64,000 nt of DNA from the IMG/VR virus record IMGVR_UViG_3300034284_001491, positions 20,462 through 84,461 of that record; one strand, 5' to 3'. This document shows, one piece after another, positions 1 through 64,000 of this stretch (positions are counted from its first letter, which is position 1; each line of letters opens with the position of its first letter). The notes beneath the pieces were generated by a model that had not been told where the DNA came from, made no database searches, and saw nothing but the letters and a program-made list of their open reading frames with translations. The stretch is from a virus. Made by a program: the position numbers and the translations under genes.

Positions 1-1
1 T

Positions 2-139
2 GCCGATAGAGAAAAAGCAAATATTAAACGTGAAGAACTTAGTGTTAAAAGAGAAATTGCAGATAAACAATTACAAATAGCAAGAGAGAATAAGAATAAG
101 TACGATGATAAAAAATCTACTAGCAAAAAGAAAGGTTGA
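2..139 (+). CDS. C-terminal end of probable portal protein (partial; begins before window)
   Basis: Open frame from base 2: ADREKANIKREELSVKREIADKQLQIARENKNKYDDKKSTSKKKG*, TGA at 137-139. The coiled tail with ARENKNKYD and the position ahead of scaffold-MCP fit crAss-like portal synteny. Confidence 0.6.
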   Translation, partial: ADREKANIKREELSVKREIADKQLQIARENKNKYDDKKSTSKKKG

Positions 140-347
140 CAAAAAACAGTCAAATAATAATTGGGTCACAATAATATTAGTGGATGATTCAATTAATGAA
201 TTTTGCTTGGAAGATATACCGAATGATACCACTAAAATGAATTTCTTAGAACTAAAAGAATATTTAGAAAAAAATAGTTATAGTTTAAGAAAATCAAAAG
301 GAAAAAATATAGCGATATATTTAGCTTTTAAAGAAAAAAATAAGTGA
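105..347 (+). CDS. Hypothetical protein (80 aa; start uncertain)
   Basis: ORF fills the gap between the portal end and the next gene and overlaps the portal stop by 35 nt. No motif recognised. Confidence 0.4.
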   Translation: MIKNLLAKRKVDKKQSNNNWVTIILVDDSINEFCLEDIPNDTTKMNFLELKEYLEKNSYSLRKSKGKNIAIYLAFKEKNK

Positions 348-407
348 ATTTACAACTATTGTAGATTTACTTTTTTTATATTATATTATTATTAAAACCA
401 AATTAAT

Positions 408-1628
408 ATGTCACAAGAAAGCACAATGCAAACAGAAGTTAAAGAAGTGGATGTAAATTTAGATGAGATCTTTGGATCTGCTCCTGGAGCTGAAAGTATT
501 TTACTTCCAGAAACAGAAGTAAAACCAAGTATCTTTTCTTCTCCAAAAACTGATTTAACATTTCTAGATCCTCAATCTAAAACTCAAAAGAAAGAGGAAA
601 AAAACGAAGAATCAACAATCACCACTGAGGAAGAAGTGACTGAACTTTTAGAGTCCACTTTAAATCAGTTGGAAAATGAAACTGGAAAAGGTAGACCAAA
701 AGTTGATAAAAGTGGTTTGGTGGAAACGTTCACTAAACTTATTGATGATGGTCTAATTATGCCATTTGATGATGATAAGGATCTCTCTGATTATTCAGTG
801 AAAGATTGGAAAGAACTTATTGAGGCTAACTTCAATGAAAGAGAAAAAAAGATAAAAGAAGAAACTCCAAGAGAATTCTTTCAAGCTTTACCTCAAGAAT
901 TACAGATTGCTGCAAAATATGTGTCAGATGGAGGACAAGATCTAAAAGGTTTATTTAAAGCATTAGCACAAGTTGAGGAAGTAAGAGAACTTGATATTGA
1001 TGATGAACATGACCAAGAAACTATTGTACGTCAATATCTACGTGCTACACGTTTTGGTAGTGAAGATGAAATTGATGAAGAAATTGATAGTTGGAAGGAT
1101 ATGGATAAACTTGGTGAGAAAGCAAGTAAATTCAAACCAAAGTTGGATAAGATGCAAGAGCAAATTATTGCTCAACAACTTGCAGAACAAGAATATAGAA
1201 GAGAGCAACAGAGAGTGGCTGCAGAAACATATATGGAAAATGTATATGAAACTCTTAAACCAGGTGAACTTAATGGAATTAAGATTGATAGAAAAACTCA
1301 ATCTCAACTTTATTCTGGTTTAGTGCAACCTAATTATCCTTCTATTTCTGGTAAACCAACGAATCTATTAGGACATCTTCTTGAAAAATATCAGTTTATT
1401 GAACCTAAACATGATCTAATTGCAGAAGTTCTTTGGTTATTATCTGATCCAGATAGTTATAAAAATGAGATTAGAAAGCATGCTAAAACTGAAGCTACAC
1501 AAGAAACTGTTCGTAATTTAAAAACAGAACAAGCTAAGAGTAAGAGTTCATTCTCTTCAGTGGAAGATAAAGAAGATAGAAAAGTTCCTAAAATTTCACG
1601 TAATAATAATTTTTTCAAAAGATTTTAA
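408..1628 (+). CDS. Acidic helical protein, probable capsid scaffolding protein
   Basis: Very D/E-rich, coiled-coil-like, short basic C-terminus. Lies between portal and MCP as in crAss-like phages. Confidence 0.65.
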   Translation: MSQESTMQTEVKEVDVNLDEIFGSAPGAESILLPETEVKPSIFSSPKTDLTFLDPQSKTQKKEEKNEESTITTEEEVTELLESTLNQLENETGKGRPKVDKSGLVETFTKLIDDGLIMPFDDDKDLSDYSVKDWKELIEANFNEREKKIKEETPREFFQALPQELQIAAKYVSDGGQDLKGLFKALAQVEEVRELDIDDEHDQETIVRQYLRATRFGSEDEIDEEIDSWKDMDKLGEKASKFKPKLDKMQEQIIAQQLAEQEYRREQQRVAAETYMENVYETLKPGELNGIKIDRKTQSQLYSGLVQPNYPSISGKPTNLLGHLLEKYQFIEPKHDLIAEVLWLLSDPDSYKNEIRKHAKTEATQETVRNLKTEQAKSKSSFSSVEDKEDRKVPKISRNNNFFKRF

Positions 1629-1678
1629 TATAAACAAACAATTAATTAATAACTATAAACAATTAAATTAAATTCAAA

Positions 1679-3295
1679 ATGGCAACACCAGTATTAAACA
1701 ATGGTATTTTTCTACGTGATACCAGCTATCAAGCTAGCTCACACGTAGATTCTTATCACCTGGTAAACATGATGAAAAGTGCAGAACCTATGGATATGGG
1801 TCCAGTTGATATCTGGGCAATGTCTCAAAAGGTTGAAATGCCACTTTATCAAATGTCTTCTTTCGGTGGTAAGAATGTAATTATGGTTGACAACGCTCGT
1901 GGGGAGTGGAAATGGCAAACACCAATTGCTCAAGACCTTCCTTACATTGTTGAAGACATTGAATCTGCAAATGTTACAAAAGGTGTAGATGGACAAACTT
2001 TCCGTATTAAATTGAACAAGCGTGTATTTGGTCACGGTGATATCATCACTTATGATAAATACAATGGTGCTGAAATGTACATTACTGCAGAAGATATTCT
2101 TCCTACAGGTGATGGTTTCATTTTCACTGTTCAACTTGTGAACAATGACAATACTAAGTTTTTGGATAATGCATATCTTGCTTCAGGAACAAAAGTATTC
2201 CGCAAAGGTTCTGCAAGAGGTGAATATGGTGAACGTTTCTCAGATCTTTCTACTAGTTCAGGATTCCGTGAATTCTATAACTATGTAGGTGGTGCAGAAG
2301 CTCACGTACACTATTCAATTTCATCTAGAGCAGATTTAATGATCAAAGGTGGTTTGAATGCTGATGGTACTGTACCTGTAACAGAAATCTGGAGAAACTT
2401 TGATAACAATGTTGATCCTTCTGTAACTTCATTGGAATCAATGGTAGCTAAAATGGGTAAAGATTATGCAAAAAGAGCTATGGAAAATGGTTCTCTTAGC
2501 CGCACTTTCTTAACTCGTCTTGAAGCTGCTCACCTTAGCAAAGTTGCTAATGACATTGAAACTTACTTGATGTGGGGTCATGGTGGTAAGATTAAGCAAG
2601 ATGGTCCAGATGATATGCGTTTATCTGTAGGTCTTTGGAAACAACTTGATAACTCTTTCAAGCGTATCTACAATAAAGCATCTTTCAATCTTGATGTATT
2701 CCGTAATGAAATTTATAACTTCTATAACGGTAAAGTTGAATTTAAAGGACCAGATCCTCAGCGTCAACTTATTGTACAAACCGGTATGGGTGGTATGAAA
2801 CTAGTTAATGAAGCAATTAAGAGAGAAGCAGTTAATTCTGGTCTAGTTATTCAAGCTTCTGATATTGGAGCTATCACTGGAAAAGGAATGGATCTTAATT
2901 TTGGTTTTGCTTACACTTCTTACGTTATTCCATTCTTGGCTAACGTTAAGTTTGTACTTAACCCTGCTTTTGATAACATCCACACTAATGACATTGAAAA
3001 CCCAATTATTGATGGTTATCCTTTGTCTTCATATAACTTTATCGTATTTGATATCACTGATAACACTAATGACAATATCTTCTTGTTGAAATTGTCTTGG
3101 GATAATCAATTGAAGTGGTGGTATCAGAACGGTACTATGGATTATATGGGTAGATCACAAGGTTTCCAATCTTCTGGTCAATTCAATGGTTACCGTGTAA
3201 TGATGACACAAACAATGCCTGCAGTATGGGTAAAAGACCCAACTAAAGTGTTGAAGATTGTTATGAAGAATCCTATTACTGGAGGATCATTCTAA
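1679..3295 (+). CDS. Major capsid protein (crAss-like, HK97 fold)
   Basis: 538 aa with biased, highly expressed codon usage (cgt, aac, ttc, ggt), followed by a strong terminator. Size, sequence character and synteny match crAss-like MCPs. Confidence 0.85.
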   Translation: MATPVLNNGIFLRDTSYQASSHVDSYHLVNMMKSAEPMDMGPVDIWAMSQKVEMPLYQMSSFGGKNVIMVDNARGEWKWQTPIAQDLPYIVEDIESANVTKGVDGQTFRIKLNKRVFGHGDIITYDKYNGAEMYITAEDILPTGDGFIFTVQLVNNDNTKFLDNAYLASGTKVFRKGSARGEYGERFSDLSTSSGFREFYNYVGGAEAHVHYSISSRADLMIKGGLNADGTVPVTEIWRNFDNNVDPSVTSLESMVAKMGKDYAKRAMENGSLSRTFLTRLEAAHLSKVANDIETYLMWGHGGKIKQDGPDDMRLSVGLWKQLDNSFKRIYNKASFNLDVFRNEIYNFYNGKVEFKGPDPQRQLIVQTGMGGMKLVNEAIKREAVNSGLVIQASDIGAITGKGMDLNFGFAYTSYVIPFLANVKFVLNPAFDNIHTNDIENPIIDGYPLSSYNFIVFDITDNTNDNIFLLKLSWDNQLKWWYQNGTMDYMGRSQGFQSSGQFNGYRVMMTQTMPAVWVKDPTKVLKIVMKNPITGGSF

Positions 3296-3309
3296 TCTAA
3301 ATGATAACT

Positions 3310-3342
3310 ATCTAGGGGGTGTAATAGCCCCCTAGATTTTTT
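3310..3342 (+). terminator. Rho-independent terminator after MCP
   Basis: atctagggggt-gtaata-gccccctagat stem-loop followed by a T run. Confidence 0.85.
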
Positions 3343-3355
3343 ATCTAAATATTTT

Positions 3356-3363
3356 TACATTTG
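3356..3363 (+). promoter_or_regulatory. Putative Bacteroidota housekeeping-sigma -7 element (TAnnTTTG)
   Basis: tacatttg directly after the terminator and about 25 nt upstream of ATG 3388. Confidence 0.5.
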
Positions 3364-3387
3364 CTAATAAACTAAAACCAAAATAAA

Positions 3388-4404
3388 ATGAGTGAAATAA
3401 CAATGGTGGAAAAGTATCAGACTAATAAGTCTAGTGCTATCTCAATTAAACCCTACTTTGATTCAAGTATATCAAATATGGGATTAGAAAAATATGGAAT
3501 GAATGTTTTTGAAGGAGTATTCCATGAAGAACAATTAACCTGTATAGAAGTAAATGGTATTAAGAGATATGTTACAGGTTTAAATGAATTTGCTCCAGAA
3601 GTCAAATTACTTCCAGAATCTGAAAAAGAAGCAAAAATTAAACAGATTAGAGCAATAGTAGCAGAACTTGAAAGAGAGTTAGCTGCTAATGTTATTGAAA
3701 CTGATGATAAAGAATTTTGGAATAAAGTAAAACTTCTTAAACCAGATAATCATTCTTTTTGGGAAAAGATTACTATTAGAGTGGGAAATGAACCCACCTT
3801 TTTAGATCCTAAAAAAGATCCTTATGATTTAATTAAATTGTATGCAATAGAAGCAGGTGCGTTTTCTCTAATTGCTAAAAGTTATGAAGCAGCAAAAAGA
3901 ATGGCTAAACCACCTAAGTTCTACTTAGATAGAATTGAATCTACAGTTAGTACAAAAACTGAATATAAGAAACTACGTAATAAAGCACTTGGAGAACTTC
4001 AAAAGATGTTTGATAAAAACACTAATAAGTTATTCTTAGTAGCTAAGATAGTAGATATGGATTCAATCCAATATAGAAAGTCTACACCAAATGATATTCT
4101 ATTTGAAAATATGGATAGACATATTAATGGTGAAGGTTCTGAAGATAACAAGAAAAGAGCAGCAGAAAGATTCTTAGAAGTTGCTGCAATGGATATGGAA
4201 ACTTTAAAACTTAAATCACTTGTTAAGGATGCAAACTATCATAAAGTAATTGTTTCAAAATCTGATGGATTTATTTATCATATTGAAAGTAGTACTATGT
4301 TAGGACGTAATCAAACAGATGTTGTAGAGTTTTTAAGAAATCCATTGAATGACCAGATTCTTTTAGACATCACTAAAAAAGTTGAAAAATACTGGAATTC
4401 TTAA
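3388..4404 (+). CDS. Conserved crAss-like protein downstream of MCP, function unknown
   Basis: 338-aa ORF in the conserved post-MCP position. Confidence 0.6.
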   Translation: MSEITMVEKYQTNKSSAISIKPYFDSSISNMGLEKYGMNVFEGVFHEEQLTCIEVNGIKRYVTGLNEFAPEVKLLPESEKEAKIKQIRAIVAELERELAANVIETDDKEFWNKVKLLKPDNHSFWEKITIRVGNEPTFLDPKKDPYDLIKLYAIEAGAFSLIAKSYEAAKRMAKPPKFYLDRIESTVSTKTEYKKLRNKALGELQKMFDKNTNKLFLVAKIVDMDSIQYRKSTPNDILFENMDRHINGEGSEDNKKRAAERFLEVAAMDMETLKLKSLVKDANYHKVIVSKSDGFIYHIESSTMLGRNQTDVVEFLRNPLNDQILLDITKKVEKYWNS

Positions 4405-4430
4405 TATATTATATATAAATACATTCTATT

Positions 4431-4592
4431 ATGAAAAAAGGTTCCGGGTGTAAAACACCTAAAATGAAAGATGGTGGTTCATTAAAACCAGTTGATGCAT
4501 CTAAGAATCCAGGACTTTCTAAACTTCCTACAGAAGTAAGAAATAAAATGGGTTATGCTAAAAAAGGTGGATCTGTAAAAAAGAAAAAATAA
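4431..4592 (+). CDS. Small basic protein (53 aa) with xxGG motifs; not in ORF track
   Basis: Hand translation: MKKGSGCKTPKMKDGGSLKPVDASKNPGLSKLPTEVRNKMGYAKKGGSVKKKK*. TAATG-coupled to the next ORF. Confidence 0.75.
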   Translation: MKKGSGCKTPKMKDGGSLKPVDASKNPGLSKLPTEVRNKMGYAKKGGSVKKKK

Positions 4593-4756
4593 TGGCCACT
4601 AAAAAACATCCTGGCTTTAAAGCCGTACAAAAGAAAATAGCAAAACAACAAGGTGTATCTATGGAATCTGCAGGAGCTATTCTTGCAAGTTCAAGTAGAA
4701 ATGCATCTGCTGCAGCTAAAAAGAAAAATCCCCGTTTAAAAAAAGTAAGGGGATAA
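4592..4756 (+). CDS. Small basic protein (54 aa); not in ORF track
   Basis: MATKKHPGFKAVQKKIAKQQGVSMESAGAILASSSRNASAAAKKKNPRLKKVRG*. Start overlaps the previous stop. Confidence 0.75.
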   Translation: MATKKHPGFKAVQKKIAKQQGVSMESAGAILASSSRNASAAAKKKNPRLKKVRG

Positions 4757-4782
4757 TTATTAACAATTAATTTTTTATAACA

Positions 4783-4941
4783 ATGGCAACTAAAGGAAAA
4801 ATGGGTCCAACTAAAGGACCTAAAAAAAAAGAAATGAAAAAAGAAATGAAAAAAGAAGAAATGATGATACCTCCTATGAAAAAAGGTGGTTCAACACCTT
4901 CTTATAAAAAAGGTGGGTCAATGGGTAAAAAAATGAAGTAA
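4783..4941 (+). CDS. Small Lys/Met-rich protein (52 aa) with KKGGS repeats; not in ORF track
   Basis: MATKGKMGPTKGPKKKEMKKEMKKEEMMIPPMKKGGSTPSYKKGGSMGKKMK*. Ends 3 nt before the next ATG. Confidence 0.7.
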   Translation: MATKGKMGPTKGPKKKEMKKEMKKEEMMIPPMKKGGSTPSYKKGGSMGKKMK

Positions 4942-4944
4942 TAG

Positions 4945-5649
4945 ATGAATACATCAACTATACAGATTAAAGTTAAGCAAAGACTTAACAAGTTAGCTTC
5001 TAATGATTATGATAACATTGAATGCTGGCAAATTGTAGAGGCTTTTAATAAAGCCCAACTACAATGGTGTCGTAGACAATTACATGGTTATAATCTATTA
5101 AAAGAAGGTGACGAGCAATCTAAACGTAGAGTTGATGATTTACAGATTCTATTAACACAAACTCCAACAAATGTAACAGATAGACAATTATTTTTTGAAA
5201 CAACAAATTGGCCCTCTGATTATATGGAGTTTAAAAAAGTGGTGGCATCTGCTGAAAACAATTGTTGCCCTGAACCCAGAAAACTTATGATTTACTTAAC
5301 TGAAGAAGCAAATGTTGACCTTCATTTAAAAGATGAAACTAGAAAACCTAGTTTAGAATGGGGAGAAACATTTGCTACTTTAGTGGGTAATACAATTAGA
5401 ATTTATACAAATGATGAATTTGATATAACTAACTGCTCTATAATGTATTATAGAAAACCAGTGAATATACAAATTCAAGGATGTATAGATCCTTACACCG
5501 GTGTTGTATCTGCAATAGAAGTGAATCCTGAATTTAAAGATGATATTGTTGAAGTTTTAATAGATGAAGCAGTGTCAATTTTAGCAGGAGATATTGAAGC
5601 AGTGATACAATATCAAAGACTTACAAATGAAACAGAAAAGAATAATTAA
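4945..5649 (+). CDS. Probable head-tail ring/adaptor structural protein
   Basis: 234 aa. N-terminal helical pair and a YYRKP motif near the C-terminus, as in crAss ring proteins; synteny agrees. Confidence 0.6.
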   Translation: MNTSTIQIKVKQRLNKLASNDYDNIECWQIVEAFNKAQLQWCRRQLHGYNLLKEGDEQSKRRVDDLQILLTQTPTNVTDRQLFFETTNWPSDYMEFKKVVASAENNCCPEPRKLMIYLTEEANVDLHLKDETRKPSLEWGETFATLVGNTIRIYTNDEFDITNCSIMYYRKPVNIQIQGCIDPYTGVVSAIEVNPEFKDDIVEVLIDEAVSILAGDIEAVIQYQRLTNETEKNN

Positions 5650-5715
5650 AATTTGGATTTTAAATAAAAATCCATTATAATATAATATTGTCTAACAACT
5701 TAATTTTTATTTATT

Positions 5716-6915
5716 ATGGCTTATTTTAATCACGCATTCCAGAAAGTATTTATTGGTACTGCTGGATATCACAACACAGCATCTGAGACCACTGCAGATC
5801 TAGTAACTCTAGAATATGGTCTTTATGATGCTAAAACATTTGAAACTTATACTACAGGTACAAGTTCACCTTTTATTCTAGCATCAGGTTCTATCTATGC
5901 TAATGATAAAATTGGTCCTCATCATGGTGGTTACACTGAATCTAACAAATCCAAAGTTATTAATCCAAGATACATTAATAAATTTTGGAAAGTAGAAGAA
6001 AAAGCATCTGTACAAGCACTCACAATTATTGGTAAAACTGATGATGGAGGTGTTAGTGCATGTGAATGTCCAACATTTTTGTGTGGAAAAACTTATCGTT
6101 TGAGACTTGATATTAAAGGTTCTCCTGCACTTCGTTTCTTAAATCACCAAGTTTACACTACACTTGATGCATATACAGGATGTTGTGCAGATCCAGCTAG
6201 TCCCACTAATGTTGATCCAGTAAGTGTATTTGTACAATGGGCTAAACAAATTATTGAGCATCCTTATCTTTCTCAATTTATTTCTCCTGTAGTAAAATAT
6301 ACTACAGATATTACTGCTGGTTCTCCAACTTGGGAAACCCTTGATACCCTTAAATTATTGGAAGAATATACTGCTGAAACAGGAAGTACTGCAGATTACT
6401 GTGTAGGTCTTGAATTAACCGGTGCTTATGTTGATACAGTATTTGGAAATTGTTCTTTCAAACCCACTGATCATTTTGAAAAAGAACCTATTCAAATTTA
6501 TGCATCATTTGTAGATGACATTAATGATCCTTGTCAACATGAATCTTTATGTGTTACTCAAGTAACACTTGCTAAACAAGGAGAAGGATATGGTGAATCA
6601 GTTATTCGTGAATTAATTGTTTCTGAATCTTATTCTCAAAATTACTTTAGCTGTAATCCACGTATTCGTGAAATTACTCAAGGTGATGCAATTTTTAATG
6701 CGGTTGATCGTACTCTTAAATATGATGTATATTATTTATTGCATAGTGTTCCTCGTTTTAATAATCCAACTGGAACATTTGATAATGATCAATATCTGTT
6801 AAAAATTGTAATTCCTACAGGAGCTAGTGCTTCAGCATTTGAAACAGTAATTCTTGATGCATTAGATGCTGTAAGTAATCCAGTATATAATGGAGGAGTT
6901 GTAGAAATTCTTTAA
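5716..6915 (+). CDS. Abundant structural protein (auxiliary capsid-like)
   Basis: 399 aa, beta-rich, Cys-containing, followed by a terminator; crAss-like position. Confidence 0.55.
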   Translation: MAYFNHAFQKVFIGTAGYHNTASETTADLVTLEYGLYDAKTFETYTTGTSSPFILASGSIYANDKIGPHHGGYTESNKSKVINPRYINKFWKVEEKASVQALTIIGKTDDGGVSACECPTFLCGKTYRLRLDIKGSPALRFLNHQVYTTLDAYTGCCADPASPTNVDPVSVFVQWAKQIIEHPYLSQFISPVVKYTTDITAGSPTWETLDTLKLLEEYTAETGSTADYCVGLELTGAYVDTVFGNCSFKPTDHFEKEPIQIYASFVDDINDPCQHESLCVTQVTLAKQGEGYGESVIRELIVSESYSQNYFSCNPRIREITQGDAIFNAVDRTLKYDVYYLLHSVPRFNNPTGTFDNDQYLLKIVIPTGASASAFETVILDALDAVSNPVYNGGVVEIL

Positions 6916-6940
6916 CTAAGTGCTACCTTAGAATAACATT

Positions 6941-6977
6941 AAAGGGGAGAGAGAGTTTTACTCTCCTCCCTTTTTTT
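6941..6977 (+). terminator. Rho-independent terminator
   Basis: aaaggggagagagag-tttta-ctctcctccc followed by T7. Confidence 0.8.
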
Positions 6978-7004
6978 GTTAAATAAAAATTTGTAAATTA
7001 TAAT

Positions 7005-7535
7005 ATGGAACAGCACAGACTAGGTTTACACATTCCTGATATATTAAATCAATGTGTAATGAAAATTGAAGATGTAAGTGACTATAGTGATTTAATGACT
7101 ATAGATTGTGAGTTATTACAGATTACTCCTCCCGGATTTACTTTTGCTGTTCATTTTAGAGATATCACTGAAGGATTTACAAAGATTATTAATGCAGAAG
7201 ATCTAGAATTAGGGATTGCTGGAGATACTTTACCAGATGGTGTATATGTTATTAGATATAGTGTGTCACCTAATGATAAAGTATATGTTGAATATAACTA
7301 TCTTAGGACTTCAGTGTTTCTTGATAAATATCACGCAATATTGTGTGAATTAGAATTAGCATGTTGTGAACCTGAAAGAGAAATGAAAGAGAAGTTTAAA
7401 GAACTTAGAGATATCAAAATGATGTTAGATGCAGCCAAAGCAAAAGTTGAGGTTTGTCATTATATCACTGAAGGAATGGATCTCTATAATTATGCTTTAA
7501 AACTTCTTAATAAATTTGAATGTAAAAACTGTTAA
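7005..7535 (+). CDS. Structural protein (tail hub/fibre-attachment-like)
   Basis: 176 aa with LPDGVYVIRYSV motif and Cys-rich C-terminus; precedes the fibre genes. Confidence 0.5.
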   Translation: MEQHRLGLHIPDILNQCVMKIEDVSDYSDLMTIDCELLQITPPGFTFAVHFRDITEGFTKIINAEDLELGIAGDTLPDGVYVIRYSVSPNDKVYVEYNYLRTSVFLDKYHAILCELELACCEPEREMKEKFKELRDIKMMLDAAKAKVEVCHYITEGMDLYNYALKLLNKFECKNC

Positions 7536-7547
7536 AACCAAATAACT

Positions 7548-7745
7548 ATGAGTACATGTCCAAATTGCGGTAAAAAATTATCATGCGGATGCCAAAAGAC
7601 AAAAGCATCAGATGGTAGAATTTGTTGTAATAGTTGTGTAGCATTTTACAATAAATCTTTAAGGGATAAAACCGTAAATCCTAAAAGAATGATTTCTTCT
7701 GCTACTGTAACAAAAAGAATAATTGATACTCTAGATGATTTATAA
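7548..7745 (+). CDS. Small Cys-rich (Zn-binding-like) protein
   Basis: CPNC...CGC...CCNSC within 65 aa; coupled to the next ORF. Confidence 0.65.
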   Translation: MSTCPNCGKKLSCGCQKTKASDGRICCNSCVAFYNKSLRDKTVNPKRMISSATVTKRIIDTLDDL

Positions 7746-7999
7746 TGGATAAGAAAACAATAAATATCTATACAAAATTTGCTTCTGAAGTATATAAATA
7801 CTTTTTAAGTAGGCGATATGGTATTGGTAGATGTTGTGATGATGAACTAGATAGATACTACACTAAAAAAGAAAATTGCGATCTGGCAAGTAAAATATTA
7901 CCAGATTATTGTCAGGAAGAAGTGGTTCCTCCTACACCACCAGTTTGTAATGATAATGATTTTAATGATTTAGATTTTAATCCACAAGATTTTTTATAA
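7745..7999 (+). CDS. Small Cys-containing hypothetical structural protein
   Basis: 84 aa, TAATG overlaps at both ends. Confidence 0.65.
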   Translation: MDKKTINIYTKFASEVYKYFLSRRYGIGRCCDDELDRYYTKKENCDLASKILPDYCQEEVVPPTPPVCNDNDFNDLDFNPQDFL

Positions 8000-9108
8000 T
8001 GGCTACACAATCAGAAATACAAGCATTAATAGATGAAATTGTAACTAATGCTAACTATAGAGCAAATCAATTAAGACCACTATTAACTTCAATGCTAGAT
8101 TTTGCATCAGCAGGTCAGACACAAGTTTTTGATGGCCTTGTTGCTAACAACACAACCTCTGCTACAACATTAATCCTAGACTATGGTGTGAATATAATTG
8201 ACACATCTAGCGTAACAGATTATGCGGCTAAGTTACCTCAGCCAGTAACGGGGAAGAGGGTTATTGTTGTCAATAAATCATCATTGCCTATTTCGCTTTT
8301 CCCATCTAACGTGGGAGGGCAAATAAATAATTATCCCGTTGACACACCAGCGATAGTGCCTCCTGATGGTAAAGCTTATGATTTTGTTTGTGTAGAAAAC
8401 CCTCTGCCTGGGGCATGGGTATGGAGTCCTCCTGCAACTAATCAATATGATTCAGGTGATATTGCTTTTACAACTACTACAGATTCTTTTACAAGTTATA
8501 TATGTGCAGCATCGCTATCTGGAACCACATATGCTGAGGAGCGTACTAGTCTATTTAGTGGAACAGGTTTTGCTTTTAATGGATTAAATAGTCCACAAAT
8601 AACCCAAACCACTCCAGCTGCAATGCCTAATTCTAATTATCAGGCAGTTTTTAAACCAGCTACACCTTGGAATGCGATCACTAAAATAAAAGTTTATAGT
8701 AATATTGTTCCTAATTTAGGGGATACACCTACTTTCACCCTTACTGCTAATTCTCTATATAATAATTATGTAGCAGGAACAACAACTTGGATAAGCGATG
8801 GTATTGGGGGTGGAAGTTCTCCGTTTCTTATAAATCCAGTTTTATTAACAAATGTAATAGCTTATACTGGTCCAGCTCCTTCTCCCGGTATTACCACAAA
8901 TATTGGTGATCCAGGTACAGTTTGGGGTGAATTAGTTCTAACTCCAAGTATGTTTTATTACGGAACAACTCCTCTTTCATTTGTTGGAGATCAGTTTATT
9001 TCAACAGATGGTGTTGAAGATATTTGGTTTACAAGATATATATCTGGGTTTTTTAAACATCGAGTTATAGGAAATGTTAAATTCCGTTTCTTCATAGAAT
9101 ATTATTAA
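7999..9108 (+). CDS. Putative fibre/receptor-binding or decoration protein
   Basis: 369 aa, T/S/G/P-rich beta composition, inside the fibre cluster. Confidence 0.5.
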   Translation: MATQSEIQALIDEIVTNANYRANQLRPLLTSMLDFASAGQTQVFDGLVANNTTSATTLILDYGVNIIDTSSVTDYAAKLPQPVTGKRVIVVNKSSLPISLFPSNVGGQINNYPVDTPAIVPPDGKAYDFVCVENPLPGAWVWSPPATNQYDSGDIAFTTTTDSFTSYICAASLSGTTYAEERTSLFSGTGFAFNGLNSPQITQTTPAAMPNSNYQAVFKPATPWNAITKIKVYSNIVPNLGDTPTFTLTANSLYNNYVAGTTTWISDGIGGGSSPFLINPVLLTNVIAYTGPAPSPGITTNIGDPGTVWGELVLTPSMFYYGTTPLSFVGDQFISTDGVEDIWFTRYISGFFKHRVIGNVKFRFFIEYY

Positions 9109-9148
9109 TAGATTAAAAGTTTTTGTATATTATAATATATATTATAGC

Positions 9149-10684
9149 ATGTTACCAACTAAATCAAATCATACTAAAGATGGATGTGTTACAACTTCAT
9201 CTAACTGTGTAATCTGGCAAGGTCCAGATCTTACATGTATTAATTTATGTAAAGGTGATACCGTAAGCGATGTAGTTGCAAAACTTGCCACTGAACTTTG
9301 TGAAATATTAGATTATGTAAATATTAGTGCATATGATTTATCTTGTTTAGATTTATCAGTACAACCAGTAAGTTTTGATCAATTAATTCAGGTAATTATT
9401 ACAAGATTATGTAATGCTGAAACTGCTATTGATAATATTGGTAGTGGAGGTTCTGGTGGAGGTGGAGGATCATCAGTTTGTCCTGATGATTGTTTAATTA
9501 ATTTACCTTCATGTTTACAATATATAAATGATTCCACTGGTAGTTTAGTAATTACTACATCATTAACAGACTTTGTTCAGAAATTAGGTGTTAAAATATG
9601 TGAATTACAAAATACAGTTGGAATTCAAACTGATACTATAGAACAGATTGCTGGTGATTTAGAATCATTAGAAACTACAGTAACTATTATACAAAATTCA
9701 ATTGGTAATTTACCAAATGTTAATATTAATTGTATTACTGGAACTACAGCCACTCAATTAGATGATGCAGTAGAATTAATTGCTACTACACTTTGTGAAT
9801 TAGAAACTACTGTTGAAAATTTAGGTGGTGATGATGTTACACAAGCATTGTTAAATCAATGTCCAGGTTTAAATACATCTAATGTATTAGTGGGATCTGG
9901 TACAATGCAGCAAATAGACGGGTGGATAACTAATCCAACTACTGTTGCAGAAAGTTTATCAAACTTATGGTTAACAGTTTGTGATATTAGAACTGCTGTT
10001 GGAAATATACTTACAAATTGTTGTTCATCTATTTGTAATGGGTTATCAATTCAACTAGAGATATCATATAATTCTATATCTAATTTAGTATCTCTATCAT
10101 TTACAGGTAATATTCCATCAGGATTAACCGCAAACCCATTAAATACAGTATTAACAGTCTCACAATCTGGTTTTGGTGGACAAACTTTATCAATACCTAT
10201 TCAGAATATTATTAATGGTGCTGCATATACATTTACACCTTCTAATTCTTTAAATGTTTTAGCACCATTTAGTATTTCAGGAACATTTTATGCAGACTCT
10301 ACAGAAACTAGTTGTTCAACTTCAGTAGTTAGTATTTATACTCCAAGTGCAGAATGTCCAGTACTTACTCTATCATCTGATTCAAGTACAGTTGATTATT
10401 CATTTACTTCAATATCTACAATAACAAATTATCAAGTTCAACTCTGGAACTCCACTCAAACTACATTAATTAGTGCAACTTCACATAGTGGAACTTCAGG
10501 ACCAATTACTGGAACATTTAGTTTATTAAATTCTGGTACTACATATAAAGTAAGAATTGGATATGATCTTTCAGGTGGATCTAATTATACTTACTGTCCA
10601 TATACTCAAATTTCAACTACAGTGTTAGCTTGTATTCCTGCTAATTCTGCAACTGCAACATTTAATATAATATTTGGAGGATAA
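9149..10684 (+). CDS. Cys-rich tail fibre-like protein with coiled coil and C-terminal FN3/Ig-like domain
   Basis: [12 protein letters not shown]-terminal motif, Gly linker, heptad region, FN3-like '[11 protein letters not shown]'. Confidence 0.65.
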
Positions 10685-10692
10685 AATTAACA

Positions 10693-12213
10693 ATGAGCAC
10701 AAATACTTGTAATCACGATCAACCATGTGGTTGTAATAACGATGAACTAACAACATTACCAGATCCATGTGATACTACAGATTGTTCAGGTGAAGAATGT
10801 GAACAAATAATTAATTGTAATTGTGTTAGATATGATGGTGCACCTATCCCTCAAATTGGTGCTGAACCAGGAGATTCACTCTGTGACATAATTGTTGGAT
10901 TAGTTAATTTAGGAGGAGTACCTGGAGAAAGAGGAGATGATGGTGAGGTGGGTCCTCAAGGCCCTATAGGACCTGCCGGACCTCAAGGACCTATTGGACC
11001 AACTGGTCCACAGGGACCAATTGGCTTAACTGGATCGCAGGGTCCACAAGGTGAACAAGGAGAACAGGGAGAACAGGGTGTTAGAGGTAGAGCTGGTTTA
11101 GCTGGCTATTTACCTCAAGTTGATACTGGTTGGGTAGATTTGTTAGGATTTGATTTTTTAGGAACAACCTATGGTTGGAAATCTGGTATGCCAAAACCAC
11201 AAGTTAGAAGAATTGGAAGAACATTATATTTTAATGGAAATGTTTGGATTCCATTAGCTACAGATTCTACAGGTAATACAATAGCAACTCCAGATAATAA
11301 TGGAAATATTAATACAGTAAATTCTGAAGGTTATTTATATAATAAATCAGGAAGAACATATGAAGGAACTACTCCTGCTGGTTGTACAGTTACATCAGAT
11401 GGATTAATTAAACTCAATAACGGAAATACAGCAATACCTAGTAGTGTATTAAATGGTGCAACACTTGATAATGCATATACTACAAAAATAATTGGAAGAA
11501 GAAGAATTGGGTTATGGAATCTTGCTCTTACTACTAAATCAACAAGTGAAAATGCGATATTAAATACATATTTTAATGTAGTATTATCAAATACTGGAGT
11601 TTTACAGGTAATCACTGAAAGAGATGTTGAAAGTTTAACTACACTTCCAACTGAAAGTGGAAGTAATTCACTAAGATTTATTTGTTCAAGTATCATAGCT
11701 GGACAACGAGCATATGAATATAATAAAGGAAGTGTAACTTTAAATAGTAGTAATAGTGGTTCTATTTCTGACGTACCTCTTCCTGGTTTTGAATTATCTT
11801 CAGGTGCATACGGTTTTACTTCCGATTCAACTAATCCAGATGATGTAGGAGGATTTTATTTTCCTCTTAATGGACTAGTTGCACAATTAAGTCCTGTTGG
11901 AACCGCAACTATTTCAACTACTCCTTCACTTGTATCAAAAACAGATACTACAATAACTATGAATTGTGGAAATATTACAACATTAGCTAATGGAACTGCA
12001 TTTTATAAAGGTTTATGTTGGGCAGAAGGAACAATAATTACTCCTACAGTTAATGAGGATTATATATTATCTACAGCAACAGGATTTTCTATTGGCAATT
12101 TGACTGCAAATGGTCTTAAAGCAAATACATCATATAGATTTAAAGCATTTGTAGTTACAGAATCTGGAGTTCATTATTCAGGAATATCAATAACAATAAC
12201 AACCAATCCATAA
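10693..12213 (+). CDS. Collagen-repeat fibre protein with Cys-rich N-terminus and FN3-like C-terminus
   Basis: 22 G-X-Y triplets, 'CVRYDG' motif, '[13 protein letters not shown]' FN3 signature. Confidence 0.75.
10915..11112 (+). repeat. Collagen-like (Gly-X-Y)22 coding repeat
   Basis: [24 protein letters not shown] ... [21 protein letters not shown]. Confidence 0.9.
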
Positions 12214-12223
12214 ATTTTAAATT

Positions 12224-13339
12224 ATGATTATAGATATTGACGTAAGTTGGACATTTGCAACACCACCTGCAACTACACCATATAGTGTAGATATATATTA
12301 TAGAAAAGTGGGTACTACAACATATAATACACAAACTATTACAAATGGTGAAAGTGGTTCTGCAACAATAAATGTTTGGAATAGTACAGAAGATACTATA
12401 TCAGATAGATCTGAACCATGTTCATGGGAATATGAAGGATATGTTGTCCCAACATGTGCAGCAAATGCTGTAGAACAAAGATTTTCATTTACTACAGATG
12501 CTCCACTTGATTTAACAGATTATATGCAATGTAGAGGAATTCAAGCTGAATGTACTGCAGGTGGTATTATTGCAATTATTCCTGATAGAACTGTTCTATT
12601 TGGTACTGATTTATCTATTACCCCTACTATTGATTTAGGTTCATTTACAGGTTCTGGAAATTCTTCACTCTTACCTGGAATTCAAGTAACCTTTATAAAT
12701 CCTTCTAACCCAATGTCTGGAATAGATTATATTCTATTAACAGGTGTTGATTTTTCTGCTGGATTTGATTCTACAACTTCTTTTGATATTACTGGATTTG
12801 AAGATGATAAACTTACTCCAGTAACAATGACACCAACTATTGTTACTGCATGCGGATCTCTTGATCCTCTTAATAGTATGTGTTATAGTGGAACTCCTAC
12901 ATATATACCTTTTGCAACCACTGATAATGGTGTAATTAATACATGTACAAATAATGAAACTATAACAGATTATAATTCAGTATTTGATAATACATTAGAA
13001 GCATCTATTGGTACAGTAAATATTACAGAAGATTATACATGTTGTCAGGCTTCAGAATGTAAAGTATATTATATACAAAATGTTGGAGTAGCATCAATGC
13101 CCTATATAACTAGTGTTAATCTAGGATATATAAGTGCGGTAACTGGAGAAGTTACTTATACCCCTAATATAAATGTTGGAAATAGTATAACCGTATTTGC
13201 TATTGAAGGCACAATTAAACCATATGCTACTGATATTTCAGCATTACCACCAATTCTTGGTGAAAATGTATTATACTCAATGGGAGCATTTTATATTTTA
13301 GGAGGTATTAATATTGTAGAAGCAGGATCTTGTGGATAA
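12224..13339 (+). CDS. Acidic Thr/Cys-rich surface structural protein
   Basis: 371 aa, Ig/FN3-like N-terminus; last gene of the fibre operon before a terminator. Confidence 0.55.
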   Translation: MIIDIDVSWTFATPPATTPYSVDIYYRKVGTTTYNTQTITNGESGSATINVWNSTEDTISDRSEPCSWEYEGYVVPTCAANAVEQRFSFTTDAPLDLTDYMQCRGIQAECTAGGIIAIIPDRTVLFGTDLSITPTIDLGSFTGSGNSSLLPGIQVTFINPSNPMSGIDYILLTGVDFSAGFDSTTSFDITGFEDDKLTPVTMTPTIVTACGSLDPLNSMCYSGTPTYIPFATTDNGVINTCTNNETITDYNSVFDNTLEASIGTVNITEDYTCCQASECKVYYIQNVGVASMPYITSVNLGYISAVTGEVTYTPNINVGNSITVFAIEGTIKPYATDISALPPILGENVLYSMGAFYILGGINIVEAGSCG

Positions 13340-13382
13340 TAAATATATATATATATGTTACGTTTTGTTGGTTTTTCGTAAC

Positions 13383-13416
13383 AAAGAATCCCCGGTTTTC
13401 CGGGGTTTTCTTTTTT
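13383..13416 (+). terminator. Rho-independent terminator
   Basis: aaagaat-ccccgg-tttt-ccgggg-ttttctttttt. Confidence 0.85.
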
Positions 13417-13427
13417 AATAAAAATCC

Positions 13428-13435
13428 TATATTTG
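13428..13435 (+). promoter_or_regulatory. Putative Bacteroidota -7 promoter element (TAnnTTTG)
   Basis: tatatttg just after the terminator and about 20 nt upstream of ATG 13455. Confidence 0.5.
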
Positions 13436-13454
13436 TTTAACCAAATATTTAAAA

Positions 13455-14633
13455 ATGAAAAATTTAGAACAAAATCTTTTAAAAATGATGAGATGGAAGA
13501 AATCAAATGCTTACATCGCTAAAAAATTAAATGTCACTGAATCTGAATTAAAAAAAATTATGAGTGACTTTAAACTTAAAAGAAAAACATCTGAAGGAGT
13601 TATTGAATCTAAAGTTGATCTAGATAAAAATCAAACAGAATTAAAAGGTATATCATATGATGAACCTAAAACTCCAGAAGAAATAATAAAATTATTAAAG
13701 ATAGATACATCAAAGTGGAAACTATCTTCTTATTGGAATAAACAACAATCTGATCATTGGGTAATATCTGCTCTAGTTACACAGAAGACACTTAGTAAAG
13801 AAGAAATCTTAACTGAGTGTCTTTCTAGTTTTAATCCAGAATATACTCCATTAAAAAAATCAGATATTCATATAAATGATTCTAAGGAAGAAGTGTGTGC
13901 AGTAATATCATTACAAGATTTACATTTTGGAAAAACTGGTAATGAAGATGTTAAACATAGAATAAAATCTGTACTTAATAATTTATGTTCAACTCTCTAC
14001 ACTAATTATAAAGTAGATAAGATAATATATGTATTAGGAGGAGATCTATTAAATACAGATACATTTAATGGAACTACAACTTCAGGAACTGTTGTTGATT
14101 CATCTTATACAGCAGTTAAGATGTATGAAGAAGCATTTAATACAATGTATTTTACTATACATACTTTAAAACAATTCTGTGATATTCTCCATGTGGTATA
14201 TATACCAGGTAATCATGATAGACTTAGTTCATTTCATTTAGCTCATGCATTAGAGAATTCTATTAGAGATGAAAAGATAGATTGGGATTGTCAATATTCA
14301 GAAAGAAAAGTGGCAACATATGGTATTAATATGTTTGGTGTAGAGCATGGTGATGTAAAAATAAATCCATTGATATATGCTACAGAGTTTCCAGAAATAT
14401 GGGGTCTCACTAAAAATAGAGTGATATATACAGGACACTATCATATTAAGAAGACAACAACATATATTACAGAAAACGAAATACATGGTGTTAGTGTAAA
14501 AGTAATTCCATCATTATCTAATGTAGATTATTGGCATTATCACAATAAATATACAGGTGCTAAGAAAACAGCAGTGATGGATATTTATAGTGCTACAGAA
14601 GGAAAGATTGCAGAATACACAGTTTCATTTTAA
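13455..14633 (+). CDS. Calcineurin-like metallophosphoesterase with N-terminal HTH-like region
   Basis: All five motifs present: DLH, GDLLNTD, GNHD, HGD, GHYH. The N-terminal 'IAKKLNVTESEL' is HTH-like. Confidence 0.85.
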   Translation: MKNLEQNLLKMMRWKKSNAYIAKKLNVTESELKKIMSDFKLKRKTSEGVIESKVDLDKNQTELKGISYDEPKTPEEIIKLLKIDTSKWKLSSYWNKQQSDHWVISALVTQKTLSKEEILTECLSSFNPEYTPLKKSDIHINDSKEEVCAVISLQDLHFGKTGNEDVKHRIKSVLNNLCSTLYTNYKVDKIIYVLGGDLLNTDTFNGTTTSGTVVDSSYTAVKMYEEAFNTMYFTIHTLKQFCDILHVVYIPGNHDRLSSFHLAHALENSIRDEKIDWDCQYSERKVATYGINMFGVEHGDVKINPLIYATEFPEIWGLTKNRVIYTGHYHIKKTTTYITENEIHGVSVKVIPSLSNVDYWHYHNKYTGAKKTAVMDIYSATEGKIAEYTVSF

Positions 14634-14661
14634 AATATCCCTGTTTTTTAGTACATTATAT

Positions 14662-15243
14662 ATGAGATATTATAGCAAACCGGATCTTAATGCTCCTAGA
14701 TATAGACATAAAAGATATAACATAATCAATGATGATTTTTTTAAAAGATTATATGAAAAATATCCTAGAGCAAAAAAATATAAAACAAAAGAAATAAGAA
14801 AAATTATAGGAGATTTAAATGAAAAGATGTGGAACCTAGTAATAGATATAAGAGATGGTGTAGAACTACCGAATAATCTCGGATGGATATTTATTGGTTC
14901 ATGTCAAAGACCTACTAAGTATAATAAAGACTTTAACAAATCAAACTCCTATAATGCAGATATAAGACATAGAAATTATGAAAGTGATGAAAAACTAGCT
15001 AAAATATTTTACAGCAATTATGCTAAAAAATATCTATTTAAAAATAGAGATCTATGGGCTTTTACAGCTCATAGAAATTTTTCTAGAACTACATCAAAGA
15101 AATTTAAAGATAACTGGAATAGATACATACAAATAGATAAAACAAAACATATTACTGCAATAATGAAAAAAGAAAAATATAAAGAGTTAATTGCTAAGAG
15201 TAGTATTATTCCTGATGATTATAATGAATTTAAACTAGATTAA
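14662..15243 (+). CDS. IHF/HU-like DNA-binding protein (start revised to ATG 14662)
   Basis: Basic protein; 'DGVELPNNLGWIFI' resembles the HU/IHF beta-arm entry. crAss-like phages encode IHF-like genes just before the tail genes. ATG 14662 avoids the overlap and follows the promoter-like motif. Confidence 0.6.
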   Translation: MRYYSKPDLNAPRYRHKRYNIINDDFFKRLYEKYPRAKKYKTKEIRKIIGDLNEKMWNLVIDIRDGVELPNNLGWIFIGSCQRPTKYNKDFNKSNSYNADIRHRNYESDEKLAKIFYSNYAKKYLFKNRDLWAFTAHRNFSRTTSKKFKDNWNRYIQIDKTKHITAIMKKEKYKELIAKSSIIPDDYNEFKLD

Positions 15244-15244
15244 A

Positions 15245-15919
15245 ATGACAACAATAGGTGATATTGTATCTAGACTAAGAGGTGTATTTAAAGCTAACAC
15301 TGAAGATGCTTTTATAACAGATCGTTTATTCTACAGTGTTGTTTTAAAATATGCCCATCTATATATAAAAAGAGATAAGCAAATAGATAAACTATTAGCT
15401 TTTAGCTCAATGGTTCAAACTATTCCTTGTTTAGAATTAATTGAAGTGGATAAAGTAAGTGATAGATGTTGTGCTGGAATTAAAAGTAATTGTAGAATAA
15501 TGAGGAGTAAAGAAAAAATTCCAGACATTATTGAATCAACAGTGGGGCCTTTATTTAGATCAGTGGCTAGTTTAGATAATTCAGTGGAGTTTACATTTAC
15601 AACAGCTACAACTTTTACATCTATAAGTAAGACTACAACATTTAAATATAACTCTACAAAGTATTATTGGTATGTAGATGGTTATCTATATTTTCCTAAT
15701 GTAGATTTTGATTTTGTGAAAGTAGAAGGATTGTTCCAAAATGATTTAGGATTAATCTCTTGTGATGAAAAAGAAAATTGTCTAATAAAACAAGAGAATA
15801 CAACATTTATTCCTGAGTATTTATTAGCAGAAATAGAAAATTCTGTTATAAAAGAACTCTCAATAAGATTACAAATACCAACAGATCAAGCAGATGACAA
15901 ACAAAATGTAAATAGATAA
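15245..15919 (+). CDS. Tail ring protein
   Basis: 224 aa; ring-protein-like pattern (YYWYVDGYLYF...FIPEYL); synteny. Confidence 0.55.
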   Translation: MTTIGDIVSRLRGVFKANTEDAFITDRLFYSVVLKYAHLYIKRDKQIDKLLAFSSMVQTIPCLELIEVDKVSDRCCAGIKSNCRIMRSKEKIPDIIESTVGPLFRSVASLDNSVEFTFTTATTFTSISKTTTFKYNSTKYYWYVDGYLYFPNVDFDFVKVEGLFQNDLGLISCDEKENCLIKQENTTFIPEYLLAEIENSVIKELSIRLQIPTDQADDKQNVNR

Positions 15920-16788
15920 TGAGCAGCTTATATAATTATACAATTAAGTATAGAACAATTGATGATTTGTTGGAAGACATTAATGTTGATTTAATGAATC
16001 CAGCAATGGATAAAACAATTGAACCTCAACAACTTATCAAAGTTGCCATTAGGGTAAATTATGACTTAGGTTTAAGAATTCAAGAAACAAGAGAAAGAGT
16101 GCTTGAGATTGAAAATGGTAAAACTAAGTTACCCACTAACTTTTACACTTTGAATTTTGCTGTATTATGTGGATCATATACAGTGACATCTCCAGTTATC
16201 CAAGGAACACAAGTGGAAGAAGTGTTAGTAGACCAAGGTAATTGTGGCACTGATCCAGATTGTTCTGCACCTTATACTTGTGTAAATGATTGTGGAGGTT
16301 ATGTACAACTAATTCAGAGATTTAAAACTGAAACTAGAACTTATAATACAGTGTTTCCATTACATCTTACTTCATCTAAAGAAGTGAGTTGTGATTGCCC
16401 TAATACTAAAGTATCCGTTCAAACAAATAGTGGATATATTAAAGATGGTTTTTTATATGTAAACTTTGATACAGGTAATGTATATATTAACTATCAAAGT
16501 ACAATGGAAGATGAAGAAGGTAATCTTCTAGTGGCAGATCATCCTATTCTAAATGAATACTATGAATATGCTTTAAAACAAAGAATTATTGAGAATAGAA
16601 TAATGATGGGAGATCAAACTTCTGTACCTCAATTACAATTAGTGGAGCAGAGATTAAGAGCTGCAAGAAATAATGCATTATCATTAGTGAATACTCCAAA
16701 CTTTGCTGAATTAAAAAAGATTTGGGAAATGAATAGAGGAGCGATGTATAATAGATATTACGATATGTTTAAATCATATAAACCATGA
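15919..16788 (+). CDS. Tail tubular/ring protein (crAss tail tubular protein-like)
   Basis: 289 aa; 'YIKDGFLYVNFDTGNVYINY...DEEGNLLV' pattern; lies upstream of the muzzle gene. Confidence 0.65.
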   Translation: MSSLYNYTIKYRTIDDLLEDINVDLMNPAMDKTIEPQQLIKVAIRVNYDLGLRIQETRERVLEIENGKTKLPTNFYTLNFAVLCGSYTVTSPVIQGTQVEEVLVDQGNCGTDPDCSAPYTCVNDCGGYVQLIQRFKTETRTYNTVFPLHLTSSKEVSCDCPNTKVSVQTNSGYIKDGFLYVNFDTGNVYINYQSTMEDEEGNLLVADHPILNEYYEYALKQRIIENRIMMGDQTSVPQLQLVEQRLRAARNNALSLVNTPNFAELKKIWEMNRGAMYNRYYDMFKSYKP

Positions 16789-17147
16789 GAGTTTCAAAAC
16801 TATTCAATATAGATATATATTCCTGTAAAGTTCAACTTATTGTAACTGATGATGTATATAATGAAGAAAGAGCATTATATGCAAAGAATGGTGAAGATCA
16901 TGAAGACTATGTTGCTTCAGATGGTATTACATTAAACTTTGAGAATGATATCTATTATGTAGTTTTTTCCACTAATTCTGTATCACATAACCTTATTGCT
17001 CACGAGTTATATCATTTAGTATGTTCTATATGTGATTATAGAAATATTGAAGAAGAAGAAAGTAGAGCATGGTTATGCGGATACCTTACAGAAATGTTTT
17101 ATAAATTCTTAGATAAGAAAAATATCACTATTAAACATGGCTTCTAA
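16785..17147 (+). CDS. Small zincin-like metallopeptidase (HExxH)
   Basis: LIAHELYH followed by EESRAW (third-ligand Glu); overlaps both neighbours. Confidence 0.65.
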   Translation: MRVSKLFNIDIYSCKVQLIVTDDVYNEERALYAKNGEDHEDYVASDGITLNFENDIYYVVFSTNSVSHNLIAHELYHLVCSICDYRNIEEEESRAWLCGYLTEMFYKFLDKKNITIKHGF

Positions 17148-20100
17148 AGATAAAAATACTGGACAAAATCTAAATATAGAATCGGCTGTATTTAATAAAG
17201 GAATGATGATGGACTTTGATGATCTCATTGTCCCAGAAGGTGTTTGGATTAGAGCCAGAAATGCAGTTAATAATTCCCAAAATGGGAACATAGGTGTTAT
17301 TGGAAATGAACCTTCTAATGTTGAATGTTTAACAGTAAACTATGACGTTATCGGTTTAATATATATTTCAGATGGTACATGGGTTATATTTTTAACTAAT
17401 GATATAGCATCTGAAATTGGTATATATAGAGAAGATGGTTGTTCTTATACAAGATTATATAAAGAACTATCAAATACTTGTTTAAATTTTAAAAGAACAA
17501 ATTTAATAACAGGGATATCAAGAGAAAAGGTTGATTGTACTCGACAAATATATTTTGCTGATGGTTTAAATCCAGATAGATCTTTTGCAATTAAACAAGA
17601 TTATTCTGGTATAGTAGATGATTATTATCAAGAAACCATAACTAATGTTCAAACTGGAGAAGATCCTGATGAAGATTGTGAAATTGTTCAATATAATTTT
17701 AATCAATTAGATTGTGATAAGATTCGTTTAAATCCTTTAATGAATCCACCATGTGTTAAATTAAAAAGAGCTACATATTCTGGTTCATTATTAAATGGAA
17801 CATATCAAGTATTTATTGCGTATACAATTGATGGTCAAAGAGTAACGGATTATATAGGAAAAAGTAATCCACAATCACTATATAAACATGAAAATGCTAA
17901 TTCTTCTTTAGAAGTTATTATTGAATCTATAGACGAAAGATTTGATGAATTTGAATTAGTGGTTGTAAGTTTTTATAATGGTCAGACCCAAGCTAAAAAA
18001 ATGGGTATATATAGTACTCAAGTTGGTAGTATATTTATAGATATTATAAGTAATGAATTATCTAATATTCCTACAGGATTATTACCATTAGTATCCACTA
18101 TTTATGAAAAATCAGAGGCTATTTATAAAAATAATAATTACGCATTAAGAGTTGCACCGACATCTAAATTTGATTTTAATTATCAACCTTTAGCTAATTT
18201 AATTGAAACCGAATGGTTTGCTGCTGCATACCCAGAAGATTATTATTATAAAGGAGGAAATAAAGCTACATATCTAAGAGATGAAATTTATTCATTTTTT
18301 ATAAGATGGGTATATGCTGATGGTCAAAAATCACCATCATTTCATATTCCTGGTAGAGCAAAAAATACATTTGATTCTCAAATTATTGGACCATTACAAT
18401 TAGCATTTTTAAATGATACTCCTGAAGAAATAGATAATCAAAGATGGAGATATGAAAATACTGCAACAAGAACTTCACCATCTCTTCCAAATCCTATTAA
18501 TTATATTACAGGTCTAGGAATTAATACAGATGATGGAGGTGTTATAGTAGCAAAAGGAAAAATGGGATATTGGGAATCTACAGAAGAATATCCTAATTAT
18601 AAACCTGATATTTGGAATTCAAGTGCACATAATTGGACAGGTGTAAATACACCAAGTCCAGAATATGATTTGTGTGGTCAAAGAATTAGACATCATAAAT
18701 TTCCTGATACAGATATTATTCCACATTTTGCATCTGAAAATGATACTATTGCACAACTACCACTACCTAATTTTAATAATGCAAATTGTAATGCTTCATA
18801 TGAAGTATTACCTAATACTATTTTAGGATTCACTAATTACTCAAATACAAAAATTATATTATTAGGTGTAAATTTTAATAATATTAAACCACCAGTTGAT
18901 AATAATGGAAATCTTATACCTGGTATCATTGGATATGAAATATTAAGAGGAAATAGATTAGGTAATAAAACTATACTTGCAAAAGGTGTTGTCACTAATT
19001 TACGAGAATATAATTTACCAGAATATATTGATTCTAATATTCAAAGTCAATATAAACAGAAAGGATTATTTTTAAATTATCCATTTAATGATTTAAGAAA
19101 AGATGAACTTTTATCTACAATTAAAGTTGATGGTGGTGTAAATAATTCTTGTCGTACTAATGATTATCCTTTACTTGGACAAGATTCATCAACATTATTT
19201 TCAAATAAATTTATAGGTTTTCATTCTCCAGAAACAACATTTTATAATTCATTCTTAGATATTGATGAAATTAAAATTACAGGAGAATTAAATGGAGTGG
19301 CAAATGGTAGATTTGTTGAAGTAAATAAACATCCTAAACATGCTTTACCTGCAGATATAGCATTTATATTATCATTATTCTTTGGATGGCTTACATCAAG
19401 AAATGCATTAGGATTAACTATACTTGGAATTGGTGGTGGTAATACACAATATTTAACTCAAGCAGGTTCAACACAAAGTGTAACTACAGATAATGATTTA
19501 TTATCTGCTCCAATTGCAGGTGCAATTTCTAAACCTATTCAAAGAATATATTATACAATTATGTTTTCTCAGAGTTATCTGGATGCAATTATTAGTATTA
19601 TGGCTGATAGACAGTATGCATTACAACATATAGCTCATTGTTACTATTCCAAGTATACACCTGGAATAAAGAAAACTAGAAAAATAAAAAATGCAAGTTA
19701 TATAGGATCAAATAGACAACAAGTATCAGAAAAATATATTATAAACAATATTTATAGAAATAGATTTCTTTGTATTGAAACAGAAAATAATTTTATTGAA
19801 AAACCTTTACTAACTGATACATCTAGATATTCAGTGGATAAGGTTCTAGGAATAAATGATATAAGTTATGAAGATCCAACTAATAAAACTGTTAGTACAA
19901 CATCATCATGTTTATATGCATCTTTAAAATTTAAATTAAGAAATATATATGGTCAATTAGATCAAATAAGACAATTACCAATATCTACTTGTATTCACAC
20001 TATTAATCAAAATAATAGAAATGCTGTAAATTCTACAAATTATACAATATTTGGAGGAGATAATTATATTGGTAGATACACTGAAAAAAATACTTTCTTT

Positions 20101-22071
20101 TTCTTTTATGATTGGTTAAGTGGACAACCAGATAGATTTGAATATGATTATAGAAAATATTCTATGATTCCATATCCAAGATATTGGATAAATACAGAAA
20201 AATATATTACATCAAAAGTAATTCAAGATTTAATTCCAGGACTCGGATGTGAAGAGGAAGGAGATGATAATGCACTTAATACTCTAACATATCAAGATAG
20301 ATTTCCAAGCGATCAATCATCACTATCTAGAAAAAGAAATGTAACTGGATTTAATTTAGAGGCTATTAGTGGTTTATTTTGTAATGGTGACGAAGTACTA
20401 TTTAGAATAGATGGTTGGTTTTATTTATTTTATTCAGGAGTAAAAGATTTTTATGTAGAATCTGAAATTAATTTAGCTCAAAGAGATCATGATGATTTAA
20501 TAGAAACAAGACATTATGATCATAAAGAATTCACTGATATAAATCAAATGTTTAATTCTGATATAATTAAAGAATTAAACTATTATAAATATGATCAATC
20601 ATTAAGTGTAGATAGATTTTATAATATCTACACCACTTTTTCTATAATTCAACCAAGATGGTATAATCCTATTGTTGCAGAATCATGTTATGTATATTCT
20701 CCAAAAAGAATTATATATTCTCTACCAATTAAAAAAGAAAATAGAATAGATTTTTGGAAATTTTATCTTGTTAATAATTATTATGAATTTAATTCTAAAA
20801 TAACATCTGTTAGTCCAATATCTAAAAGTGGTGCTCTTGTTCATTTTAAAGATATTAGTCCTGTAGTATTTCAAGGAGTAGATGAATTAAAAACAGATCT
20901 TGGAACTAAACTTACAGTTGGAGATGGTGGATTATTTAGTCAACCATTACAAAATATTGTAAATACAGATGCACCATATGAATATGGTTCATGTCAAGAT
21001 AGATATTCAATTATTAATACACCATTTGGAATATTTTGGATCAGTCAAGATCAAGGTAAAATATTTAACTATGCTGGAAAACTTGATGAAATTTCTAATA
21101 AAGGAATGAGATGGTGGTTTAATAAATATCTTAAATATTTTTTATTAGAAGATTTTCCAAATTTTGAAGAAACCCAAAATCCAGTAATAGGTGTTGGGTG
21201 TCAAGCAATTTATGATAATAAGAATCAAATCATATATTTTACAAAACGTGATTTTAAACTTTTAACATCGGGTGTTTTAAGATATATAGGTAATGATGAA
21301 TTTGAAACAATTGTAGGAAGATTACGAGTTAAACTAGGTGATCCGAGATTTTTTGAAGATGCTTCTTGGACAATATCTTATGATCCTAAAATGCAAATCT
21401 GGATATCATTTCATGATTGGCATCCTGAGTTAATGATTCCAGAAAGAAATACATTTACTACAATTAAAAATAAAGTATTCTATAAACACAATAATACATG
21501 TACAAGTTTCTGTAATTTTTATGGAGTAAATTATCCTTTTGAAATTGAAACAGCATTATCTACTGGGCAATCCGTGACTACAGCAAGAAATGTTGAGTAT
21601 ATGTTAGAATCATATAGATATACAAATAACTGTATAGATAATCATCACTTACTTGATCATAACTTTGATAATATGATTATTTATAATAGTGAGCAAATTT
21701 CAGGTGTACTTAATTTAGTACCACATCCTAAAAATGATCCTATTACAATGATATCATATCCTATAATAAATCCCAATAGTATTGATGTTTTATATAGTAA
21801 AGAAGAAAATAAATATAGAGTAAATCAGTTTTGGGATATTACTAGTGATAGAGGAGAATTTACTAGTAATACAAATATTTTATGGGAAACTGCAACTAAT
21901 GGATATGCTAAAGCAATTAGACCAGGATCAGTGAATTATGCTAAATCTCCATTAGAAAGAAAGAAATTTAGACATTATTCTACTAGAGTTATTCTAAGAA
22001 AAAATATCTCTAACAATATTAAGATGTTTTATAAATTGTTTAATCTTAAACAAGCACAGTCTTACCGATGA
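17137..22071 (+). CDS. Tail stabilization/muzzle protein (P22 gp10-like, crAss muzzle)
   Basis: 1644 aa, beta-propeller-like composition with LRDEIYSFFIRW, GGDNYIGRY and WTISYD...WISFHDW motifs; sits between the tubular and cargo genes. Confidence 0.75.
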   Translation: MASKDKNTGQNLNIESAVFNKGMMMDFDDLIVPEGVWIRARNAVNNSQNGNIGVIGNEPSNVECLTVNYDVIGLIYISDGTWVIFLTNDIASEIGIYREDGCSYTRLYKELSNTCLNFKRTNLITGISREKVDCTRQIYFADGLNPDRSFAIKQDYSGIVDDYYQETITNVQTGEDPDEDCEIVQYNFNQLDCDKIRLNPLMNPPCVKLKRATYSGSLLNGTYQVFIAYTIDGQRVTDYIGKSNPQSLYKHENANSSLEVIIESIDERFDEFELVVVSFYNGQTQAKKMGIYSTQVGSIFIDIISNELSNIPTGLLPLVSTIYEKSEAIYKNNNYALRVAPTSKFDFNYQPLANLIETEWFAAAYPEDYYYKGGNKATYLRDEIYSFFIRWVYADGQKSPSFHIPGRAKNTFDSQIIGPLQLAFLNDTPEEIDNQRWRYENTATRTSPSLPNPINYITGLGINTDDGGVIVAKGKMGYWESTEEYPNYKPDIWNSSAHNWTGVNTPSPEYDLCGQRIRHHKFPDTDIIPHFASENDTIAQLPLPNFNNANCNASYEVLPNTILGFTNYSNTKIILLGVNFNNIKPPVDNNGNLIPGIIGYEILRGNRLGNKTILAKGVVTNLREYNLPEYIDSNIQSQYKQKGLFLNYPFNDLRKDELLSTIKVDGGVNNSCRTNDYPLLGQDSSTLFSNKFIGFHSPETTFYNSFLDIDEIKITGELNGVANGRFVEVNKHPKHALPADIAFILSLFFGWLTSRNALGLTILGIGGGNTQYLTQAGSTQSVTTDNDLLSAPIAGAISKPIQRIYYTIMFSQSYLDAIISIMADRQYALQHIAHCYYSKYTPGIKKTRKIKNASYIGSNRQQVSEKYIINNIYRNRFLCIETENNFIEKPLLTDTSRYSVDKVLGINDISYEDPTNKTVSTTSSCLYASLKFKLRNIYGQLDQIRQLPISTCIHTINQNNRNAVNSTNYTIFGGDNYIGRYTEKNTFFFFYDWLSGQPDRFEYDYRKYSMIPYPRYWINTEKYITSKVIQDLIPGLGCEEEGDDNALNTLTYQDRFPSDQSSLSRKRNVTGFNLEAISGLFCNGDEVLFRIDGWFYLFYSGVKDFYVESEINLAQRDHDDLIETRHYDHKEFTDINQMFNSDIIKELNYYKYDQSLSVDRFYNIYTTFSIIQPRWYNPIVAESCYVYSPKRIIYSLPIKKENRIDFWKFYLVNNYYEFNSKITSVSPISKSGALVHFKDISPVVFQGVDELKTDLGTKLTVGDGGLFSQPLQNIVNTDAPYEYGSCQDRYSIINTPFGIFWISQDQGKIFNYAGKLDEISNKGMRWWFNKYLKYFLLEDFPNFEETQNPVIGVGCQAIYDNKNQIIYFTKRDFKLLTSGVLRYIGNDEFETIVGRLRVKLGDPRFFEDASWTISYDPKMQIWISFHDWHPELMIPERNTFTTIKNKVFYKHNNTCTSFCNFYGVNYPFEIETALSTGQSVTTARNVEYMLESYRYTNNCIDNHHLLDHNFDNMIIYNSEQISGVLNLVPHPKNDPITMISYPIINPNSIDVLYSKEENKYRVNQFWDITSDRGEFTSNTNILWETATNGYAKAIRPGSVNYAKSPLERKKFRHYSTRVILRKNISNNIKMFYKLFNLKQAQSYR

Positions 22072-25000
22072 AAAAATCATTTAAAAAAAATACAAGAGAA
22101 GGATTACCAAACGGACCTAATGAAATAAAAACAACACAATCTGGATTTATTATTTCAGAAAGAGGTCAATGGGATTTTCCAGGATTACCTACAATGATTC
22201 CTTCTAATAATATTACAATGAAGAATGTTCCATATCCTGTATTTGGATTTGATGATTTAGGATATAGTCAAATGATGTATCCTGGTATGGATTATAAATT
22301 TCCAGGAAATCAAGTGTATGAGTTACCTATAGCACAAGTTGGCAAGGAAAATAAAGTTCCTTCATATGAAGATTTATATAAAGAATATAATATTGTTCAA
22401 TCTCAAGTAAATGATTATTTAAGAAATAATAAAGGACGAGAAGAAGAAAGAAATTATAGACTTAGATTAAATGATACAGCTAATAAACTTATAGAACAAG
22501 GAATAGATGTAAGAGAAGAAGGATATATTCCAGATCATATAAAAAATAGTCCTGAATTTAGAGCTGATTGTATAAGTGGTACTTGTAGAATTTTAAATGA
22601 AATTGGAGAACCAACTAAATATTATAGCAACACTCTTTTGCAAGATGATGTAATTGCTGGAAAAGTTCCAGGAAGAACATTTGATTATAGTGTTAAAGGA
22701 ATTGTTCCTGGGGATATTTTACAATTTAAATCAGATGAAAAAAGTTATCCGTTTCATGCTTATTTAATCCAAGATATTTCTGAACCGGATGCAAAAGGTA
22801 ACAGAACAGTTAAAGTTGCTGGATCTTCAGGAAATGGACCATTGAGAAATGAAATATATATATTAACCCCAGATAATAAAATTACAGATACATGGGGTAA
22901 TCCAAGATACGTTCAAACTATAAGAAGAGAAAGATTTGATAAAAATCCAGTACCTAATGATCTTTTAAAAAGAAGAGATGAATTAAAATCTAATTTAGAA
23001 AAATACTATCCTAATGCATTTAAAAATTTTGATGTAGATACTGATGCATTTAAACCAACAGCTTTTATAAGAAATAACAATAATAAATTAAATCTAGGTA
23101 ATCCAGGATTCCCTTCAGAAACTATTAATTTAGATGAATCTAAATTAGATGAAATATTAACTCAGTTTTCTGATCCAGATTTTAAAAGTAATTTTATGAA
23201 GCAACAAAAAGTCAGTAATGATGAGTATGATGCTATTGTAAAAAATGTAATTGGTATATATGGTGCAGAATCCAAATTTGGAACAGGATATGGTAGAGAG
23301 CCTTTATGGCTACAAAAATTTTTAGCAGGTCCAAAAGGAATTCAATCAGTGGGACCTTTTCAGATTAATCCTAAAATGCTTAAAACAAAAAGATTTTCTA
23401 GAAATGATTTATTTGATCCTATTTTAGGTTCTGAAGCTGCTGCAATATTTCTTGCTGAAAATTTACCATTACTTAGAAATAGAGCTGGTTTAAAACCTGG
23501 AGATGATCACTATAGTGAAAATTTAAATAAAGATAACTATTTAGAATATATTCCATATTTAATGAATCAACAAGGTTTATTATTAGGAGATAATTATACA
23601 GAGGAAGAAAAACCAGGAAGAATAGCAAGATTTTTTGGAGCTGACCCTACACCTACACCAGAAAATAAATTAACGGGTGATTCAGAATATAATCAAGCAG
23701 TAAAAAGATATATTGAAAATCTTGGTGTACAAGCAATTCCTGCTAGTATGTCTAATCCTGTTACAATATCTGATTATCAAGATGGTGGTATATTTAATCC
23801 CAATACAGATGAGTTTATTGGATTTGTTGATGAGTTGCCTAAAGCTCAAGATGGTGAAGAAACCAAAGCTAAACCCATAACTAATATTGATCTAGCACCT
23901 ATTGAAATAACTGCTAAAAGAACAATTTGGGATAAATTAAAAGGATTTGCAAGACAATTCCCAGGAGTTGATTTTGATGAATATCAAAGATCTAAAGCAT
24001 TACAAGAAAAATATCAAAATGCTTGGTTTCCTGAATCACCTAAAAATTTACAATTTATAGAACAAAGAGCACTAGAAGATGGTAAAAGTGCTTATAGACC
24101 TAGTACACTACAATTTAATCCTATTACTGGTGAAATAATGCCTGCTAGTGGAAGAATAGATCCTGATGATACTTTTGATTTAGCTTTATTACCTGCTAGT
24201 CTACCTTTTAAAGCTACAAGTAGATTAGGTAAAATAGGATTAGGTGCTATTGAAATGGTAAATCCAATTAGTGGATTTCGTAATTTATTTCCAACTTATA
24301 AAAATATTTATAGAATAGAACCTACATCATGGTCTAAAGATCCTACTGATGCTTTAAGTGGAAGATGGTTTGGTGAATTAGAGGAAATGCCTTTTTATGT
24401 AAAAAATTTAAAAGATAAAGATGCTGGTTATAGAATAATGAGAAAAAAAGTAAGTGAAAAGAAGTGGAAAAAAATATCAGGTGAAAATATGCCAGATGAA
24501 GCAAAAAAAATGAGTATTGGTCCAGGAAAATATGGTACTTATGATAATGCTTCTAAATCTGGTGAATTATCTCAAGCACAAGCAAGAAGATTAACTCTTG
24601 GTGCACATATACCTTCTGATGTAGAACATGCTTCTTTAAATAAAAATCTTATAAATTTAAATGAAGGAATTCTTCCAGAAGAAGTAGTTAGCAAAATTAG
24701 ATTAGGAAATCCAAGAAAATTTTTATCTTCTTCTGGAAAAGTAGAATATCCTGCTGGAGAATTAGGAAAAGAAGGTGCAACAGATCATGTATTTCACTTA
24801 TTATATCAGCAGTTTAAAAATCAAGGATATGAAAAACCAATATTAGGAATTCCTAGAAAATACTTTCCATTTAAAAATGGAGGTTTATATAATTCATATA
24901 TGTATCAGGTAGGTGGTCCTAAAGATGATGATGATAAAAAACGTGTGTTAGTAACTCCTAATGGATTAGTGGCCCCTACATTAAATACATTTGAAGTAAT

Positions 25001-28000
25001 AGAAGAAAGAACACCATTACAAAAAATATATGATGAAGAATTTCAAAAGAGACTAAATGCCGATAAAGCATTTCAAGAAAAATGGTATCCTGGTCAAGAA
25101 TATGATCCCACTAATATAGAAAAAAGAGCTGTAATGGCAGCTAATGATAAAGTTTCTAAATATATAATAAATCAAAGAAATAAAGAAGGTAAGACAAGAA
25201 ATAGTTATGCTAATAGACAAGAGTTTTTAAAAGCATTAACTGATGAAGAAAAAAAATATATAGGGCAATCTAATTTAGCAGGTTATTTAGAACCCGATGC
25301 AGGTTCTAGATTTAGAGCAGCTTGGCATAATATAAATCATTTAGGGCAAGGATTTTTAAACACCGATCCTGATTTAACACAAGAAGAAGCTAATAACATT
25401 AGTAGATGGAATGCATTTGCACCACTTGGTGTACCATTAAATGCATTAAGAGCTACTCTAACAGGAGATAATATTGGAGAAGCTTTTAAAGGAGAAACTT
25501 CTAGACCTTGGATGTCAGCAGATGAGCAACCATTAGCAAGTGGTATGGAATCAACTGTTCCATATTTAAATACAGTAGGAGATGTTGGAATGGATCCTCT
25601 TAATTTTTCAGGTATGGGTATTGGTCAAGGATTAAGTAAAGTATTAAATCCATTTAATAAATTCAAAAGATTAAATCCAAATATAACTTCTTCTGTAGAT
25701 AATGTTGGTAAAGGTTTAACACAAGCATCTAAACGAGCTTGGCAAATGGAAGAACTTCCAGGATTACATTTAAAATCTACAATGGAAGGAGAAGCTATTT
25801 CTAAAATAGTAGAACCTAAAACAGGTTTAATAAATACAGAACAAGCATTAGCTATTATAGGTAAAGAATCAGGAGGTGCTGATAAAGTTGCTCTTATACG
25901 AAAAGGACTAGGAGATAAGATTCCTAAAAAGATGGACTTTAATGAGTTCAGAAAAATAACTCAAGAACAACTTATTCCTTTAGAAAGACAATTTAGTACA
26001 CAAAGCAGTAATTATGGTATAGATAGAATTGGATATCCTGGTGCTACAGATGTAGAAGCAAATATTGATGGTACTTTTAATATTTTTGGAAATCCTACAA
26101 AATTTAAAACAAGAGAAGAGGCTGAAGAATTTTTAAAATTACAATTACCATTAGAAAATCAAACTCTTATATTAGGAAACAAATCTAAATTTGGCAGAGG
26201 ATCTCATGCTCATGGTAATCCAGAAGAAACTCTTGGTCATGTTCACTTTTTAAGGGATGCTGAAACTCCTGATGTATTAACAGTAACACAAATACAATCT
26301 GATGCTTTTCAAGGTACATATAGAATAATGCCAAAAGATTCTAAAAATTTAACTGCTTTAGAAAAACAACAAAAATCTTTAGCAAGAATGGAAGAATTAC
26401 AAGAGCGTAACAAGGCTATTCTTAATAAAATGAAAACTGAAGGTGTTGATGAAGCAGGATTACCAGTTCTAGATTATCAAATAAGACAATTTGAAGATAT
26501 AGTAAAAGCACAAGAAAACACTAACATATTTAAAAAAGCGGATATTGAAAACTTTACTCAAAAACAACTACTTGATAAAAACCATCAAGAAAGATACTTA
26601 CAAGAACTTGTAGATTATGCAGGAAAAAGAGGTGATGTAAATAAGGTTAGAGTGCCTACAAGTGAAACTGCTGCTAAAGTTCAAGGGTACAATCCTATTC
26701 AAGAATCAACACTAGGTCCTGTAACAAAAAAACAACTTGATGAATCATCTACATTTGAAGAATTTTTAACACTAAAGAAGGAACAAATAGGTAATTATAA
26801 ATTAAATAATGAAGAATTAAACACATTTAAAAAAATATACAATGATTATAAAGCTGGTAAGTTAGGAAAAGTGTATGATCCAGCTCATACAACTATTCTT
26901 AAAAAATATTCAGAGCAACCTAAAACTATTAAAAAATTATTTGGTAAAGAACCTACAATAGTAACAGATAGTAAAGGTAATACATGGTATGAATTTGATA
27001 TACCTGAAAAGTTTAAAAAAGGTAAAGGAGAAATTAAAGCTTTTGGACTAGCACCATATATAGGATTAGGAGGAGCAGGAGCATTAGGAGCAGGAGCATT
27101 ACAACAAAATAACCAATCTAAAAAACAATCTAAAGGTGGAAATATATATGCTAATGGAGGATTAGTGAAAGCACAAATAGGTATACAAACGATGAGACCA
27201 GATGCAACATCTGTTAATATGAATTTACCTCAAATAGATCTATCAAAAAAATTAAAATTAACTGAAGAAAATAAAAAACGTATACAAGAATTATTTCCAG
27301 ATAAAAAACAAGCTTTGGAAGAATTAGAATCATTGTATTATAATGCATATGAGGATTTTGGAAGTAGATTTAATAAATTAAATACTTGGCCTGAATTATC
27401 TGGTAAAACAATTAATCTAACAACAGATAGATATCGTGGTGCTAATATTCCTATTGAATATCTTAACATGTTAACTGATTCTGCTAAAAGATTTAAATTA
27501 GATCCTTATTTATTATATGCAATTGCTGGAAGAGAATCAACATTCGGACAAGGTAAGAATAATGAAGGTAGAAATGTTTCTCCAATAAATCTTGTTTCAG
27601 GTTGGAATATAGATGAACCATATAGACCGTATTCATATGAAAGATTCTTAGCCGATAAGAATAGTCCCAATATAATAAAATCAAAAAGTAGTAGTGGACT
27701 TTTCTTTCATACTCCTGAAAAAGAAAATGAATTAAATGAACTTAATAATTATATTATTGAAAATAATTTATTTGATGAATACAAAAATAAAATATCTAAA
27801 TCTCCTAAACTTCAATACACTAATCCATTTGATTTAGTTTCAGAATTTATTGTTAATAAAGGAATTGAAAAATATAATCCAGGAGATCCAGATTATAAAA
27901 ATAAAATCAATAAAGAAATTGAATTATTAAGAAGTGATCCTGAATTTACAAAATACTATAATAGTATGAATAAAAAATTTGGTGGTAGTCTAGAAAAATA

Positions 28001-28091
28001 CCATAATCCAAATAAGTATGGAGGATCTATATATAAAAATGGAGGAACGTATAATCCTAATACTGATGAGATAATAGGTTTTATAGACTGA
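22068..28091 (+). CDS. Multidomain virion cargo protein: NlpC/P60-like peptidase, two lysozyme/SLT-like domains and other polyvalent domains
   Basis: DCISG..PGDILQF..HAYL; GAESKFG..GPFQIN; LLYAIAGRESTFG..KYNPGDPDY; HVHF..QIQSD. Modules are separated by xxGG motifs. Confidence 0.7.
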   Translation: MKKSFKKNTREGLPNGPNEIKTTQSGFIISERGQWDFPGLPTMIPSNNITMKNVPYPVFGFDDLGYSQMMYPGMDYKFPGNQVYELPIAQVGKENKVPSYEDLYKEYNIVQSQVNDYLRNNKGREEERNYRLRLNDTANKLIEQGIDVREEGYIPDHIKNSPEFRADCISGTCRILNEIGEPTKYYSNTLLQDDVIAGKVPGRTFDYSVKGIVPGDILQFKSDEKSYPFHAYLIQDISEPDAKGNRTVKVAGSSGNGPLRNEIYILTPDNKITDTWGNPRYVQTIRRERFDKNPVPNDLLKRRDELKSNLEKYYPNAFKNFDVDTDAFKPTAFIRNNNNKLNLGNPGFPSETINLDESKLDEILTQFSDPDFKSNFMKQQKVSNDEYDAIVKNVIGIYGAESKFGTGYGREPLWLQKFLAGPKGIQSVGPFQINPKMLKTKRFSRNDLFDPILGSEAAAIFLAENLPLLRNRAGLKPGDDHYSENLNKDNYLEYIPYLMNQQGLLLGDNYTEEEKPGRIARFFGADPTPTPENKLTGDSEYNQAVKRYIENLGVQAIPASMSNPVTISDYQDGGIFNPNTDEFIGFVDELPKAQDGEETKAKPITNIDLAPIEITAKRTIWDKLKGFARQFPGVDFDEYQRSKALQEKYQNAWFPESPKNLQFIEQRALEDGKSAYRPSTLQFNPITGEIMPASGRIDPDDTFDLALLPASLPFKATSRLGKIGLGAIEMVNPISGFRNLFPTYKNIYRIEPTSWSKDPTDALSGRWFGELEEMPFYVKNLKDKDAGYRIMRKKVSEKKWKKISGENMPDEAKKMSIGPGKYGTYDNASKSGELSQAQARRLTLGAHIPSDVEHASLNKNLINLNEGILPEEVVSKIRLGNPRKFLSSSGKVEYPAGELGKEGATDHVFHLLYQQFKNQGYEKPILGIPRKYFPFKNGGLYNSYMYQVGGPKDDDDKKRVLVTPNGLVAPTLNTFEVIEERTPLQKIYDEEFQKRLNADKAFQEKWYPGQEYDPTNIEKRAVMAANDKVSKYIINQRNKEGKTRNSYANRQEFLKALTDEEKKYIGQSNLAGYLEPDAGSRFRAAWHNINHLGQGFLNTDPDLTQEEANNISRWNAFAPLGVPLNALRATLTGDNIGEAFKGETSRPWMSADEQPLASGMESTVPYLNTVGDVGMDPLNFSGMGIGQGLSKVLNPFNKFKRLNPNITSSVDNVGKGLTQASKRAWQMEELPGLHLKSTMEGEAISKIVEPKTGLINTEQALAIIGKESGGADKVALIRKGLGDKIPKKMDFNEFRKITQEQLIPLERQFSTQSSNYGIDRIGYPGATDVEANIDGTFNIFGNPTKFKTREEAEEFLKLQLPLENQTLILGNKSKFGRGSHAHGNPEETLGHVHFLRDAETPDVLTVTQIQSDAFQGTYRIMPKDSKNLTALEKQQKSLARMEELQERNKAILNKMKTEGVDEAGLPVLDYQIRQFEDIVKAQENTNIFKKADIENFTQKQLLDKNHQERYLQELVDYAGKRGDVNKVRVPTSETAAKVQGYNPIQESTLGPVTKKQLDESSTFEEFLTLKKEQIGNYKLNNEELNTFKKIYNDYKAGKLGKVYDPAHTTILKKYSEQPKTIKKLFGKEPTIVTDSKGNTWYEFDIPEKFKKGKGEIKAFGLAPYIGLGGAGALGAGALQQNNQSKKQSKGGNIYANGGLVKAQIGIQTMRPDATSVNMNLPQIDLSKKLKLTEENKKRIQELFPDKKQALEELESLYYNAYEDFGSRFNKLNTWPELSGKTINLTTDRYRGANIPIEYLNMLTDSAKRFKLDPYLLYAIAGRESTFGQGKNNEGRNVSPINLVSGWNIDEPYRPYSYERFLADKNSPNIIKSKSSSGLFFHTPEKENELNELNNYIIENNLFDEYKNKISKSPKLQYTNPFDLVSEFIVNKGIEKYNPGDPDYKNKINKEIELLRSDPEFTKYYNSMNKKFGGSLEKYHNPNKYGGSIYKNGGTYNPNTDEIIGFID

Positions 28092-28129
28092 GAAAATTTT
28101 TGTAAATTGTACAATTATACTATATAGTA

Positions 28130-31100
28130 ATGAGAAAAGCATTAGTTAAAAGAGGTGATAAAATTGTTGAGGTAACAATTGATGAAAACACCTATAAAAC
28201 AGGGGGTTCTAATCTTATTAAAAGAAAAGATGGATCATACTCCCAAAGAGGACTATGGGATAATATCAGAGCTAATAAAGGTTCTGGAAGGAAACCCACT
28301 AAACAAATGCTTGATCAAGCAAAAAAAATTACTAGAAATAAAAAACAAGAAGGTGGTGAAGAAATATATGGTAATTATATGTTACCTGAATTTGAAGTAG
28401 AAGAAAATACAGGAATGTATAATCCAAATATTGTTGGACCTTCTGCTCCAAGGTATATACCTTCTGAAACAGGATTTATACCAAATCCAAATTATACTAC
28501 AGGAAGTGGATCAACTGAGTCTATTCCACTTGAATTATTTGCTGCACCTATTGCTAGAGGTTTAAGTTCAGCTATTGGTATGATTCCTCAAAGTTGGGTG
28601 ACTACAGCAGGTACAGCAGGAAGTTTACTAGGATTAGAATCTTGCTCTACAGGTAAATGTAGAGGATTAAAAGCTCATCCTAACTATAAAAAATCTTGGG
28701 GAAAATCTAAAAAAAGAAAAAGACAAGAAGGTGGTGAAGAAAATCAATTTGAAGAATTAGTTGATAAAATAGAAGATGCTTTAGAACAAGGTGCAAATCC
28801 ACAAGAATTATTTCAACAACTAATTAAAATGGGTGTTGATGAAAATTCTGCAAAGGAAATTATACAAACAGCTATTCAAGAGATTCAGGGTGAAGGAGAA
28901 GAAAATGAAGATGAAGAATCTAATAGAATGATGGCTTATGGTGGATCAGCTGATCCATGTCCACCTAATTATTATTGGGATGAAGATGAAGGAAAGTGTG
29001 TTCCTATGTCACAAAGTCTTCCTAGTAGAGATGACTTATATAATAATCCTGAAATGCAAAAGGATTTAGATAGATTAAATTATAAAAGAAATATTCAACA
29101 ATATAAAATAGATTATAACAATAATAAAAATAAATTTTATGAAGATAATTATAAAGGACCAAAAATAAAGGATGAAAAGGGTAGAGTACTACCTGATTAT
29201 AATTCTCCTGAATATAAAGATTTTAAAATATTATATGATGAATATTTAAAAACTTTACCTAATCCTGATAGAAGTTCATTTAAACTTCCAGTAGATTATC
29301 AACAAAAGAATTTTTATCCTAAAGAAGGTGAATGGGATGAAGATTCTAAAAAAGAATTTAATAGATTTTTTAATCCTGAACCTACTCAACAAGAAAAAGA
29401 AGAAGGAATTTTAAAAGAATATTTAAAAAGTAAACCTCAAGTAAATCCGGATTTTTATTATAATGATATTCCAGCTGATGATCCAGTACAACAATATAAA
29501 ATGAATCAGGATCAATTACGTGATTATAGATATGAAGAGGAATGGTGTCCATGTTATAAAATGAGGGAAGAACTAATTGCAGGGAGACCAGTTATGAAAA
29601 AAATCTGTGTACCTTGTGAACAAGCAAAGATGGGTGGGAATCTTGATAAATTTATGCAAAAAGGTGGAGACAAAAAACAATTATCTTCATCAGTAAAAAC
29701 TGCAAGTAACTCAGATGTACTAAGTCAAACTTATAATTATCAAGATCAAAATAAAAGTAATACCACAAATGTAAGTAGAATTATAAATTCTTATGATGAT
29801 GGTAGTCCAAATACAACTAGTTATTCTTATTTAAGTCCAGAAGAAAATTTCTTTTACAATACATCAACAGGAGTAAATTTTAATAACGCTGAACCAATTA
29901 CTCCAGAACAAATAGATTTCTACAAAAGAAAAATTGCTGAAGGATTAAATATACCTTATGATTTTAAAGAAGGTGGATCTTATAGAGTTTATAAAACTAG
30001 TGAACGAAAAGGTAAAACTCATAAGGTAGTAGGTCCAGGTGGTGTCACTAAATATTTTGGAGATCCAAAACTGGGAGAAAGAAGTAAATCTAAATATGGT
30101 AAAAAAGCTTTTTATGCTAGACATAAAAAGAATCTAGATAATAATCCGTTCTTTAGAGCATATGCTAGAGCAACATGGGCAGAAGGTGGTGAACCTTCAT
30201 ACATGAATGAACCAGAATATAAAACAAATTCATTCATTTCTAAAGTAAAAGAAATGGGTCAAATAGAAAATGATAAGAATTTGTATAATAACATTATGGA
30301 ACAATCTCAGCAGATGCTAATGCAAATGGGTGGTATCCAAAAAATTGGATACAATGGTATTAGCAATAGTAATCTTGCAAGTATGCAAGCTATGGAGGGT
30401 GAGTATAATCAGAATTCTAATATATTTAAAGCATTTACAGATATTAATAAAGCTGTTATAGATTCTAAAGGAGATAAGATTAAGGCAGCAATGGAAATGG
30501 CTGGTGCAGCGGGTGCAGCATATCTAGGATTACCTCCTGGAGTTGGGAAGGAAGTAGGTAAGATTGCTGGTGAGGCTACAGTTGGTGCAATTAGTAATAC
30601 AAATAAAACTACACAAAATGTAATAAAAAATCTTGAATCACCAACAGCATATAGTGATTTTAAACAAGGAATAAATAATCAGAGTACAGCACAAAATCCT
30701 ACACAACAACAGCAGTCTGCAAGTAGTGGTTCAAATTCATTATCTGGACTATCTGGAATTTTAGGAGGAGCTGGTGGTGGTTCAGGTGGTGGATCTGGAG
30801 ATGCTTTAGGATCAATGTTAAAAGGTGTAATGTCTAATCCTGAAATGTTAACAAGTTTAATTGGAGCTAGAAGAGGGGGTACACTACGTAAATTTGTAAC
30901 CGCAGGAGAAAATCAAATAAATTTACCAACAAATAATTGGTGGGATATTGGTAATACAACATCTTTTTCAAGTAATCCTCAAAATATTACTGCACCAAAT
31001 CAACCTCAACAATATACAATTGCAGATCAAAGTTTAAATACACCAGCTTTATCTGCAACTCCAGATAATCTTGGAGTATGGAGTGATGATCTAAAAACAT

Positions 31101-33316
31101 ATACTCCACCTTCATTTGGTCCTAAAAATCAAATGAATCAACCTGGAATTACGACAGACATAACTAATCCTAAACCACCAGTTCAACAAGATCAAAATAA
31201 AAATAATAAATCAACAGCTGTAATTGGTCCTGCTATAGCTGGTTTTGTTCAATCTTTTGGAGATAAAAAAAGAGCAAAAGAACAAGGTACTAATATAGGA
31301 CAAGCAACGTCAAATTCTGATAGCGTATTTGGATATAATAGAATAGAAGATAGAGGAGATTTTGAAATAAATACTGGTAGACGAAAACCTAATCAATATA
31401 TAATGGGATCACTTCAAGGTGTACCAGCATTGTCATCTGCTAAATATGGTGGTATACAAAAACCTGGAGTATATATGTCTTATCCTACTGCCACTCCAGA
31501 ATCTGTAGTATATGGTAAACCAGATAAGAAAATGTCTAATACATTAGGTCCAGTAGATAGAGATAAAGCAAATCTAGAAGCTGAAGGTGGTGAAACAGTT
31601 ATGACACCTGCAGGTGATGATGGTATTCCTAAATTCTTTAAGATTGGCGGTCAAAGACATAGCCAAGGAGGAACACCTTTATATCTTCCAGAAAATTCAT
31701 TCATATTCTCAGATACTAGATCAATGTTATTAGGAAAGAATATGCTTGAAGAATTTGGTATTACAGGTAAAAAGAAAAAGACACCTGCAGAAGTTGCTAA
31801 AATTCTTGGTAAAGGATATGAAAAATATGTAAAGATTATTCAAGATCCTAATTCAGATTCTATTGAAAGAAGAACAGCAGAGATGATGATACAAACTCAA
31901 ATAAATAATTTGGGTAAATTAGCATTAGCTCAAGAATCTAAAAAAGGTTTTCCACAAGGTATCCCAATGATATCTGTTCCATATATGGCATCAATAGGTG
32001 TAAGTGCAGAACAACTGTTGCCACAAATACCACAAGGTATGCCACAAGGTAATATGATGCCTCCTGAAATGATGCAACAAATGATGCAGATGCAACAGAT
32101 GCCTATGGCTAAATATGGTTTGCAGAAATATCAAGTTGCTGGAGAAACTAATGTGTTTGGAGACCCTAATGCACCATTTCCTACATCTAGTCCTTCAACT
32201 CCAGAAGATAGAAATATAGCACAATATATTTTAGGAAATTTACAAAGTTATTTTACTTCTAAACCAGAAGAAGAATCTATTGAAGCTAATATTAAACCAG
32301 TTGAAATTGTTTCACCAGTAAAAGGATTTGAAACAATAGAAGATGTAGATGCTTTTATTTTAAAAGGTGATGAATTTGGACAAGATTTTAATGCTTTATA
32401 TAATGCTTATTCACAATCACTTCAAGCAATTGATAAATTAAGATATGGACTACTTAATGGTACTGTTCCATTAGAAGAATATGAAAAAGAAAGAGATGCA
32501 ATTAATAGTAGAATTGATGAAATAAAAACTGAATTAAAAAATAGTGGAAATCAAATTCCTTGGTATAAAAGTTCTGGAATTATCCATAATTCAACTGTAG
32601 ATATACTAGAAAATATGCAAGGAATTATGAATGAAGAAAAAAATAAATTAAAAGTTAGAGCTGCTGATTTAAGAAAGTTTAGAACTCTTCAAAATAATGT
32701 ATCTTTTCTTGAAACAGAAAAACAAAAGATTCTTAAACTTTTAAATTCAGATATAGATGATCTTGAAAAAGTACGCCTTAGAAGAAGATTAACAAATCTT
32801 AATGATGCTTTAAATTATGAAACTGATAGAACAAATCAATTTGGAGAAAGAGCATTTAAGATACCTAAACCGACATTTGAGGATATAATAGAAGAAACAG
32901 AAACTTCAGCTAATCTCCCTGTAATAAATAGTCGCTTTAAAACTCCGCGAGTATATGGGGATGAGCATACTGCTCAATGGTTTGGTCCATTAGCTGCAGC
33001 AACGGGTAAATTAATTAAAAAATATACATATGATGATTATATAAAAGATTATGAAAGTAATTCTATAGGTACTACAGTTAAACCATCATATGAATCACAA
33101 CAAGGTACATTAAATAATATACTAAGTACAGCAACACCAGATACAGCAGCTGTACCTGTACAAAATACTGTTCCAACACAAACAGCACCAGCAACTACTC
33201 CAAGTCAACCTAGTAAACAAACTAAATCAAATAGTTCTAATTCAAACAATAATAAATCATTTATATCTAAAATTAAAAAAGTAGAAGATAAAGATTTAGA
33301 TTTATTTAAAAAATAA
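28130..33316 (+). CDS. Modular low-complexity virion cargo protein
   Basis: 1728 aa of short modules separated by xxGG, with Gly/Ala hydrophobic stretches and an 'EAEGGE...GQRHSQGG...FIFSD' domain typical of phage internal proteins. Confidence 0.65.
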   Translation: MRKALVKRGDKIVEVTIDENTYKTGGSNLIKRKDGSYSQRGLWDNIRANKGSGRKPTKQMLDQAKKITRNKKQEGGEEIYGNYMLPEFEVEENTGMYNPNIVGPSAPRYIPSETGFIPNPNYTTGSGSTESIPLELFAAPIARGLSSAIGMIPQSWVTTAGTAGSLLGLESCSTGKCRGLKAHPNYKKSWGKSKKRKRQEGGEENQFEELVDKIEDALEQGANPQELFQQLIKMGVDENSAKEIIQTAIQEIQGEGEENEDEESNRMMAYGGSADPCPPNYYWDEDEGKCVPMSQSLPSRDDLYNNPEMQKDLDRLNYKRNIQQYKIDYNNNKNKFYEDNYKGPKIKDEKGRVLPDYNSPEYKDFKILYDEYLKTLPNPDRSSFKLPVDYQQKNFYPKEGEWDEDSKKEFNRFFNPEPTQQEKEEGILKEYLKSKPQVNPDFYYNDIPADDPVQQYKMNQDQLRDYRYEEEWCPCYKMREELIAGRPVMKKICVPCEQAKMGGNLDKFMQKGGDKKQLSSSVKTASNSDVLSQTYNYQDQNKSNTTNVSRIINSYDDGSPNTTSYSYLSPEENFFYNTSTGVNFNNAEPITPEQIDFYKRKIAEGLNIPYDFKEGGSYRVYKTSERKGKTHKVVGPGGVTKYFGDPKLGERSKSKYGKKAFYARHKKNLDNNPFFRAYARATWAEGGEPSYMNEPEYKTNSFISKVKEMGQIENDKNLYNNIMEQSQQMLMQMGGIQKIGYNGISNSNLASMQAMEGEYNQNSNIFKAFTDINKAVIDSKGDKIKAAMEMAGAAGAAYLGLPPGVGKEVGKIAGEATVGAISNTNKTTQNVIKNLESPTAYSDFKQGINNQSTAQNPTQQQQSASSGSNSLSGLSGILGGAGGGSGGGSGDALGSMLKGVMSNPEMLTSLIGARRGGTLRKFVTAGENQINLPTNNWWDIGNTTSFSSNPQNITAPNQPQQYTIADQSLNTPALSATPDNLGVWSDDLKTYTPPSFGPKNQMNQPGITTDITNPKPPVQQDQNKNNKSTAVIGPAIAGFVQSFGDKKRAKEQGTNIGQATSNSDSVFGYNRIEDRGDFEINTGRRKPNQYIMGSLQGVPALSSAKYGGIQKPGVYMSYPTATPESVVYGKPDKKMSNTLGPVDRDKANLEAEGGETVMTPAGDDGIPKFFKIGGQRHSQGGTPLYLPENSFIFSDTRSMLLGKNMLEEFGITGKKKKTPAEVAKILGKGYEKYVKIIQDPNSDSIERRTAEMMIQTQINNLGKLALAQESKKGFPQGIPMISVPYMASIGVSAEQLLPQIPQGMPQGNMMPPEMMQQMMQMQQMPMAKYGLQKYQVAGETNVFGDPNAPFPTSSPSTPEDRNIAQYILGNLQSYFTSKPEEESIEANIKPVEIVSPVKGFETIEDVDAFILKGDEFGQDFNALYNAYSQSLQAIDKLRYGLLNGTVPLEEYEKERDAINSRIDEIKTELKNSGNQIPWYKSSGIIHNSTVDILENMQGIMNEEKNKLKVRAADLRKFRTLQNNVSFLETEKQKILKLLNSDIDDLEKVRLRRRLTNLNDALNYETDRTNQFGERAFKIPKPTFEDIIEETETSANLPVINSRFKTPRVYGDEHTAQWFGPLAAATGKLIKKYTYDDYIKDYESNSIGTTVKPSYESQQGTLNNILSTATPDTAAVPVQNTVPTQTAPATTPSQPSKQTKSNSSNSNNNKSFISKIKKVEDKDLDLFKK

Positions 33317-33326
33317 TAATTTTAAT

Positions 33327-35003
33327 ATGTATACTCCTTATAATATATTTGATTATAATTTACCTAAATATAATCCAGGTGGTCAAAGTAATAATCCTGA
33401 TAAACCAGATCCAGGTACCTATAAAATAGGTGATATTATTGATATCAGTGGTGAAAAAAAAGTTGTAACTGGTTGGGATCCAGTAGCAGGTAAATACACT
33501 ACAGAAAAATGGAATCCTTTAAAAGGAGATATTGGCGACTATACAAAAGATTATGAAGCTTTAGAAAAAGCATTAAATGATCCGGATGTAAAAAAAGCAT
33601 TATGGGAAGAATACAAAAAAGATAAAACAACTTATAAAGTTACAAGTACAGGTAGTAAATATATTAGAGGTATAAAAGATGCAGATGATCTTGTAAAAAA
33701 ATATCTCCAAGCTGAAAAAGCCATAATGGCTATTAATGCTAATTATTCTGCTGATGAAATTAAAAAATTAAATTTAGATAACAATTCGGCAAATAGAAAA
33801 AAATTATTTGAAGAAGTAGGTATTAATTTTAATCCGGGAGATATTGCTATTTTTCAAAAAGCTTATTATGATTTAGCAGATATATATAATAGTACAAGTA
33901 CACCAGATGCTATAAAACAAAAATTAGGAGACTTTGATTGGGAAGCAAAAGGAGATATAGACACTGATTCACCTGAATATAAAACATCAGGAAAAACAGG
34001 AGTTACTAAAGGATATGTTAGTCAAGTAGATGATGCTTTTGGAGATAATACTGTTTTTCAATTTAATAGATTAAAACAACCTACAATAACACAATCTACA
34101 ATAACACAAAAACCACAACAAACCTCTCCACCAATTACTCCTGGGAAAATGGGTCCACCAGTACCTAGGGCAAAACCAGAATTTTGGACTCAAGATAAAA
34201 ATCTTGTAACAAATGCATTAATAGATTATTTTCGTACTAAAAAAATTAATCCTTGGGCTCCACCTATTGATTTACAAGAACCTCAATATACATTACTAGA
34301 TCCTACTTGGCAATTACAAAATAATGCTGCATTAATGAATCAGCAATTACAAGGACTTGGGGCATTTGGTAATTCACAATCTTATCTTGCTAATGCTACA
34401 GCTTTATCTGGTAAAGCATCTGAACAATCACAAGGTATTTTAGCAGAATATGATGCTAGAAATGCAATGATTCAAAATCAAGGTGAACAAGCTAAAACAG
34501 CAATAAGGAATCAAGAAAATCTTGCAAATGCTGAAAGATTAACAAATTTATATGATAAAAATGCTATTGCTGAACAACAATATTTAAATACTGAAATAGC
34601 AAGAAGAAAAAATATTGTTGATGCTACTAATAATGCTTGGACAAATAGAGGACTTACCCAATCTCAAAATATAATGAGTTATCCTTTTCAAGTGGATCCA
34701 GTAACAGGATATACTTATTATGATCCTAGACTTGCCACTGATATGCAACCTTCAGAAACAGATTTTGAAACTAGACAAAAAAGATTAGATGATTTATTAA
34801 CAAGTACTAAATATCAAAATCAAGATATAGAAACTATATACAAAATTTTGTATCCTGATGAAAATATAGGAAATCCTTATTATAGATCGTCACAAAGAGG
34901 AAGACAGAGATATCAACAAAATAATTATGATCCAAGATATGATCAATATTTTATGTATCCTGGAGCTTCTGGTGCTAATCCATATGGTTATCCATTTGGC
35001 TAA
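33327..35003 (+). CDS. Internal virion/ejection protein
   Basis: 558 aa with a Q/N/A-rich coiled-coil C-terminal half; lies in the cargo cluster. Confidence 0.55.
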   Translation: MYTPYNIFDYNLPKYNPGGQSNNPDKPDPGTYKIGDIIDISGEKKVVTGWDPVAGKYTTEKWNPLKGDIGDYTKDYEALEKALNDPDVKKALWEEYKKDKTTYKVTSTGSKYIRGIKDADDLVKKYLQAEKAIMAINANYSADEIKKLNLDNNSANRKKLFEEVGINFNPGDIAIFQKAYYDLADIYNSTSTPDAIKQKLGDFDWEAKGDIDTDSPEYKTSGKTGVTKGYVSQVDDAFGDNTVFQFNRLKQPTITQSTITQKPQQTSPPITPGKMGPPVPRAKPEFWTQDKNLVTNALIDYFRTKKINPWAPPIDLQEPQYTLLDPTWQLQNNAALMNQQLQGLGAFGNSQSYLANATALSGKASEQSQGILAEYDARNAMIQNQGEQAKTAIRNQENLANAERLTNLYDKNAIAEQQYLNTEIARRKNIVDATNNAWTNRGLTQSQNIMSYPFQVDPVTGYTYYDPRLATDMQPSETDFETRQKRLDDLLTSTKYQNQDIETIYKILYPDENIGNPYYRSSQRGRQRYQQNNYDPRYDQYFMYPGASGANPYGYPFG

Positions 35004-35062
35004 CCAAATATATAAACTTATAATGTTTAATAAACTTTTAATATTTTTGTCTATATTATAAT

Positions 35063-37762
35063 ATGGCAACCTATTTACCGAATGTAACAGATATAATTCC
35101 AGAGTATAAACCGTTTACTCCAAACTTTCAATTCTATAATCAAGTATTGCAAATAAAAAATTCGCAATATCAACAAGGTTATAAAAAAATAAGTGGATTA
35201 TATAACACTCTTCTTAATTCTCCTATGACAAGAGATGAAAATATTGAAAGAAGAGATAAATATTTCAAAGATATTGAAGGAGAAATTAAAAAAATTTCTG
35301 GACTTGATTTATCTCTACCACAAAATGTAAGTGCTGCTGGTGAAATATTTAAACCATTTTATGAAGATCAAGATATTAAAACTGATATGTATGTCACTAA
35401 ATCAGCAAGAGATTCAATGACAGCACATGAAATTTTAAAAAATTGTGTTGGTAAAGATTGTGGTGAAGCAAAAGCTTGGGAAGACGGTATAAAAGCAGTG
35501 AATTATAAACTTCAAGAGTTTAAGAATGCTTCAACAGAAGAAGCAAGAAACTTTGGTAAAATTGGGTATACACCATACGTTAAGTATGCAGATGATGTAG
35601 TAAAATTCTTAAAAGATAATAAGATTGAAATTACCCAAGAAACAAGAAATGGAAGATATAATATCACCACTACTAACGGTCCATTGCTTGAAGGTCCTTT
35701 ATATAATATGATTAAAACATTATATGAGGATGATATTAATGTACAAGAAATGTATAAAACAAAAGCATATGTGCAAAGAAAAGATTTTGCAACAGGTAGA
35801 GCTCAAGAATTTGGTGGTATAGAACAAGCAGAACAAGCTTATATATCTGATAAATTACAAACATATTCTGGTTTATTAGATAATCAAATTGAAGATGTAA
35901 ATACTCAATTAGAAATTTATACTGCACAAAAAGATGCATTATCTAAAAAATCAAAACTCAATACTAAACAACAAGAAAATTTAGCTCAATTAGAAACAGC
36001 AATTCCTTTATTAGAAAAAAGTTTAAGTTCATTACAATCAGCAAAAAGTAATTACGATAATGTAGATCAAGTGGATATCAATACTCTAAGATCTAGAGTG
36101 GATAATGTTACAAGTGGTGTTTTGTTTGAAGGTGATATAAAAGGAATGGCAAAAGATTTTTCAAAGATTGGATTTAAACAAACATTTGAAGAAGATAAAT
36201 ATGCACTTGAAGCATATAGAAGTTCTTTAGATTTTAATAAAAGTGTAGCTTTAGCAAAAATTAAAGCTGGTATAGATTTACAAACTTTTAAAATTAAAGA
36301 AGATTATAAAGCACAAAAAGAATTTGAGAAAGAATTTAAATTAAGAGGAGGAGAGGATCCATTAAGTATTAATGCCACAGAAACTACTGCAGAAAATGTA
36401 GAAAAAGTGAATGCTTGGCAATATAATATGGAGACAGCTAGTAGTGTTAATAGGCAATACACTGATGGATTAAAATCTACATTAAATAATATTTACTTAG
36501 CATTAAAATCAGATGGTGGTGCAGAAGCTAATGCTTTATTAAAGCAAATATTTGCTAATAACAAGGGTGTAATTGGTGATGATAAAAACTATTTTGGATA
36601 TGATGAAAATAAAGGATATCCAATACATCAAACATATTGGCAACAAGCACAAAAATTTTTATCTAAATCTGAAAACTTTAAAGGATTAATTAATTCTAAT
36701 GCAGAACAATCACTTAAAATGTTAGAATTAAAAGTGGCTGCTGCTACAAAACTTGGATTTGAAAATAATTCTAAAGTTAGAAATGCATTATTAGCTGGTG
36801 ATGATCTTGGTGATGATGAGAAAGCAGATTTAAGAACAATGATGAAAACAGATGGTTCAGTGTTATCAAGAGAACAATTTATAAATGCAACAAAAGATAG
36901 ATATGATGCTGAAGATGCAGGTGAAGCATATGATGATTTATTAGAAGCATATAAAACTCAGTATGCTAATCCAGAAGCACCAGAAGGATTAAGAACTAAA
37001 ATGTTTATTGGTGGTCCATTTGAAGATAGAACAGGTGCTGTTGGTATTAAACCAGGTATTGTTTCTGCAGATCCATTAAGAAATTTATCAGATAATTTTT
37101 CATTAGTGAATTCTGTTTTATCAAATGGTATGAATTCTGGTGAATTTGCTGATGAAGAAACTAAATCTTTATTTAAAGAACTATATAGAGATTTTAACAC
37201 TTATCTAGATATTAAAAAAGAAAATCCAAATAGAGCTGCATTAACAATGCAATATGAAGCAGTTTCAGATAAAGAAGGTTATGCAAAAGTCACTTTAAAT
37301 CCAAGCAGAGAATGGTTGGAAAAAACATTAGTGGGAGGAGACAAGAAAGAAGAAGCTGCTAAATTCAAACAATATGAAAATGGAATATCTTTTTATATTC
37401 CAGATGAAAAAGTTCAAAACAGTTTTGATTCACAAATCAAAGGATTTGGTGATTTAATTCTTGAAGCAAATGGTGGATCAATAAGTATTGGGGATGATAA
37501 AGATCCAGAAAATGGCGGATCTATAAAAATTACAAAAAATGGTGATGCTTTAACTGTAAATAGTAAAAACATTAAAGTTAATCCAAATACTGGTGATGCA
37601 TATTTTACTCCTACAATTACAACCAGTGGTTTTGGACTTGATCCAGAAGATATTATTCAGGAAGCAATGAAAACAGTGTATGAAAGTAAAAGTACATATG
37701 CTAGAATTTTAGAACAATTCGATATAAAAAATAAAGAACTATTAGGTAAAGAAGGTAAATAA
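35063..37762 (+). CDS. Internal virion/ejection protein
   Basis: 899 aa, helical/coiled coil; directly upstream of the giant trio. Confidence 0.55.
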   Translation: MATYLPNVTDIIPEYKPFTPNFQFYNQVLQIKNSQYQQGYKKISGLYNTLLNSPMTRDENIERRDKYFKDIEGEIKKISGLDLSLPQNVSAAGEIFKPFYEDQDIKTDMYVTKSARDSMTAHEILKNCVGKDCGEAKAWEDGIKAVNYKLQEFKNASTEEARNFGKIGYTPYVKYADDVVKFLKDNKIEITQETRNGRYNITTTNGPLLEGPLYNMIKTLYEDDINVQEMYKTKAYVQRKDFATGRAQEFGGIEQAEQAYISDKLQTYSGLLDNQIEDVNTQLEIYTAQKDALSKKSKLNTKQQENLAQLETAIPLLEKSLSSLQSAKSNYDNVDQVDINTLRSRVDNVTSGVLFEGDIKGMAKDFSKIGFKQTFEEDKYALEAYRSSLDFNKSVALAKIKAGIDLQTFKIKEDYKAQKEFEKEFKLRGGEDPLSINATETTAENVEKVNAWQYNMETASSVNRQYTDGLKSTLNNIYLALKSDGGAEANALLKQIFANNKGVIGDDKNYFGYDENKGYPIHQTYWQQAQKFLSKSENFKGLINSNAEQSLKMLELKVAAATKLGFENNSKVRNALLAGDDLGDDEKADLRTMMKTDGSVLSREQFINATKDRYDAEDAGEAYDDLLEAYKTQYANPEAPEGLRTKMFIGGPFEDRTGAVGIKPGIVSADPLRNLSDNFSLVNSVLSNGMNSGEFADEETKSLFKELYRDFNTYLDIKKENPNRAALTMQYEAVSDKEGYAKVTLNPSREWLEKTLVGGDKKEEAAKFKQYENGISFYIPDEKVQNSFDSQIKGFGDLILEANGGSISIGDDKDPENGGSIKITKNGDALTVNSKNIKVNPNTGDAYFTPTITTSGFGLDPEDIIQEAMKTVYESKSTYARILEQFDIKNKELLGKEGK

Positions 37763-40700
37763 TGGAAAATATTCTTGATAGCACCCAGGGTAGTATATCT
37801 CCAGAATTATTTGACTTTTATGATAAGTCTTTTATGGTTAATGGAGATCCTAATCTAGAAAATATATTACCATCTTCTAATCCTGATAATAATACTGGAG
37901 ATAACGTTAATAATTTAATTACACAATTAAATAATAACAATAAAGTATTTCAAAATAGAGTAACGAATATTCAAGATAGTTTTAATGATCCATTCAAAGA
38001 AGTGAAGATGTATGGTTTTAATCCTTCATTTAAAGGATTAAACATGGATCGTTATGATGATAAAGAATTAGGATTTGATCCATTTAGGGATAATGAAAAA
38101 TTCTATAATGAAAACACTTCCATATTTTATGATTATGGAAGAGCTTTTAATGGAATGGGTAGATTGGCTGCAGGTGCCTTTGTTGATAGTGCCACTAGTT
38201 TAGGTAGAATGATACAAGGAGATTTTGATGTATCTCCTGAATTTGCTTTAGATAGTGAAAGAATCATGGCAGAAACCATGTCTACAAAAAGTGGGTTTTT
38301 ACCTGGTGTAGCTAATTTTATGGTTAACACAGGATTCACTGTAGGTATGTTAGCCGAAATGGTAGTAGAAGAAGGCTTGATTGCAGGAGCATCATTATTA
38401 CTAGCTCCAGAATCAGGAGGAGCTTCACTTGGTGGTGGTGCATATTTAGCAGCATTAAGAGCTCAAATGGGTGCAACAAGAATTGCATCTGCTTGGAAAG
38501 GAATGGGAGCTTTAAAAAAAGCACTTACAAATCTTGATGATGTAAATGAAGCAAGAAGATATTTTACACAATTTGGAAAAGGAACAGTAGACTTTTTAAA
38601 TCCATTACGTAATACAACAGATTTATTTGCTGATGGAAATAAACTAAAAGGTTTAGGTCAAATGGCTGCAGTATCTAAAGGATTTGGTGCATTCTTTAGA
38701 GATGTAAGAGATATAAATAGATCTTTATCTGAAGCTAGATTAGAAGGTGGTTTTGTTCAAAACAAGATGTTTGAAGATCTTGTTAATGAACATATTGAAA
38801 GAACAGGTAAAGAACCAACAGAATCAGAGTTACAAGGAATTAAAAATATGGCTCATACTGCAGGTATGACCACACAACTTATAAATCTACCGGTTATTCA
38901 TTATACAAATAATATAGCATTTGGTAATCTAAGTAGACCACTAACAAAATTTATTGGTGGAGCAAATGATCTAAGATTCTTAAAAGGTAAATTTGGATGG
39001 GTGGGAGATACCTTCCAAGAATTAGATAAAGGATTTATACAATCTACTAGAAGATCTTTAAATCCAAGAAACATTAGTAGGAATAGTTTAAACTATTTTT
39101 CTGCAAATCTAGCAGAAGGTTTACAAGAAGTGTTTCAAGAAGCTACAGCAGTAGCAACAGAAGACTATTATAAAAATCTATACTTTAACGAAAACAGTAT
39201 AGCCAGAAAAATGAATGAATTAAGTTGGCTAGATAGTTATGGAAAAGGTATAGGGGCACAAATGAGTGGACAAGGTCTTGAAGTATTTGCTTCTGGATTC
39301 TTTATGGGAGGTCTGATGAATACGGTTTCTAAAAATCTATTCAAAACAATTGATTATGTACATGAATCAGTTAATGATAGAAGATTAGAAGCAAGAGCTA
39401 AAAAAGATCCCGAATTTAAGATTGAATATGAAAAACAAAAAGCAGATAAGCAACAAAGAATAACGCAAGCTAAAAAAGATCTAGTGGAAGGTATTAATGC
39501 TTTATACCAAGACCCTAATAAACTATTTGCACCAGACTTAGAAAACTTAACTGCACAAGAAATATTAGATAGAAAAATTAGAGCAGCAGGTGCAAATAAT
39601 GATCGTAAATTCTTAATTGATTTTACAGATGAATCATTCTTTAAACATGTTGAAACTGCTTTACGTGTTGGTAAATTTGAATCATTAATAGATAGAATTG
39701 AAGGAAGATTAAAATTAAATGATGATGAATTAGCTCAAGCAATGAATGTCAAAGATGGTGCTGCTGCAAGAGCTAGATTAGAAGTATCAATTGATAGAGC
39801 TAAAGAAATAAAAAGAAGATTTGATTTAGCTCCTAAGAATCCTATAGATCTATCAAAATTTAATTCTAGTTTTTTTAATAAAAATAAAGCCACTGAAGAA
39901 GAATATTATCAAGCAAGAATATACAGTAAAGCATTTGACGATGCTGTGAATGATATGATATTTTCTCAAGTTTCTTTTGATAGAAAACTTGAAAGAATGA
40001 GAAATATAACTGGTGACTTTGCTAAGATTAATATACTGGCAGATGCACCTGCAGCACCATTAATGCATTTATTTGGTGCATCTAATATGATGACTGAGAT
40101 TGAGTTATTGATGTCTGAAATCCAAGCACTAGATCCAACTGATGAAAAGAATAAAAAGACAATTGAAGAAAAAACTTCATTATTAAATAAACTAAATACT
40201 TTAGCTGAAACAATAGATGACTTCACTGAATATGATCGTGAAACCAGAACAAATGAAGAAATGGCTGGTGATGATATTCAGAATCCAAAGTATGCAGAAG
40301 CAATTAGAAAAGCTTTTGGAGAATACATGGAAGAATATGCTAAAGTAAATAAGACATATATTAAAGCAGATAATTTAGATAATGCATTTGATTTATTATA
40401 TGATTATTATAGACTAGATGTTGATGCAGATAGATTAAGTAAATCTGTAGCTGTTGTATCTTCTCCAAGTTTTATTAATGATGAAGCATCAAGAAAGTTT
40501 AGAGCATTAAAGAATACATATGATAATCGTAAATCATACATTCAAAAATCTGTAGATAAATTTTTTGAATTAATAGGATTAAATGATGTATTCTCTAAAT
40601 TAAAAGATTTAGATGTTGCAGTACATCCGCAAGAAGCATTAGCCTTTAATCTAGCTCAAGGAAATTATAAAATCAAAAGATTTGTTAATGCTAAGACATT

Positions 40701-43700
40701 AGAAGAAATAAAAGAATCTGATCCATTAATGGAAAAGATTAAAAATATAATGTCAGATTATGAGCAAACAATTGGTATAAAGGAAAAAGAAGAGGCTAAA
40801 GCTAAAGCTGAAGAAGAAAAGAAAAAAGAGGAGGAAGCTAAAAAAGAAGCAGAGGAGGAAAAGAAAGCTGCACAAAAAGTTGAAACAGATGTACTTGCAG
40901 GTCTTGATAGTAAAACAATTAAAGAATTAAGAGATGCTTATAATGATATTGAAAGAGATGATAAAGAATCATTTGAAGAATTCTTAGATTCTCCTCAAGC
41001 ACAAAGAATTATAGCTGCAGCTAAACGTGGTAAAGAACCTGAAGAAAAATCAGGTAAACAACCACCTCCTACATCTACAGAAAAAGTACCATTTAATGGA
41101 ATTGAAACTACTGAGTTTAATATTCCAGGAGTTAGTATGGAAGGATTTACTATTGATGGTAATTATTATAATGTATTGAGTCATTACGGTAGAGCTAAAA
41201 CATTAGTAAATATTAATGGTGTTATAGTACCTTTTTATCTAACATCTGGATCAGGTGGAAAAGGTCTTATACCTGGTTGGTATCCTTTTGGAGGAATTGG
41301 TGAAGATGGTTGGCTAAATAAAACAGGAAAAGCTGATATGGAATCTTATTACTCAAGACTTATTGGTCAAGAGAATGCTGATTTACTTAAAGCTGTAGCT
41401 GCTAAACTTAATGAACAGTATGGTACAGATCCTGAAGTTTTTAAAAATCCAGATGCAGATCCTACAACAACAGAAAAACCTATAAGTAGTTTATCAGATA
41501 AAACAGAAGAATACATTAATAGTAAACTTCCTTTTACACCAACATCTAATCGAACTGCAGAGACACTCAAAAACTTTGAAAGTAATATGACAAAGTTGGG
41601 AGAAGCTCTTACTAATGCAAGAACTACTACTCCTACCTCTACGGAAGCAGCTCCTACTACTACAGATCCTAAATCTGATATAGAAAGAAGAAAAAAAGAA
41701 TCTTTAAATTCTATTGTAGAAAGTTACGATAAAGGAACTGATTTAACTATAGGTAAAGCAATAATTACTAAATCAGATGGCACTAAAGAATCAATATCTG
41801 ATTTAAAAGATGTTGTTACAACTGGAGATCCATTTCAAAGATTAAAAGATAAAATAGAAGCCATATATAAACAAGAATTAGATGCTTTAGAAGGTAAAGG
41901 TACTAAAGTAGAAACAAATCTTAGTGCTAATATTGATCCTCCTAATGAAGGAGTAGAAGAAGAATTAACTCCTGAAGAATTAGATATACTTACAGATTTA
42001 GAACCTAAATCACCATTCTCAGAATTAGATCCTCTATATTCTGCAGATGAATTTATTCTAACAGAAGATGGTAAATTCTATTTTAATCAAAACAATCCTA
42101 AACAAAAAGCAAAACGTGTATCAGAATTAAAACCTGAATTTAAAAAAACACCAAGTAATAAAATTCAAGTTGAAATTGCTGCAGAAAGAGGAAATATAAT
42201 TGACTTTTTGATTAGAAGATTTTTTGAAAATAGACTAACAGCAGATAATGTTGATAATGCAGCAGCAGCATATAGAAAAGCATATGGAAAAAGAAAATTA
42301 AATTTTGATCCAAATTTCTTTACAGATCTATATAAAAACTTTGAGACAATTAAATCAGAATTTGATTCAAAGGGTTGGACTATTGTATCTAATTTACCAA
42401 CACTATTTGGTGTATTAGGTAAAGATCTTTATGCTGGAACTACAGATTTATTAGCAAAAGATAAAGATGGTAATTATTTTATAATTGACCTTAAGACATC
42501 TAGTCAAAGTCGTAGAAATGATTATGAAAAACAATTACTTGGTGAAAGTAATTACGGATATAGCACTGCTGATAGAATTCAACAGAATGCATATAGAGAA
42601 CTTCTTAAACAAAGAACTGGTATTGAGGTAAAAGGATTATATATCCTACCTATAATTATAGAAGGTCAAGTTGGAAAAATATCTGGTAAATTTACATCTA
42701 GTAGAATTGATAGTTCTCCCACTGAAGGAAATCTATTACAGATAGATATGTCTAAAACTATCTATGAGATAGTTCCAGATAAATTTACATTTCCAGAAAC
42801 TAATGTTCCAGAATTTCCTGTATCTAATTTAATTGTTGGTAAGATTGTATATGCATCACCTGGTTTAGGTAAATCTAGATTAGTATCACAATATCCTAAT
42901 CAATTTGCTGATATGGATCAATTACTTGCTGATGAATTTAATGCAGCAGGCTACACTGGATTTACAGCAGATAATGTAGGATCTAAAGTATTTGAATTAT
43001 ATAAAGGACAAGACTTTGATTCTATAGATGAGATAGTAAATAATATCTATAGAAAAGCATTTGATAGAGCGAGAGAAATGACTAAAACTGGTGTTACAGT
43101 TTTAACAGGTAGTAGTAGATTCCTCTCAGGAAGAGGAAGTAATAGATATGTAGATGTTGCAATTAAAGCAGATTCTGATACTCTTATAAAAGATCAGATG
43201 AAAGCTAAAAATCCAACTATGTCTGAATCAGAAATTGATAGTCTAGTTAGTAGAGTTAGACAAACTGAGGATAAAGCAAAAATATTAATTGAAGTGGATA
43301 ATGCAGGTTTCTTAAACTTTATACAAGGAAACATTAATCTATCTCCATTAATTGCAAAAGCTAATTCAAATAAAGAAATAATGGCAATTGAAAAGTTAAT
43401 TCCAATCACTGTTTCTGATGAAGATTTAGCTAACTTTACTGCAAAGAATAAACTAATGCAAGACAGGCAAAAAATGTTTAAAGAACTTCAGCCTGGAGAT
43501 TTAGTTGAACTAAGTATAAATGATGGTAAAAATACTGTTACATTATCTGTAGAAAGATTAGTACCATATGCTAATGGAAAAAACAATAAAGTGATGTTTA
43601 TGCCAAATAGTAATAACATTAAAGAACTAATTCCCACTAATTCATTTTCAATTGTATCCGTGACAAAAGCAGGAATCAAACCATCTGAAGTTGAGGTATC

Positions 43701-43863
43701 TCCAGAAGCAAATCAAAATGCTAAAGATAATATTAATAAAATGGATGACTTTACTTCTGAAACAGATAGATTAAAAAAGCTTCTTAAAGAAGATTTTAAT
43801 GAAGATGATCTATTTAGTGGTGCAGAAGATCCAAATAATTGTAATTTAATAAATCCAGAATAA
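37762..43863 (+). CDS. Giant ejection protein with hydrophobic N-terminal helices, PD-(D/E)xK nuclease and P-loop domain
   Basis: Gly/Ala hydrophobic segments; AGTTDLL..IIDLKT..QQNAY; YASPGLGKS..FADMD. Confidence 0.75.
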   Translation: MENILDSTQGSISPELFDFYDKSFMVNGDPNLENILPSSNPDNNTGDNVNNLITQLNNNNKVFQNRVTNIQDSFNDPFKEVKMYGFNPSFKGLNMDRYDDKELGFDPFRDNEKFYNENTSIFYDYGRAFNGMGRLAAGAFVDSATSLGRMIQGDFDVSPEFALDSERIMAETMSTKSGFLPGVANFMVNTGFTVGMLAEMVVEEGLIAGASLLLAPESGGASLGGGAYLAALRAQMGATRIASAWKGMGALKKALTNLDDVNEARRYFTQFGKGTVDFLNPLRNTTDLFADGNKLKGLGQMAAVSKGFGAFFRDVRDINRSLSEARLEGGFVQNKMFEDLVNEHIERTGKEPTESELQGIKNMAHTAGMTTQLINLPVIHYTNNIAFGNLSRPLTKFIGGANDLRFLKGKFGWVGDTFQELDKGFIQSTRRSLNPRNISRNSLNYFSANLAEGLQEVFQEATAVATEDYYKNLYFNENSIARKMNELSWLDSYGKGIGAQMSGQGLEVFASGFFMGGLMNTVSKNLFKTIDYVHESVNDRRLEARAKKDPEFKIEYEKQKADKQQRITQAKKDLVEGINALYQDPNKLFAPDLENLTAQEILDRKIRAAGANNDRKFLIDFTDESFFKHVETALRVGKFESLIDRIEGRLKLNDDELAQAMNVKDGAAARARLEVSIDRAKEIKRRFDLAPKNPIDLSKFNSSFFNKNKATEEEYYQARIYSKAFDDAVNDMIFSQVSFDRKLERMRNITGDFAKINILADAPAAPLMHLFGASNMMTEIELLMSEIQALDPTDEKNKKTIEEKTSLLNKLNTLAETIDDFTEYDRETRTNEEMAGDDIQNPKYAEAIRKAFGEYMEEYAKVNKTYIKADNLDNAFDLLYDYYRLDVDADRLSKSVAVVSSPSFINDEASRKFRALKNTYDNRKSYIQKSVDKFFELIGLNDVFSKLKDLDVAVHPQEALAFNLAQGNYKIKRFVNAKTLEEIKESDPLMEKIKNIMSDYEQTIGIKEKEEAKAKAEEEKKKEEEAKKEAEEEKKAAQKVETDVLAGLDSKTIKELRDAYNDIERDDKESFEEFLDSPQAQRIIAAAKRGKEPEEKSGKQPPPTSTEKVPFNGIETTEFNIPGVSMEGFTIDGNYYNVLSHYGRAKTLVNINGVIVPFYLTSGSGGKGLIPGWYPFGGIGEDGWLNKTGKADMESYYSRLIGQENADLLKAVAAKLNEQYGTDPEVFKNPDADPTTTEKPISSLSDKTEEYINSKLPFTPTSNRTAETLKNFESNMTKLGEALTNARTTTPTSTEAAPTTTDPKSDIERRKKESLNSIVESYDKGTDLTIGKAIITKSDGTKESISDLKDVVTTGDPFQRLKDKIEAIYKQELDALEGKGTKVETNLSANIDPPNEGVEEELTPEELDILTDLEPKSPFSELDPLYSADEFILTEDGKFYFNQNNPKQKAKRVSELKPEFKKTPSNKIQVEIAAERGNIIDFLIRRFFENRLTADNVDNAAAAYRKAYGKRKLNFDPNFFTDLYKNFETIKSEFDSKGWTIVSNLPTLFGVLGKDLYAGTTDLLAKDKDGNYFIIDLKTSSQSRRNDYEKQLLGESNYGYSTADRIQQNAYRELLKQRTGIEVKGLYILPIIIEGQVGKISGKFTSSRIDSSPTEGNLLQIDMSKTIYEIVPDKFTFPETNVPEFPVSNLIVGKIVYASPGLGKSRLVSQYPNQFADMDQLLADEFNAAGYTGFTADNVGSKVFELYKGQDFDSIDEIVNNIYRKAFDRAREMTKTGVTVLTGSSRFLSGRGSNRYVDVAIKADSDTLIKDQMKAKNPTMSESEIDSLVSRVRQTEDKAKILIEVDNAGFLNFIQGNINLSPLIAKANSNKEIMAIEKLIPITVSDEDLANFTAKNKLMQDRQKMFKELQPGDLVELSINDGKNTVTLSVERLVPYANGKNNKVMFMPNSNNIKELIPTNSFSIVSVTKAGIKPSEVEVSPEANQNAKDNINKMDDFTSETDRLKKLLKEDFNEDDLFSGAEDPNNCNLINPE

Positions 43864-46800
43864 ATGGCTTGTTTAACACAAACACAAACTGATAATATAT
43901 TTAGACATGTAGGTTCTTATTTTAAATCATTAAAAGATCCTAAAGATTATAATCATCTTGACCATTTTAAATACCTATACAACTTAGGTGTTAATAAAGG
44001 TGTTAAACCAGAAACTAGTTTAAATTATGTACAAGTACTTCCAAATCTTGTAAATAAATATTTAACTATTACAAATACTAGAATTAGTAAAGAGGAAGCA
44101 ATTAAACTTACAAATCTTGCTTACGATTTTGAAGAGTTTAGTTTAGAACAGATTGCTGAATATATAGGGCAAATTAAACAACCAGATGTTGTTAGTACAG
44201 AAGAAGAACCTGTAATAAAAGAAGAAGAGATTGAAGCTAATGAATCTCTACCATTATATACAGCTTTAACATCTTTAGTGCTAAGTACAACACTAAATGA
44301 AAAACTAGATATAAATGAATTAGAAAAAGATCTAGATAAAGTATGGCATCACGAATTCAATAGAGAATTATTATCTAGAACTGTATCAGCTACAGAAGGT
44401 GCTTTTAATACCACATTGAATGGTCATAGAGGATTTAGATTAAAAGCAGTGAAGATGTCTTCTATTCCTTTTGATGAATTATATAATTCTATTAAAGGAG
44501 ATAGAAGTGAAGAAGAGGTGAAAGCTATTCTAGATAAGAATAATGCAATAGCTCTGGTAGTTACAGATAATGATGGTAATCTATTAAGATTTGATCAAAC
44601 TTACACTAAAAATCCTAATGGGAAATTAGTGTATTTTAATATGCGAGACACTAAATATGATTTACTTGATTCAACAGATGCTAGAGGTAGAATTCAATCT
44701 ATAGCTGATATAGCAAAAAATTATAATATAAGTGCTAAAGATGCTGAAGAGCAAATTAAAAAAGAAGTTGAGAAATTAAGAAATATTCAAAAAGCAGTGT
44801 TTGAAGATAAACCTGTTTTATTTGAAATTACTGGAGGAACAAAAGGATATATTCCCTCTATTGTAAGACCAACAGGTACCAAAGATTGGTATGGTATTGC
44901 TCCATCTACATATGGAGATATTGTTGATTCTTTTGGCATCACTCCTATTGAATTAGTTACAGAAGGTGAGTTTAAGGGAAAACTAATGGTTTACCTAAAT
45001 GAAGGTAAATTACCGGTGTTGCTATTAAATAGAAATATTACAGATGCAGAAGCATTAGAATATGCATCAGCTGTACATAAGTTTTTGAATGAAAATAATC
45101 ATTCTTCTGGAGCTGTAAATACAGCAGCTACATTCTTATCACAATATATTGCTTTTAATCAACCTGAAAAAGTAAGTCTTGAACAATTTCTATTTAATAA
45201 ACTAAATACTCCAGAAAGTATTGCTCAAATGATTGTTAAAAAACCTGATTCAAATTTCAATAGGTTTTTGACATACCAAGCAAATCAAAGTATTTATTAT
45301 ACAATTGCTGATGGTAGTATTAAACAAGCAACACTAAATGAATATCAAGATCAGTGGAGAGATAAACTAAGAACATTATTAGTGAAATCTCAGAATGGTA
45401 AGATTGAACAGTTTAGTTCTAGTTTATCTTTTGAACCTACTAGTGAGTCTAGAAATATAGTAAATGGTGTAGAGGAAGTTAAAGAAGAGAAGAAAAATAC
45501 AGCTATTATATTTGGTGGTGTTAGTCGTAATCTGGAAGACTTTCTTAAAGAAAGAAACATTACATCTGCTGCCACTAAAAAACAAATAGAAGAAGCATTT
45601 GAATGGTATAAATCAAGTCCTTTAAGTAAAGTAATACCGTTTACAACAATGTTTGATGTTGTTAATTCAACTGCTAAAGCATCTTTTGGTAAACAAGGTA
45701 TTAAATTATTTTTTGGAGCTAACTATACAGATTTATATCACGAATCTTGGCATGGATTCTCTCAGTTATTCTTAAGTAAAAGTGATAAAGTAAATCTATA
45801 TGAAGAACTTAGAAAGCTATCTGGATCATTTGTTTTACCAAATGGTGTTAGAGTAAATTATAAGGATGCTTCTTATAGACAACTTGAAGAAGTGTTGGCT
45901 GAAGATTTTAGATTATATAAGTTATCTGGAGGTAAAAAAGTATTAGGTCAAAGACCTATAAGAAATAAATTTTTTAGAGCAATTTTTGACTTCCTTAATT
46001 GGTTATTTGATGGTGTATCATTTAACCAAGCAAGAACTGATTTTAATTCAATTAAGAAAGTACACGATCTATTTAAGAAATTAGATATTGGTGATATTAA
46101 GGAATATAAAGCATCAGATAAAAATTCTTTATTTACATCATTAGCAAGTCCTATTGGTATATCAACAGATACACCATTAAATGAAACTGAATCAACAGAA
46201 GTGTCTGAATCTATGGATTCAATTATCTCTGATTTAATGTTCCAGTTTGCAGAACAAAATGGTGTAAGTATTTTTGGAGATTTTCTAGGATCAAAAAAAT
46301 CTATAAAGAATGTCTATGGTTTAATTAAAGAAACTTTAGAAAAGAAAGTTGATGAATTAAATGAAGATGTTGAAGCAAATGATAGAGCAATCTTTATTTT
46401 AAACACTGCTCTAAATAATTTTGGAAATATAGATGAGATTATTGATAAAGGTAATTTAGAAGGAGATACAACTATACAATATCATCTTAGAAGATCTAAA
46501 GTTCTAGATTTTAAGAATAAAGAATTTGATGATGAAAATAAAGAAGAGTCAAGTGATTTTGTTACAAAGAAAGATCAAGCTGACCAAGGAGAACTTTCAT
46601 TTGAAGAACTAGCTAATGAAAAAGTGTTATTCTTAATTAGAACATTAAAAGCTTATAAATTAGAAAATGGTAAATATGTTCCTGAAAAGAATAATCTAGG
46701 ATTTTCTAAACTCACCAATTATAGAAAGACATTAGGCAATGTTATAAATATTGTCTCTAATAATACCGGAGCAATTTCAATTTATAATAAACTTAATGAA

Positions 46801-49800
46801 GCTAAAAATAAACCTGAGATTCAAGAGCTATTAATGAAATTAGGTAAGATAGAACCTAATACAGATATAGATAGTAAGAGTACATTTAATAGTTGGGTAT
46901 TGTTTGCAAACTCATTCAATACCACTAAACTACCAATGCTCATCACTATTATTGAAACTGCAGAAGATTCAAAACCAAAGATTTATAATGTAGATGCATC
47001 TAGTGATATTACTTCTGAAAGAAGTAGAATGATATCTAGATATAAAACAAATATCTACAACACTAAATATGCAACAATGAATTCTGATAAGAATGAAATG
47101 ATGCTAGACATCAAGAAATTATCAGAGATTTTTGAACCTGTTTTTGGTGTAACAGCTAAAAAAACAGAAGCAAATAAACAAGAAGCAGCATTTTATTTAT
47201 TTGCAGCTATCGGATTACCATTAAATGATAAATTATACGAGCAATACTTTGATAAAGACAAAAATCTAAACAGAGATATTGTTAAAAATGCTACATACGT
47301 ATATAGAGAACTTAAAAATTTCTATGATAGAAATACAAGTGGTAAATTAAAAAACAATATGATTCCAGATCATATTGACTTACTCACTAATGGTTTAGGT
47401 GCAGACTCTGATTTTCTCACCCAAAAAACTGTTATTGATAATCTACTATACTTACATATCAAAGTAGCAGATGTTGTTTCATCATTTAGTTTATTAAATG
47501 CTGAAGGAAATCGTGAATATGAAAATGTTCTAAACTCACAGATTACTATCACTCAGAACAATATAAATGAATCTAGAACTCTAGAGGAACTTTATAACAA
47601 ACCTGGATTTGAACATTTTAATCCAGCAAATAATCCAATGATTAAAGCTTCACAAGTTTTCAAGAGATTATTTGCAAATGGAGTTAGACAAACAGATTTT
47701 AATATTAGAAAGTTCTCAGGTATCCAATCTATTGAAGATGGATATTTTACAAATGGACAATCTACTATTGAAACAGATCCGGTATCTAAATTCTATTTGG
47801 AATTCTATTCTTATCTAACCACTGGATTTACAAGTAATCCTACACCATCAGATAAGAAGACATACCTTGGATTCTTTGTCACTGGTGCAGATGGGGATAA
47901 TCGTTTTATTAAACCTAATGCATTTACAGATGGTACAGCATTAGGAGATAAAGCATTAGAAGATATCATGTTTGATTATTTAAAAGCAGAACATGAAAGA
48001 GTGTATGATTTAAATTCAAATGTATATCCAGAATTAGCAAGACTTGGTTTCTTCTCTGATTATGGTAAAGAGTTTTTAGTGTTTGATAATATATTACTGC
48101 CAGAAACTAAAGAAAGATTAAAAGCTCTATCTCCAAAAAAATTATTGGAAGATGCTAATCAAGAATTAGTGAGTAGAGCAAAAAATGAAATAATTGAATA
48201 TATAAATAAGCTCACTGATCAAAACTATGAAGTGTTTCAAAAGATAGACTTTATAGATGATGAAGTATTAAAAAAAGCTACAAAACAAAAAGGAAAATTT
48301 AATAGTGCTGCTTATAGTAAGAATATTGTAAAAGCATTCTCTGCTAATACATTTATTCAATATATTGAATCCACTATAATGTTTTATGGTGATATTGCAG
48401 CATATGATCTTATAAAAGAAGATTTCCATAAACGAGATTCTGCTTCTGGTTCTACTGGTAGAACAATGATTACAGATCCACAATTTATTAGAGCATATAA
48501 TAAATTTTATGGAAGTAGATATGCTGAATCTCAAGGATTTAACCATTCTTTTAACGAAGATGGATATATTAATACATCTATATTCCAAGATCATAAGTAT
48601 GAGAATAAAGCATTAATGGATGAATATGAGAAGTCTTGGAGAAAAGCTTATACTGAAGAATTTAAAAAATTAGGATTCAATGCTAAACAAATTAAAGAAA
48701 AAGTAGATTTCTTAATTGAGAAGCAGCTTGCTCCATATAAACAAAATGAAGTTAAAGAAGGTGATGCTCAAGGATGGGTGACACTTGATTCTTATAGATT
48801 CTTTTCTATTCTATTAAATGAATGGAGTCCTGCTCATGAAGATATTTATAATAAGATTGTAAATAATGAATCAGTGGATCAAGCTGAAGTACTAAAAGTA
48901 TTTTCACCTAAAAAGTTCCAGTTTTATGGTCCATTAAAAACATCTAAGTATCACGTAAACGTATTACATAAATTTTCATTACTACCATTAATTCCAAATG
49001 TAATCCAGGGTAAGAATATTGATATTCTTCATAAAAGAATGCTAAGAGAAAATGTTCAATATGCAACCTTTATCTCAGGATCTAAAATTGCAACACTAAG
49101 AAATGAGAATAATGAATTAGATAAATTCTACTCTGATCCTAGTACAAGAATGATGGATAATTCACCACTAACTAAGAATGTTATCCATCTTAGATATCTG
49201 CGTAATCAAGTTCCTATCAATGACTATTACAAAAATAGAGTGGTGTTCTCAACACAGCTTCGTGCATTGATTTATAATGATTTATTTAATAAAGGAATTC
49301 CTTTAAATAAGAATATTGAAACTCTTGTAAATAAATATATACAATCAATTGAAGATTATGTTGAGGCTTCAAAAGATGAATTAAAACAAGAGATTAATTT
49401 TAATAGTACTGATGGTACATATGATGTAAAGAAACTTGCTAAAATTATCAAGAAAGAACTTGATAGAAGAGATATACCGGATCATTTACAAATTGCTGCA
49501 ACTTCTGCTAATGAGGATGGTTTTACTTATGATATGTCACTAGCTCGTAATGCTAATGATATTGAGAAGATATTATTCTCAATTGCTAATAAAAGAATTG
49601 TAAAAAGAAAGATAAATGGTGAACCATTAATCCAAGTTGCGGGATCAGGATTTGAATCACAAAGAGCCACTAATCCAACAAAAGAACAAGTGGAAGAATA
49701 TAAAGGTGATGATTTGTTATTCTATAGAAAAGATCCAATTACTGGAGAAAACTTACCTATGCAAGTAAAAGTTGCTTTACAAGGTAAATTTAAAAATCTA

Positions 49801-52800
49801 CTTGGTTTAACACATCCAGATGGAAATAAAATAAACACGAGAGAAAGATTAAATCAAGCTTTAGAAAATAAAGAGTGGAGAGATAAGCATAAAGAAATGC
49901 TACAGTTAATGGCTGTACGTATTCCAGTACAAGGACATAACTCTATGGAATATATGGAAGTTGCTGAATTTTTACCGGAAGTAGCTGGACCAATTGTTAT
50001 TCTACCAAGTTATATTGTAGCTAAAGCAGGTTCCGATTATGATATTGATAAGTTATCTGTATTCTTCCCAAATATTGAAAAAGCTGGTAAAAGAATATTC
50101 TTATCAAAATTTGATAGTTCTATTAAAGAATCAAATGAACAGATAAAAAATAATATTGATTCTGTTAAGAATGAAATCAAATTATTAAAAGATCAAATAC
50201 AAAAAGAATTTGAAAATCTAAAAAAAGAAAAAGAATTTAACAAGCTTGATACTAAAGAAAAAGAGATTATAAATGCTCTTTACTCTAATTATAATCGTAT
50301 AAAGAATGAATATGATGTTCTTATAACTAGATGGACAAGTGAAAGTATATTAGCTGGAAAAGGTAAAACGTTCAGTAATGATATACTAAATCTAGAAAAT
50401 GATATTGATAATAAATATCAAGAATTAAATGTTGCAGAAGCACAACTTAAACTAAATCTAAAGCAATATTATAGTGCATTTTCTACAGAAAAGAAACAAC
50501 AATTTTGGAAATCTAAAGAACCTCAAGTAGAAGCTTTGTATGAACAATTATCTGATCTTAAAGTAAAGTTAATTAATAAATCAGCAAGTTCATTAGAAAA
50601 TGGTCTTATTAGAAATCTTATAAATATTATCAGTACAGATGAGGTTTTTGAAATGATGAAAAAACCTAATGGTACTTATCTAGTTCAAGATTTTGCTAAT
50701 GATATGACAAAATACTTTGAGACAGATTACAATCCTAAACAATCATTTAAAGATTGGAATAGAAGTACTGTATCAAGTATAAGTCCTAAATTTAAAGTAT
50801 CGCCAACAAATATCTTTGAAATCCAATACAATATATATAAGCAAAATGCTAACTCTGTTGGTAAAAGAGCACTAGGTATTGGAGCTAACGTAAATAAAAT
50901 TAAAGCTTTATTTAATCAAATTGATTTTCAATTTAATAAAGAATATATCCATACTAGATATAGTAAAAAGAAAAAGAAATATGAAGAACAGCTTAGAGAA
51001 ATTAGAATACTATTAAATCATAATTCTAATAAAGATGGATCTATTTCATTAAGTTCTTTATATAACACTGAAGGTATTAAGATTTCAGATTATCTAAACC
51101 AATTGATGAATGGTTGGCTAGACGTTGCAAAAGATCCTTGGATTTTTTATGTAATGGGTACTCCTGAATTAACTCCAGCACTATTATATTTAGTGTCTGC
51201 AGGTACTCCATTTGAAGAAGCAGTGTATTTCTTAGCTCAACCTGTAGTAAGAAAGTATATTGAAGATGTTAAGAAATTAGATAGTCCAATTAGTAAATTG
51301 GATGAAACATTTAAAGATCCTTATGAATTTACTATTCAAGCAAGAATGCTTGGATTAGGAAGAGAAGCAAATGGTCACACCCTTTGGGAGAGACAAATGT
51401 CTCTAATTAACTTAGAGTTACAAAGAACAGAGAATCAACTCTTTACTAAAGATTATTTACAATCTAAATTAGATGATTCATTAACTGGATCACTTGAATA
51501 TAGTCGTGAAGATCAAGCAATTCTTGCACATTTCTTTGAAATAAATGATGGCGCAAAAGCAATTGCTAGAGTTCAACAGAGTTTTAACTTTGATACTAAG
51601 ACTTCAAGTACTCTATTTGAAACATTTAAGAGAGGACAAAAAAGAGATATACTTATTGAGGATGTTGAATTTGAAGTGAATTATTCTAAGATGTTTCCTA
51701 AAGAAAAACTTAAATCTTTATATGAAGATACAATCTTAGGAAAATTTGATATCACAGATGTACAGACAAATGTATTTGGTGGTTTATTTCCTATTAGAAA
51801 TAATCCTCAACTTAATGAGTATCTGTATAACATCTATAGCAATAATATTTTCTTCGGATCTCAGTTTGATGATAAAATCAAAAAGTTCTTAGGGGACCCA
51901 GAAAAGTTTGTATCTGAATTTAAAAATGATTTTACAACAGCAATGTTGTTAAAAATGTTGTATGATTTTAAAATTGAAGATAATCAATATAAAGGATTAG
52001 AAATTCAAACTATAACAAGAGATGTTGATATTAGAGATTTAGGATTATTAGAAGAACCTGAATCTGAATTTAATCCTAATAAATTATTCTTTGCCACTAA
52101 AAATTATACAAAGGATACTCCATCTCAATATCCAAAATTTGGTTTCATCTTCACTGAAAATCTAGAGATGCTTGGTACTGATAAAAATGTAAGTACTACA
52201 CAAGCTATAATTAGAACAGATAAAGAAGGAAACATAAATCGTAATGCATTAGCTATTGTCACTAAAAAAGAACAAGCTGCTAATAAGTTTTTTGAGGATA
52301 CAGATGAAGATTTTGATTTATTCAAAACGACTAATGCTAAATTAATTGATACTATTGCTAATAGTAATTTTGAAAGAATCATTGTTCCAACTGGTGGTTT
52401 TGCAATGGAAAAAGCTAAACTACCTACAAGATTTGCAGAGTGGTTACAGAACGAATTACAAAATAAACTAGGTATTGAAACAGATCTAGTGGATAGAGGA
52501 TCAGGATATAGTGGTTTAAGTAATCCTAAAAAGTTTGATAAACCTACTACTCAACCATCTACTGAATCAATAGGATTTCAAGGATACAAAGGTGGATTTG
52601 AAGATAAAGGTAAAGGAACTCCTGAAGGTGATGGTAAAGATAAAGCAATGAGACAAGTTGCAGATGGAGCAATTGTAGAATTTAAAACTGATAAAGTTGA
52701 TTCTTCCTCTTTTACCACATTAAACTATTTTGATGGAACTTATAGTTATGAAAAAGATAGATACATAGGAGAAGCTTTTATTGGAGATAGCTTTAAAGGC

Positions 52801-54714
52801 TTTAGTAACAAGATTATTATGCTGGCAAGAAATGGTAAATTTGCGGGGACTTCTTTAAATGATGAAACAAAAAGGTCTATTAAAAGAGCATTTGACCGAG
52901 GAGTTGAATTTGTAGTAGGAGATATGCCAGGAGTAGATAGTCAGTTTATAGATTATCTACAAGAGATAGGTGCTAAATTTACTATTTATCATACAGGTGA
53001 TACATCAAGAATTCAAGTTAAACAACCTACTACTCAACCTGCTAAACAAAAAAAAGGTAAAGGGGAACCTAAGTTTATTGCTACTGGTGTATTTATAAAA
53101 GATGATAAAATATATTTAGATATAAACACTCTAAATAATATCTACAATCAGCTTGATAATAATTTAGATACTGTTAGAGATGTAAATGGAGTGGGAATTA
53201 AGTACCCTCCTAAGAAAGCATTTAGATCATTTACAGAATTTGTAAACTATTCTTTAGAAAAAGAATATCTACGTAATATACTTAGTAATGAAGATGTTAA
53301 AACAATAGCTCTTAGACTAAACAGCCTTAAAGTAGATGTTAGTTCTAAACTAAATAACTCACCAATTAAAGTGGTGAATGAATTTAATTTATCAGATAAT
53401 AAGAAACTTTTTGAGATATATAGAATGGGTGGTATTGTTGTGGATAGTTCTTTTGGTTTAAAAGATCTTGTAGATGCAACAAGTGGAGAAATTGTATTGA
53501 AAAATTTTACAATACAAAAAAATATGAAAGTAACTCAATATGAGATTGATGAATCTAAATTAATATCTGATGCCATTGAAACATATCTAATGGATAAAGC
53601 TCTAAAGACTATTAATAACGTATATTCTTACACTCAACATATTGGACTTGATTATCCCACTCAATTATCAGAATTGATAAGAACAGTTCCTAGTCTAAGA
53701 TCTCAGTACTTACTTCCAAATTTATTTACTACTCGTAAGATTAAAAATTCTAGATCAAAACAATTAGTGTTGAATCAAGCAGATCTTGATCCGGGAATGA
53801 TTTCAATTTTACATGAACAGTATTTACAACTTTCAGATCCTGGTGTGATGAAAGTAGAAGATCCTGCCCTTAATCAATATATAAGTGATGTATTTAAACA
53901 ACTAAGTACTTATGCATTACTTACTGAGGGATTCTCTAAACAAGGAGCATTTAGTTTATCTGAAGTTGTTGGACAAAAAGATCTATTAGAGATTGGTACA
54001 TTTAATAATATTAATGAATATGTAAATGGATCATTGTCTAAAACATTAGATTCTAATGGTAAAGCTAAGTATGAAAATTTCTTAAATAGTTTTGCATACA
54101 AATTCTTCAGAAATAGATTAGGATTATCACTTAATGAAAGAAATGAATGGAGTTTTAATAGATCTTATCTAAACACTAATAAAGATTATTTGATAGAAGA
54201 TTATCAAGTTAAACCATTAGTACCTGAGAATATTGAGAATTTTAAGTATTTATCAAAATTCAGTGATAATTATTATATTGTTAATGTAAATAGTGTCATA
54301 AATGATTCTAAAACATCATCAGATAAAAAGTTTAAATCCAGTACTTTAACTGAATATGCAAATATGTTTTCTGATGTAACATTTATATATGATACTGACA
54401 CAATGAAAAATCTAGGATTAAAAGCTTTAACTGCAGATAATATTAAAGTTGTTAATTCTCCAGAAGCACTAATGAAACTTAATATTTCCGGACCAATTGC
54501 ATTACCATCAAATGGATTGAATCCAGCTTTTAATGAAGCAATTGCAAATAAGTTTGGAATATTAAATCTAGGACAAAGAGATATTAGTAAGAACGCAACT
54601 CTTACAGATATTATAAACTCTGATTCTTTGTTAGTAACTTCAGATATAGTAAATTTAATCCGTGCTAAAGCAATAAGTGTTTTAGATGAACTAAAAAATT
54701 CTTGTAATCTATAA
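43864..54714 (+). CDS. Giant virion-packaged RNA polymerase (crAss/phi14:2 gp66-like double-psi-barrel) with zincin and accessory domains
   Basis: GDAQGW, PKKFQFYG, KFSLLPL, RIPVQGHNS and catalytic AGSDYDIDK (DYDID at 50035-50049); HESWH zincin at 45739-45753. Confidence 0.9.
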   Translation: MACLTQTQTDNIFRHVGSYFKSLKDPKDYNHLDHFKYLYNLGVNKGVKPETSLNYVQVLPNLVNKYLTITNTRISKEEAIKLTNLAYDFEEFSLEQIAEYIGQIKQPDVVSTEEEPVIKEEEIEANESLPLYTALTSLVLSTTLNEKLDINELEKDLDKVWHHEFNRELLSRTVSATEGAFNTTLNGHRGFRLKAVKMSSIPFDELYNSIKGDRSEEEVKAILDKNNAIALVVTDNDGNLLRFDQTYTKNPNGKLVYFNMRDTKYDLLDSTDARGRIQSIADIAKNYNISAKDAEEQIKKEVEKLRNIQKAVFEDKPVLFEITGGTKGYIPSIVRPTGTKDWYGIAPSTYGDIVDSFGITPIELVTEGEFKGKLMVYLNEGKLPVLLLNRNITDAEALEYASAVHKFLNENNHSSGAVNTAATFLSQYIAFNQPEKVSLEQFLFNKLNTPESIAQMIVKKPDSNFNRFLTYQANQSIYYTIADGSIKQATLNEYQDQWRDKLRTLLVKSQNGKIEQFSSSLSFEPTSESRNIVNGVEEVKEEKKNTAIIFGGVSRNLEDFLKERNITSAATKKQIEEAFEWYKSSPLSKVIPFTTMFDVVNSTAKASFGKQGIKLFFGANYTDLYHESWHGFSQLFLSKSDKVNLYEELRKLSGSFVLPNGVRVNYKDASYRQLEEVLAEDFRLYKLSGGKKVLGQRPIRNKFFRAIFDFLNWLFDGVSFNQARTDFNSIKKVHDLFKKLDIGDIKEYKASDKNSLFTSLASPIGISTDTPLNETESTEVSESMDSIISDLMFQFAEQNGVSIFGDFLGSKKSIKNVYGLIKETLEKKVDELNEDVEANDRAIFILNTALNNFGNIDEIIDKGNLEGDTTIQYHLRRSKVLDFKNKEFDDENKEESSDFVTKKDQADQGELSFEELANEKVLFLIRTLKAYKLENGKYVPEKNNLGFSKLTNYRKTLGNVINIVSNNTGAISIYNKLNEAKNKPEIQELLMKLGKIEPNTDIDSKSTFNSWVLFANSFNTTKLPMLITIIETAEDSKPKIYNVDASSDITSERSRMISRYKTNIYNTKYATMNSDKNEMMLDIKKLSEIFEPVFGVTAKKTEANKQEAAFYLFAAIGLPLNDKLYEQYFDKDKNLNRDIVKNATYVYRELKNFYDRNTSGKLKNNMIPDHIDLLTNGLGADSDFLTQKTVIDNLLYLHIKVADVVSSFSLLNAEGNREYENVLNSQITITQNNINESRTLEELYNKPGFEHFNPANNPMIKASQVFKRLFANGVRQTDFNIRKFSGIQSIEDGYFTNGQSTIETDPVSKFYLEFYSYLTTGFTSNPTPSDKKTYLGFFVTGADGDNRFIKPNAFTDGTALGDKALEDIMFDYLKAEHERVYDLNSNVYPELARLGFFSDYGKEFLVFDNILLPETKERLKALSPKKLLEDANQELVSRAKNEIIEYINKLTDQNYEVFQKIDFIDDEVLKKATKQKGKFNSAAYSKNIVKAFSANTFIQYIESTIMFYGDIAAYDLIKEDFHKRDSASGSTGRTMITDPQFIRAYNKFYGSRYAESQGFNHSFNEDGYINTSIFQDHKYENKALMDEYEKSWRKAYTEEFKKLGFNAKQIKEKVDFLIEKQLAPYKQNEVKEGDAQGWVTLDSYRFFSILLNEWSPAHEDIYNKIVNNESVDQAEVLKVFSPKKFQFYGPLKTSKYHVNVLHKFSLLPLIPNVIQGKNIDILHKRMLRENVQYATFISGSKIATLRNENNELDKFYSDPSTRMMDNSPLTKNVIHLRYLRNQVPINDYYKNRVVFSTQLRALIYNDLFNKGIPLNKNIETLVNKYIQSIEDYVEASKDELKQEINFNSTDGTYDVKKLAKIIKKELDRRDIPDHLQIAATSANEDGFTYDMSLARNANDIEKILFSIANKRIVKRKINGEPLIQVAGSGFESQRATNPTKEQVEEYKGDDLLFYRKDPITGENLPMQVKVALQGKFKNLLGLTHPDGNKINTRERLNQALENKEWRDKHKEMLQLMAVRIPVQGHNSMEYMEVAEFLPEVAGPIVILPSYIVAKAGSDYDIDKLSVFFPNIEKAGKRIFLSKFDSSIKESNEQIKNNIDSVKNEIKLLKDQIQKEFENLKKEKEFNKLDTKEKEIINALYSNYNRIKNEYDVLITRWTSESILAGKGKTFSNDILNLENDIDNKYQELNVAEAQLKLNLKQYYSAFSTEKKQQFWKSKEPQVEALYEQLSDLKVKLINKSASSLENGLIRNLINIISTDEVFEMMKKPNGTYLVQDFANDMTKYFETDYNPKQSFKDWNRSTVSSISPKFKVSPTNIFEIQYNIYKQNANSVGKRALGIGANVNKIKALFNQIDFQFNKEYIHTRYSKKKKKYEEQLREIRILLNHNSNKDGSISLSSLYNTEGIKISDYLNQLMNGWLDVAKDPWIFYVMGTPELTPALLYLVSAGTPFEEAVYFLAQPVVRKYIEDVKKLDSPISKLDETFKDPYEFTIQARMLGLGREANGHTLWERQMSLINLELQRTENQLFTKDYLQSKLDDSLTGSLEYSREDQAILAHFFEINDGAKAIARVQQSFNFDTKTSSTLFETFKRGQKRDILIEDVEFEVNYSKMFPKEKLKSLYEDTILGKFDITDVQTNVFGGLFPIRNNPQLNEYLYNIYSNNIFFGSQFDDKIKKFLGDPEKFVSEFKNDFTTAMLLKMLYDFKIEDNQYKGLEIQTITRDVDIRDLGLLEEPESEFNPNKLFFATKNYTKDTPSQYPKFGFIFTENLEMLGTDKNVSTTQAIIRTDKEGNINRNALAIVTKKEQAANKFFEDTDEDFDLFKTTNAKLIDTIANSNFERIIVPTGGFAMEKAKLPTRFAEWLQNELQNKLGIETDLVDRGSGYSGLSNPKKFDKPTTQPSTESIGFQGYKGGFEDKGKGTPEGDGKDKAMRQVADGAIVEFKTDKVDSSSFTTLNYFDGTYSYEKDRYIGEAFIGDSFKGFSNKIIMLARNGKFAGTSLNDETKRSIKRAFDRGVEFVVGDMPGVDSQFIDYLQEIGAKFTIYHTGDTSRIQVKQPTTQPAKQKKGKGEPKFIATGVFIKDDKIYLDINTLNNIYNQLDNNLDTVRDVNGVGIKYPPKKAFRSFTEFVNYSLEKEYLRNILSNEDVKTIALRLNSLKVDVSSKLNNSPIKVVNEFNLSDNKKLFEIYRMGGIVVDSSFGLKDLVDATSGEIVLKNFTIQKNMKVTQYEIDESKLISDAIETYLMDKALKTINNVYSYTQHIGLDYPTQLSELIRTVPSLRSQYLLPNLFTTRKIKNSRSKQLVLNQADLDPGMISILHEQYLQLSDPGVMKVEDPALNQYISDVFKQLSTYALLTEGFSKQGAFSLSEVVGQKDLLEIGTFNNINEYVNGSLSKTLDSNGKAKYENFLNSFAYKFFRNRLGLSLNERNEWSFNRSYLNTNKDYLIEDYQVKPLVPENIENFKYLSKFSDNYYIVNVNSVINDSKTSSDKKFKSSTLTEYANMFSDVTFIYDTDTMKNLGLKALTADNIKVVNSPEALMKLNISGPIALPSNGLNPAFNEAIANKFGILNLGQRDISKNATLTDIINSDSLLVTSDIVNLIRAKAISVLDELKNSCNL

Positions 54715-54716
54715 TT

Positions 54717-57700
54717 ATGGCTTGTAAAATTCAAAAAGATTTAGATGGTAATATTACTTCAGTACTTGCTCCTAATGGAAATGAGTCACAACTATTTAAT
54801 GCTATAGCTTCATCAAAAAGTATTGATGATGCTTTATTAGATTATGCATCCACATATACTAGTGAATTTACTAATGCTGTTGATAAACATTTTGGTAAAC
54901 TAGATAGTAATGAGATATATGATGTAAATAATGAAGTGAAGTTTGAGATTTATAATAAGATTATGAATCCTGAACTTACCCTACTAAAAGATTCTGGATT
55001 TGGTAATGTACCTAATCCTTTATTAGAAGATTTTATTTTACAAGTAATAGGATATAGAAAAGTATTTCAAGGAACTAATGAAGAAGTAGATAATAGAAAA
55101 TTTAATTATTTTGCTTTAGACCGTCAAGAAGCTCTTATGTATGGTCCAAATGTAAGAGAAACTATTATTAATACAGATGGTTTTTTAAGAGTTAAAGATT
55201 CTCGTAGTCAATTTAGAGATTTAGTGTATAAATTCTATGATGAAACAGGAAAATATTTTGACATTCTTAGGAATGATGAAGAGGGATTAAAAACACAAAA
55301 TGAATTTTTTCAATTCTTAAAAGATAAAGGATATAAAGGACTTGATTATACCGGATATATTGATAATCAATATTTAATAACTTTTACAAATCAAGATCTA
55401 GAAGCTAATACTACAAATAGTGGCGAACTATACACAAACTACCATGATAGAGTATATAGATTTAGAGATGCAAAACCTGCCACTCAAAAAAGTGAAAGAA
55501 ATAAAGAGTTTGATAGTAAACTAAGAACCGGTCTTCTTGAATTTATTAAAGGTTTAAATATAAATATCAATGAAGAAGCTGATGATTTATTAGATACAAT
55601 TAATTCTAATCCGGTTGCTGCATTTGATACACTACAAAAATATCTAGCATTAAGATCTGATATCACTGATAAAGATTTAGCAGTACAAAGTGCTAATATC
55701 ATTTATACAATGATAGGTAAGAAATCAAAGTTAAGTATTGAGTTGTGGCATAATATCCGCAAATGGTCTAAATATGATGAGTTCTACAAATATTATCTAA
55801 AGAAATTAGATCAGAATTATAATACAAATGATAAATATGATTCAGAATATATTCTAGAAACTGGAGAAGAGTATAAAGGAAAAACAAAAAACAACTGGGT
55901 ACATAGACAAGTTATAATTCAGTTTATTGCAGAAGCAATTAAGATTGGTGCAGATAGTAAATATTTTGGAGAAAAAAGAGAAAATGTTGATATAGATAAA
56001 GATTACTTTAAAAAACTTGGATTTCGTAATAAGTATGAAGAAAATGTAATTTTAAAATTAATAAACGAAATTTTAAACTTTATAAGAGAAAAATTTAAAG
56101 GAATAAAAGTAATTGATAAAGATTTATCTCAAGAACAATTATTAAATCTAGCATTAGATATTGTTGATGATGTTTATAAAAAAGATTATAGTAAGTTTAT
56201 AAGATCCTATATAAAAGATGAATCTGGCCAAGTTAGAAGTTTAAAAAATCAAGAACTATTTGAAATAAAGAATTTTGAAAAGACATTAAACTCAGATCCT
56301 TTTGCTAAAGAAATTATTACAAGATTATTTGATAATCCATTTATTGATTATAAAGCTAGTGGTTCTTTAACATTAAGAAAATTTGGTACTTTATTTAGAG
56401 CAGTATCTGAAAATCTACATGATATAGATGGGGTTATCACATATGATCAATTTAAAAAAGAATCAAATGCTCTTGCTTTTAAAACCTGGTTACAAACAGA
56501 AGGACTAGCATTACAAGCTAATTATAAAAAAACTAAGTTCACAAAAACTGCTTCTAAATATTTAGAACAACAAAGTTGGTATATTAATTTAAAAAATCTA
56601 TATCCTTCATGGACACTAGAATCAGTGTTTATAGGAAGAGATCATAAAAGAGCTGAATCAGTGACTATTACAGGATATGTAGAACATCCTACAGACACTG
56701 AAATTGTTGAAGAAACTGGTGAAACTAGACCTAAAAGATATGTCATAGATTTCTTTTTAAGAACTACTGAGGATGAGAGATTTCCAGAACAGTTTGAAGA
56801 TAACTATTGGAAAGCTTGGAAAGGTATTTTTGAAGCTAAATTAAATATGGGTAGAGCAAAAGATATCAATGACTTGATATACTTTGAACCATTTAAACAA
56901 GATAAATTCAAATTTACAAATAAAGGTTTTAGATATTTTTCATTTGCTGATGATCGTGTTGTAAATCAAATAGAATTTAATAGACAAATAGAAGCAGAAA
57001 CATTAGCTGAACAATCTATTGAAGATAAAATAGATACACTATCATTTAATACTATTAGAAAAATAGCAGATAGATTATCTGAATCATTAGGTAATATTCC
57101 ATACTATATTGTAGATAGATCAGAAGCTAAAAAAATTCTTGAAGAAGCTGGTGAGACATATGATAATGAAGGAGCATTCTTCTTTAATGGTGAAGTATAT
57201 ATAGTTAATGATGCATTTACACTTAATAACGTAGTCCATGAATTTAGTCACCCTTTTGTTAAGGCTCTTCAGAAGAACAACCCTGCTCTATTTGATAAAC
57301 TATATAATGAGCTCATCCAAACAGAAGAAGGAAAACAAATTGAAGAAACCGTTAAAGAACTCTACAAAAAGAAAAGAGAAGGTAGTGCAGGATTCAAAGA
57401 AGAAGTCTTTGTAAGAGCTCTCACTAAACGAGCTTCAGATAAATTAATTAAACAAGAATCATCTTCTTTATTTAAGAAAATAATTGATAAGATTCTATTT
57501 AACTTAAAACAAATGCTTAGAAAAGTATTTGGGAAAGTTAAAATTGAGAAATTAAATGTAGATACAACATTAGAGGAGTTAGCTGAAATGTTAACTACAG
57601 ATACATTCAATATTTCAATTAAAGATGTAAGAAATTTAGAAGCAGAATTTAGTAGAGAAACAGCCAGAGAATCTGCAAAATATTTAAAGGATAATAGAAG

Positions 57701-60700
57701 AATTGAATTAAATGAAAGTATTAATGACTTTTTTAAATTAATTAGAAAAAATCAAGCACAAATTGATCAAGGTATAAGAAGTGATAGTTCTTTCTATCAA
57801 GTATTTACAAATACTGAAACAGAAAGACCATTTCAGGATATAATTCGTAATTTGAAACCTTATCAGACAATTGAACCAACAAGTACAAGTGTTACTTCTG
57901 CAATAGATTATAGACAAATGCAAGTACAAGCTTTTGTGGATAATATGTTTAATTATGAGGAAGGATTAGATCAAATTGCTGATGAAATTAATTTAATTAT
58001 ATCTGAAGGTAGAGATAGTCAATTTGCATTAAATAGATATTCTTATTTAAAAGATATTCTAGAAGCAAGTTTAAAATCTTTTGAAGATATCACTGAAGGA
58101 TTTAATAATCAAAATGTACCAGTTAATAGTCCTATATATCAATTAGTTAATGAATTAACTTCAAAAGCCACTAATTCAATTAAGGCAATAAAAAAGCAAT
58201 ATCAAATATTACTACCAGAAATTATTGCTCCACAACTTGAAGGATTAAATAAAACAATAATTGATAGTTATAATGAAACTATTTCAAGATTAGAAAAAGC
58301 TGGAAAGGATCCAGAGAAAATTGCTAGACTTAAAAAAGAAAGAGATTCTTACGTAAGAGACAAAAATTATATTGCAAAAGTATTAGCTGGCGAAGAACCA
58401 GAACCTGCAACATTAGGACTTAGTGCTTTTGTAGAAAGTGCTATATCAAGTCCTGATGGTTTGATATCATCATTTGCTAGAATGTATAAAGAAGCAATGA
58501 TAGATGTTGAATTAACAGCTATTAATAACTACAACGACTTCTTAAAAGAATTAGATCCATTAATTGATGCTGCTGGTATTTCATTTAAAAATATTTCTAG
58601 TCTAGGATCCCTAATAACTAGAGTACAACAAAAAGGTTATATTGATCCCACTACAAATGAATTTACAACAAGAGATATTGTAGAGTTACTATCACCATTT
58701 AAAGATTATCATCAGGTGCTATCTAAGTTTTCATATGATATGAATAAAGCACAACAAGATGGTGAAGAAGAACAATATGTTGAATTAAAAAGACAGAAAG
58801 AAGAATTCATTAGAAACTACATGCATAGTGATTATCTTCCTGTTGTATATACCACTGATGATGTTTTTAATAAAACATTTACAGATAGTAACGGTGTAGT
58901 ACATGAAGTAGGTAAAATTGCTAGACAACGTAGAGATGTTATTCTTGAAAAGATTAGAGCTGCAGATAGTATTGTTATAGATGAGCTAGAAAAACTGGAG
59001 ATTAGTAGTAGATTGAAAAAAGATACTTTATGGTCTGAATATTATGCATTATATAATAAATATATGCCTGATGGTCAACCAAAGGATGAAGTGGAAATGG
59101 CTATTACAGAAGTGTTGCTTGAAAATAGAAAAGCTAGAAAAGAATTCTTTGAATGGGAAAGTGATCTTGAATCTGATAGTATGCCTATTAAAAGATTTGA
59201 AAAAGCAAGAAATGCATTTAAATCTCATATTGCCACTAGATTTGAAATTGATTCTCCTGAATATAAAGAGGCATTAAAGAACTGGGATATTCTCAATACT
59301 AGAAAAGTAATTGATAAATCTTTCTATACACAAAAACAAAGAATCATTCAAGAGATTCGTGAAATCTATGATAAGATTAATAATACTTCCACTTTAAGTG
59401 CTTCTGAAAAAGAAAAGATTGCTAAACAAAATGAGATATTAGAAAATAAATTATTAATGATTGTTGATCAACTCTATGGATATAGAGATGAAGAAAATCA
59501 TCCTAATGGTTTATTAATATCTGCAGAAAAAGCTGCAAAAATTAAAGAAGCTCAAGAAGAAATAAATAAAATACAGGAGTCTTTAAAAGCTGGATCTGGT
59601 TTAACTAGATCAGAAAAATATAGATTAAATATATTAGCTGAAAGATTAGCAAGTGGGGAAGATCTAACTCAAGATGAGCAAGATGAATTAGAATCATTAG
59701 ATTCTAGAAATCTTAATTCAACAGTTCCAAAAGCTATTAGACAACAGTTATCTAGAAAGTTTGAAGAATTAAATGAATTACAGAGTAAATATCCCACTAA
59801 ATATTATTTGATTGCTATTAACTATAGAATTGAACAGTTAAATCAAAAACTTAAAGATGCTGGAAAACCTGAATCTCAATTAGTTAAAACATTAGATATA
59901 TTTAATGTTGATGAACTAACAAGAGATGTTTCTTACATGGAACATGTAATGAAGAAAGATCCGGCATTTAAAAAATGGTTTTTAGCAAATCATATAAAAG
60001 GATTAGAATGGGATACTGAGTCATCAAATTATATTGAAGTATATAAAAGAATACCTATCTGGACAGAAATCACCCCAAATGAACCAGAGTTTTTTAGACA
60101 AATGACTTTATCAGATGGTGAAGTTGTTTTTGGTATGCCCACTCTTAATTATTACAAACAAAACATCAAACCAGAATATGCAACTCCAGAGTTTGATGAA
60201 AATGGTGTAAGGACAAAAGATGTTAAAGGTAGATGGTTACCAAGAGTAATACCTAATTCACCATATATTAATCAAGAATACTTTGATCTTAAAGCAAACA
60301 ACAGACCTGTATTTGATCTACTTGAAAAAATTACAGAGTACTACTTTAAGTTTCAAGAAAAAGCTGAACCAGTAGATAGACTAGGATATGAAATTCCTAG
60401 ATATGAAAGAACAAGAAAAGAGTTGGTAGAAAGTAATGCTTTCATTTCTGGAAAAGTGAGTGGTATAAAAGCAAATCTCACTAATATTCTAAATAAACTT
60501 AAAGAAAACCCTGAAGATTTTGACTCAGGATTATCTACAGAAGATAAATTTAGACTTATCACTCTTGATCAATTTGAAGATGATAAAGGAAAAATACATA
60601 TTAGTGGTAAAGTAATGCTTGAAGAAGACCAGGTTTCTAGAGATGTAATTACATCTATAGTAAGACATATGTTTTCTATTGAGTCAGCAGCTAAAAAAAG

Positions 60701-62264
60701 AGAGTTACATCCTACATTTAATGCTTTAGTTGAGGTATTAGAAGATCCTAAGAATCAACCAAAAGATAAAACAAAAGCAAGTTTGTATGATTCTGTTTTT
60801 AAGAAGATTACAGTATTTGCAAATAAAAAGGGAATGAATACAAGAGCTAAAGCTACTAGAGCTTTTGTGGAAAGAAATTTCTATAATGTTCAACAAACTG
60901 GTTTTGGTTCTGATGTTACCTTTTTACAAAAAGCAAGTAGATTAATGATGGCTGGTGCATCATTTGGATTCTTTGCATTAGATATTGTTTCTGCAGTAAA
61001 GAATAGATTTGGTCAACAGATACAGCAAGCTATTGAATTAGCAGCAGGTAATAGTTATGATGCTCAAAGTTTCTTAAAAGGAAAAATTATTGCTTCAAAA
61101 GCAATGATGGAAGTAACTGCTTCAATTTATTCAAGAGGTAAGTTACCATATCATGTTCAACTTATAAATGCATTTGATCCGGCACAAGGTAGATTAGCAG
61201 AAAAACTACCTGAGATGATTACTAGAACAATCTATAAAGATGCTGTTGATCCTTTAAATGCTACAATGTCTCCAAGAAAATTCTTAGAGATGGAAGCTAC
61301 TTTAGAGTATTTCTATGGTGTAATGGAAAATACAAAAGTGGAACAGACAGTAAATGGTGTCACCACTTCAATACCATATCATGAAGCATTTGAATTAGTG
61401 GATGGAGTATTGAAATTAAGACAAGGAATTGATGAAAAATATGATCTTGGTGGTAGTGAGTTTAAAAGATTAAGATTATTCATACAAGAAAAACAAAATA
61501 TTCTAAATGGTGTGTTCTCAATTGCAGATCAACCAGAAGGTAACAGATATATATTCTATAGAATGTTTATGTTCTTAAGAAAGTTCTTTGTTACACAATT
61601 CCTAAATAGATTTGGTTATGGGGGATCAATATTCAATCCTAGATATAGAACTAATATAGCCACTGAATCATTAGAGATGGGTTATTGGTTACAATTTGCC
61701 AGAGGATTGAAAAACCTAATAACTACAATGGGTGACCATTATCATTATATGCTTCCTCAAGAGAGAGCAGCAATGAGAAAAGCTTTAGGTGAAATGGCAA
61801 TATTAACAATTTTATCTATTCTAATTCCTTGGATGCTTGGATGGGATGATGATGATGATGAAAAATATGCTAAACTTAGAGAAAGACAAGGTGGTCCACT
61901 TGGAAGTGAGAATTTCCAATTTGGTGGTTGGTTAGCTAATCATGCATTATATCAAACATTATCTGTAGCTCAAGAAAATACACAGTTCTACGATCTTAGT
62001 TTTTATTCAAGTATGGCAAGTAATTTCAATCTTGCTAATGGACCAACACTTAAAGCTTATGGTAAAATTTTAGATGATGTTTATGGAATGGTGACAGGAG
62101 AAGATAACGCATATTATAAGAAAGATGTGGGTCCATATCCTTGGCAAAAAGCTGAAAGTGCTAAAATATTTAACCACTTAGGTAAAATGTTTGCATTAAC
62201 AGGTAAGAATATAGATCCTGCACAAGCCACTAAAGATTTTATATCAGCACAAAATATATATTAA
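54717..62264 (+). CDS. Giant polyvalent ejection protein (ART-like, nucleotidyltransferase-like, zincin, long helical body, hydrophobic C-terminus)
   Basis: APNGNESQL N-terminal motif; FQG..YFA..A..YG..GYKG; SGS..DID; HEFSH..EE; C-terminal hydrophobic helix. Confidence 0.75.
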   Translation: MACKIQKDLDGNITSVLAPNGNESQLFNAIASSKSIDDALLDYASTYTSEFTNAVDKHFGKLDSNEIYDVNNEVKFEIYNKIMNPELTLLKDSGFGNVPNPLLEDFILQVIGYRKVFQGTNEEVDNRKFNYFALDRQEALMYGPNVRETIINTDGFLRVKDSRSQFRDLVYKFYDETGKYFDILRNDEEGLKTQNEFFQFLKDKGYKGLDYTGYIDNQYLITFTNQDLEANTTNSGELYTNYHDRVYRFRDAKPATQKSERNKEFDSKLRTGLLEFIKGLNININEEADDLLDTINSNPVAAFDTLQKYLALRSDITDKDLAVQSANIIYTMIGKKSKLSIELWHNIRKWSKYDEFYKYYLKKLDQNYNTNDKYDSEYILETGEEYKGKTKNNWVHRQVIIQFIAEAIKIGADSKYFGEKRENVDIDKDYFKKLGFRNKYEENVILKLINEILNFIREKFKGIKVIDKDLSQEQLLNLALDIVDDVYKKDYSKFIRSYIKDESGQVRSLKNQELFEIKNFEKTLNSDPFAKEIITRLFDNPFIDYKASGSLTLRKFGTLFRAVSENLHDIDGVITYDQFKKESNALAFKTWLQTEGLALQANYKKTKFTKTASKYLEQQSWYINLKNLYPSWTLESVFIGRDHKRAESVTITGYVEHPTDTEIVEETGETRPKRYVIDFFLRTTEDERFPEQFEDNYWKAWKGIFEAKLNMGRAKDINDLIYFEPFKQDKFKFTNKGFRYFSFADDRVVNQIEFNRQIEAETLAEQSIEDKIDTLSFNTIRKIADRLSESLGNIPYYIVDRSEAKKILEEAGETYDNEGAFFFNGEVYIVNDAFTLNNVVHEFSHPFVKALQKNNPALFDKLYNELIQTEEGKQIEETVKELYKKKREGSAGFKEEVFVRALTKRASDKLIKQESSSLFKKIIDKILFNLKQMLRKVFGKVKIEKLNVDTTLEELAEMLTTDTFNISIKDVRNLEAEFSRETARESAKYLKDNRRIELNESINDFFKLIRKNQAQIDQGIRSDSSFYQVFTNTETERPFQDIIRNLKPYQTIEPTSTSVTSAIDYRQMQVQAFVDNMFNYEEGLDQIADEINLIISEGRDSQFALNRYSYLKDILEASLKSFEDITEGFNNQNVPVNSPIYQLVNELTSKATNSIKAIKKQYQILLPEIIAPQLEGLNKTIIDSYNETISRLEKAGKDPEKIARLKKERDSYVRDKNYIAKVLAGEEPEPATLGLSAFVESAISSPDGLISSFARMYKEAMIDVELTAINNYNDFLKELDPLIDAAGISFKNISSLGSLITRVQQKGYIDPTTNEFTTRDIVELLSPFKDYHQVLSKFSYDMNKAQQDGEEEQYVELKRQKEEFIRNYMHSDYLPVVYTTDDVFNKTFTDSNGVVHEVGKIARQRRDVILEKIRAADSIVIDELEKLEISSRLKKDTLWSEYYALYNKYMPDGQPKDEVEMAITEVLLENRKARKEFFEWESDLESDSMPIKRFEKARNAFKSHIATRFEIDSPEYKEALKNWDILNTRKVIDKSFYTQKQRIIQEIREIYDKINNTSTLSASEKEKIAKQNEILENKLLMIVDQLYGYRDEENHPNGLLISAEKAAKIKEAQEEINKIQESLKAGSGLTRSEKYRLNILAERLASGEDLTQDEQDELESLDSRNLNSTVPKAIRQQLSRKFEELNELQSKYPTKYYLIAINYRIEQLNQKLKDAGKPESQLVKTLDIFNVDELTRDVSYMEHVMKKDPAFKKWFLANHIKGLEWDTESSNYIEVYKRIPIWTEITPNEPEFFRQMTLSDGEVVFGMPTLNYYKQNIKPEYATPEFDENGVRTKDVKGRWLPRVIPNSPYINQEYFDLKANNRPVFDLLEKITEYYFKFQEKAEPVDRLGYEIPRYERTRKELVESNAFISGKVSGIKANLTNILNKLKENPEDFDSGLSTEDKFRLITLDQFEDDKGKIHISGKVMLEEDQVSRDVITSIVRHMFSIESAAKKRELHPTFNALVEVLEDPKNQPKDKTKASLYDSVFKKITVFANKKGMNTRAKATRAFVERNFYNVQQTGFGSDVTFLQKASRLMMAGASFGFFALDIVSAVKNRFGQQIQQAIELAAGNSYDAQSFLKGKIIASKAMMEVTASIYSRGKLPYHVQLINAFDPAQGRLAEKLPEMITRTIYKDAVDPLNATMSPRKFLEMEATLEYFYGVMENTKVEQTVNGVTTSIPYHEAFELVDGVLKLRQGIDEKYDLGGSEFKRLRLFIQEKQNILNGVFSIADQPEGNRYIFYRMFMFLRKFFVTQFLNRFGYGGSIFNPRYRTNIATESLEMGYWLQFARGLKNLITTMGDHYHYMLPQERAAMRKALGEMAILTILSILIPWMLGWDDDDDEKYAKLRERQGGPLGSENFQFGGWLANHALYQTLSVAQENTQFYDLSFYSSMASNFNLANGPTLKAYGKILDDVYGMVTGEDNAYYKKDVGPYPWQKAESAKIFNHLGKMFALTGKNIDPAQATKDFISAQNIY

Positions 62265-62270
62265 TAACTT

Positions 62271-62408
62271 ATGAAAAAGTCAAATAGTACAAGTGTTAGA
62301 ATAGTTAAACCAAAAATTAGAAGAAAAGGAATACATAGCAAAAAAAAGAACTCTGGATTAAAGAGTTCTAAAAATTATACTAAACGTTATAGAGGACAAG
62401 GAAAATAG
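62271..62408 (+). CDS. Small highly basic peptide (45 aa) ending KRYRGQGK; not in ORF track
   Basis: MKKSNSTSVRIVKPKIRRKGIHSKKKNSGLKSSKNYTKRYRGQGK*. Starts 6 nt after the giant ORF and ends in the terminator. Confidence 0.7.
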   Translation: MKKSNSTSVRIVKPKIRRKGIHSKKKNSGLKSSKNYTKRYRGQGK

Positions 62409-62428
62409 GGGGATTATCTCCCCCTATT
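62404..62428. terminator. Hairpin between convergent modules (likely bidirectional terminator)
   Basis: Perfect 10-bp stem aataggggga-ttatc-tccccctatt at the +/- strand junction. Confidence 0.8.
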
Positions 62429-62431
62429 ACT

Positions 62432-62872
62432 TTACTTCAAAACTATTGGTGCAAGATTTGGTGATTGATATCTATCACTCTTTATAATCTTACCATCTTC
62501 TCTTCTTAATACTTTACCATCTTCTGTAAGCTTGGTCATATTACTTCTATGTATTTCATTAAATACATCAAGTATTATATCTTGCATACCGTGTGCTAAA
62601 ATAGTACCAAGAAGAATATAAAGTTTATCACCAAGAGCATCAGCAATTTCAACAATATCACCTTTTAATGCAGCATCTTTATATTCATCAAGTTCTTCTT
62701 TCATCAAATTGTATCTAAGCTCAACTTGTTCATTACTTAAATTAAATGGTGCATCTAAATATGATATTTCAAATGATCTATTAAACTCTTTTAGTTTTTC
62801 AAGTAGATCAGAGAAAGTTTCTTGATTCTTCATAAGATTCTTCATTAAGTTTATTAACTGTGTATTCTTCAA
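62432..62872 (-). CDS. MazG-like all-alpha NTP pyrophosphohydrolase (DR2231/PRA-PH-like, dUTPase-type); start may be a downstream Met
   Basis: EELDEY...EIADALGD...EIHRSNMTK...REDGKIIK. Confidence 0.85.
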   Translation of the reverse strand: MKNTQLINLMKNLMKNQETFSDLLEKLKEFNRSFEISYLDAPFNLSNEQVELRYNLMKEELDEYKDAALKGDIVEIADALGDKLYILLGTILAHGMQDIILDVFNEIHRSNMTKLTEDGKVLRREDGKIIKSDRYQSPNLAPIVLK

Positions 62873-63200
62873 CTCTATCTTCTAACATGGCTCTTAGAAT
62901 AAGGAGATAGTTAATACTATCTCCAATCTTTTCATTAATATGTCTTGTATCAAAATGACCATAAATTCCTCCACCTACTTCCACTGTATTGATCATATCT
63001 TTTACAGATTGTAAGTGTTTAGTTAGATAGTGCCATAAAACAGCTTCTTTGGTATCACAAAATGATATACCAATTGCCTGTTCAAAATTTGCAAAAAAGT
63101 TTTCATCAGTAGCATATTCTCTACCCTTTTTTCTAAGTGTAGATAAAGCTTCTTCTAAAAACTTGTCGGTGCTTTCAATAAAATCAATAGTTTTCATCAA
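62808..63200 (-). CDS. DUF1599-like nucleotide-modification-associated all-alpha protein
   Basis: KKGREYA..FANF..KH..EKIGDSINYLLIL pattern. Confidence 0.65.
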   Translation of the reverse strand: MMKTIDFIESTDKFLEEALSTLRKKGREYATDENFFANFEQAIGISFCDTKEAVLWHYLTKHLQSVKDMINTVEVGGGIYGHFDTRHINEKIGDSINYLLILRAMLEDRVEEYTVNKLNEESYEESRNFL

Positions 63201-63999
63201 ATAAATTTAATTGTTCAACATTAAAAACTGTGGGTACAATCTTACTAATCTCGTTTATAGCATTCTTAACATAATAATTATAGTTGATATCATAATAACT
63301 AATATCAATATTCGGATCAATTCTATTCACCAATTGCTGATGAATACTATTATCAGCTATTACACTAATTATTCTACCATCTGTAATATTATGCTTATAT
63401 AAACGTACACCTTTGTTTGCTACGTAGAATCTATTTATCTTCTGATAAATATTTAGAAATGAATCCTTTATCACCCAATCACCTTTAGACTTAATACCAA
63501 TACAATAATCAAAAATATTCTTATGGTTATTGATATCTTCTTGAGGTGAAACATCATGAATGAAATAATTATAAATCATTTTAGGTATAACAAGAGAGCT
63601 CTTATTCTTATGTAAAGCAAGTTCATTAAACTCAAATCTACCCTTACATTTTGTTTTAGATATAAAATATCTACCATCTTGCTCTTTAAAAATAAAATGA
63701 GGATTCTTCTTCATTTCTTTGTCATAATCTTCCTTACTTACTTCCACTTCTTTGAATTGTGCGATATAATTATTTACATCCGCAATAATCATTTTACTAT
63801 ACTGATCATGTTCTAATGATAGTTTAGTGATTTGTTCCCATTCTTTACATATCTCAAAATACTTATCAATATATTTAACTGGGATCATTGTCTCTAAACC
63901 ATCAGTGTTCTGCATTAATGGAATTGCATTTGGGATATTCTCACAAATCATTTCATAAAGCATGCATAAACTCAACTGACCGTTTATAGTAATACGCAT
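63184..63999 (-). CDS. Family B DNA polymerase, C-terminal part (gene continues beyond window)
   Basis: ITINGQL, catalytic QNTDG, DVNNYIA and KCKGRFE motifs of crAss-like PolB. Confidence 0.8.
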   Translation of the reverse strand: MRITINGQLSLCMLYEMICENIPNAIPLMQNTDGLETMIPVKYIDKYFEICKEWEQITKLSLEHDQYSKMIIADVNNYIAQFKEVEVSKEDYDKEMKKNPHFIFKEQDGRYFISKTKCKGRFEFNELALHKNKSSLVIPKMIYNYFIHDVSPQEDINNHKNIFDYCIGIKSKGDWVIKDSFLNIYQKINRFYVANKGVRLYKHNITDGRIISVIADNSIHQQLVNRIDPNIDISYYDINYNYYVKNAINEISKIVPTVFNVEQLNLFDENY

Positions 64000-64000
64000 A

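What the first reader, a model, noticed from the sequence alone, without database searches (positions are those of the whole stretch)
22068..33385. Recurrent [YFM]-x-x-GG motif punctuates cargo proteins into modules: candidate polyprotein processing or capsid-loading signal
Seen: the 2007-aa protein has YQDGG, FKNGG, YQVGG, QSKGG, YANGG, KKFGG, NKYGG, YKNGG plus variants IAQVG, KAQDG, KAQIG. The 1728-aa protein has YKTGG, KQEGG, RQEGG, MAYGG, AKMGG, MQKGG, FKEGG, WAEGG, MQMGG, ARRGG, AKYGG and YQVAG. The 558-aa protein starts with LPKYNPGG. The motifs fall, often in close pairs or triples, at boundaries between unrelated domains rather than inside the recognisable enzymes. Established: double-Gly is the cleavage determinant of C39 and ubiquitin-like proteases, and phage head proteases process internal proteins at short motifs. 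Inference: these ORFs are polyproteins of independently exchangeable effectors released by a GG-specific protease, or the motif is a repeated docking tag for the capsid, portal or scaffold.
Basis: partly seen in the sequence, partly recalled or inferred. Interest (0 to 1): 0.82.

Follow-up and report, generated by a model that had tools for sequence, protein, structure and literature searches.

The report
Gly-Gly seam motif in phage cargo
Two giant proteins that this uncultured crAss-like phage probably carries in its particle are strings of swappable small modules, each ending in a short conserved peptide that finishes with two glycines; the pattern is real and apparently undescribed, but nothing yet shows that the joints are cut.

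Summary
The motif strings are all present. GG itself is not enriched in the 2007-aa protein (10 vs 12.7 expected). The context [YFM]xxGG is: 5 vs 1.34 (p=0.01) and 6 vs 1.24 (p=0.0015), against 1 vs 0.77 in the muzzle protein. In 79 related IMG/VR loci the excess is confined to the 2-3 genes after the muzzle gene (251/68, 355/75, 84/28 observed/shuffled; muzzle 54/48).

Homology breakpoints lie near the motif 2.5x more often than expected. One 70-aa module sits at varied positions in 139 of 150 listed cluster representatives, and 137 of 137 full-length copies end W-x-x-G-G. AlphaFold confidence drops below 50 at that GG.

No C39, Ulp1, adenain, OTU (control silent), caspase, HK97-type, ClpP or S49 protease turned up in five near-complete relatives. 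In crAss001 the published resolved range of cargo protein C1 spans such a motif.

Best reading (0.45): uncut seam and hinge with docking tags. Cleavage stays open (0.3).

This scan already reported the same grammar on at least seven other genomes. My paper searches found no description.

The parts
17137..22071 (+). Muzzle protein gene (1644 aa). It anchors the synteny. Its own GG contexts are not of the motif type.
   Evidence: PF25731 crAss_MUZ, E=1.6e-31. [YFM]xxGG 1 vs 0.77 expected.
22068..28091 (+). P0001, a 2007-aa mosaic cargo-type protein ('protein 0'). It has 8 motif-type GG sites and 3 KAQxG-type variants.
   Evidence: No Pfam, PHROG, PDB or phage-database hit.
22125..22343 (+). Conserved N-terminal beta domain of P0001 (about residues 20-92), ending in ..E-L-P-I-A-Q-V-G, the oldest copy of the seam.
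   Evidence: 343 related stretches in IMG/VR. Alignment A1. AlphaFold pLDDT 84-98 over 21-90, below 50 at 92-96.
22344..23771 (+). About 480-aa insertion (residues 93-568) between the N-domain seam and YQDGG. It is absent from the closest relative, L005/L009. It holds Cys/His and Glu-Ser motifs that suggest cell-wall hydrolases, unconfirmed.
   Evidence: BLAST: P0001 1-92 and 571-600 are contiguous in L005. L022 shares 27-603. Pfam gives only DUF1175 at E=0.1.
23775..23855 (+). Composite joint: YQDGG, then an aromatic-N-P-N-T-D-E-hydrophobic tail, then L-P-K-A-Q-D-G.
   Evidence: pLDDT below 50 at 565-574 and 587-618, with a weak hairpin at 574-586. The same joint directly follows the N-domain in L009 and L058.
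24870..24917 (+). Tandem pair FKNGG / YQVGG (P0001 935-950).
27126..27182 (+). Tandem QSKGG / YANGG plus L-V-K-A-Q-I-G. This is the left seam of the C-terminal module.
   Evidence: The HSP with L058 starts at residue 1700.
27165..27986 (+). Module 1700-1973 (weak SLT-like hint). It is shared at 52% identity with L006/L058, where it sits mid-protein, and is bounded by seams in both phages.
   Evidence: SLT_2 E=0.14 only.
27972..28091 (+). C-terminal triple KKFGG / NKYGG / YKNGG plus a terminal tail that repeats the internal tail at 577-592.
   Evidence: A GG lies in the last 22 aa of protein 0 in 35 of 60 relatives, against 9 of 60 for a mid-protein window.
28130..33316 (+). P0002, a 1728-aa mosaic cargo-type protein with 11 motif-type GG sites.
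28208..28357 (+). Module A (residues 27-76), a basic mini-domain bounded by YKTGG and KQEGG. In other phages it lies inside protein 0.
   Evidence: 8 subjects; 142 of 150 representatives hit; of 34 full-length copies, 29 have GG within 5 residues after the module.
28946..29638 (+). Cys-containing module (residues 273-503), bounded by MAYGG and AKMGG/MQKGG. It is 72% identical to an N-terminal segment of L006/L058 protein +1.
29978..30190 (+). Module B (residues 617-687), a basic alpha/beta mini-domain bounded by FKEGG and WAEGG.
   Evidence: 1189 representatives match the 720-aa query that holds it, and for most of the 150 listed rows the best stretch is this module, at varied positions; 137 of 137 full-length copies end W-x-x-G-G; pLDDT 86-95 over 616-685 (one block at 69), below 50 from 686.
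31529..32029 (+). Most widely shared cargo domain (residues 1134-1300), with E-A-E-G-G-E and G-G-x-R-H-S-x-G-G signatures. These GGs lie inside a domain and are not seams.
   Evidence: up to 33 HSPs.. It is a separate gene in L002/L014.
33327..35003 (+). P0003 (558 aa). Only its N-terminus carries a tag (L-P-K-Y-N-P-G-G, residues 12-19). The rest is conserved and free of the motif.

Best explanation
Anatomy. The motif is a protein-level 'seam' grammar of beads-on-a-string cargo proteins. Each small, independently folding module carries its own C-terminal end-piece: hydrophobic (M/Y/F/W), then K/Q/A, then x-G-G, usually followed by E/S and then a hydrophobic residue or Pro.

In the one module modelled with confidence, the hydrophobic residue is the invariant Trp of the last helix. 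The two glycines are where order stops. That is a helix stop plus a flexible exit.

Proposed function (inferred). The seams insulate folding units and act as hinges. This lets a 1,700-2,000-residue protein be stored and fed module by module through the portal and tail channel.

Companion tags sit at joints and at the ends of separate genes. They are L-P-K-A-Q-x-G, often after a basic K-V-R-I-K strand, and a G-G-aromatic-acidic tail. They most likely act as docking handles for virion parts, as short segments of C1 do in crAss001.

Evolution. Modules are exchanged between phages, and only junctions at seams survive selection. There is no fixed DNA site.

Shown: the motif, its restriction to the post-muzzle genes, its position at module ends, and the disorder boundary. 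Inferred: hinge function, docking function, and the absence of cutting.
For: Restriction to the cargo genes.
- [YFWM]xxGG observed vs shuffled across 79 of 80 loci: protein 0 251/68, +1 355/75, +2 84/28, muzzle 54/48, -2 17/28.
- 150 cluster representatives: 1237 vs 176.

Module ends.
- 137 of 137 full-length module-B copies end W-x-x-G-G, and the upstream flank is [YF]-[GK]-x-G-G. W88 is invariant and G91/G92 at least 90% conserved.
- AlphaFold pLDDT is 86-95 over 616-685 (one 10-residue block at 69), below 50 from G686, with the terminal helix ending at W683.
- The N-domain is confident to residue 90 and below 50 at 92-96.
- 237 of 1582 breakpoints lie near the motif, against 94 expected. 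Control dipeptides give ratios of 0.83-1.48, and PP 1.82.

Not cut in the solved relative.
- The crAss001 paper gives C1 residues 425-552 and 214-245 as resolved. By my numbering GG lies at 427-428, 434-435 and 447-448 inside the first piece, and at 209-210 and 263-265 flanking the second.

No protease.
- 0 of 5 relatives for each of 8 protease families. The OTU control was silent, so that one is uninformative.

Other points.
- The residues after the last GG are themselves conserved at C-termini, so they are likely kept in the mature protein.
- Gly codons in the motif vary (GGTGGT 285, GGTGGA 128, GGAGGT 65 and others).
Against: - The specificity lies mostly on the N-terminal side of GG (information 0.45, 0.30 and 0.28 bits at -3, -2, -1, against 0.23 and 0.18 at +1, +2). 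Every module 'ends' in the motif as ubiquitin does in polyubiquitin, which is what a protease site looks like.
- A plain hinge does not need a conserved hydrophobic residue and K/Q.
- Family-wide, position -5 is rich in Pro/Asp/Gly/Asn (56% vs 39% background). The helix-cap picture seen in module B is therefore not general.
- Short N-terminal leaders ending in the motif are kept on separate genes: 33 of 47 for +1 and 22 of 44 for +2, against 1 of 37 for the muzzle. A cap of a preceding module would not need that.
- Tandem copies 7-9 residues apart are not explained by capping.
- Only 27% of breakpoints are near GG.
- crAss001 is a distant relative with few motif copies. I read residue ranges in the text, not coordinates.
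- A protease outside known families, or a host protease, would have escaped my searches.
- No docking partner was tested.
Confidence: 0.45

Rival explanations
1. Polyprotein processing. The seams are cleavage sites, cut after G-G, for a virion-associated or host protease. Cutting would release small basic proteins (modules A and B) and enzyme modules inside the head or after ejection. Short N-terminal leaders and C-terminal tails would be removed, much as T4 internal proteins lose their targeting peptide.
For: - The logo is weighted to the non-prime side, with invariant GG at module C-termini.
- Leaders ending in the motif occur at N-termini of separate genes.
- Fused and split gene versions have boundaries at the joints.
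- A preprint on the crAss-like phage phi14:2 RNA polymerase says that fused virion proteins of some crAss-like phages are 'likely cleaved' and names a zincin-like domain (passages).
- Iyer et al. 2017 propose autoproteolytic processing of polyvalent proteins (passages).
- HExxH motifs occur in the two giant downstream proteins.
- Pro is depleted at +1 (x0.5).
Against: - No GG-type or prohead protease in five near-complete relatives.
- No protease family in the scanned ORFs of the own contig, which is 70% complete.
- The two HExxH motifs have no family support.
- The stated resolved range of crAss001 C1 runs through a motif, and the crAss001 virion gel has 150, 270 and >300 kDa bands.
- The tails after the last GG are conserved.
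- Arrays with a 5-9-residue period would yield useless tiny peptides.
Confidence: 0.3
2. Multivalent sticker grammar. Aromatic/Met-x-x-Gly-Gly units in Q/M/P/G-rich disordered stretches make the cargo proteins self-associate into a condensate or gel. That condensate would co-package the other cargo, or plug the tail barrel. The modules would be clients embedded in it.
For: - Protein +1 of relatives has twice the expected GG (1038 vs 542) and many tandem units in Q/M-rich sequence.
- Spacing peaks at 7 and 9 residues.
- Motif sites fall in low-pLDDT segments.
Against: - Motif positions are fixed relative to module ends (137 of 137 for module B). Sticker models predict conserved density, not conserved position.
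- P0001 has only 10 GG in 2007 residues.
- No test of self-association was possible.
Confidence: 0.1
3. Chance or composition artefact: the motif is a by-product of Gly, Lys, Gln and aromatic content.
For: GG itself is at or below expectation in P0001. Within the window alone the p-values are modest (0.01 and 0.0015). The motif class was defined after looking.
Against: - There is a 3.7-7-fold excess over shuffles in 79 loci and in 150 representatives, and none in neighbouring structural proteins of the same genomes.
- The position-specific logo is absent from control GG contexts.
- GG is invariant at module ends.
Confidence: 0.02

Closest known systems
Cargo protein C1 (gp45) of Bacteroides phage crAss001 (Bayfield et al. 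2023, PMC10172136; PDB 7QOG and others)
   Same: - It is encoded right after the muzzle gene and is carried in the virion.
- Short segments dock on portal, tail-ring and muzzle proteins (passages).
- It carries A-Y-G-G, A-F-G-G, A-F-G-G-W-L and F-A-Y-G-G, which flank or begin the two resolved pieces.
   Different: - There is no detectable sequence similarity to P0001, P0002 or P0003 (best BLAST E=0.39).
- gp45 is 842 aa with a weak motif excess (3 vs 1.34 and 4 vs 1.37).
- It lacks the 70-aa N-domain and modules A and B.
- The paper's text has 0 occurrences of words beginning cleav, proteoly or protease.
Polyvalent proteins of phages and conjugative elements (Iyer, Burroughs, Anand, de Souza, Aravind 2017, PMC5512222)
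   Same: They are very large virion-delivered proteins built from many unrelated, shuffled domains, including cell-wall enzymes. The authors propose processing into units (passages).
   Different: - That paper defines them by catalogued domains and a zincin-like MPTase. MPTase-PolyVal was not found in this contig, and no Pfam polyvalent domain was found.
- The words glycine, linker and crAss have 0 occurrences in its main text.
- A conserved junction peptide is not part of that concept.
Capsid-targeting sequence of T4 internal proteins, and double-glycine leaders cut by C39 peptidases (both recalled, not read here)
   Same: A short conserved peptide is attached to hypervariable cargo. In those systems it serves targeting and is then cut off.
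   Different: - Here the peptide is internal and repeated many times as well as terminal.
- No C39 peptidase was found.
- The T4-type prohead protease family was not searched.
Gly-Gly-X processing of adenovirus and African swine fever virus core polyproteins by clan CE proteases (recalled)
   Same: Virion-internal proteins carry hydrophobic-x-G-G sites.
   Different: No Peptidase_C5 or C48 in five relatives. In the motif here the hydrophobic residue sits one position further from GG. No evidence of cutting.

Membership tests
Crassvirales virion cargo proteins (C1/C2 class) | Encoded directly downstream of the muzzle gene in the virion block | tested here: met
   Muzzle PF25731 at 17137-22071. 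P0001 starts at 22068. Ring protein 2 PF25702 lies upstream.
Crassvirales virion cargo proteins (C1/C2 class) | Sequence homology to crAss001 gp45 or gp46 | tested here: not met
   BLASTP best E=0.39. Only short shared motifs.
Crassvirales virion cargo proteins (C1/C2 class) | Physically present inside the virion | not testable with these tools
   The phage is uncultured. The cultured relative Cellulophaga phage phi4:1 gp040 is annotated as a virion protein from MS/MS.
Polyvalent proteins (Iyer et al. 2017) | Large protein of many unrelated shuffled domains in a phage late or virion gene block | tested here: met
   Mosaic homology.
Polyvalent proteins (Iyer et al. 2017) | Zincin-like MPTase or other catalogued polyvalent domains | tested here: not met
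   PF18818 found 0 matches in the own contig. Pfam scans of P0001 and P0002, whole and in pieces, gave nothing significant. ART-PolyVal is only a 0.77 Atlas lead.
Double-glycine leader / C39 peptidase system | C39 peptidase domain encoded by the element | tested here: not met
   PF03412: 0 of 5 near-complete relatives, with the control ringing in 7 of 14 genomes. None in the scanned ORFs of the own contig.
Double-glycine leader / C39 peptidase system | N-terminal 15-30-aa leader ending in GG | tested here: inconclusive
   P0002 has GG at 25-26 and P0003 at 18-19. The motif lies in the first 50 aa in 33 of 47 (+1) and 22 of 44 (+2) relatives. Most sites are internal, and the leader consensus (recalled) fits only in part.
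Clan CE Gly-Gly-X virion polyprotein processing (adenain, Ulp1-like) | Clan CE protease gene | tested here: not met
   PF02902 0 of 5. PF00770 0 of 5, with the control only under the cut-off.
Prohead-protease maturation (HK97 S78, ClpP, S49) | Prohead protease gene in the structural block | tested here: not met
   0 of 5 relatives for each family. No hit in the own structural ORFs. The T4-type family was not searched.
Any protease-cleaved polyprotein | Mature products shorter than the ORF | not testable with these tools
   Needs virion proteomics. Indirect evidence comes from crAss001 only.

The most novel reading that the evidence does not exclude
The seams are true processing sites. An unrecognised protease would cut after G-G and turn two or three giant genes into dozens of small injected proteins, some basic (modules A and B) and some putative wall-degrading enzymes. 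The protease could be phage-encoded outside known families, one of the HExxH domains of the giant neighbours, or a host enzyme. The terminal tags would serve first as loading signals. This would be a polyubiquitin-like or adenovirus-like maturation pathway in a very abundant group of tailed phages. It would also change how the crAss001 cargo density is read.
Probability: 0.27. Interest if true: 0.85.

Novelty: new variant of a known kind. Interest (0 to 1): 0.62.

Why it matters
crAss-like phages are among the most abundant viruses known. How they load, store and inject megadaltons of protein is an open question.

A conserved junction grammar gives a sequence handle on three things:
- which proteins are cargo;
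- where their functional units begin and end;
- which residues to mutate to test hinge, docking or cutting.

The handle is shared by hundreds of uncultured genomes and by cultured Cellulophaga, Flavobacterium and Leptolyngbya phages.

It also defines widely shuffled mini-modules of unknown function. The 720-residue N-terminal part of P0002 that holds them matches 1189 cluster representatives, and for most of the 150 listed the best match is the 70-aa module B. These are candidates for early host-takeover or anti-defence factors.

Tried and rejected
Searches that gave nothing.
- Pfam and PHROGs on P0001-P0003, whole and in pieces: nothing significant.
- tblastn of P0001 and P0002 against 50,697 phage records: no match.
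- PDB sequence search: nothing for P0001, and one chance-level row for P0002.
- Foldseek (pdb) and VIA-wide on the 660-residue model: no E<=0.001. The best Z was 7.3, on a helical hairpin at 92-154. The cell-wall-enzyme reading of residues 150-560 therefore stays unconfirmed.
- Module B model: PDB best E=0.62 and best VIA Z=3.4. BFVD best E=0.026 (probability 0.98), to an unnamed 84-aa viral protein.
- ESM Atlas on two P0001 parts: scores 0.79-0.84, leads only.

Ideas rejected.
- DNA-level recombination site: the codons vary and the site is only 15 nt and degenerate.
- Matched acidic-tail/basic-head pairs at every gene boundary: only partly seen. Basic heads occur in 33 of 52 protein 0 and 23 of 43 protein +2. 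Acidic tails occur in only 6 of 59 protein 0 and 15 of 45 protein +1.
- Stand-alone module B genes: five proteins of 68-126 aa were found. They may be fragments of short contigs, and I could not look up their context.
- HExxH motifs in the 3616-aa and 2515-aa proteins as a zincin protease: no family support.

Limits of the data.
- The A2 alignment used for the first fold has a few misplaced fragment rows.
- The count leaves out proteins under 300 aa, and 1 of 80 loci that had no ORF at the match.
- drops near-identical pairs (>95% identity over >80% of the query). It also drops ends within 40 aa of a terminus in either partner.

Papers.
- PMC10172136, 10.1101/2020.03.07.982082, PMC6235969 and PMC5512222 were read as 'find' passages only.
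- Supplements, figures and extended-data images were not seen. These include the gp45 peptide map, the gel band assignments and Extended Data Table 3, all of which could bear on whether C1 is cut.
- 'Not in print' rests alone.

Full report
WHAT THE WINDOW IS

It is the virion block of an uncultured crAss-like phage. The record is 84,461 bases, CheckV completeness is 70%, and the window covers bases 20462-84461. G+C is about 29%.

A major-head-protein family hit lies at 1679-3295. Tail ring protein 2 lies at 15245-15919. The crassvirus muzzle protein lies at 17137-22071 (PF25731, E=1.6e-31).

The finding covers the next three genes: P0001 (2007 aa), P0002 (1728 aa) and the start of P0003 (558 aa). 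In crAss001 the genes after the muzzle gene encode cargo proteins C1 and C2 and the virion RNA-polymerase proteins (passages of PMC10172136; annotation).

The GG dipeptide alone is not enriched in P0001 (10 vs 12.7 from composition). It is mildly enriched in P0002 (20 vs 12.2), with five of those from one G/S run.

The context is what departs from chance. With 2000 shuffles, [YFM]xxGG gives:
- P0001: 5 vs 1.34 (p=0.010);
- P0002: 6 vs 1.24 (p=0.0015);
- muzzle: 1 vs 0.77;
- P0003: 1 vs 0.21, not significant.

The window alone would be a modest case. The relatives settle it.

RELATIVES

The first about 90 residues of P0001 hold a conserved domain. It is found in 343 IMG/VR stretches, of which 80 loci were fetched.

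I sorted proteins of at least 300 aa by gene order around that domain. This worked in 79 of 80 loci; one had no ORF at the match. [YFWM]xxGG observed versus shuffled was:

| Position | Proteins | Observed | Shuffled |
|---|---|---|---|
| -2 | 44 | 17 | 27.8 |
| -1 (muzzle position) | 45 | 54 | 48.4 |
| 0 | 77 | 251 | 68.2 |
| +1 | 55 | 355 | 74.8 |
| +2 | 51 | 84 | 28.0 |
| +3 | 35 | 21 | 17.4 |

These loci are related, so the counts are not independent events. The contrast within the same genomes is still clear.

A logo from 1229 unique GG contexts in proteins 0 to +2 gives M (16%, 5.1x), Y and F at -3, and K, Q, A at -2. The signal after GG is weaker. 499 control contexts show none of this. 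After GG, E and S (2x) and W (4.8x) are favoured at +1. At +2, hydrophobic residues or Pro are favoured, and D and E are nearly excluded.

A phmmer scan of P0002 residues 1-720 against 1.84 billion cluster representatives found 1189 hits at E<=0.001. The 150 best carry 1237 [YFWM]xxGG against 176 expected.

DOES THE MOTIF SIT AT MODULE BORDERS?

In the window, mostly yes.

P0001:
- Residues 1-92 and 571-600 are contiguous in the closest relative. Residues 93-570 are therefore an insertion between the I-A-Q-V-G seam and YQDGG.
- The 1700-1979 module recurs mid-protein in another phage, with seams on both sides in both.

P0002:
- Module A (27-76), an acidic helical piece (199-253), a Cys module (273-514) and module B (612/616-688) each match other phages at other positions or in other genes.
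- They start or end at GG, except the end at 253.

Breakpoints with no motif also exist: 649, 741, 880 and 1147 in P0001, and 1027, 1072 and about 1300 in P0002.

Family-wide I ran an all-against-all BLAST of 162 cargo proteins. It gave 1582 clustered breakpoints that were internal in both partners.
- 421 lie within 6 residues of GG (226 expected, 1.86x).
- 237 lie near [YFWM]xxGG (93.6 expected, 2.53x).
- Sixteen control dipeptides give 0.83-1.48x, and PP 1.82x.

The association is real but partial.

Module B is the sharpest case.
- 139 of the 150 listed representatives hold it, at varied positions in proteins of 191-2409 aa.
- All 137 full-length copies end W-x-x-G-G, and the upstream flank is [YF]-[GK]-x-G-G.
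- With a 43-row alignment, AlphaFold gives pLDDT 86-95 for P0002 616-685 (one 10-residue block at 69) and below 50 from G686.
- The last helix ends at the invariant Trp.

In the 660-residue model of P0001 the N-domain is confident (84-98) to residue 90. Confidence falls below 50 at 92-96. YQDGG (565-574) and L-P-K-A-Q-D-G (587-618) lie in low-confidence stretches.

BEYOND THE FIVE-RESIDUE MOTIF

There are companion elements.
- L-P-K-A-Q-x-G or K-Y-Q-x-x-G-Q, often after a basic K-V-R-I-K strand.
- A tail after GG. In this clade it is aromatic-N-P-N-T-D-E-hydrophobic, once internal and once at the C-terminus of P0001. In other clades it is W-L-D/N-K-Y.

They concentrate at gene ends:
- a GG lies in the last 22 residues of protein 0 in 35 of 60 unique sequences, against 9 of 60 for a mid-protein window;
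- a motif lies in the first 50 residues of 33 of 47 (+1) and 22 of 44 (+2) proteins, against 1 of 37 muzzle proteins.

The same joints are internal in some phages and split between two genes in others.

Cultured phages share the grammar:
- Cellulophaga phage phi4:1 gp040, annotated as a virion protein from MS/MS;
- Leptolyngbya phage Lbo-JY46, in the three genes after its muzzle homologue;
- more weakly, Flavobacterium phage Fpv1 gp31.

crAss001 C1 (gp45) has A-Y-G-G 207-210, A-F-G-G 330-333, A-F-G-G-W-L 425-430 and F-A-Y-G-G 559-563.

CUT OR NOT CUT?

For cutting:
- The logo is weighted to the N-terminal side, and each module ends in the motif.
- Short leaders ending in the motif persist on separate genes.
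- Pro is depleted at +1.
- A preprint on the crAss-like phage phi14:2 RNA polymerase states that fused virion proteins of some crAss-like phages are 'likely cleaved' and points to a zincin-like domain.
- Iyer et al. propose the same for polyvalent proteins.

Against cutting:
- Eight protease families were searched in five relatives that are 96-100% complete, with no hit. These were C39, C48, S78, ClpP, S49, OTU, C5 and C14. The OTU control was silent, so that one says nothing. The C5 control rang only below the cut-off.
- No protease family appeared in the 38 ORFs of the own contig that I scanned.
- MPTase-PolyVal is absent from the own contig.
- The two HExxH motifs in the giant neighbours have no family support.
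- The crAss001 paper gives residues 425-552 of C1 as one resolved portal-bound domain. By my numbering that range begins with A-F-G-G and contains two more GG.
- The crAss001 virion gel shows bands of about 150, 270 and >300 kDa, next to predicted cargo masses of 154.5, 262.5 and 276.9 kDa. I could not see the band assignments.
- The tails after the last GG are themselves conserved.
- Arrays with a 7-9-residue spacing would give tiny peptides.

None of this is decisive for this clade.

MECHANISM I COMMIT TO (0.45)

It is an uncut seam.
- Each module carries its own end-piece, whose hydrophobic residue belongs to the fold. The glycines stop the fold and give a flexible joint.
- The terminal tags act as docking handles, as short C1 segments do on portal, ring and muzzle proteins in crAss001.
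- Shuffling is tolerated only at seams. The motif is not a DNA site, because its codons vary.

Against a simple helix-cap picture, position -5 is rich in Pro/Asp/Gly/Asn family-wide (56% vs 39%). The general motif therefore behaves as a short linear peptide of about ten residues, which implies that something recognises it.

Cutting stays at 0.3, a sticker or condensate role at 0.1, and chance at 0.02.

COMPARISON WITH WHAT IS KNOWN, AND NOVELTY

By position these are crassvirus cargo-class proteins. By sequence they are not homologues of gp45 or gp46. They work like polyvalent proteins but lack the catalogued domains.

I found no paper that describes the junction peptide. In the passages I read, the crAss001 paper has no word beginning cleav, proteoly or protease. 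Iyer et al. have no occurrence of glycine, linker or crAss.

The same grammar was already reported by this scan on at least seven other genomes, with the same open question. I reached it independently before that look-up. The look-up gave me the Iyer lead and two claims to test:
- matched charge tags: only partly seen;
- a caspase-fold module: not found in five relatives.

Noticed in passing
window 31529-32029 (P0002 residues 1134-1300): This is the most widely shared cargo domain (up to 33 HSPs among relatives). It carries E-A-E-G-G-E-T and G-G-x-R-H-S-x-G-G signatures. A similar G-x-x-H-E-x-G-G occurs in Cellulophaga phi4:1 gp040, Flavobacterium Fpv1 gp31 and the third gene after the muzzle of Leptolyngbya phage Lbo-JY46. 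It is a separate gene in L002/L014. Function unknown.
   Followed up: partly
window 45739-45753 and 57237-57251: HExxH motifs at residue 626 of the 3616-aa protein and residue 841 of the 2515-aa protein. They are possible zincin-like sites, of the kind proposed for crAss-like gp65 orthologues. They have no Pfam support here.
   Followed up: partly
window 61449-61930 (2515-aa protein, residues 2245-2404): A local cluster of Y-D-L-G-G, F-G-Y-G-G and F-Q-F-G-G near the C-terminus. [YFM]xxGG is 3 vs 0.64 expected (p=0.02).
   Followed up: no
window 33327-33395 and L089 3988-4060: The N-terminus of P0003 (..N-I-F-D..P-G-G-Q-S) resembles the N-terminus of crAss001 C1 gp45 (..N-I-F-D-T-G-G-Q-S). The proteins show no other detectable similarity.
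   Followed up: partly
window 22125-22343: The 70-aa N-domain of P0001 is a confident six-strand beta domain. It occurs in 343 IMG/VR stretches. Foldseek gives only weak SH3-like, chromo-like and CAP-Gly-like rows (E 0.06-0.3). It could be the anchor near the muzzle, or a peptide-binding unit.
   Followed up: partly
window 29978-30190 and 28208-28357: Modules B and A are very widespread basic mini-domains. 1189 cluster representatives match P0002 1-720, and the two often sit next to each other. They have no Pfam family and no clear PDB fold (best VIA Z 3.4). The best viral-library row is an unnamed 84-aa protein (E=0.026).
   Followed up: partly
window 35063-37762: The N-terminus of the 899-aa protein (M-A-T-Y-x-P..) is conserved in the gene that follows the motif-rich genes in many relatives. 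It carries no seam motif, so it marks the downstream edge of the system.
   Followed up: no
L091 10203-11075 (Flavobacterium phage Fpv1 gp21): This gene is annotated 'peptidase' and lies in the structural block of a cultured muzzle-bearing phage. I did not examine which family it belongs to, or whether relatives of the window have it.
   Followed up: no
window 22068-22071: The muzzle gene stop and the P0001 start overlap (ATGA), which suggests translational coupling.
   Followed up: no

Follow-up and report, generated by a model that had tools for sequence, protein, structure and literature searches.

Paired cysteines at the facing ends of three giant, putatively injected proteins in a crAss-like phage and its relatives

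The window analysed here is a stretch of 64,000 nucleotides (positions 20,462 to 84,461 of the IMG/VR virus record IMGVR_UViG_3300034284_001491), in which three giant genes, referred to as A, B and C, follow one another on the plus strand (Table 1; translation table 11). Their products contain only four cysteines in 8164 residues, at position -7 of A, 3 and -3 of B, and 3 of C (negative numbers count from the C-terminus), and neither the start of A nor the end of C has any. An initial annotation had placed the only four cysteines at codons 43840, 43870, 54703 and 54723 and had described the free ends as cysteine-free; translation confirms both statements exactly. It had also pointed to a CNL/MAC pair repeated at both junctions, which is found in the window and in near relatives, whereas distant relatives keep the cysteine alone. 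The two junction types of the window are alike in this respect, and nothing obvious in them would stop cyclisation of B, B-B concatenation or an A-C link.

Table 1. Genes, cysteine codons and catalytic motif of the trio (positions within the window)
Feature	Coordinates	Strand	Description
Protein A	37762..43863	+	2033 aa, first chain member, sole Cys at residue 2027
TGT Cys codon of A	43840..43842	+	residue 2027, 7th from C-terminus, ...PNNCNLINPE
Protein B	43864..54714	+	3616 aa, virion RNA polymerase homolog, middle member, 2 Cys only (3, 3614)
TGT Cys codon of B N-terminus	43870..43872	+	residue 3, MAC...
DFDID of B	50035..50049	+	residues 2058-2062, DFDxD-type catalytic motif of crAss-like virion RNAPs
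TGT Cys codon of B C-terminus	54703..54705	+	residue 3614, 3rd from end, ...KNSCNL
Protein C	54717..62264	+	2515 aa, last chain member, sole Cys at residue 3
TGT Cys codon of C	54723..54725	+	residue 3, MAC...

By BLASTP, B matches phi14:2 g066 (E 1.7e-23), crAss001 gp50 (E 4e-10) and the p-crAssphage RNAP fusion (E 9e-9), and there are weak matches of A to crAss001 gp47 (E 8e-8) and of C to crAss001 gp49 (E 9e-5). The catalytic motif of B lies within the alignment consensus GxDFDIDK, whose three aspartates (D2058, D2060 and D2062) are invariant across the 37 aligned homologs; the DFDxD motif of crAss-like virion RNA polymerases has been named previously (bioRxiv 10.1101/2020.03.07.982082). 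Residues 1471-1635 of A are a nuclease-like domain that matches the exonuclease family phrog_298 (E 3e-9), the one match of A in PHROGs, where C has none. Other searches returned little: sub-threshold matches only for A, B and C in Pfam, nothing useful for the three among PDB sequences (phmmer), no match for the first 1000 aa of B in 50,697 phage records (tblastn), and no relative in viral contigs scanned with the C-terminal 699 aa of A. The trios of Crassvirales (phi14:2 g067-g066-g065 and crAss001 gp47-gp50-gp49) comprise the same three families, with the same DFDxD motif and the same cysteine rule (below) as in the window, although the window trio is larger (8164 aa versus 5398 aa in phi14:2), with an identity of only 21-27% where the sequences match. 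The trio proteins of phi14:2 and crAss001 were detected in virions by mass spectrometry (bioRxiv 10.1101/2020.03.07.982082; PMC10172136), and by homology A, B and C are predicted to be packed in the virion and injected.

The scarcity of cysteine in the trio is not shared by the rest of the window, in agreement with the initial annotation, which had rejected genome-wide avoidance. The 19 other ORFs of at least 150 aa contain 126 cysteines in 11,806 residues (1.07%), and several structural ORFs reach 2.5-4.5%. At the background of 1.07%, 87 cysteines would be expected in the trio, and the Poisson probability of four or fewer is 4e-32; the chance that four cysteines would fall one into each of four 7-residue zones facing the junctions is 1.3e-11.

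Homologs were examined for cysteines near either end, as the initial annotation had suggested for trios of other crAss-like genomes, here with 20-residue windows, and both the terminal placement and the facing pairing of cysteines hold across relatives. The first protein has a C-terminal cysteine only, the middle protein has both and the last has an N-terminal cysteine only, in hundreds of divergent relatives as well as in cultured crassviruses. Among 120 homologs of A, 118 have a C-terminal cysteine only and none has an N-terminal one; 39 of 41 homologs of C have an N-terminal cysteine only; and the 120 matches of B include 81 with both, 34 with the C-terminal cysteine only, 3 with the N-terminal cysteine only and 2 with neither. 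C2027 of A is one of 24 columns invariant among 40 homologs of 20-86% identity, and C3 and C3614 of B are among 37 columns invariant in 37 homologs of 22-70% identity. The neighbouring residues and codons vary, while the cysteines themselves are invariant down to 20-25% identity. Three exceptional B-like proteins that lack the N-terminal cysteine also lack the N-terminal extension (P0033, P0040, P0054), and three other exceptions lack the C-terminal cysteine (P0042, P0057, P0120). The two cysteine-free matches of B (P0076, P0091) are both B-C fusions; their first 1200 aa do not match the profile of A, and contig scans with P0076 alone and with P0076 and P0091 aligned found one distant locus only (L089), which abides by the rule.

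The junctions themselves were counted at 80 loci, the best of 452 confirmed IMG/VR relatives. A junction was defined as two consecutive plus-strand ORFs of at least 600 aa, each starting at the first ATG of its open frame; shorter ORFs, minus-strand ORFs, ends cut by contig boundaries and duplicate junctions were removed before counting, which left 155 unique junctions. Both facing cysteines are present at 124 of these and neither at 30; a single junction has the downstream cysteine only, none has the upstream cysteine only, and at the discordant junction an upstream cysteine is found at position -19. The N-terminal cysteine lies at residues 3-6 in 125 of 125 junctions and the C-terminal cysteine at -1 to -10 in 124, the remaining one being that at -19. 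The overhang per junction has a median of 4 residues, and the two partners' overhangs are uncorrelated in length (Spearman -0.10, p 0.25). The cysteine codons at paired junctions are TGT (214) and TGC (36).

The 179 complete chain proteins (455,179 aa) contain 241 terminal and 18 interior cysteines, and 165 of them have no interior cysteine at all. Scattered internal cysteines, which the initial annotation named as evidence against its proposal, are therefore absent from most chain proteins and tolerated in some lineages, as 12 matches of B have 18-35 cysteines.

Two familiar roles for a terminal cysteine do not fit these positions. A split intein or other trans-splicing element was considered and rejected: no intein family occurs among the Pfam matches of A, B and C at E<=0.1, and cysteines 1-10 residues from the ends leave no room for intein halves. 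In a lipoprotein lipobox, a signal peptide of approximately 15-25 residues precedes the cysteine, and no signal peptide can precede a cysteine at residues 3-6 (125 of 125 junctions).

The number of paired cysteines follows the number of genes: facing cysteines are gained together when a gene is split and lost together upon fusion. In chains of four members (L040, L049, L056) the extra junction has an extra cysteine pair, and chains of two and four members have two and six terminal cysteines, respectively. A-B fusions have no N-terminal cysteine; L055, L062 and L083 contain one cysteine each in 4065-4665 aa, and L072 and L089 contain three each, one of which lies near the C-terminus (-5 and -2). 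In the 34 matches of B with a C-terminal cysteine only, the RNAP core is preceded by a median of 2540 aa, versus 1680 aa in those with both cysteines. Covalent linkage in the order A-B-C is tolerated.

Among cultured phages, the rule is followed by phi14:2 (g067, Cys -1; g066, Cys 3 and -2; g065, Cys 3), by crAss001 (gp47, Cys -3; gp50, Cys 5 and -9 plus one interior; gp49, Cys 5) and by DAC15. It is independent of gene order: crAss001 and DAC15 carry the A gene on the strand opposite B and C and keep the rule all the same. Interior cysteines are tolerated here too, the p-crAssphage fusion having 8 cysteines and cr10_1 gp32 having 7; cr273_1 gp35, whose gene contains 36 in-frame stops under table 11, is an exception with its nearest cysteine at -50.

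A bond of this geometry is known from cyanopodophage A4 (Anabaena phage A-4L, Saffermanviridae), where cryo-EM shows a disulfide between Cys1715 of gp27 and Cys5 of gp26 (PNAS 2025, PMC12002296); a helix of gp27 fits into a cleft of gp26 and the bond has it "further stabilized" within a pentameric ring. In the A-4L record, Cys 1715 is the sole cysteine of gp27 (1717 aa), 3 residues from the C-terminus, and Cys 5 is the sole cysteine of gp26 (1114 aa). A4 thus resembles the window in having two consecutive ejection-protein genes of which the upstream product has its sole cysteine at the C-terminus and the downstream product at the N-terminus. Only in A4 has such a bond been seen, inside the capsid; A4 has one link and no RNA polymerase, whereas the trio has two junctions with the polymerase in the middle; and the A4 paper treats the bond as a stabiliser of the pentameric ring, not as a family-wide rule or a threaded chain. 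Neither profiles of A, B and C (E<=1) nor BLASTP (1e-3) matched A-4L gp26-gp29, and because the A4 proteins have no detectable sequence homology to the trio, the A4 precedent is an analogy. The window trio appears to work like the A4 pair, yet as far as can be judged by alignment it is no relative by descent.

Schitoviridae provide a parallel of another kind. In a study of their ejection proteins (N4 gp50, the virion RNA polymerase, with gp51 and gp52; DEV gp71-73), suppression of cysteine was tied to passage through the oxidising periplasm (Nat Commun 2024, PMC11445570), and N4 gp50 (3500 aa), gp51 and gp52 indeed contain none. Like the window trio, these are a giant virion RNA polymerase and co-ejected proteins nearly free of cysteine. 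In N4, however, a single polypeptide without terminal cysteines comprises the polymerase together with its flanking domains, whereas the window has N4-type cargo in pieces, with a retained cysteine pair flanking each cut; the four terminal cysteines set the trio apart from a cysteine-free ejection operon of the N4 gp50-52 type. The initial annotation knew of no description of the pattern. For crassviruses this stands, since a literature search covering main texts found no paper describing terminal cysteines of this kind, while the A4 disulfide and the Schitoviridae cysteine suppression were already in print. The main text of the preprint on these polymerases (bioRxiv 10.1101/2020.03.07.982082) contains no occurrence of cysteine, Cys or disulfide, and that of the Nature 2023 paper on crAss001 (PMC10172136) none of cysteine. 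Disulfides do occur in crAss001 virions, in favour of the reading below; those described in the latter paper join tail hub and ring proteins.

The facing cysteines probably form head-to-tail disulfides that join A, the RNA polymerase and C into one thread. The three proteins would be cargo that is packed in the capsid and then injected, having one cysteine a few residues from each end that adjoins a neighbour in the chain and hardly any at other positions. Under the oxidising conditions outside the cell, a disulfide would form in the virion between the C-terminal cysteine of one protein and the N-terminal cysteine of the next, and separately translated proteins would become one nearly linear covalent thread, A-S-S-B-S-S-C. 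With the cysteines so close to the ends, the joined chain would be thin enough to pass unfolded through the portal and tail, the purge of interior cysteines would prevent cross-links that block unfolding, and thiol reduction in the host cytoplasm would free the three proteins. Such an A-RNAP-C link had been proposed in the initial annotation: its pairing logic holds in hundreds of relatives and has a counterpart in the A4 bond, while the bond in crassvirus virions, threading as one unit, an order of ejection and release by reductive cleavage are what we infer. Tentatively, the cargo may amount to a redox-cleavable protein train, drawn through the tail in the order of its genes, polymerase included, whose parts would separate on reduction, each gene split adding a cysteine pair and each fusion discarding one.

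Phage assembly takes place in the reducing cytoplasm, so a disulfide could form only after packaging or lysis, and the ends would have to be pre-positioned. Gut crassviruses inhabit anoxic habitats, which counts against a disulfide. No member of the thioredoxin family was found in the record from which the window is taken (84,461 bases, approximately 70% complete). Co-folding of terminal peptides, another suggestion of the initial annotation, gave weak support for contact between the end of A (residues 1904-2033) and the start of B (residues 1-160): without alignments the score was 0.50 (0.49-0.51 in three runs) versus 0.01 for the best of 3 controls. Of 78 solved complexes, 51 reached the mark applied, as did 2 of 108 mismatched pairs; with a score of 0.60 or less, only 5 of the 78 reached it, together with every one of the 4 passing mismatches. 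The runs shared at least 25% of their contacts, and partner pLDDT was at least 61.

Disulfides might instead be real but static, stapling together a packed, pre-ejectosome-like body as in A4, with no single threaded chain and no order of ejection. This reading, which we consider unlikely, is the A4 authors' own account of the gp27 helix and gp26 cleft within the pentameric ring (PMC12002296); the approximately 6 packed copies estimated for each RNAP-associated protein of crAss001 (PMC10172136) would suit it, as would the weakly supported non-covalent contact between the end of A and the start of B in the co-fold (0.50 versus 0.01). A static staple could occupy any surface, however, whereas these cysteines are confined to residues 3-6 and -1 to -10 (with one at -19), and the appearance of pairs exactly at new gene breaks and their disappearance on fusion fit chain continuity better than stabilisation of a fold. 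An improbable variant, raised in the initial annotation, joins the facing cysteines by something other than a disulfide, for instance a metal ion that bridges them or a clasp that several copies of the chain share. A redox-independent link would be favoured by the reducing conditions at assembly, and the four cysteines of the trio are exactly the number of a tetrahedral site, but chains with two and six terminal cysteines indicate that four is no constant, the ends of homologs have no conserved histidine or second cysteine nearby, and the A4 pair with the same signature was modelled as a disulfide (PMC12002296).

It is very improbable that each terminal cysteine is solitary, either modified or anchored to the portal, the capsid or another virion protein, or that B closes upon itself while A pairs with C. 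The similarity of the motifs at the two junctions means that the choice of partner is not evident from them, but a solitary anchor leaves unexplained the lack of an N-terminal cysteine in the first protein (0 of 120) and of a C-terminal cysteine in the last (39 of 41), as well as the joint presence or absence of facing cysteines at 154 of 155 junctions, and cyclisation of B would impede threading. Almost no probability is assigned to the pattern being a by-product of a DNA-level junction signal (translational coupling, a promoter or a ribosome-binding site), of shared ancestry or of chance. Both junctions of the window do read TGTAAT(T/C)TA ... ATGGCTTGT, and short gaps dominate, with 102 of 125 junctions at 20 nt or less; nevertheless, 12 of the 125 pairs span more than 200 nt, and the A genes of crAss001 and DAC15 lie on the other strand, away from the start of B. 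Flanking residues and codons vary around cysteines that are invariant to 20-25% identity, and the estimates for chance are 1e-11 or lower. The reading as a DNA-level signal was rejected on these grounds.

Crassviruses are the most abundant phage order in the human gut. A conserved covalent head-to-tail link, if true, would be a simple physical answer to how podophages get megadaltons of protein down a narrow tail, and in what order and stoichiometry; it would also account for the free splitting and fusing of cargo genes, and the protein train would be a modular counterpart of the single 3500-residue polymerase of N4. The cultured phages that abide by the rule are phi14:2, crAss001 and DAC15, with the addition of crAss002 if its fusion protein begins at an internal methionine. 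The rule can also serve annotation, by marking true start codons, those of the crAss002 and p-crAssphage fusion genes for example, and by showing which proteins on metagenomic contigs belong to a chain and in which order.

The source record of the window is linear, 84,461 bases long and about 70% complete. An ORF at 1679-3295 matches the phage major head protein family phrog_11589 (E 3e-31), and the three consecutive giant ORFs of the window, designated A, B and C, gave BLASTP matches to crassvirus proteins: B to the catalytic virion RNA polymerase (RNAP) g066 of Cellulophaga phage phi14:2 (E 1.7e-23), to crAss001 gp50 (E 4e-10) and to the RNAP fusion of p-crAssphage (E 9e-9), A to crAss001 gp47 (E 8e-8), and C to crAss001 gp49 (E 9e-5). 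The consensus of B and 36 homologs (22-70% identity) contains GxDFDIDK, with D2058, D2060 and D2062 invariant; the DFDxD motif of crAss-like virion RNAPs (bioRxiv 10.1101/2020.03.07.982082) is present in B. Direct look-ups in Pfam, PHROGs and PDB sequences and by phage tblastn returned little. As judged from sequence, the matches and the motif mark the window phage as a divergent crAss-like phage and A-B-C as its RNAP-associated cargo block. Mass spectrometry of crAss001 virions detected the corresponding proteins gp47, gp49 and gp50, which have been allocated to the cargo zone of the capsid, perhaps in 6 copies each (PMC10172136). The N-terminal part of B also contains an HExxH motif (window 45739-45753, B residues 626-630, consensus YHEAWH), with H626, E627 and H630 each at least 90% conserved in 37 B homologs, which suggests a zincin-like metalloprotease module within B, beyond the C-type protein annotated as such in p-crAssphage and phi14:2.

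Translation of the ORFs gave only four cysteines in A, B and C together, at exactly the coordinates listed by the initial annotation. Across the 19 other window ORFs of at least 150 aa, 126 of 11,806 residues are Cys (1.07%), with 2.5-4.5% in several structural ORFs. At the 1.07% background, the trio should contain 87 Cys (Poisson P(<=4) = 4e-32), and the chance of finding one in each of the four 7-residue zones that face a junction is 1.3e-11; the pattern is real and strongly non-random. The CNL and MAC motifs reported around these residues were seen in the window, but are confined to this phage and close relatives. A TTG-started ORF of 153 aa lies antisense over the B/C junction (54273-54734, minus strand) and is most likely spurious, the sequence being AT-rich.

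Cysteines of the window trio and of the corresponding proteins of named crassviruses (negative numbers count residues from the C-terminus)
Feature	Window position	Strand	Length	Cysteines
A	37762-43863	+	2033 aa	sole Cys at residue 2027 (7th from end); codon 43840
B	43864-54714	+	3616 aa	residues 3 and 3614 (3rd from end); codons 43870, 54703
C	54717-62264	+	2515 aa	sole Cys at residue 3; codon 54723
phi14:2				g067 one at -1; g066 two, at 3 and -2; g065 one at 3
crAss001				gp47 one at -3; gp50 at 5 and -9 plus one interior; gp49 one at 5
DAC15				gp078 one at -3; gp076 at 5 and -1 plus three interior; gp077 Cys 4 plus one interior
cr10_1 (Suoliviridae)				fusion gp32 last Cys at -11; following ORF begins MKIIC
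cr273_1				gp35 nearest Cys at -50, gp36 begins MFC; many table-11 stops, ends not judgeable under table 11

Homologs from a collection of 5.8 billion proteins (120 for B, 41 for C, and 120 listed of 159 matches for A) were scored for Cys within 20 residues of each end. The terminal Cys proved to be conserved in these homologs: the Cys is exclusively C-terminal in 118/120 listed A homologs, and an N-terminal one occurs in none of the 120; 39/41 C homologs have an N-terminal Cys only, with one more having both and one, a short protein, having none; and B homologs have both in 81/120, a C-terminal Cys only in 34, an N-terminal Cys only in 3 and none in 2. The two listed A homologs without any Cys come from contigs 4.2 and 4.5 kb long and are probably truncated. 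Identity to the window proteins falls to 20-25% and the residues flanking the terminal Cys vary freely; even so, C3 and C3614 remain invariant in the B alignment, where only 37 columns are, and so does C2027 in the A alignment, which has 24 such columns. The pattern, the first protein having a C-terminal Cys only, the middle one both and the last an N-terminal one only, is conserved over Steigviridae, Intestiviridae, Suoliviridae and many uncultured lineages. Exceptions among B homologs are P0033, P0040 and P0054, which lack the N-terminal Cys with no evident fusion, and P0042, P0057 and P0120, which lack the C-terminal one (P0057 is labelled partial by the source).

The junction census drew on the best 80 loci among 452 relatives confirmed by a profile scan of IMG/VR; ORFs of at least 600 aa were taken from the first ATG, and junctions were scored between consecutive + strand ORFs with complete facing ends, duplicates being counted once. 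Among the resulting 155 junctions, in counts that ignore shared ancestry, a facing Cys lies within 10 residues of the end on both sides in 124, on neither in 30, on the downstream side only in 1 and on the upstream side only in 0. The lone discordant junction (L068) has the sole Cys of its upstream protein at -19, and the 30 Cys-less junctions are those of smaller cargo proteins upstream of A. At paired junctions the N-terminal Cys is residue 3-6 and the C-terminal Cys lies at -1 to -10 (once -19), for a median total overhang of 4 residues. Scattered internal Cys, which the initial annotation listed among the findings that would refute its proposal, are absent from 165 of 179 complete chain proteins (455,179 aa, with 241 terminal vs 18 interior Cys), but do occur in the remainder and in 12 B homologs (P0064, P0078, P0080-P0088, P0092; about 3700-4570 aa) that contain 18-35 Cys, many at conserved positions, with the terminal Cys still present. 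The interior purge is relaxed in this lineage.

Gene splits and fusions follow the same pattern. Where the block is divided into four genes (L040, L049, L056), the additional junction has its own Cys pair. Proteins in which A and B form a single gene have no N-terminal Cys; the L055, L062 and L083 fusions, 4065-4665 aa long, contain a single Cys each, close to the C-terminus, and the L072 and L089 fusions contain 3 each, of which one lies at -5 and -2, respectively. The median number of residues ahead of the RNAP core is 2540 in the 34 B homologs with a C-terminal Cys only, vs 1680 in those with both, and for 29 of the 34 the length fits an N-terminal fusion. The two B homologs with zero Cys (P0076, P0091) align colinearly to B and then to C-family proteins, and so are B-C fusions; their first 1200 residues gave no match to the A profile. 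p-crAssphage ZA and crAss002 encode the RNAP as a fusion with a C-type protein; the fusion lacks a C-terminal Cys, and the protein upstream has Cys at -2. The annotated starts of crAss002 gp33 (L086 15672-15780) and of the ZA fusion (L003 15834-15905) precede a Met-Ser-Cys, which begins at internal Met 33 in crAss002 and at the first Met in ZA, where the annotated start is not ATG; under the terminal-Cys rule, these Met codons are probably the true starts. In some phages all three proteins are one fused polyprotein (phi14:2 preprint, bioRxiv 10.1101/2020.03.07.982082). The fusions indicate that covalent continuity in A-B-C order is acceptable.

The identical reading of both window junctions, TGTAAT(T/C)TA ... 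ATGGCTTGT, could suggest that the facing Cys are a by-product of a nucleotide signal where genes meet. However, 12 of 125 paired junctions are 502-2134 nt apart, both Cys codons are in use at the 125 (TGT 214, TGC 36), and in crAss001 and DAC15 the pattern is kept with B and C encoded on one strand and the A-type gene on the other, so that it is independent of gene abutment. In L018, L077, L080, L066 and L043, chain genes 1.3-2.1 kb apart are separated by an insert of 1-2 kb, with both facing Cys kept. The late genes of cr273_1 (L088 4741-30275) have 5, 36 and 12 in-frame table-11 stops in gp34, gp35 and gp36, a sign of stop-codon reassignment.

It is quite likely that the facing Cys act as pairs joining consecutive proteins, and moderately likely that they form the disulfide chain A-B-C of the initial annotation. 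On exposure of the virion to an oxidising milieu, each pair would become a disulfide between two proteins, giving a single, nearly linear thread that would be reduced again in the cytoplasm of the next host. Cys within a few residues of the ends would keep the joined chain threadable, a single Cys per end would prevent branching, the interior purge would avoid cross-links that obstruct unfolding, and gene splits would be 'repaired' by new pairs. Virions assemble in a reducing cytoplasm and the gut habitat is anoxic, which bears on the timing of disulfide formation. Co-folding of terminal peptides, as had been proposed, was run without alignments for the last 130 residues of A and the first 160 of B and gave 0.50 (three runs, 0.49-0.51; at least 25% of contacts agreeing, partner pLDDT at least 61) vs 0.01 for the best control. 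The mark was reached by 51/78 solved complexes and 2/108 mismatches, but the score is in the low band (<=0.60), where just 5 of those 78 solved complexes and all 4 passing mismatches reached it, and counts as weak support.

Cys-poor ejection proteins are already known from N4-like phages: N4 gp50 (3500 aa), gp51 and gp52 have 0 Cys each, and vRNAP homologs of Schitoviridae have 0.00075% Cys vs 0.865% proteome-wide, for which selection by passage through the oxidising periplasm has been cited (DEV paper, PMC11445570). A single ejection-protein disulfide is also known. In cyanopodophage A4, a disulfide between Cys1715 of gp27 and Cys5 of gp26 adds stability to the insertion of the gp27 C-terminal helix into gp26 (PMC12002296); gp27 (1717 aa) and gp26 (1114 aa) of the A-4L record have one Cys each, at these positions. 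This is the same facing-terminal sole-Cys signature as at a crassvirus junction. Neither profiles of A, B and C (E<=1) nor BLASTP (1e-3) gave a hit to the A4 proteins gp26-gp29. Comparative logic and this one structural precedent in another phage family make the head-to-tail interpretation appear well supported. The crassvirus chain may serve ordered threading, or only stabilisation of packed cargo as in A4. The initial annotation knew of no description of such links; that holds for crassviruses, for which full-text literature searches, supplements excluded, found none of the terminal-Cys pattern, but not for ejection proteins at large, given A4. The words cysteine, Cys and disulfide do not occur in the main text of the phi14:2 preprint (bioRxiv 10.1101/2020.03.07.982082), nor does cysteine in that of the crAss001 paper (PMC10172136), whose disulfides are those of tail hub and ring proteins. 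The literature searched does not describe a multi-link, rule-bound chain around the polymerase of crassviruses, as proposed here.

Other big Cys-poor ORFs lie upstream of A. The 899-aa and 558-aa window ORFs had no BLAST match to crAss001 gp45 and gp46, so that their correspondence is positional only. The few Cys of the ORFs at 22068-28091, 28130-33316 and 35063-37762 are close pairs toward the N-terminus (168/173, 172/177 and 128/133), and similar pairs occur in crAss001 gp45 (390/398) and DAC15 gp080 (211/219 and 273/281); the ORF at 33327-35003 (558 aa) and crAss001 gp46 are Cys-free.
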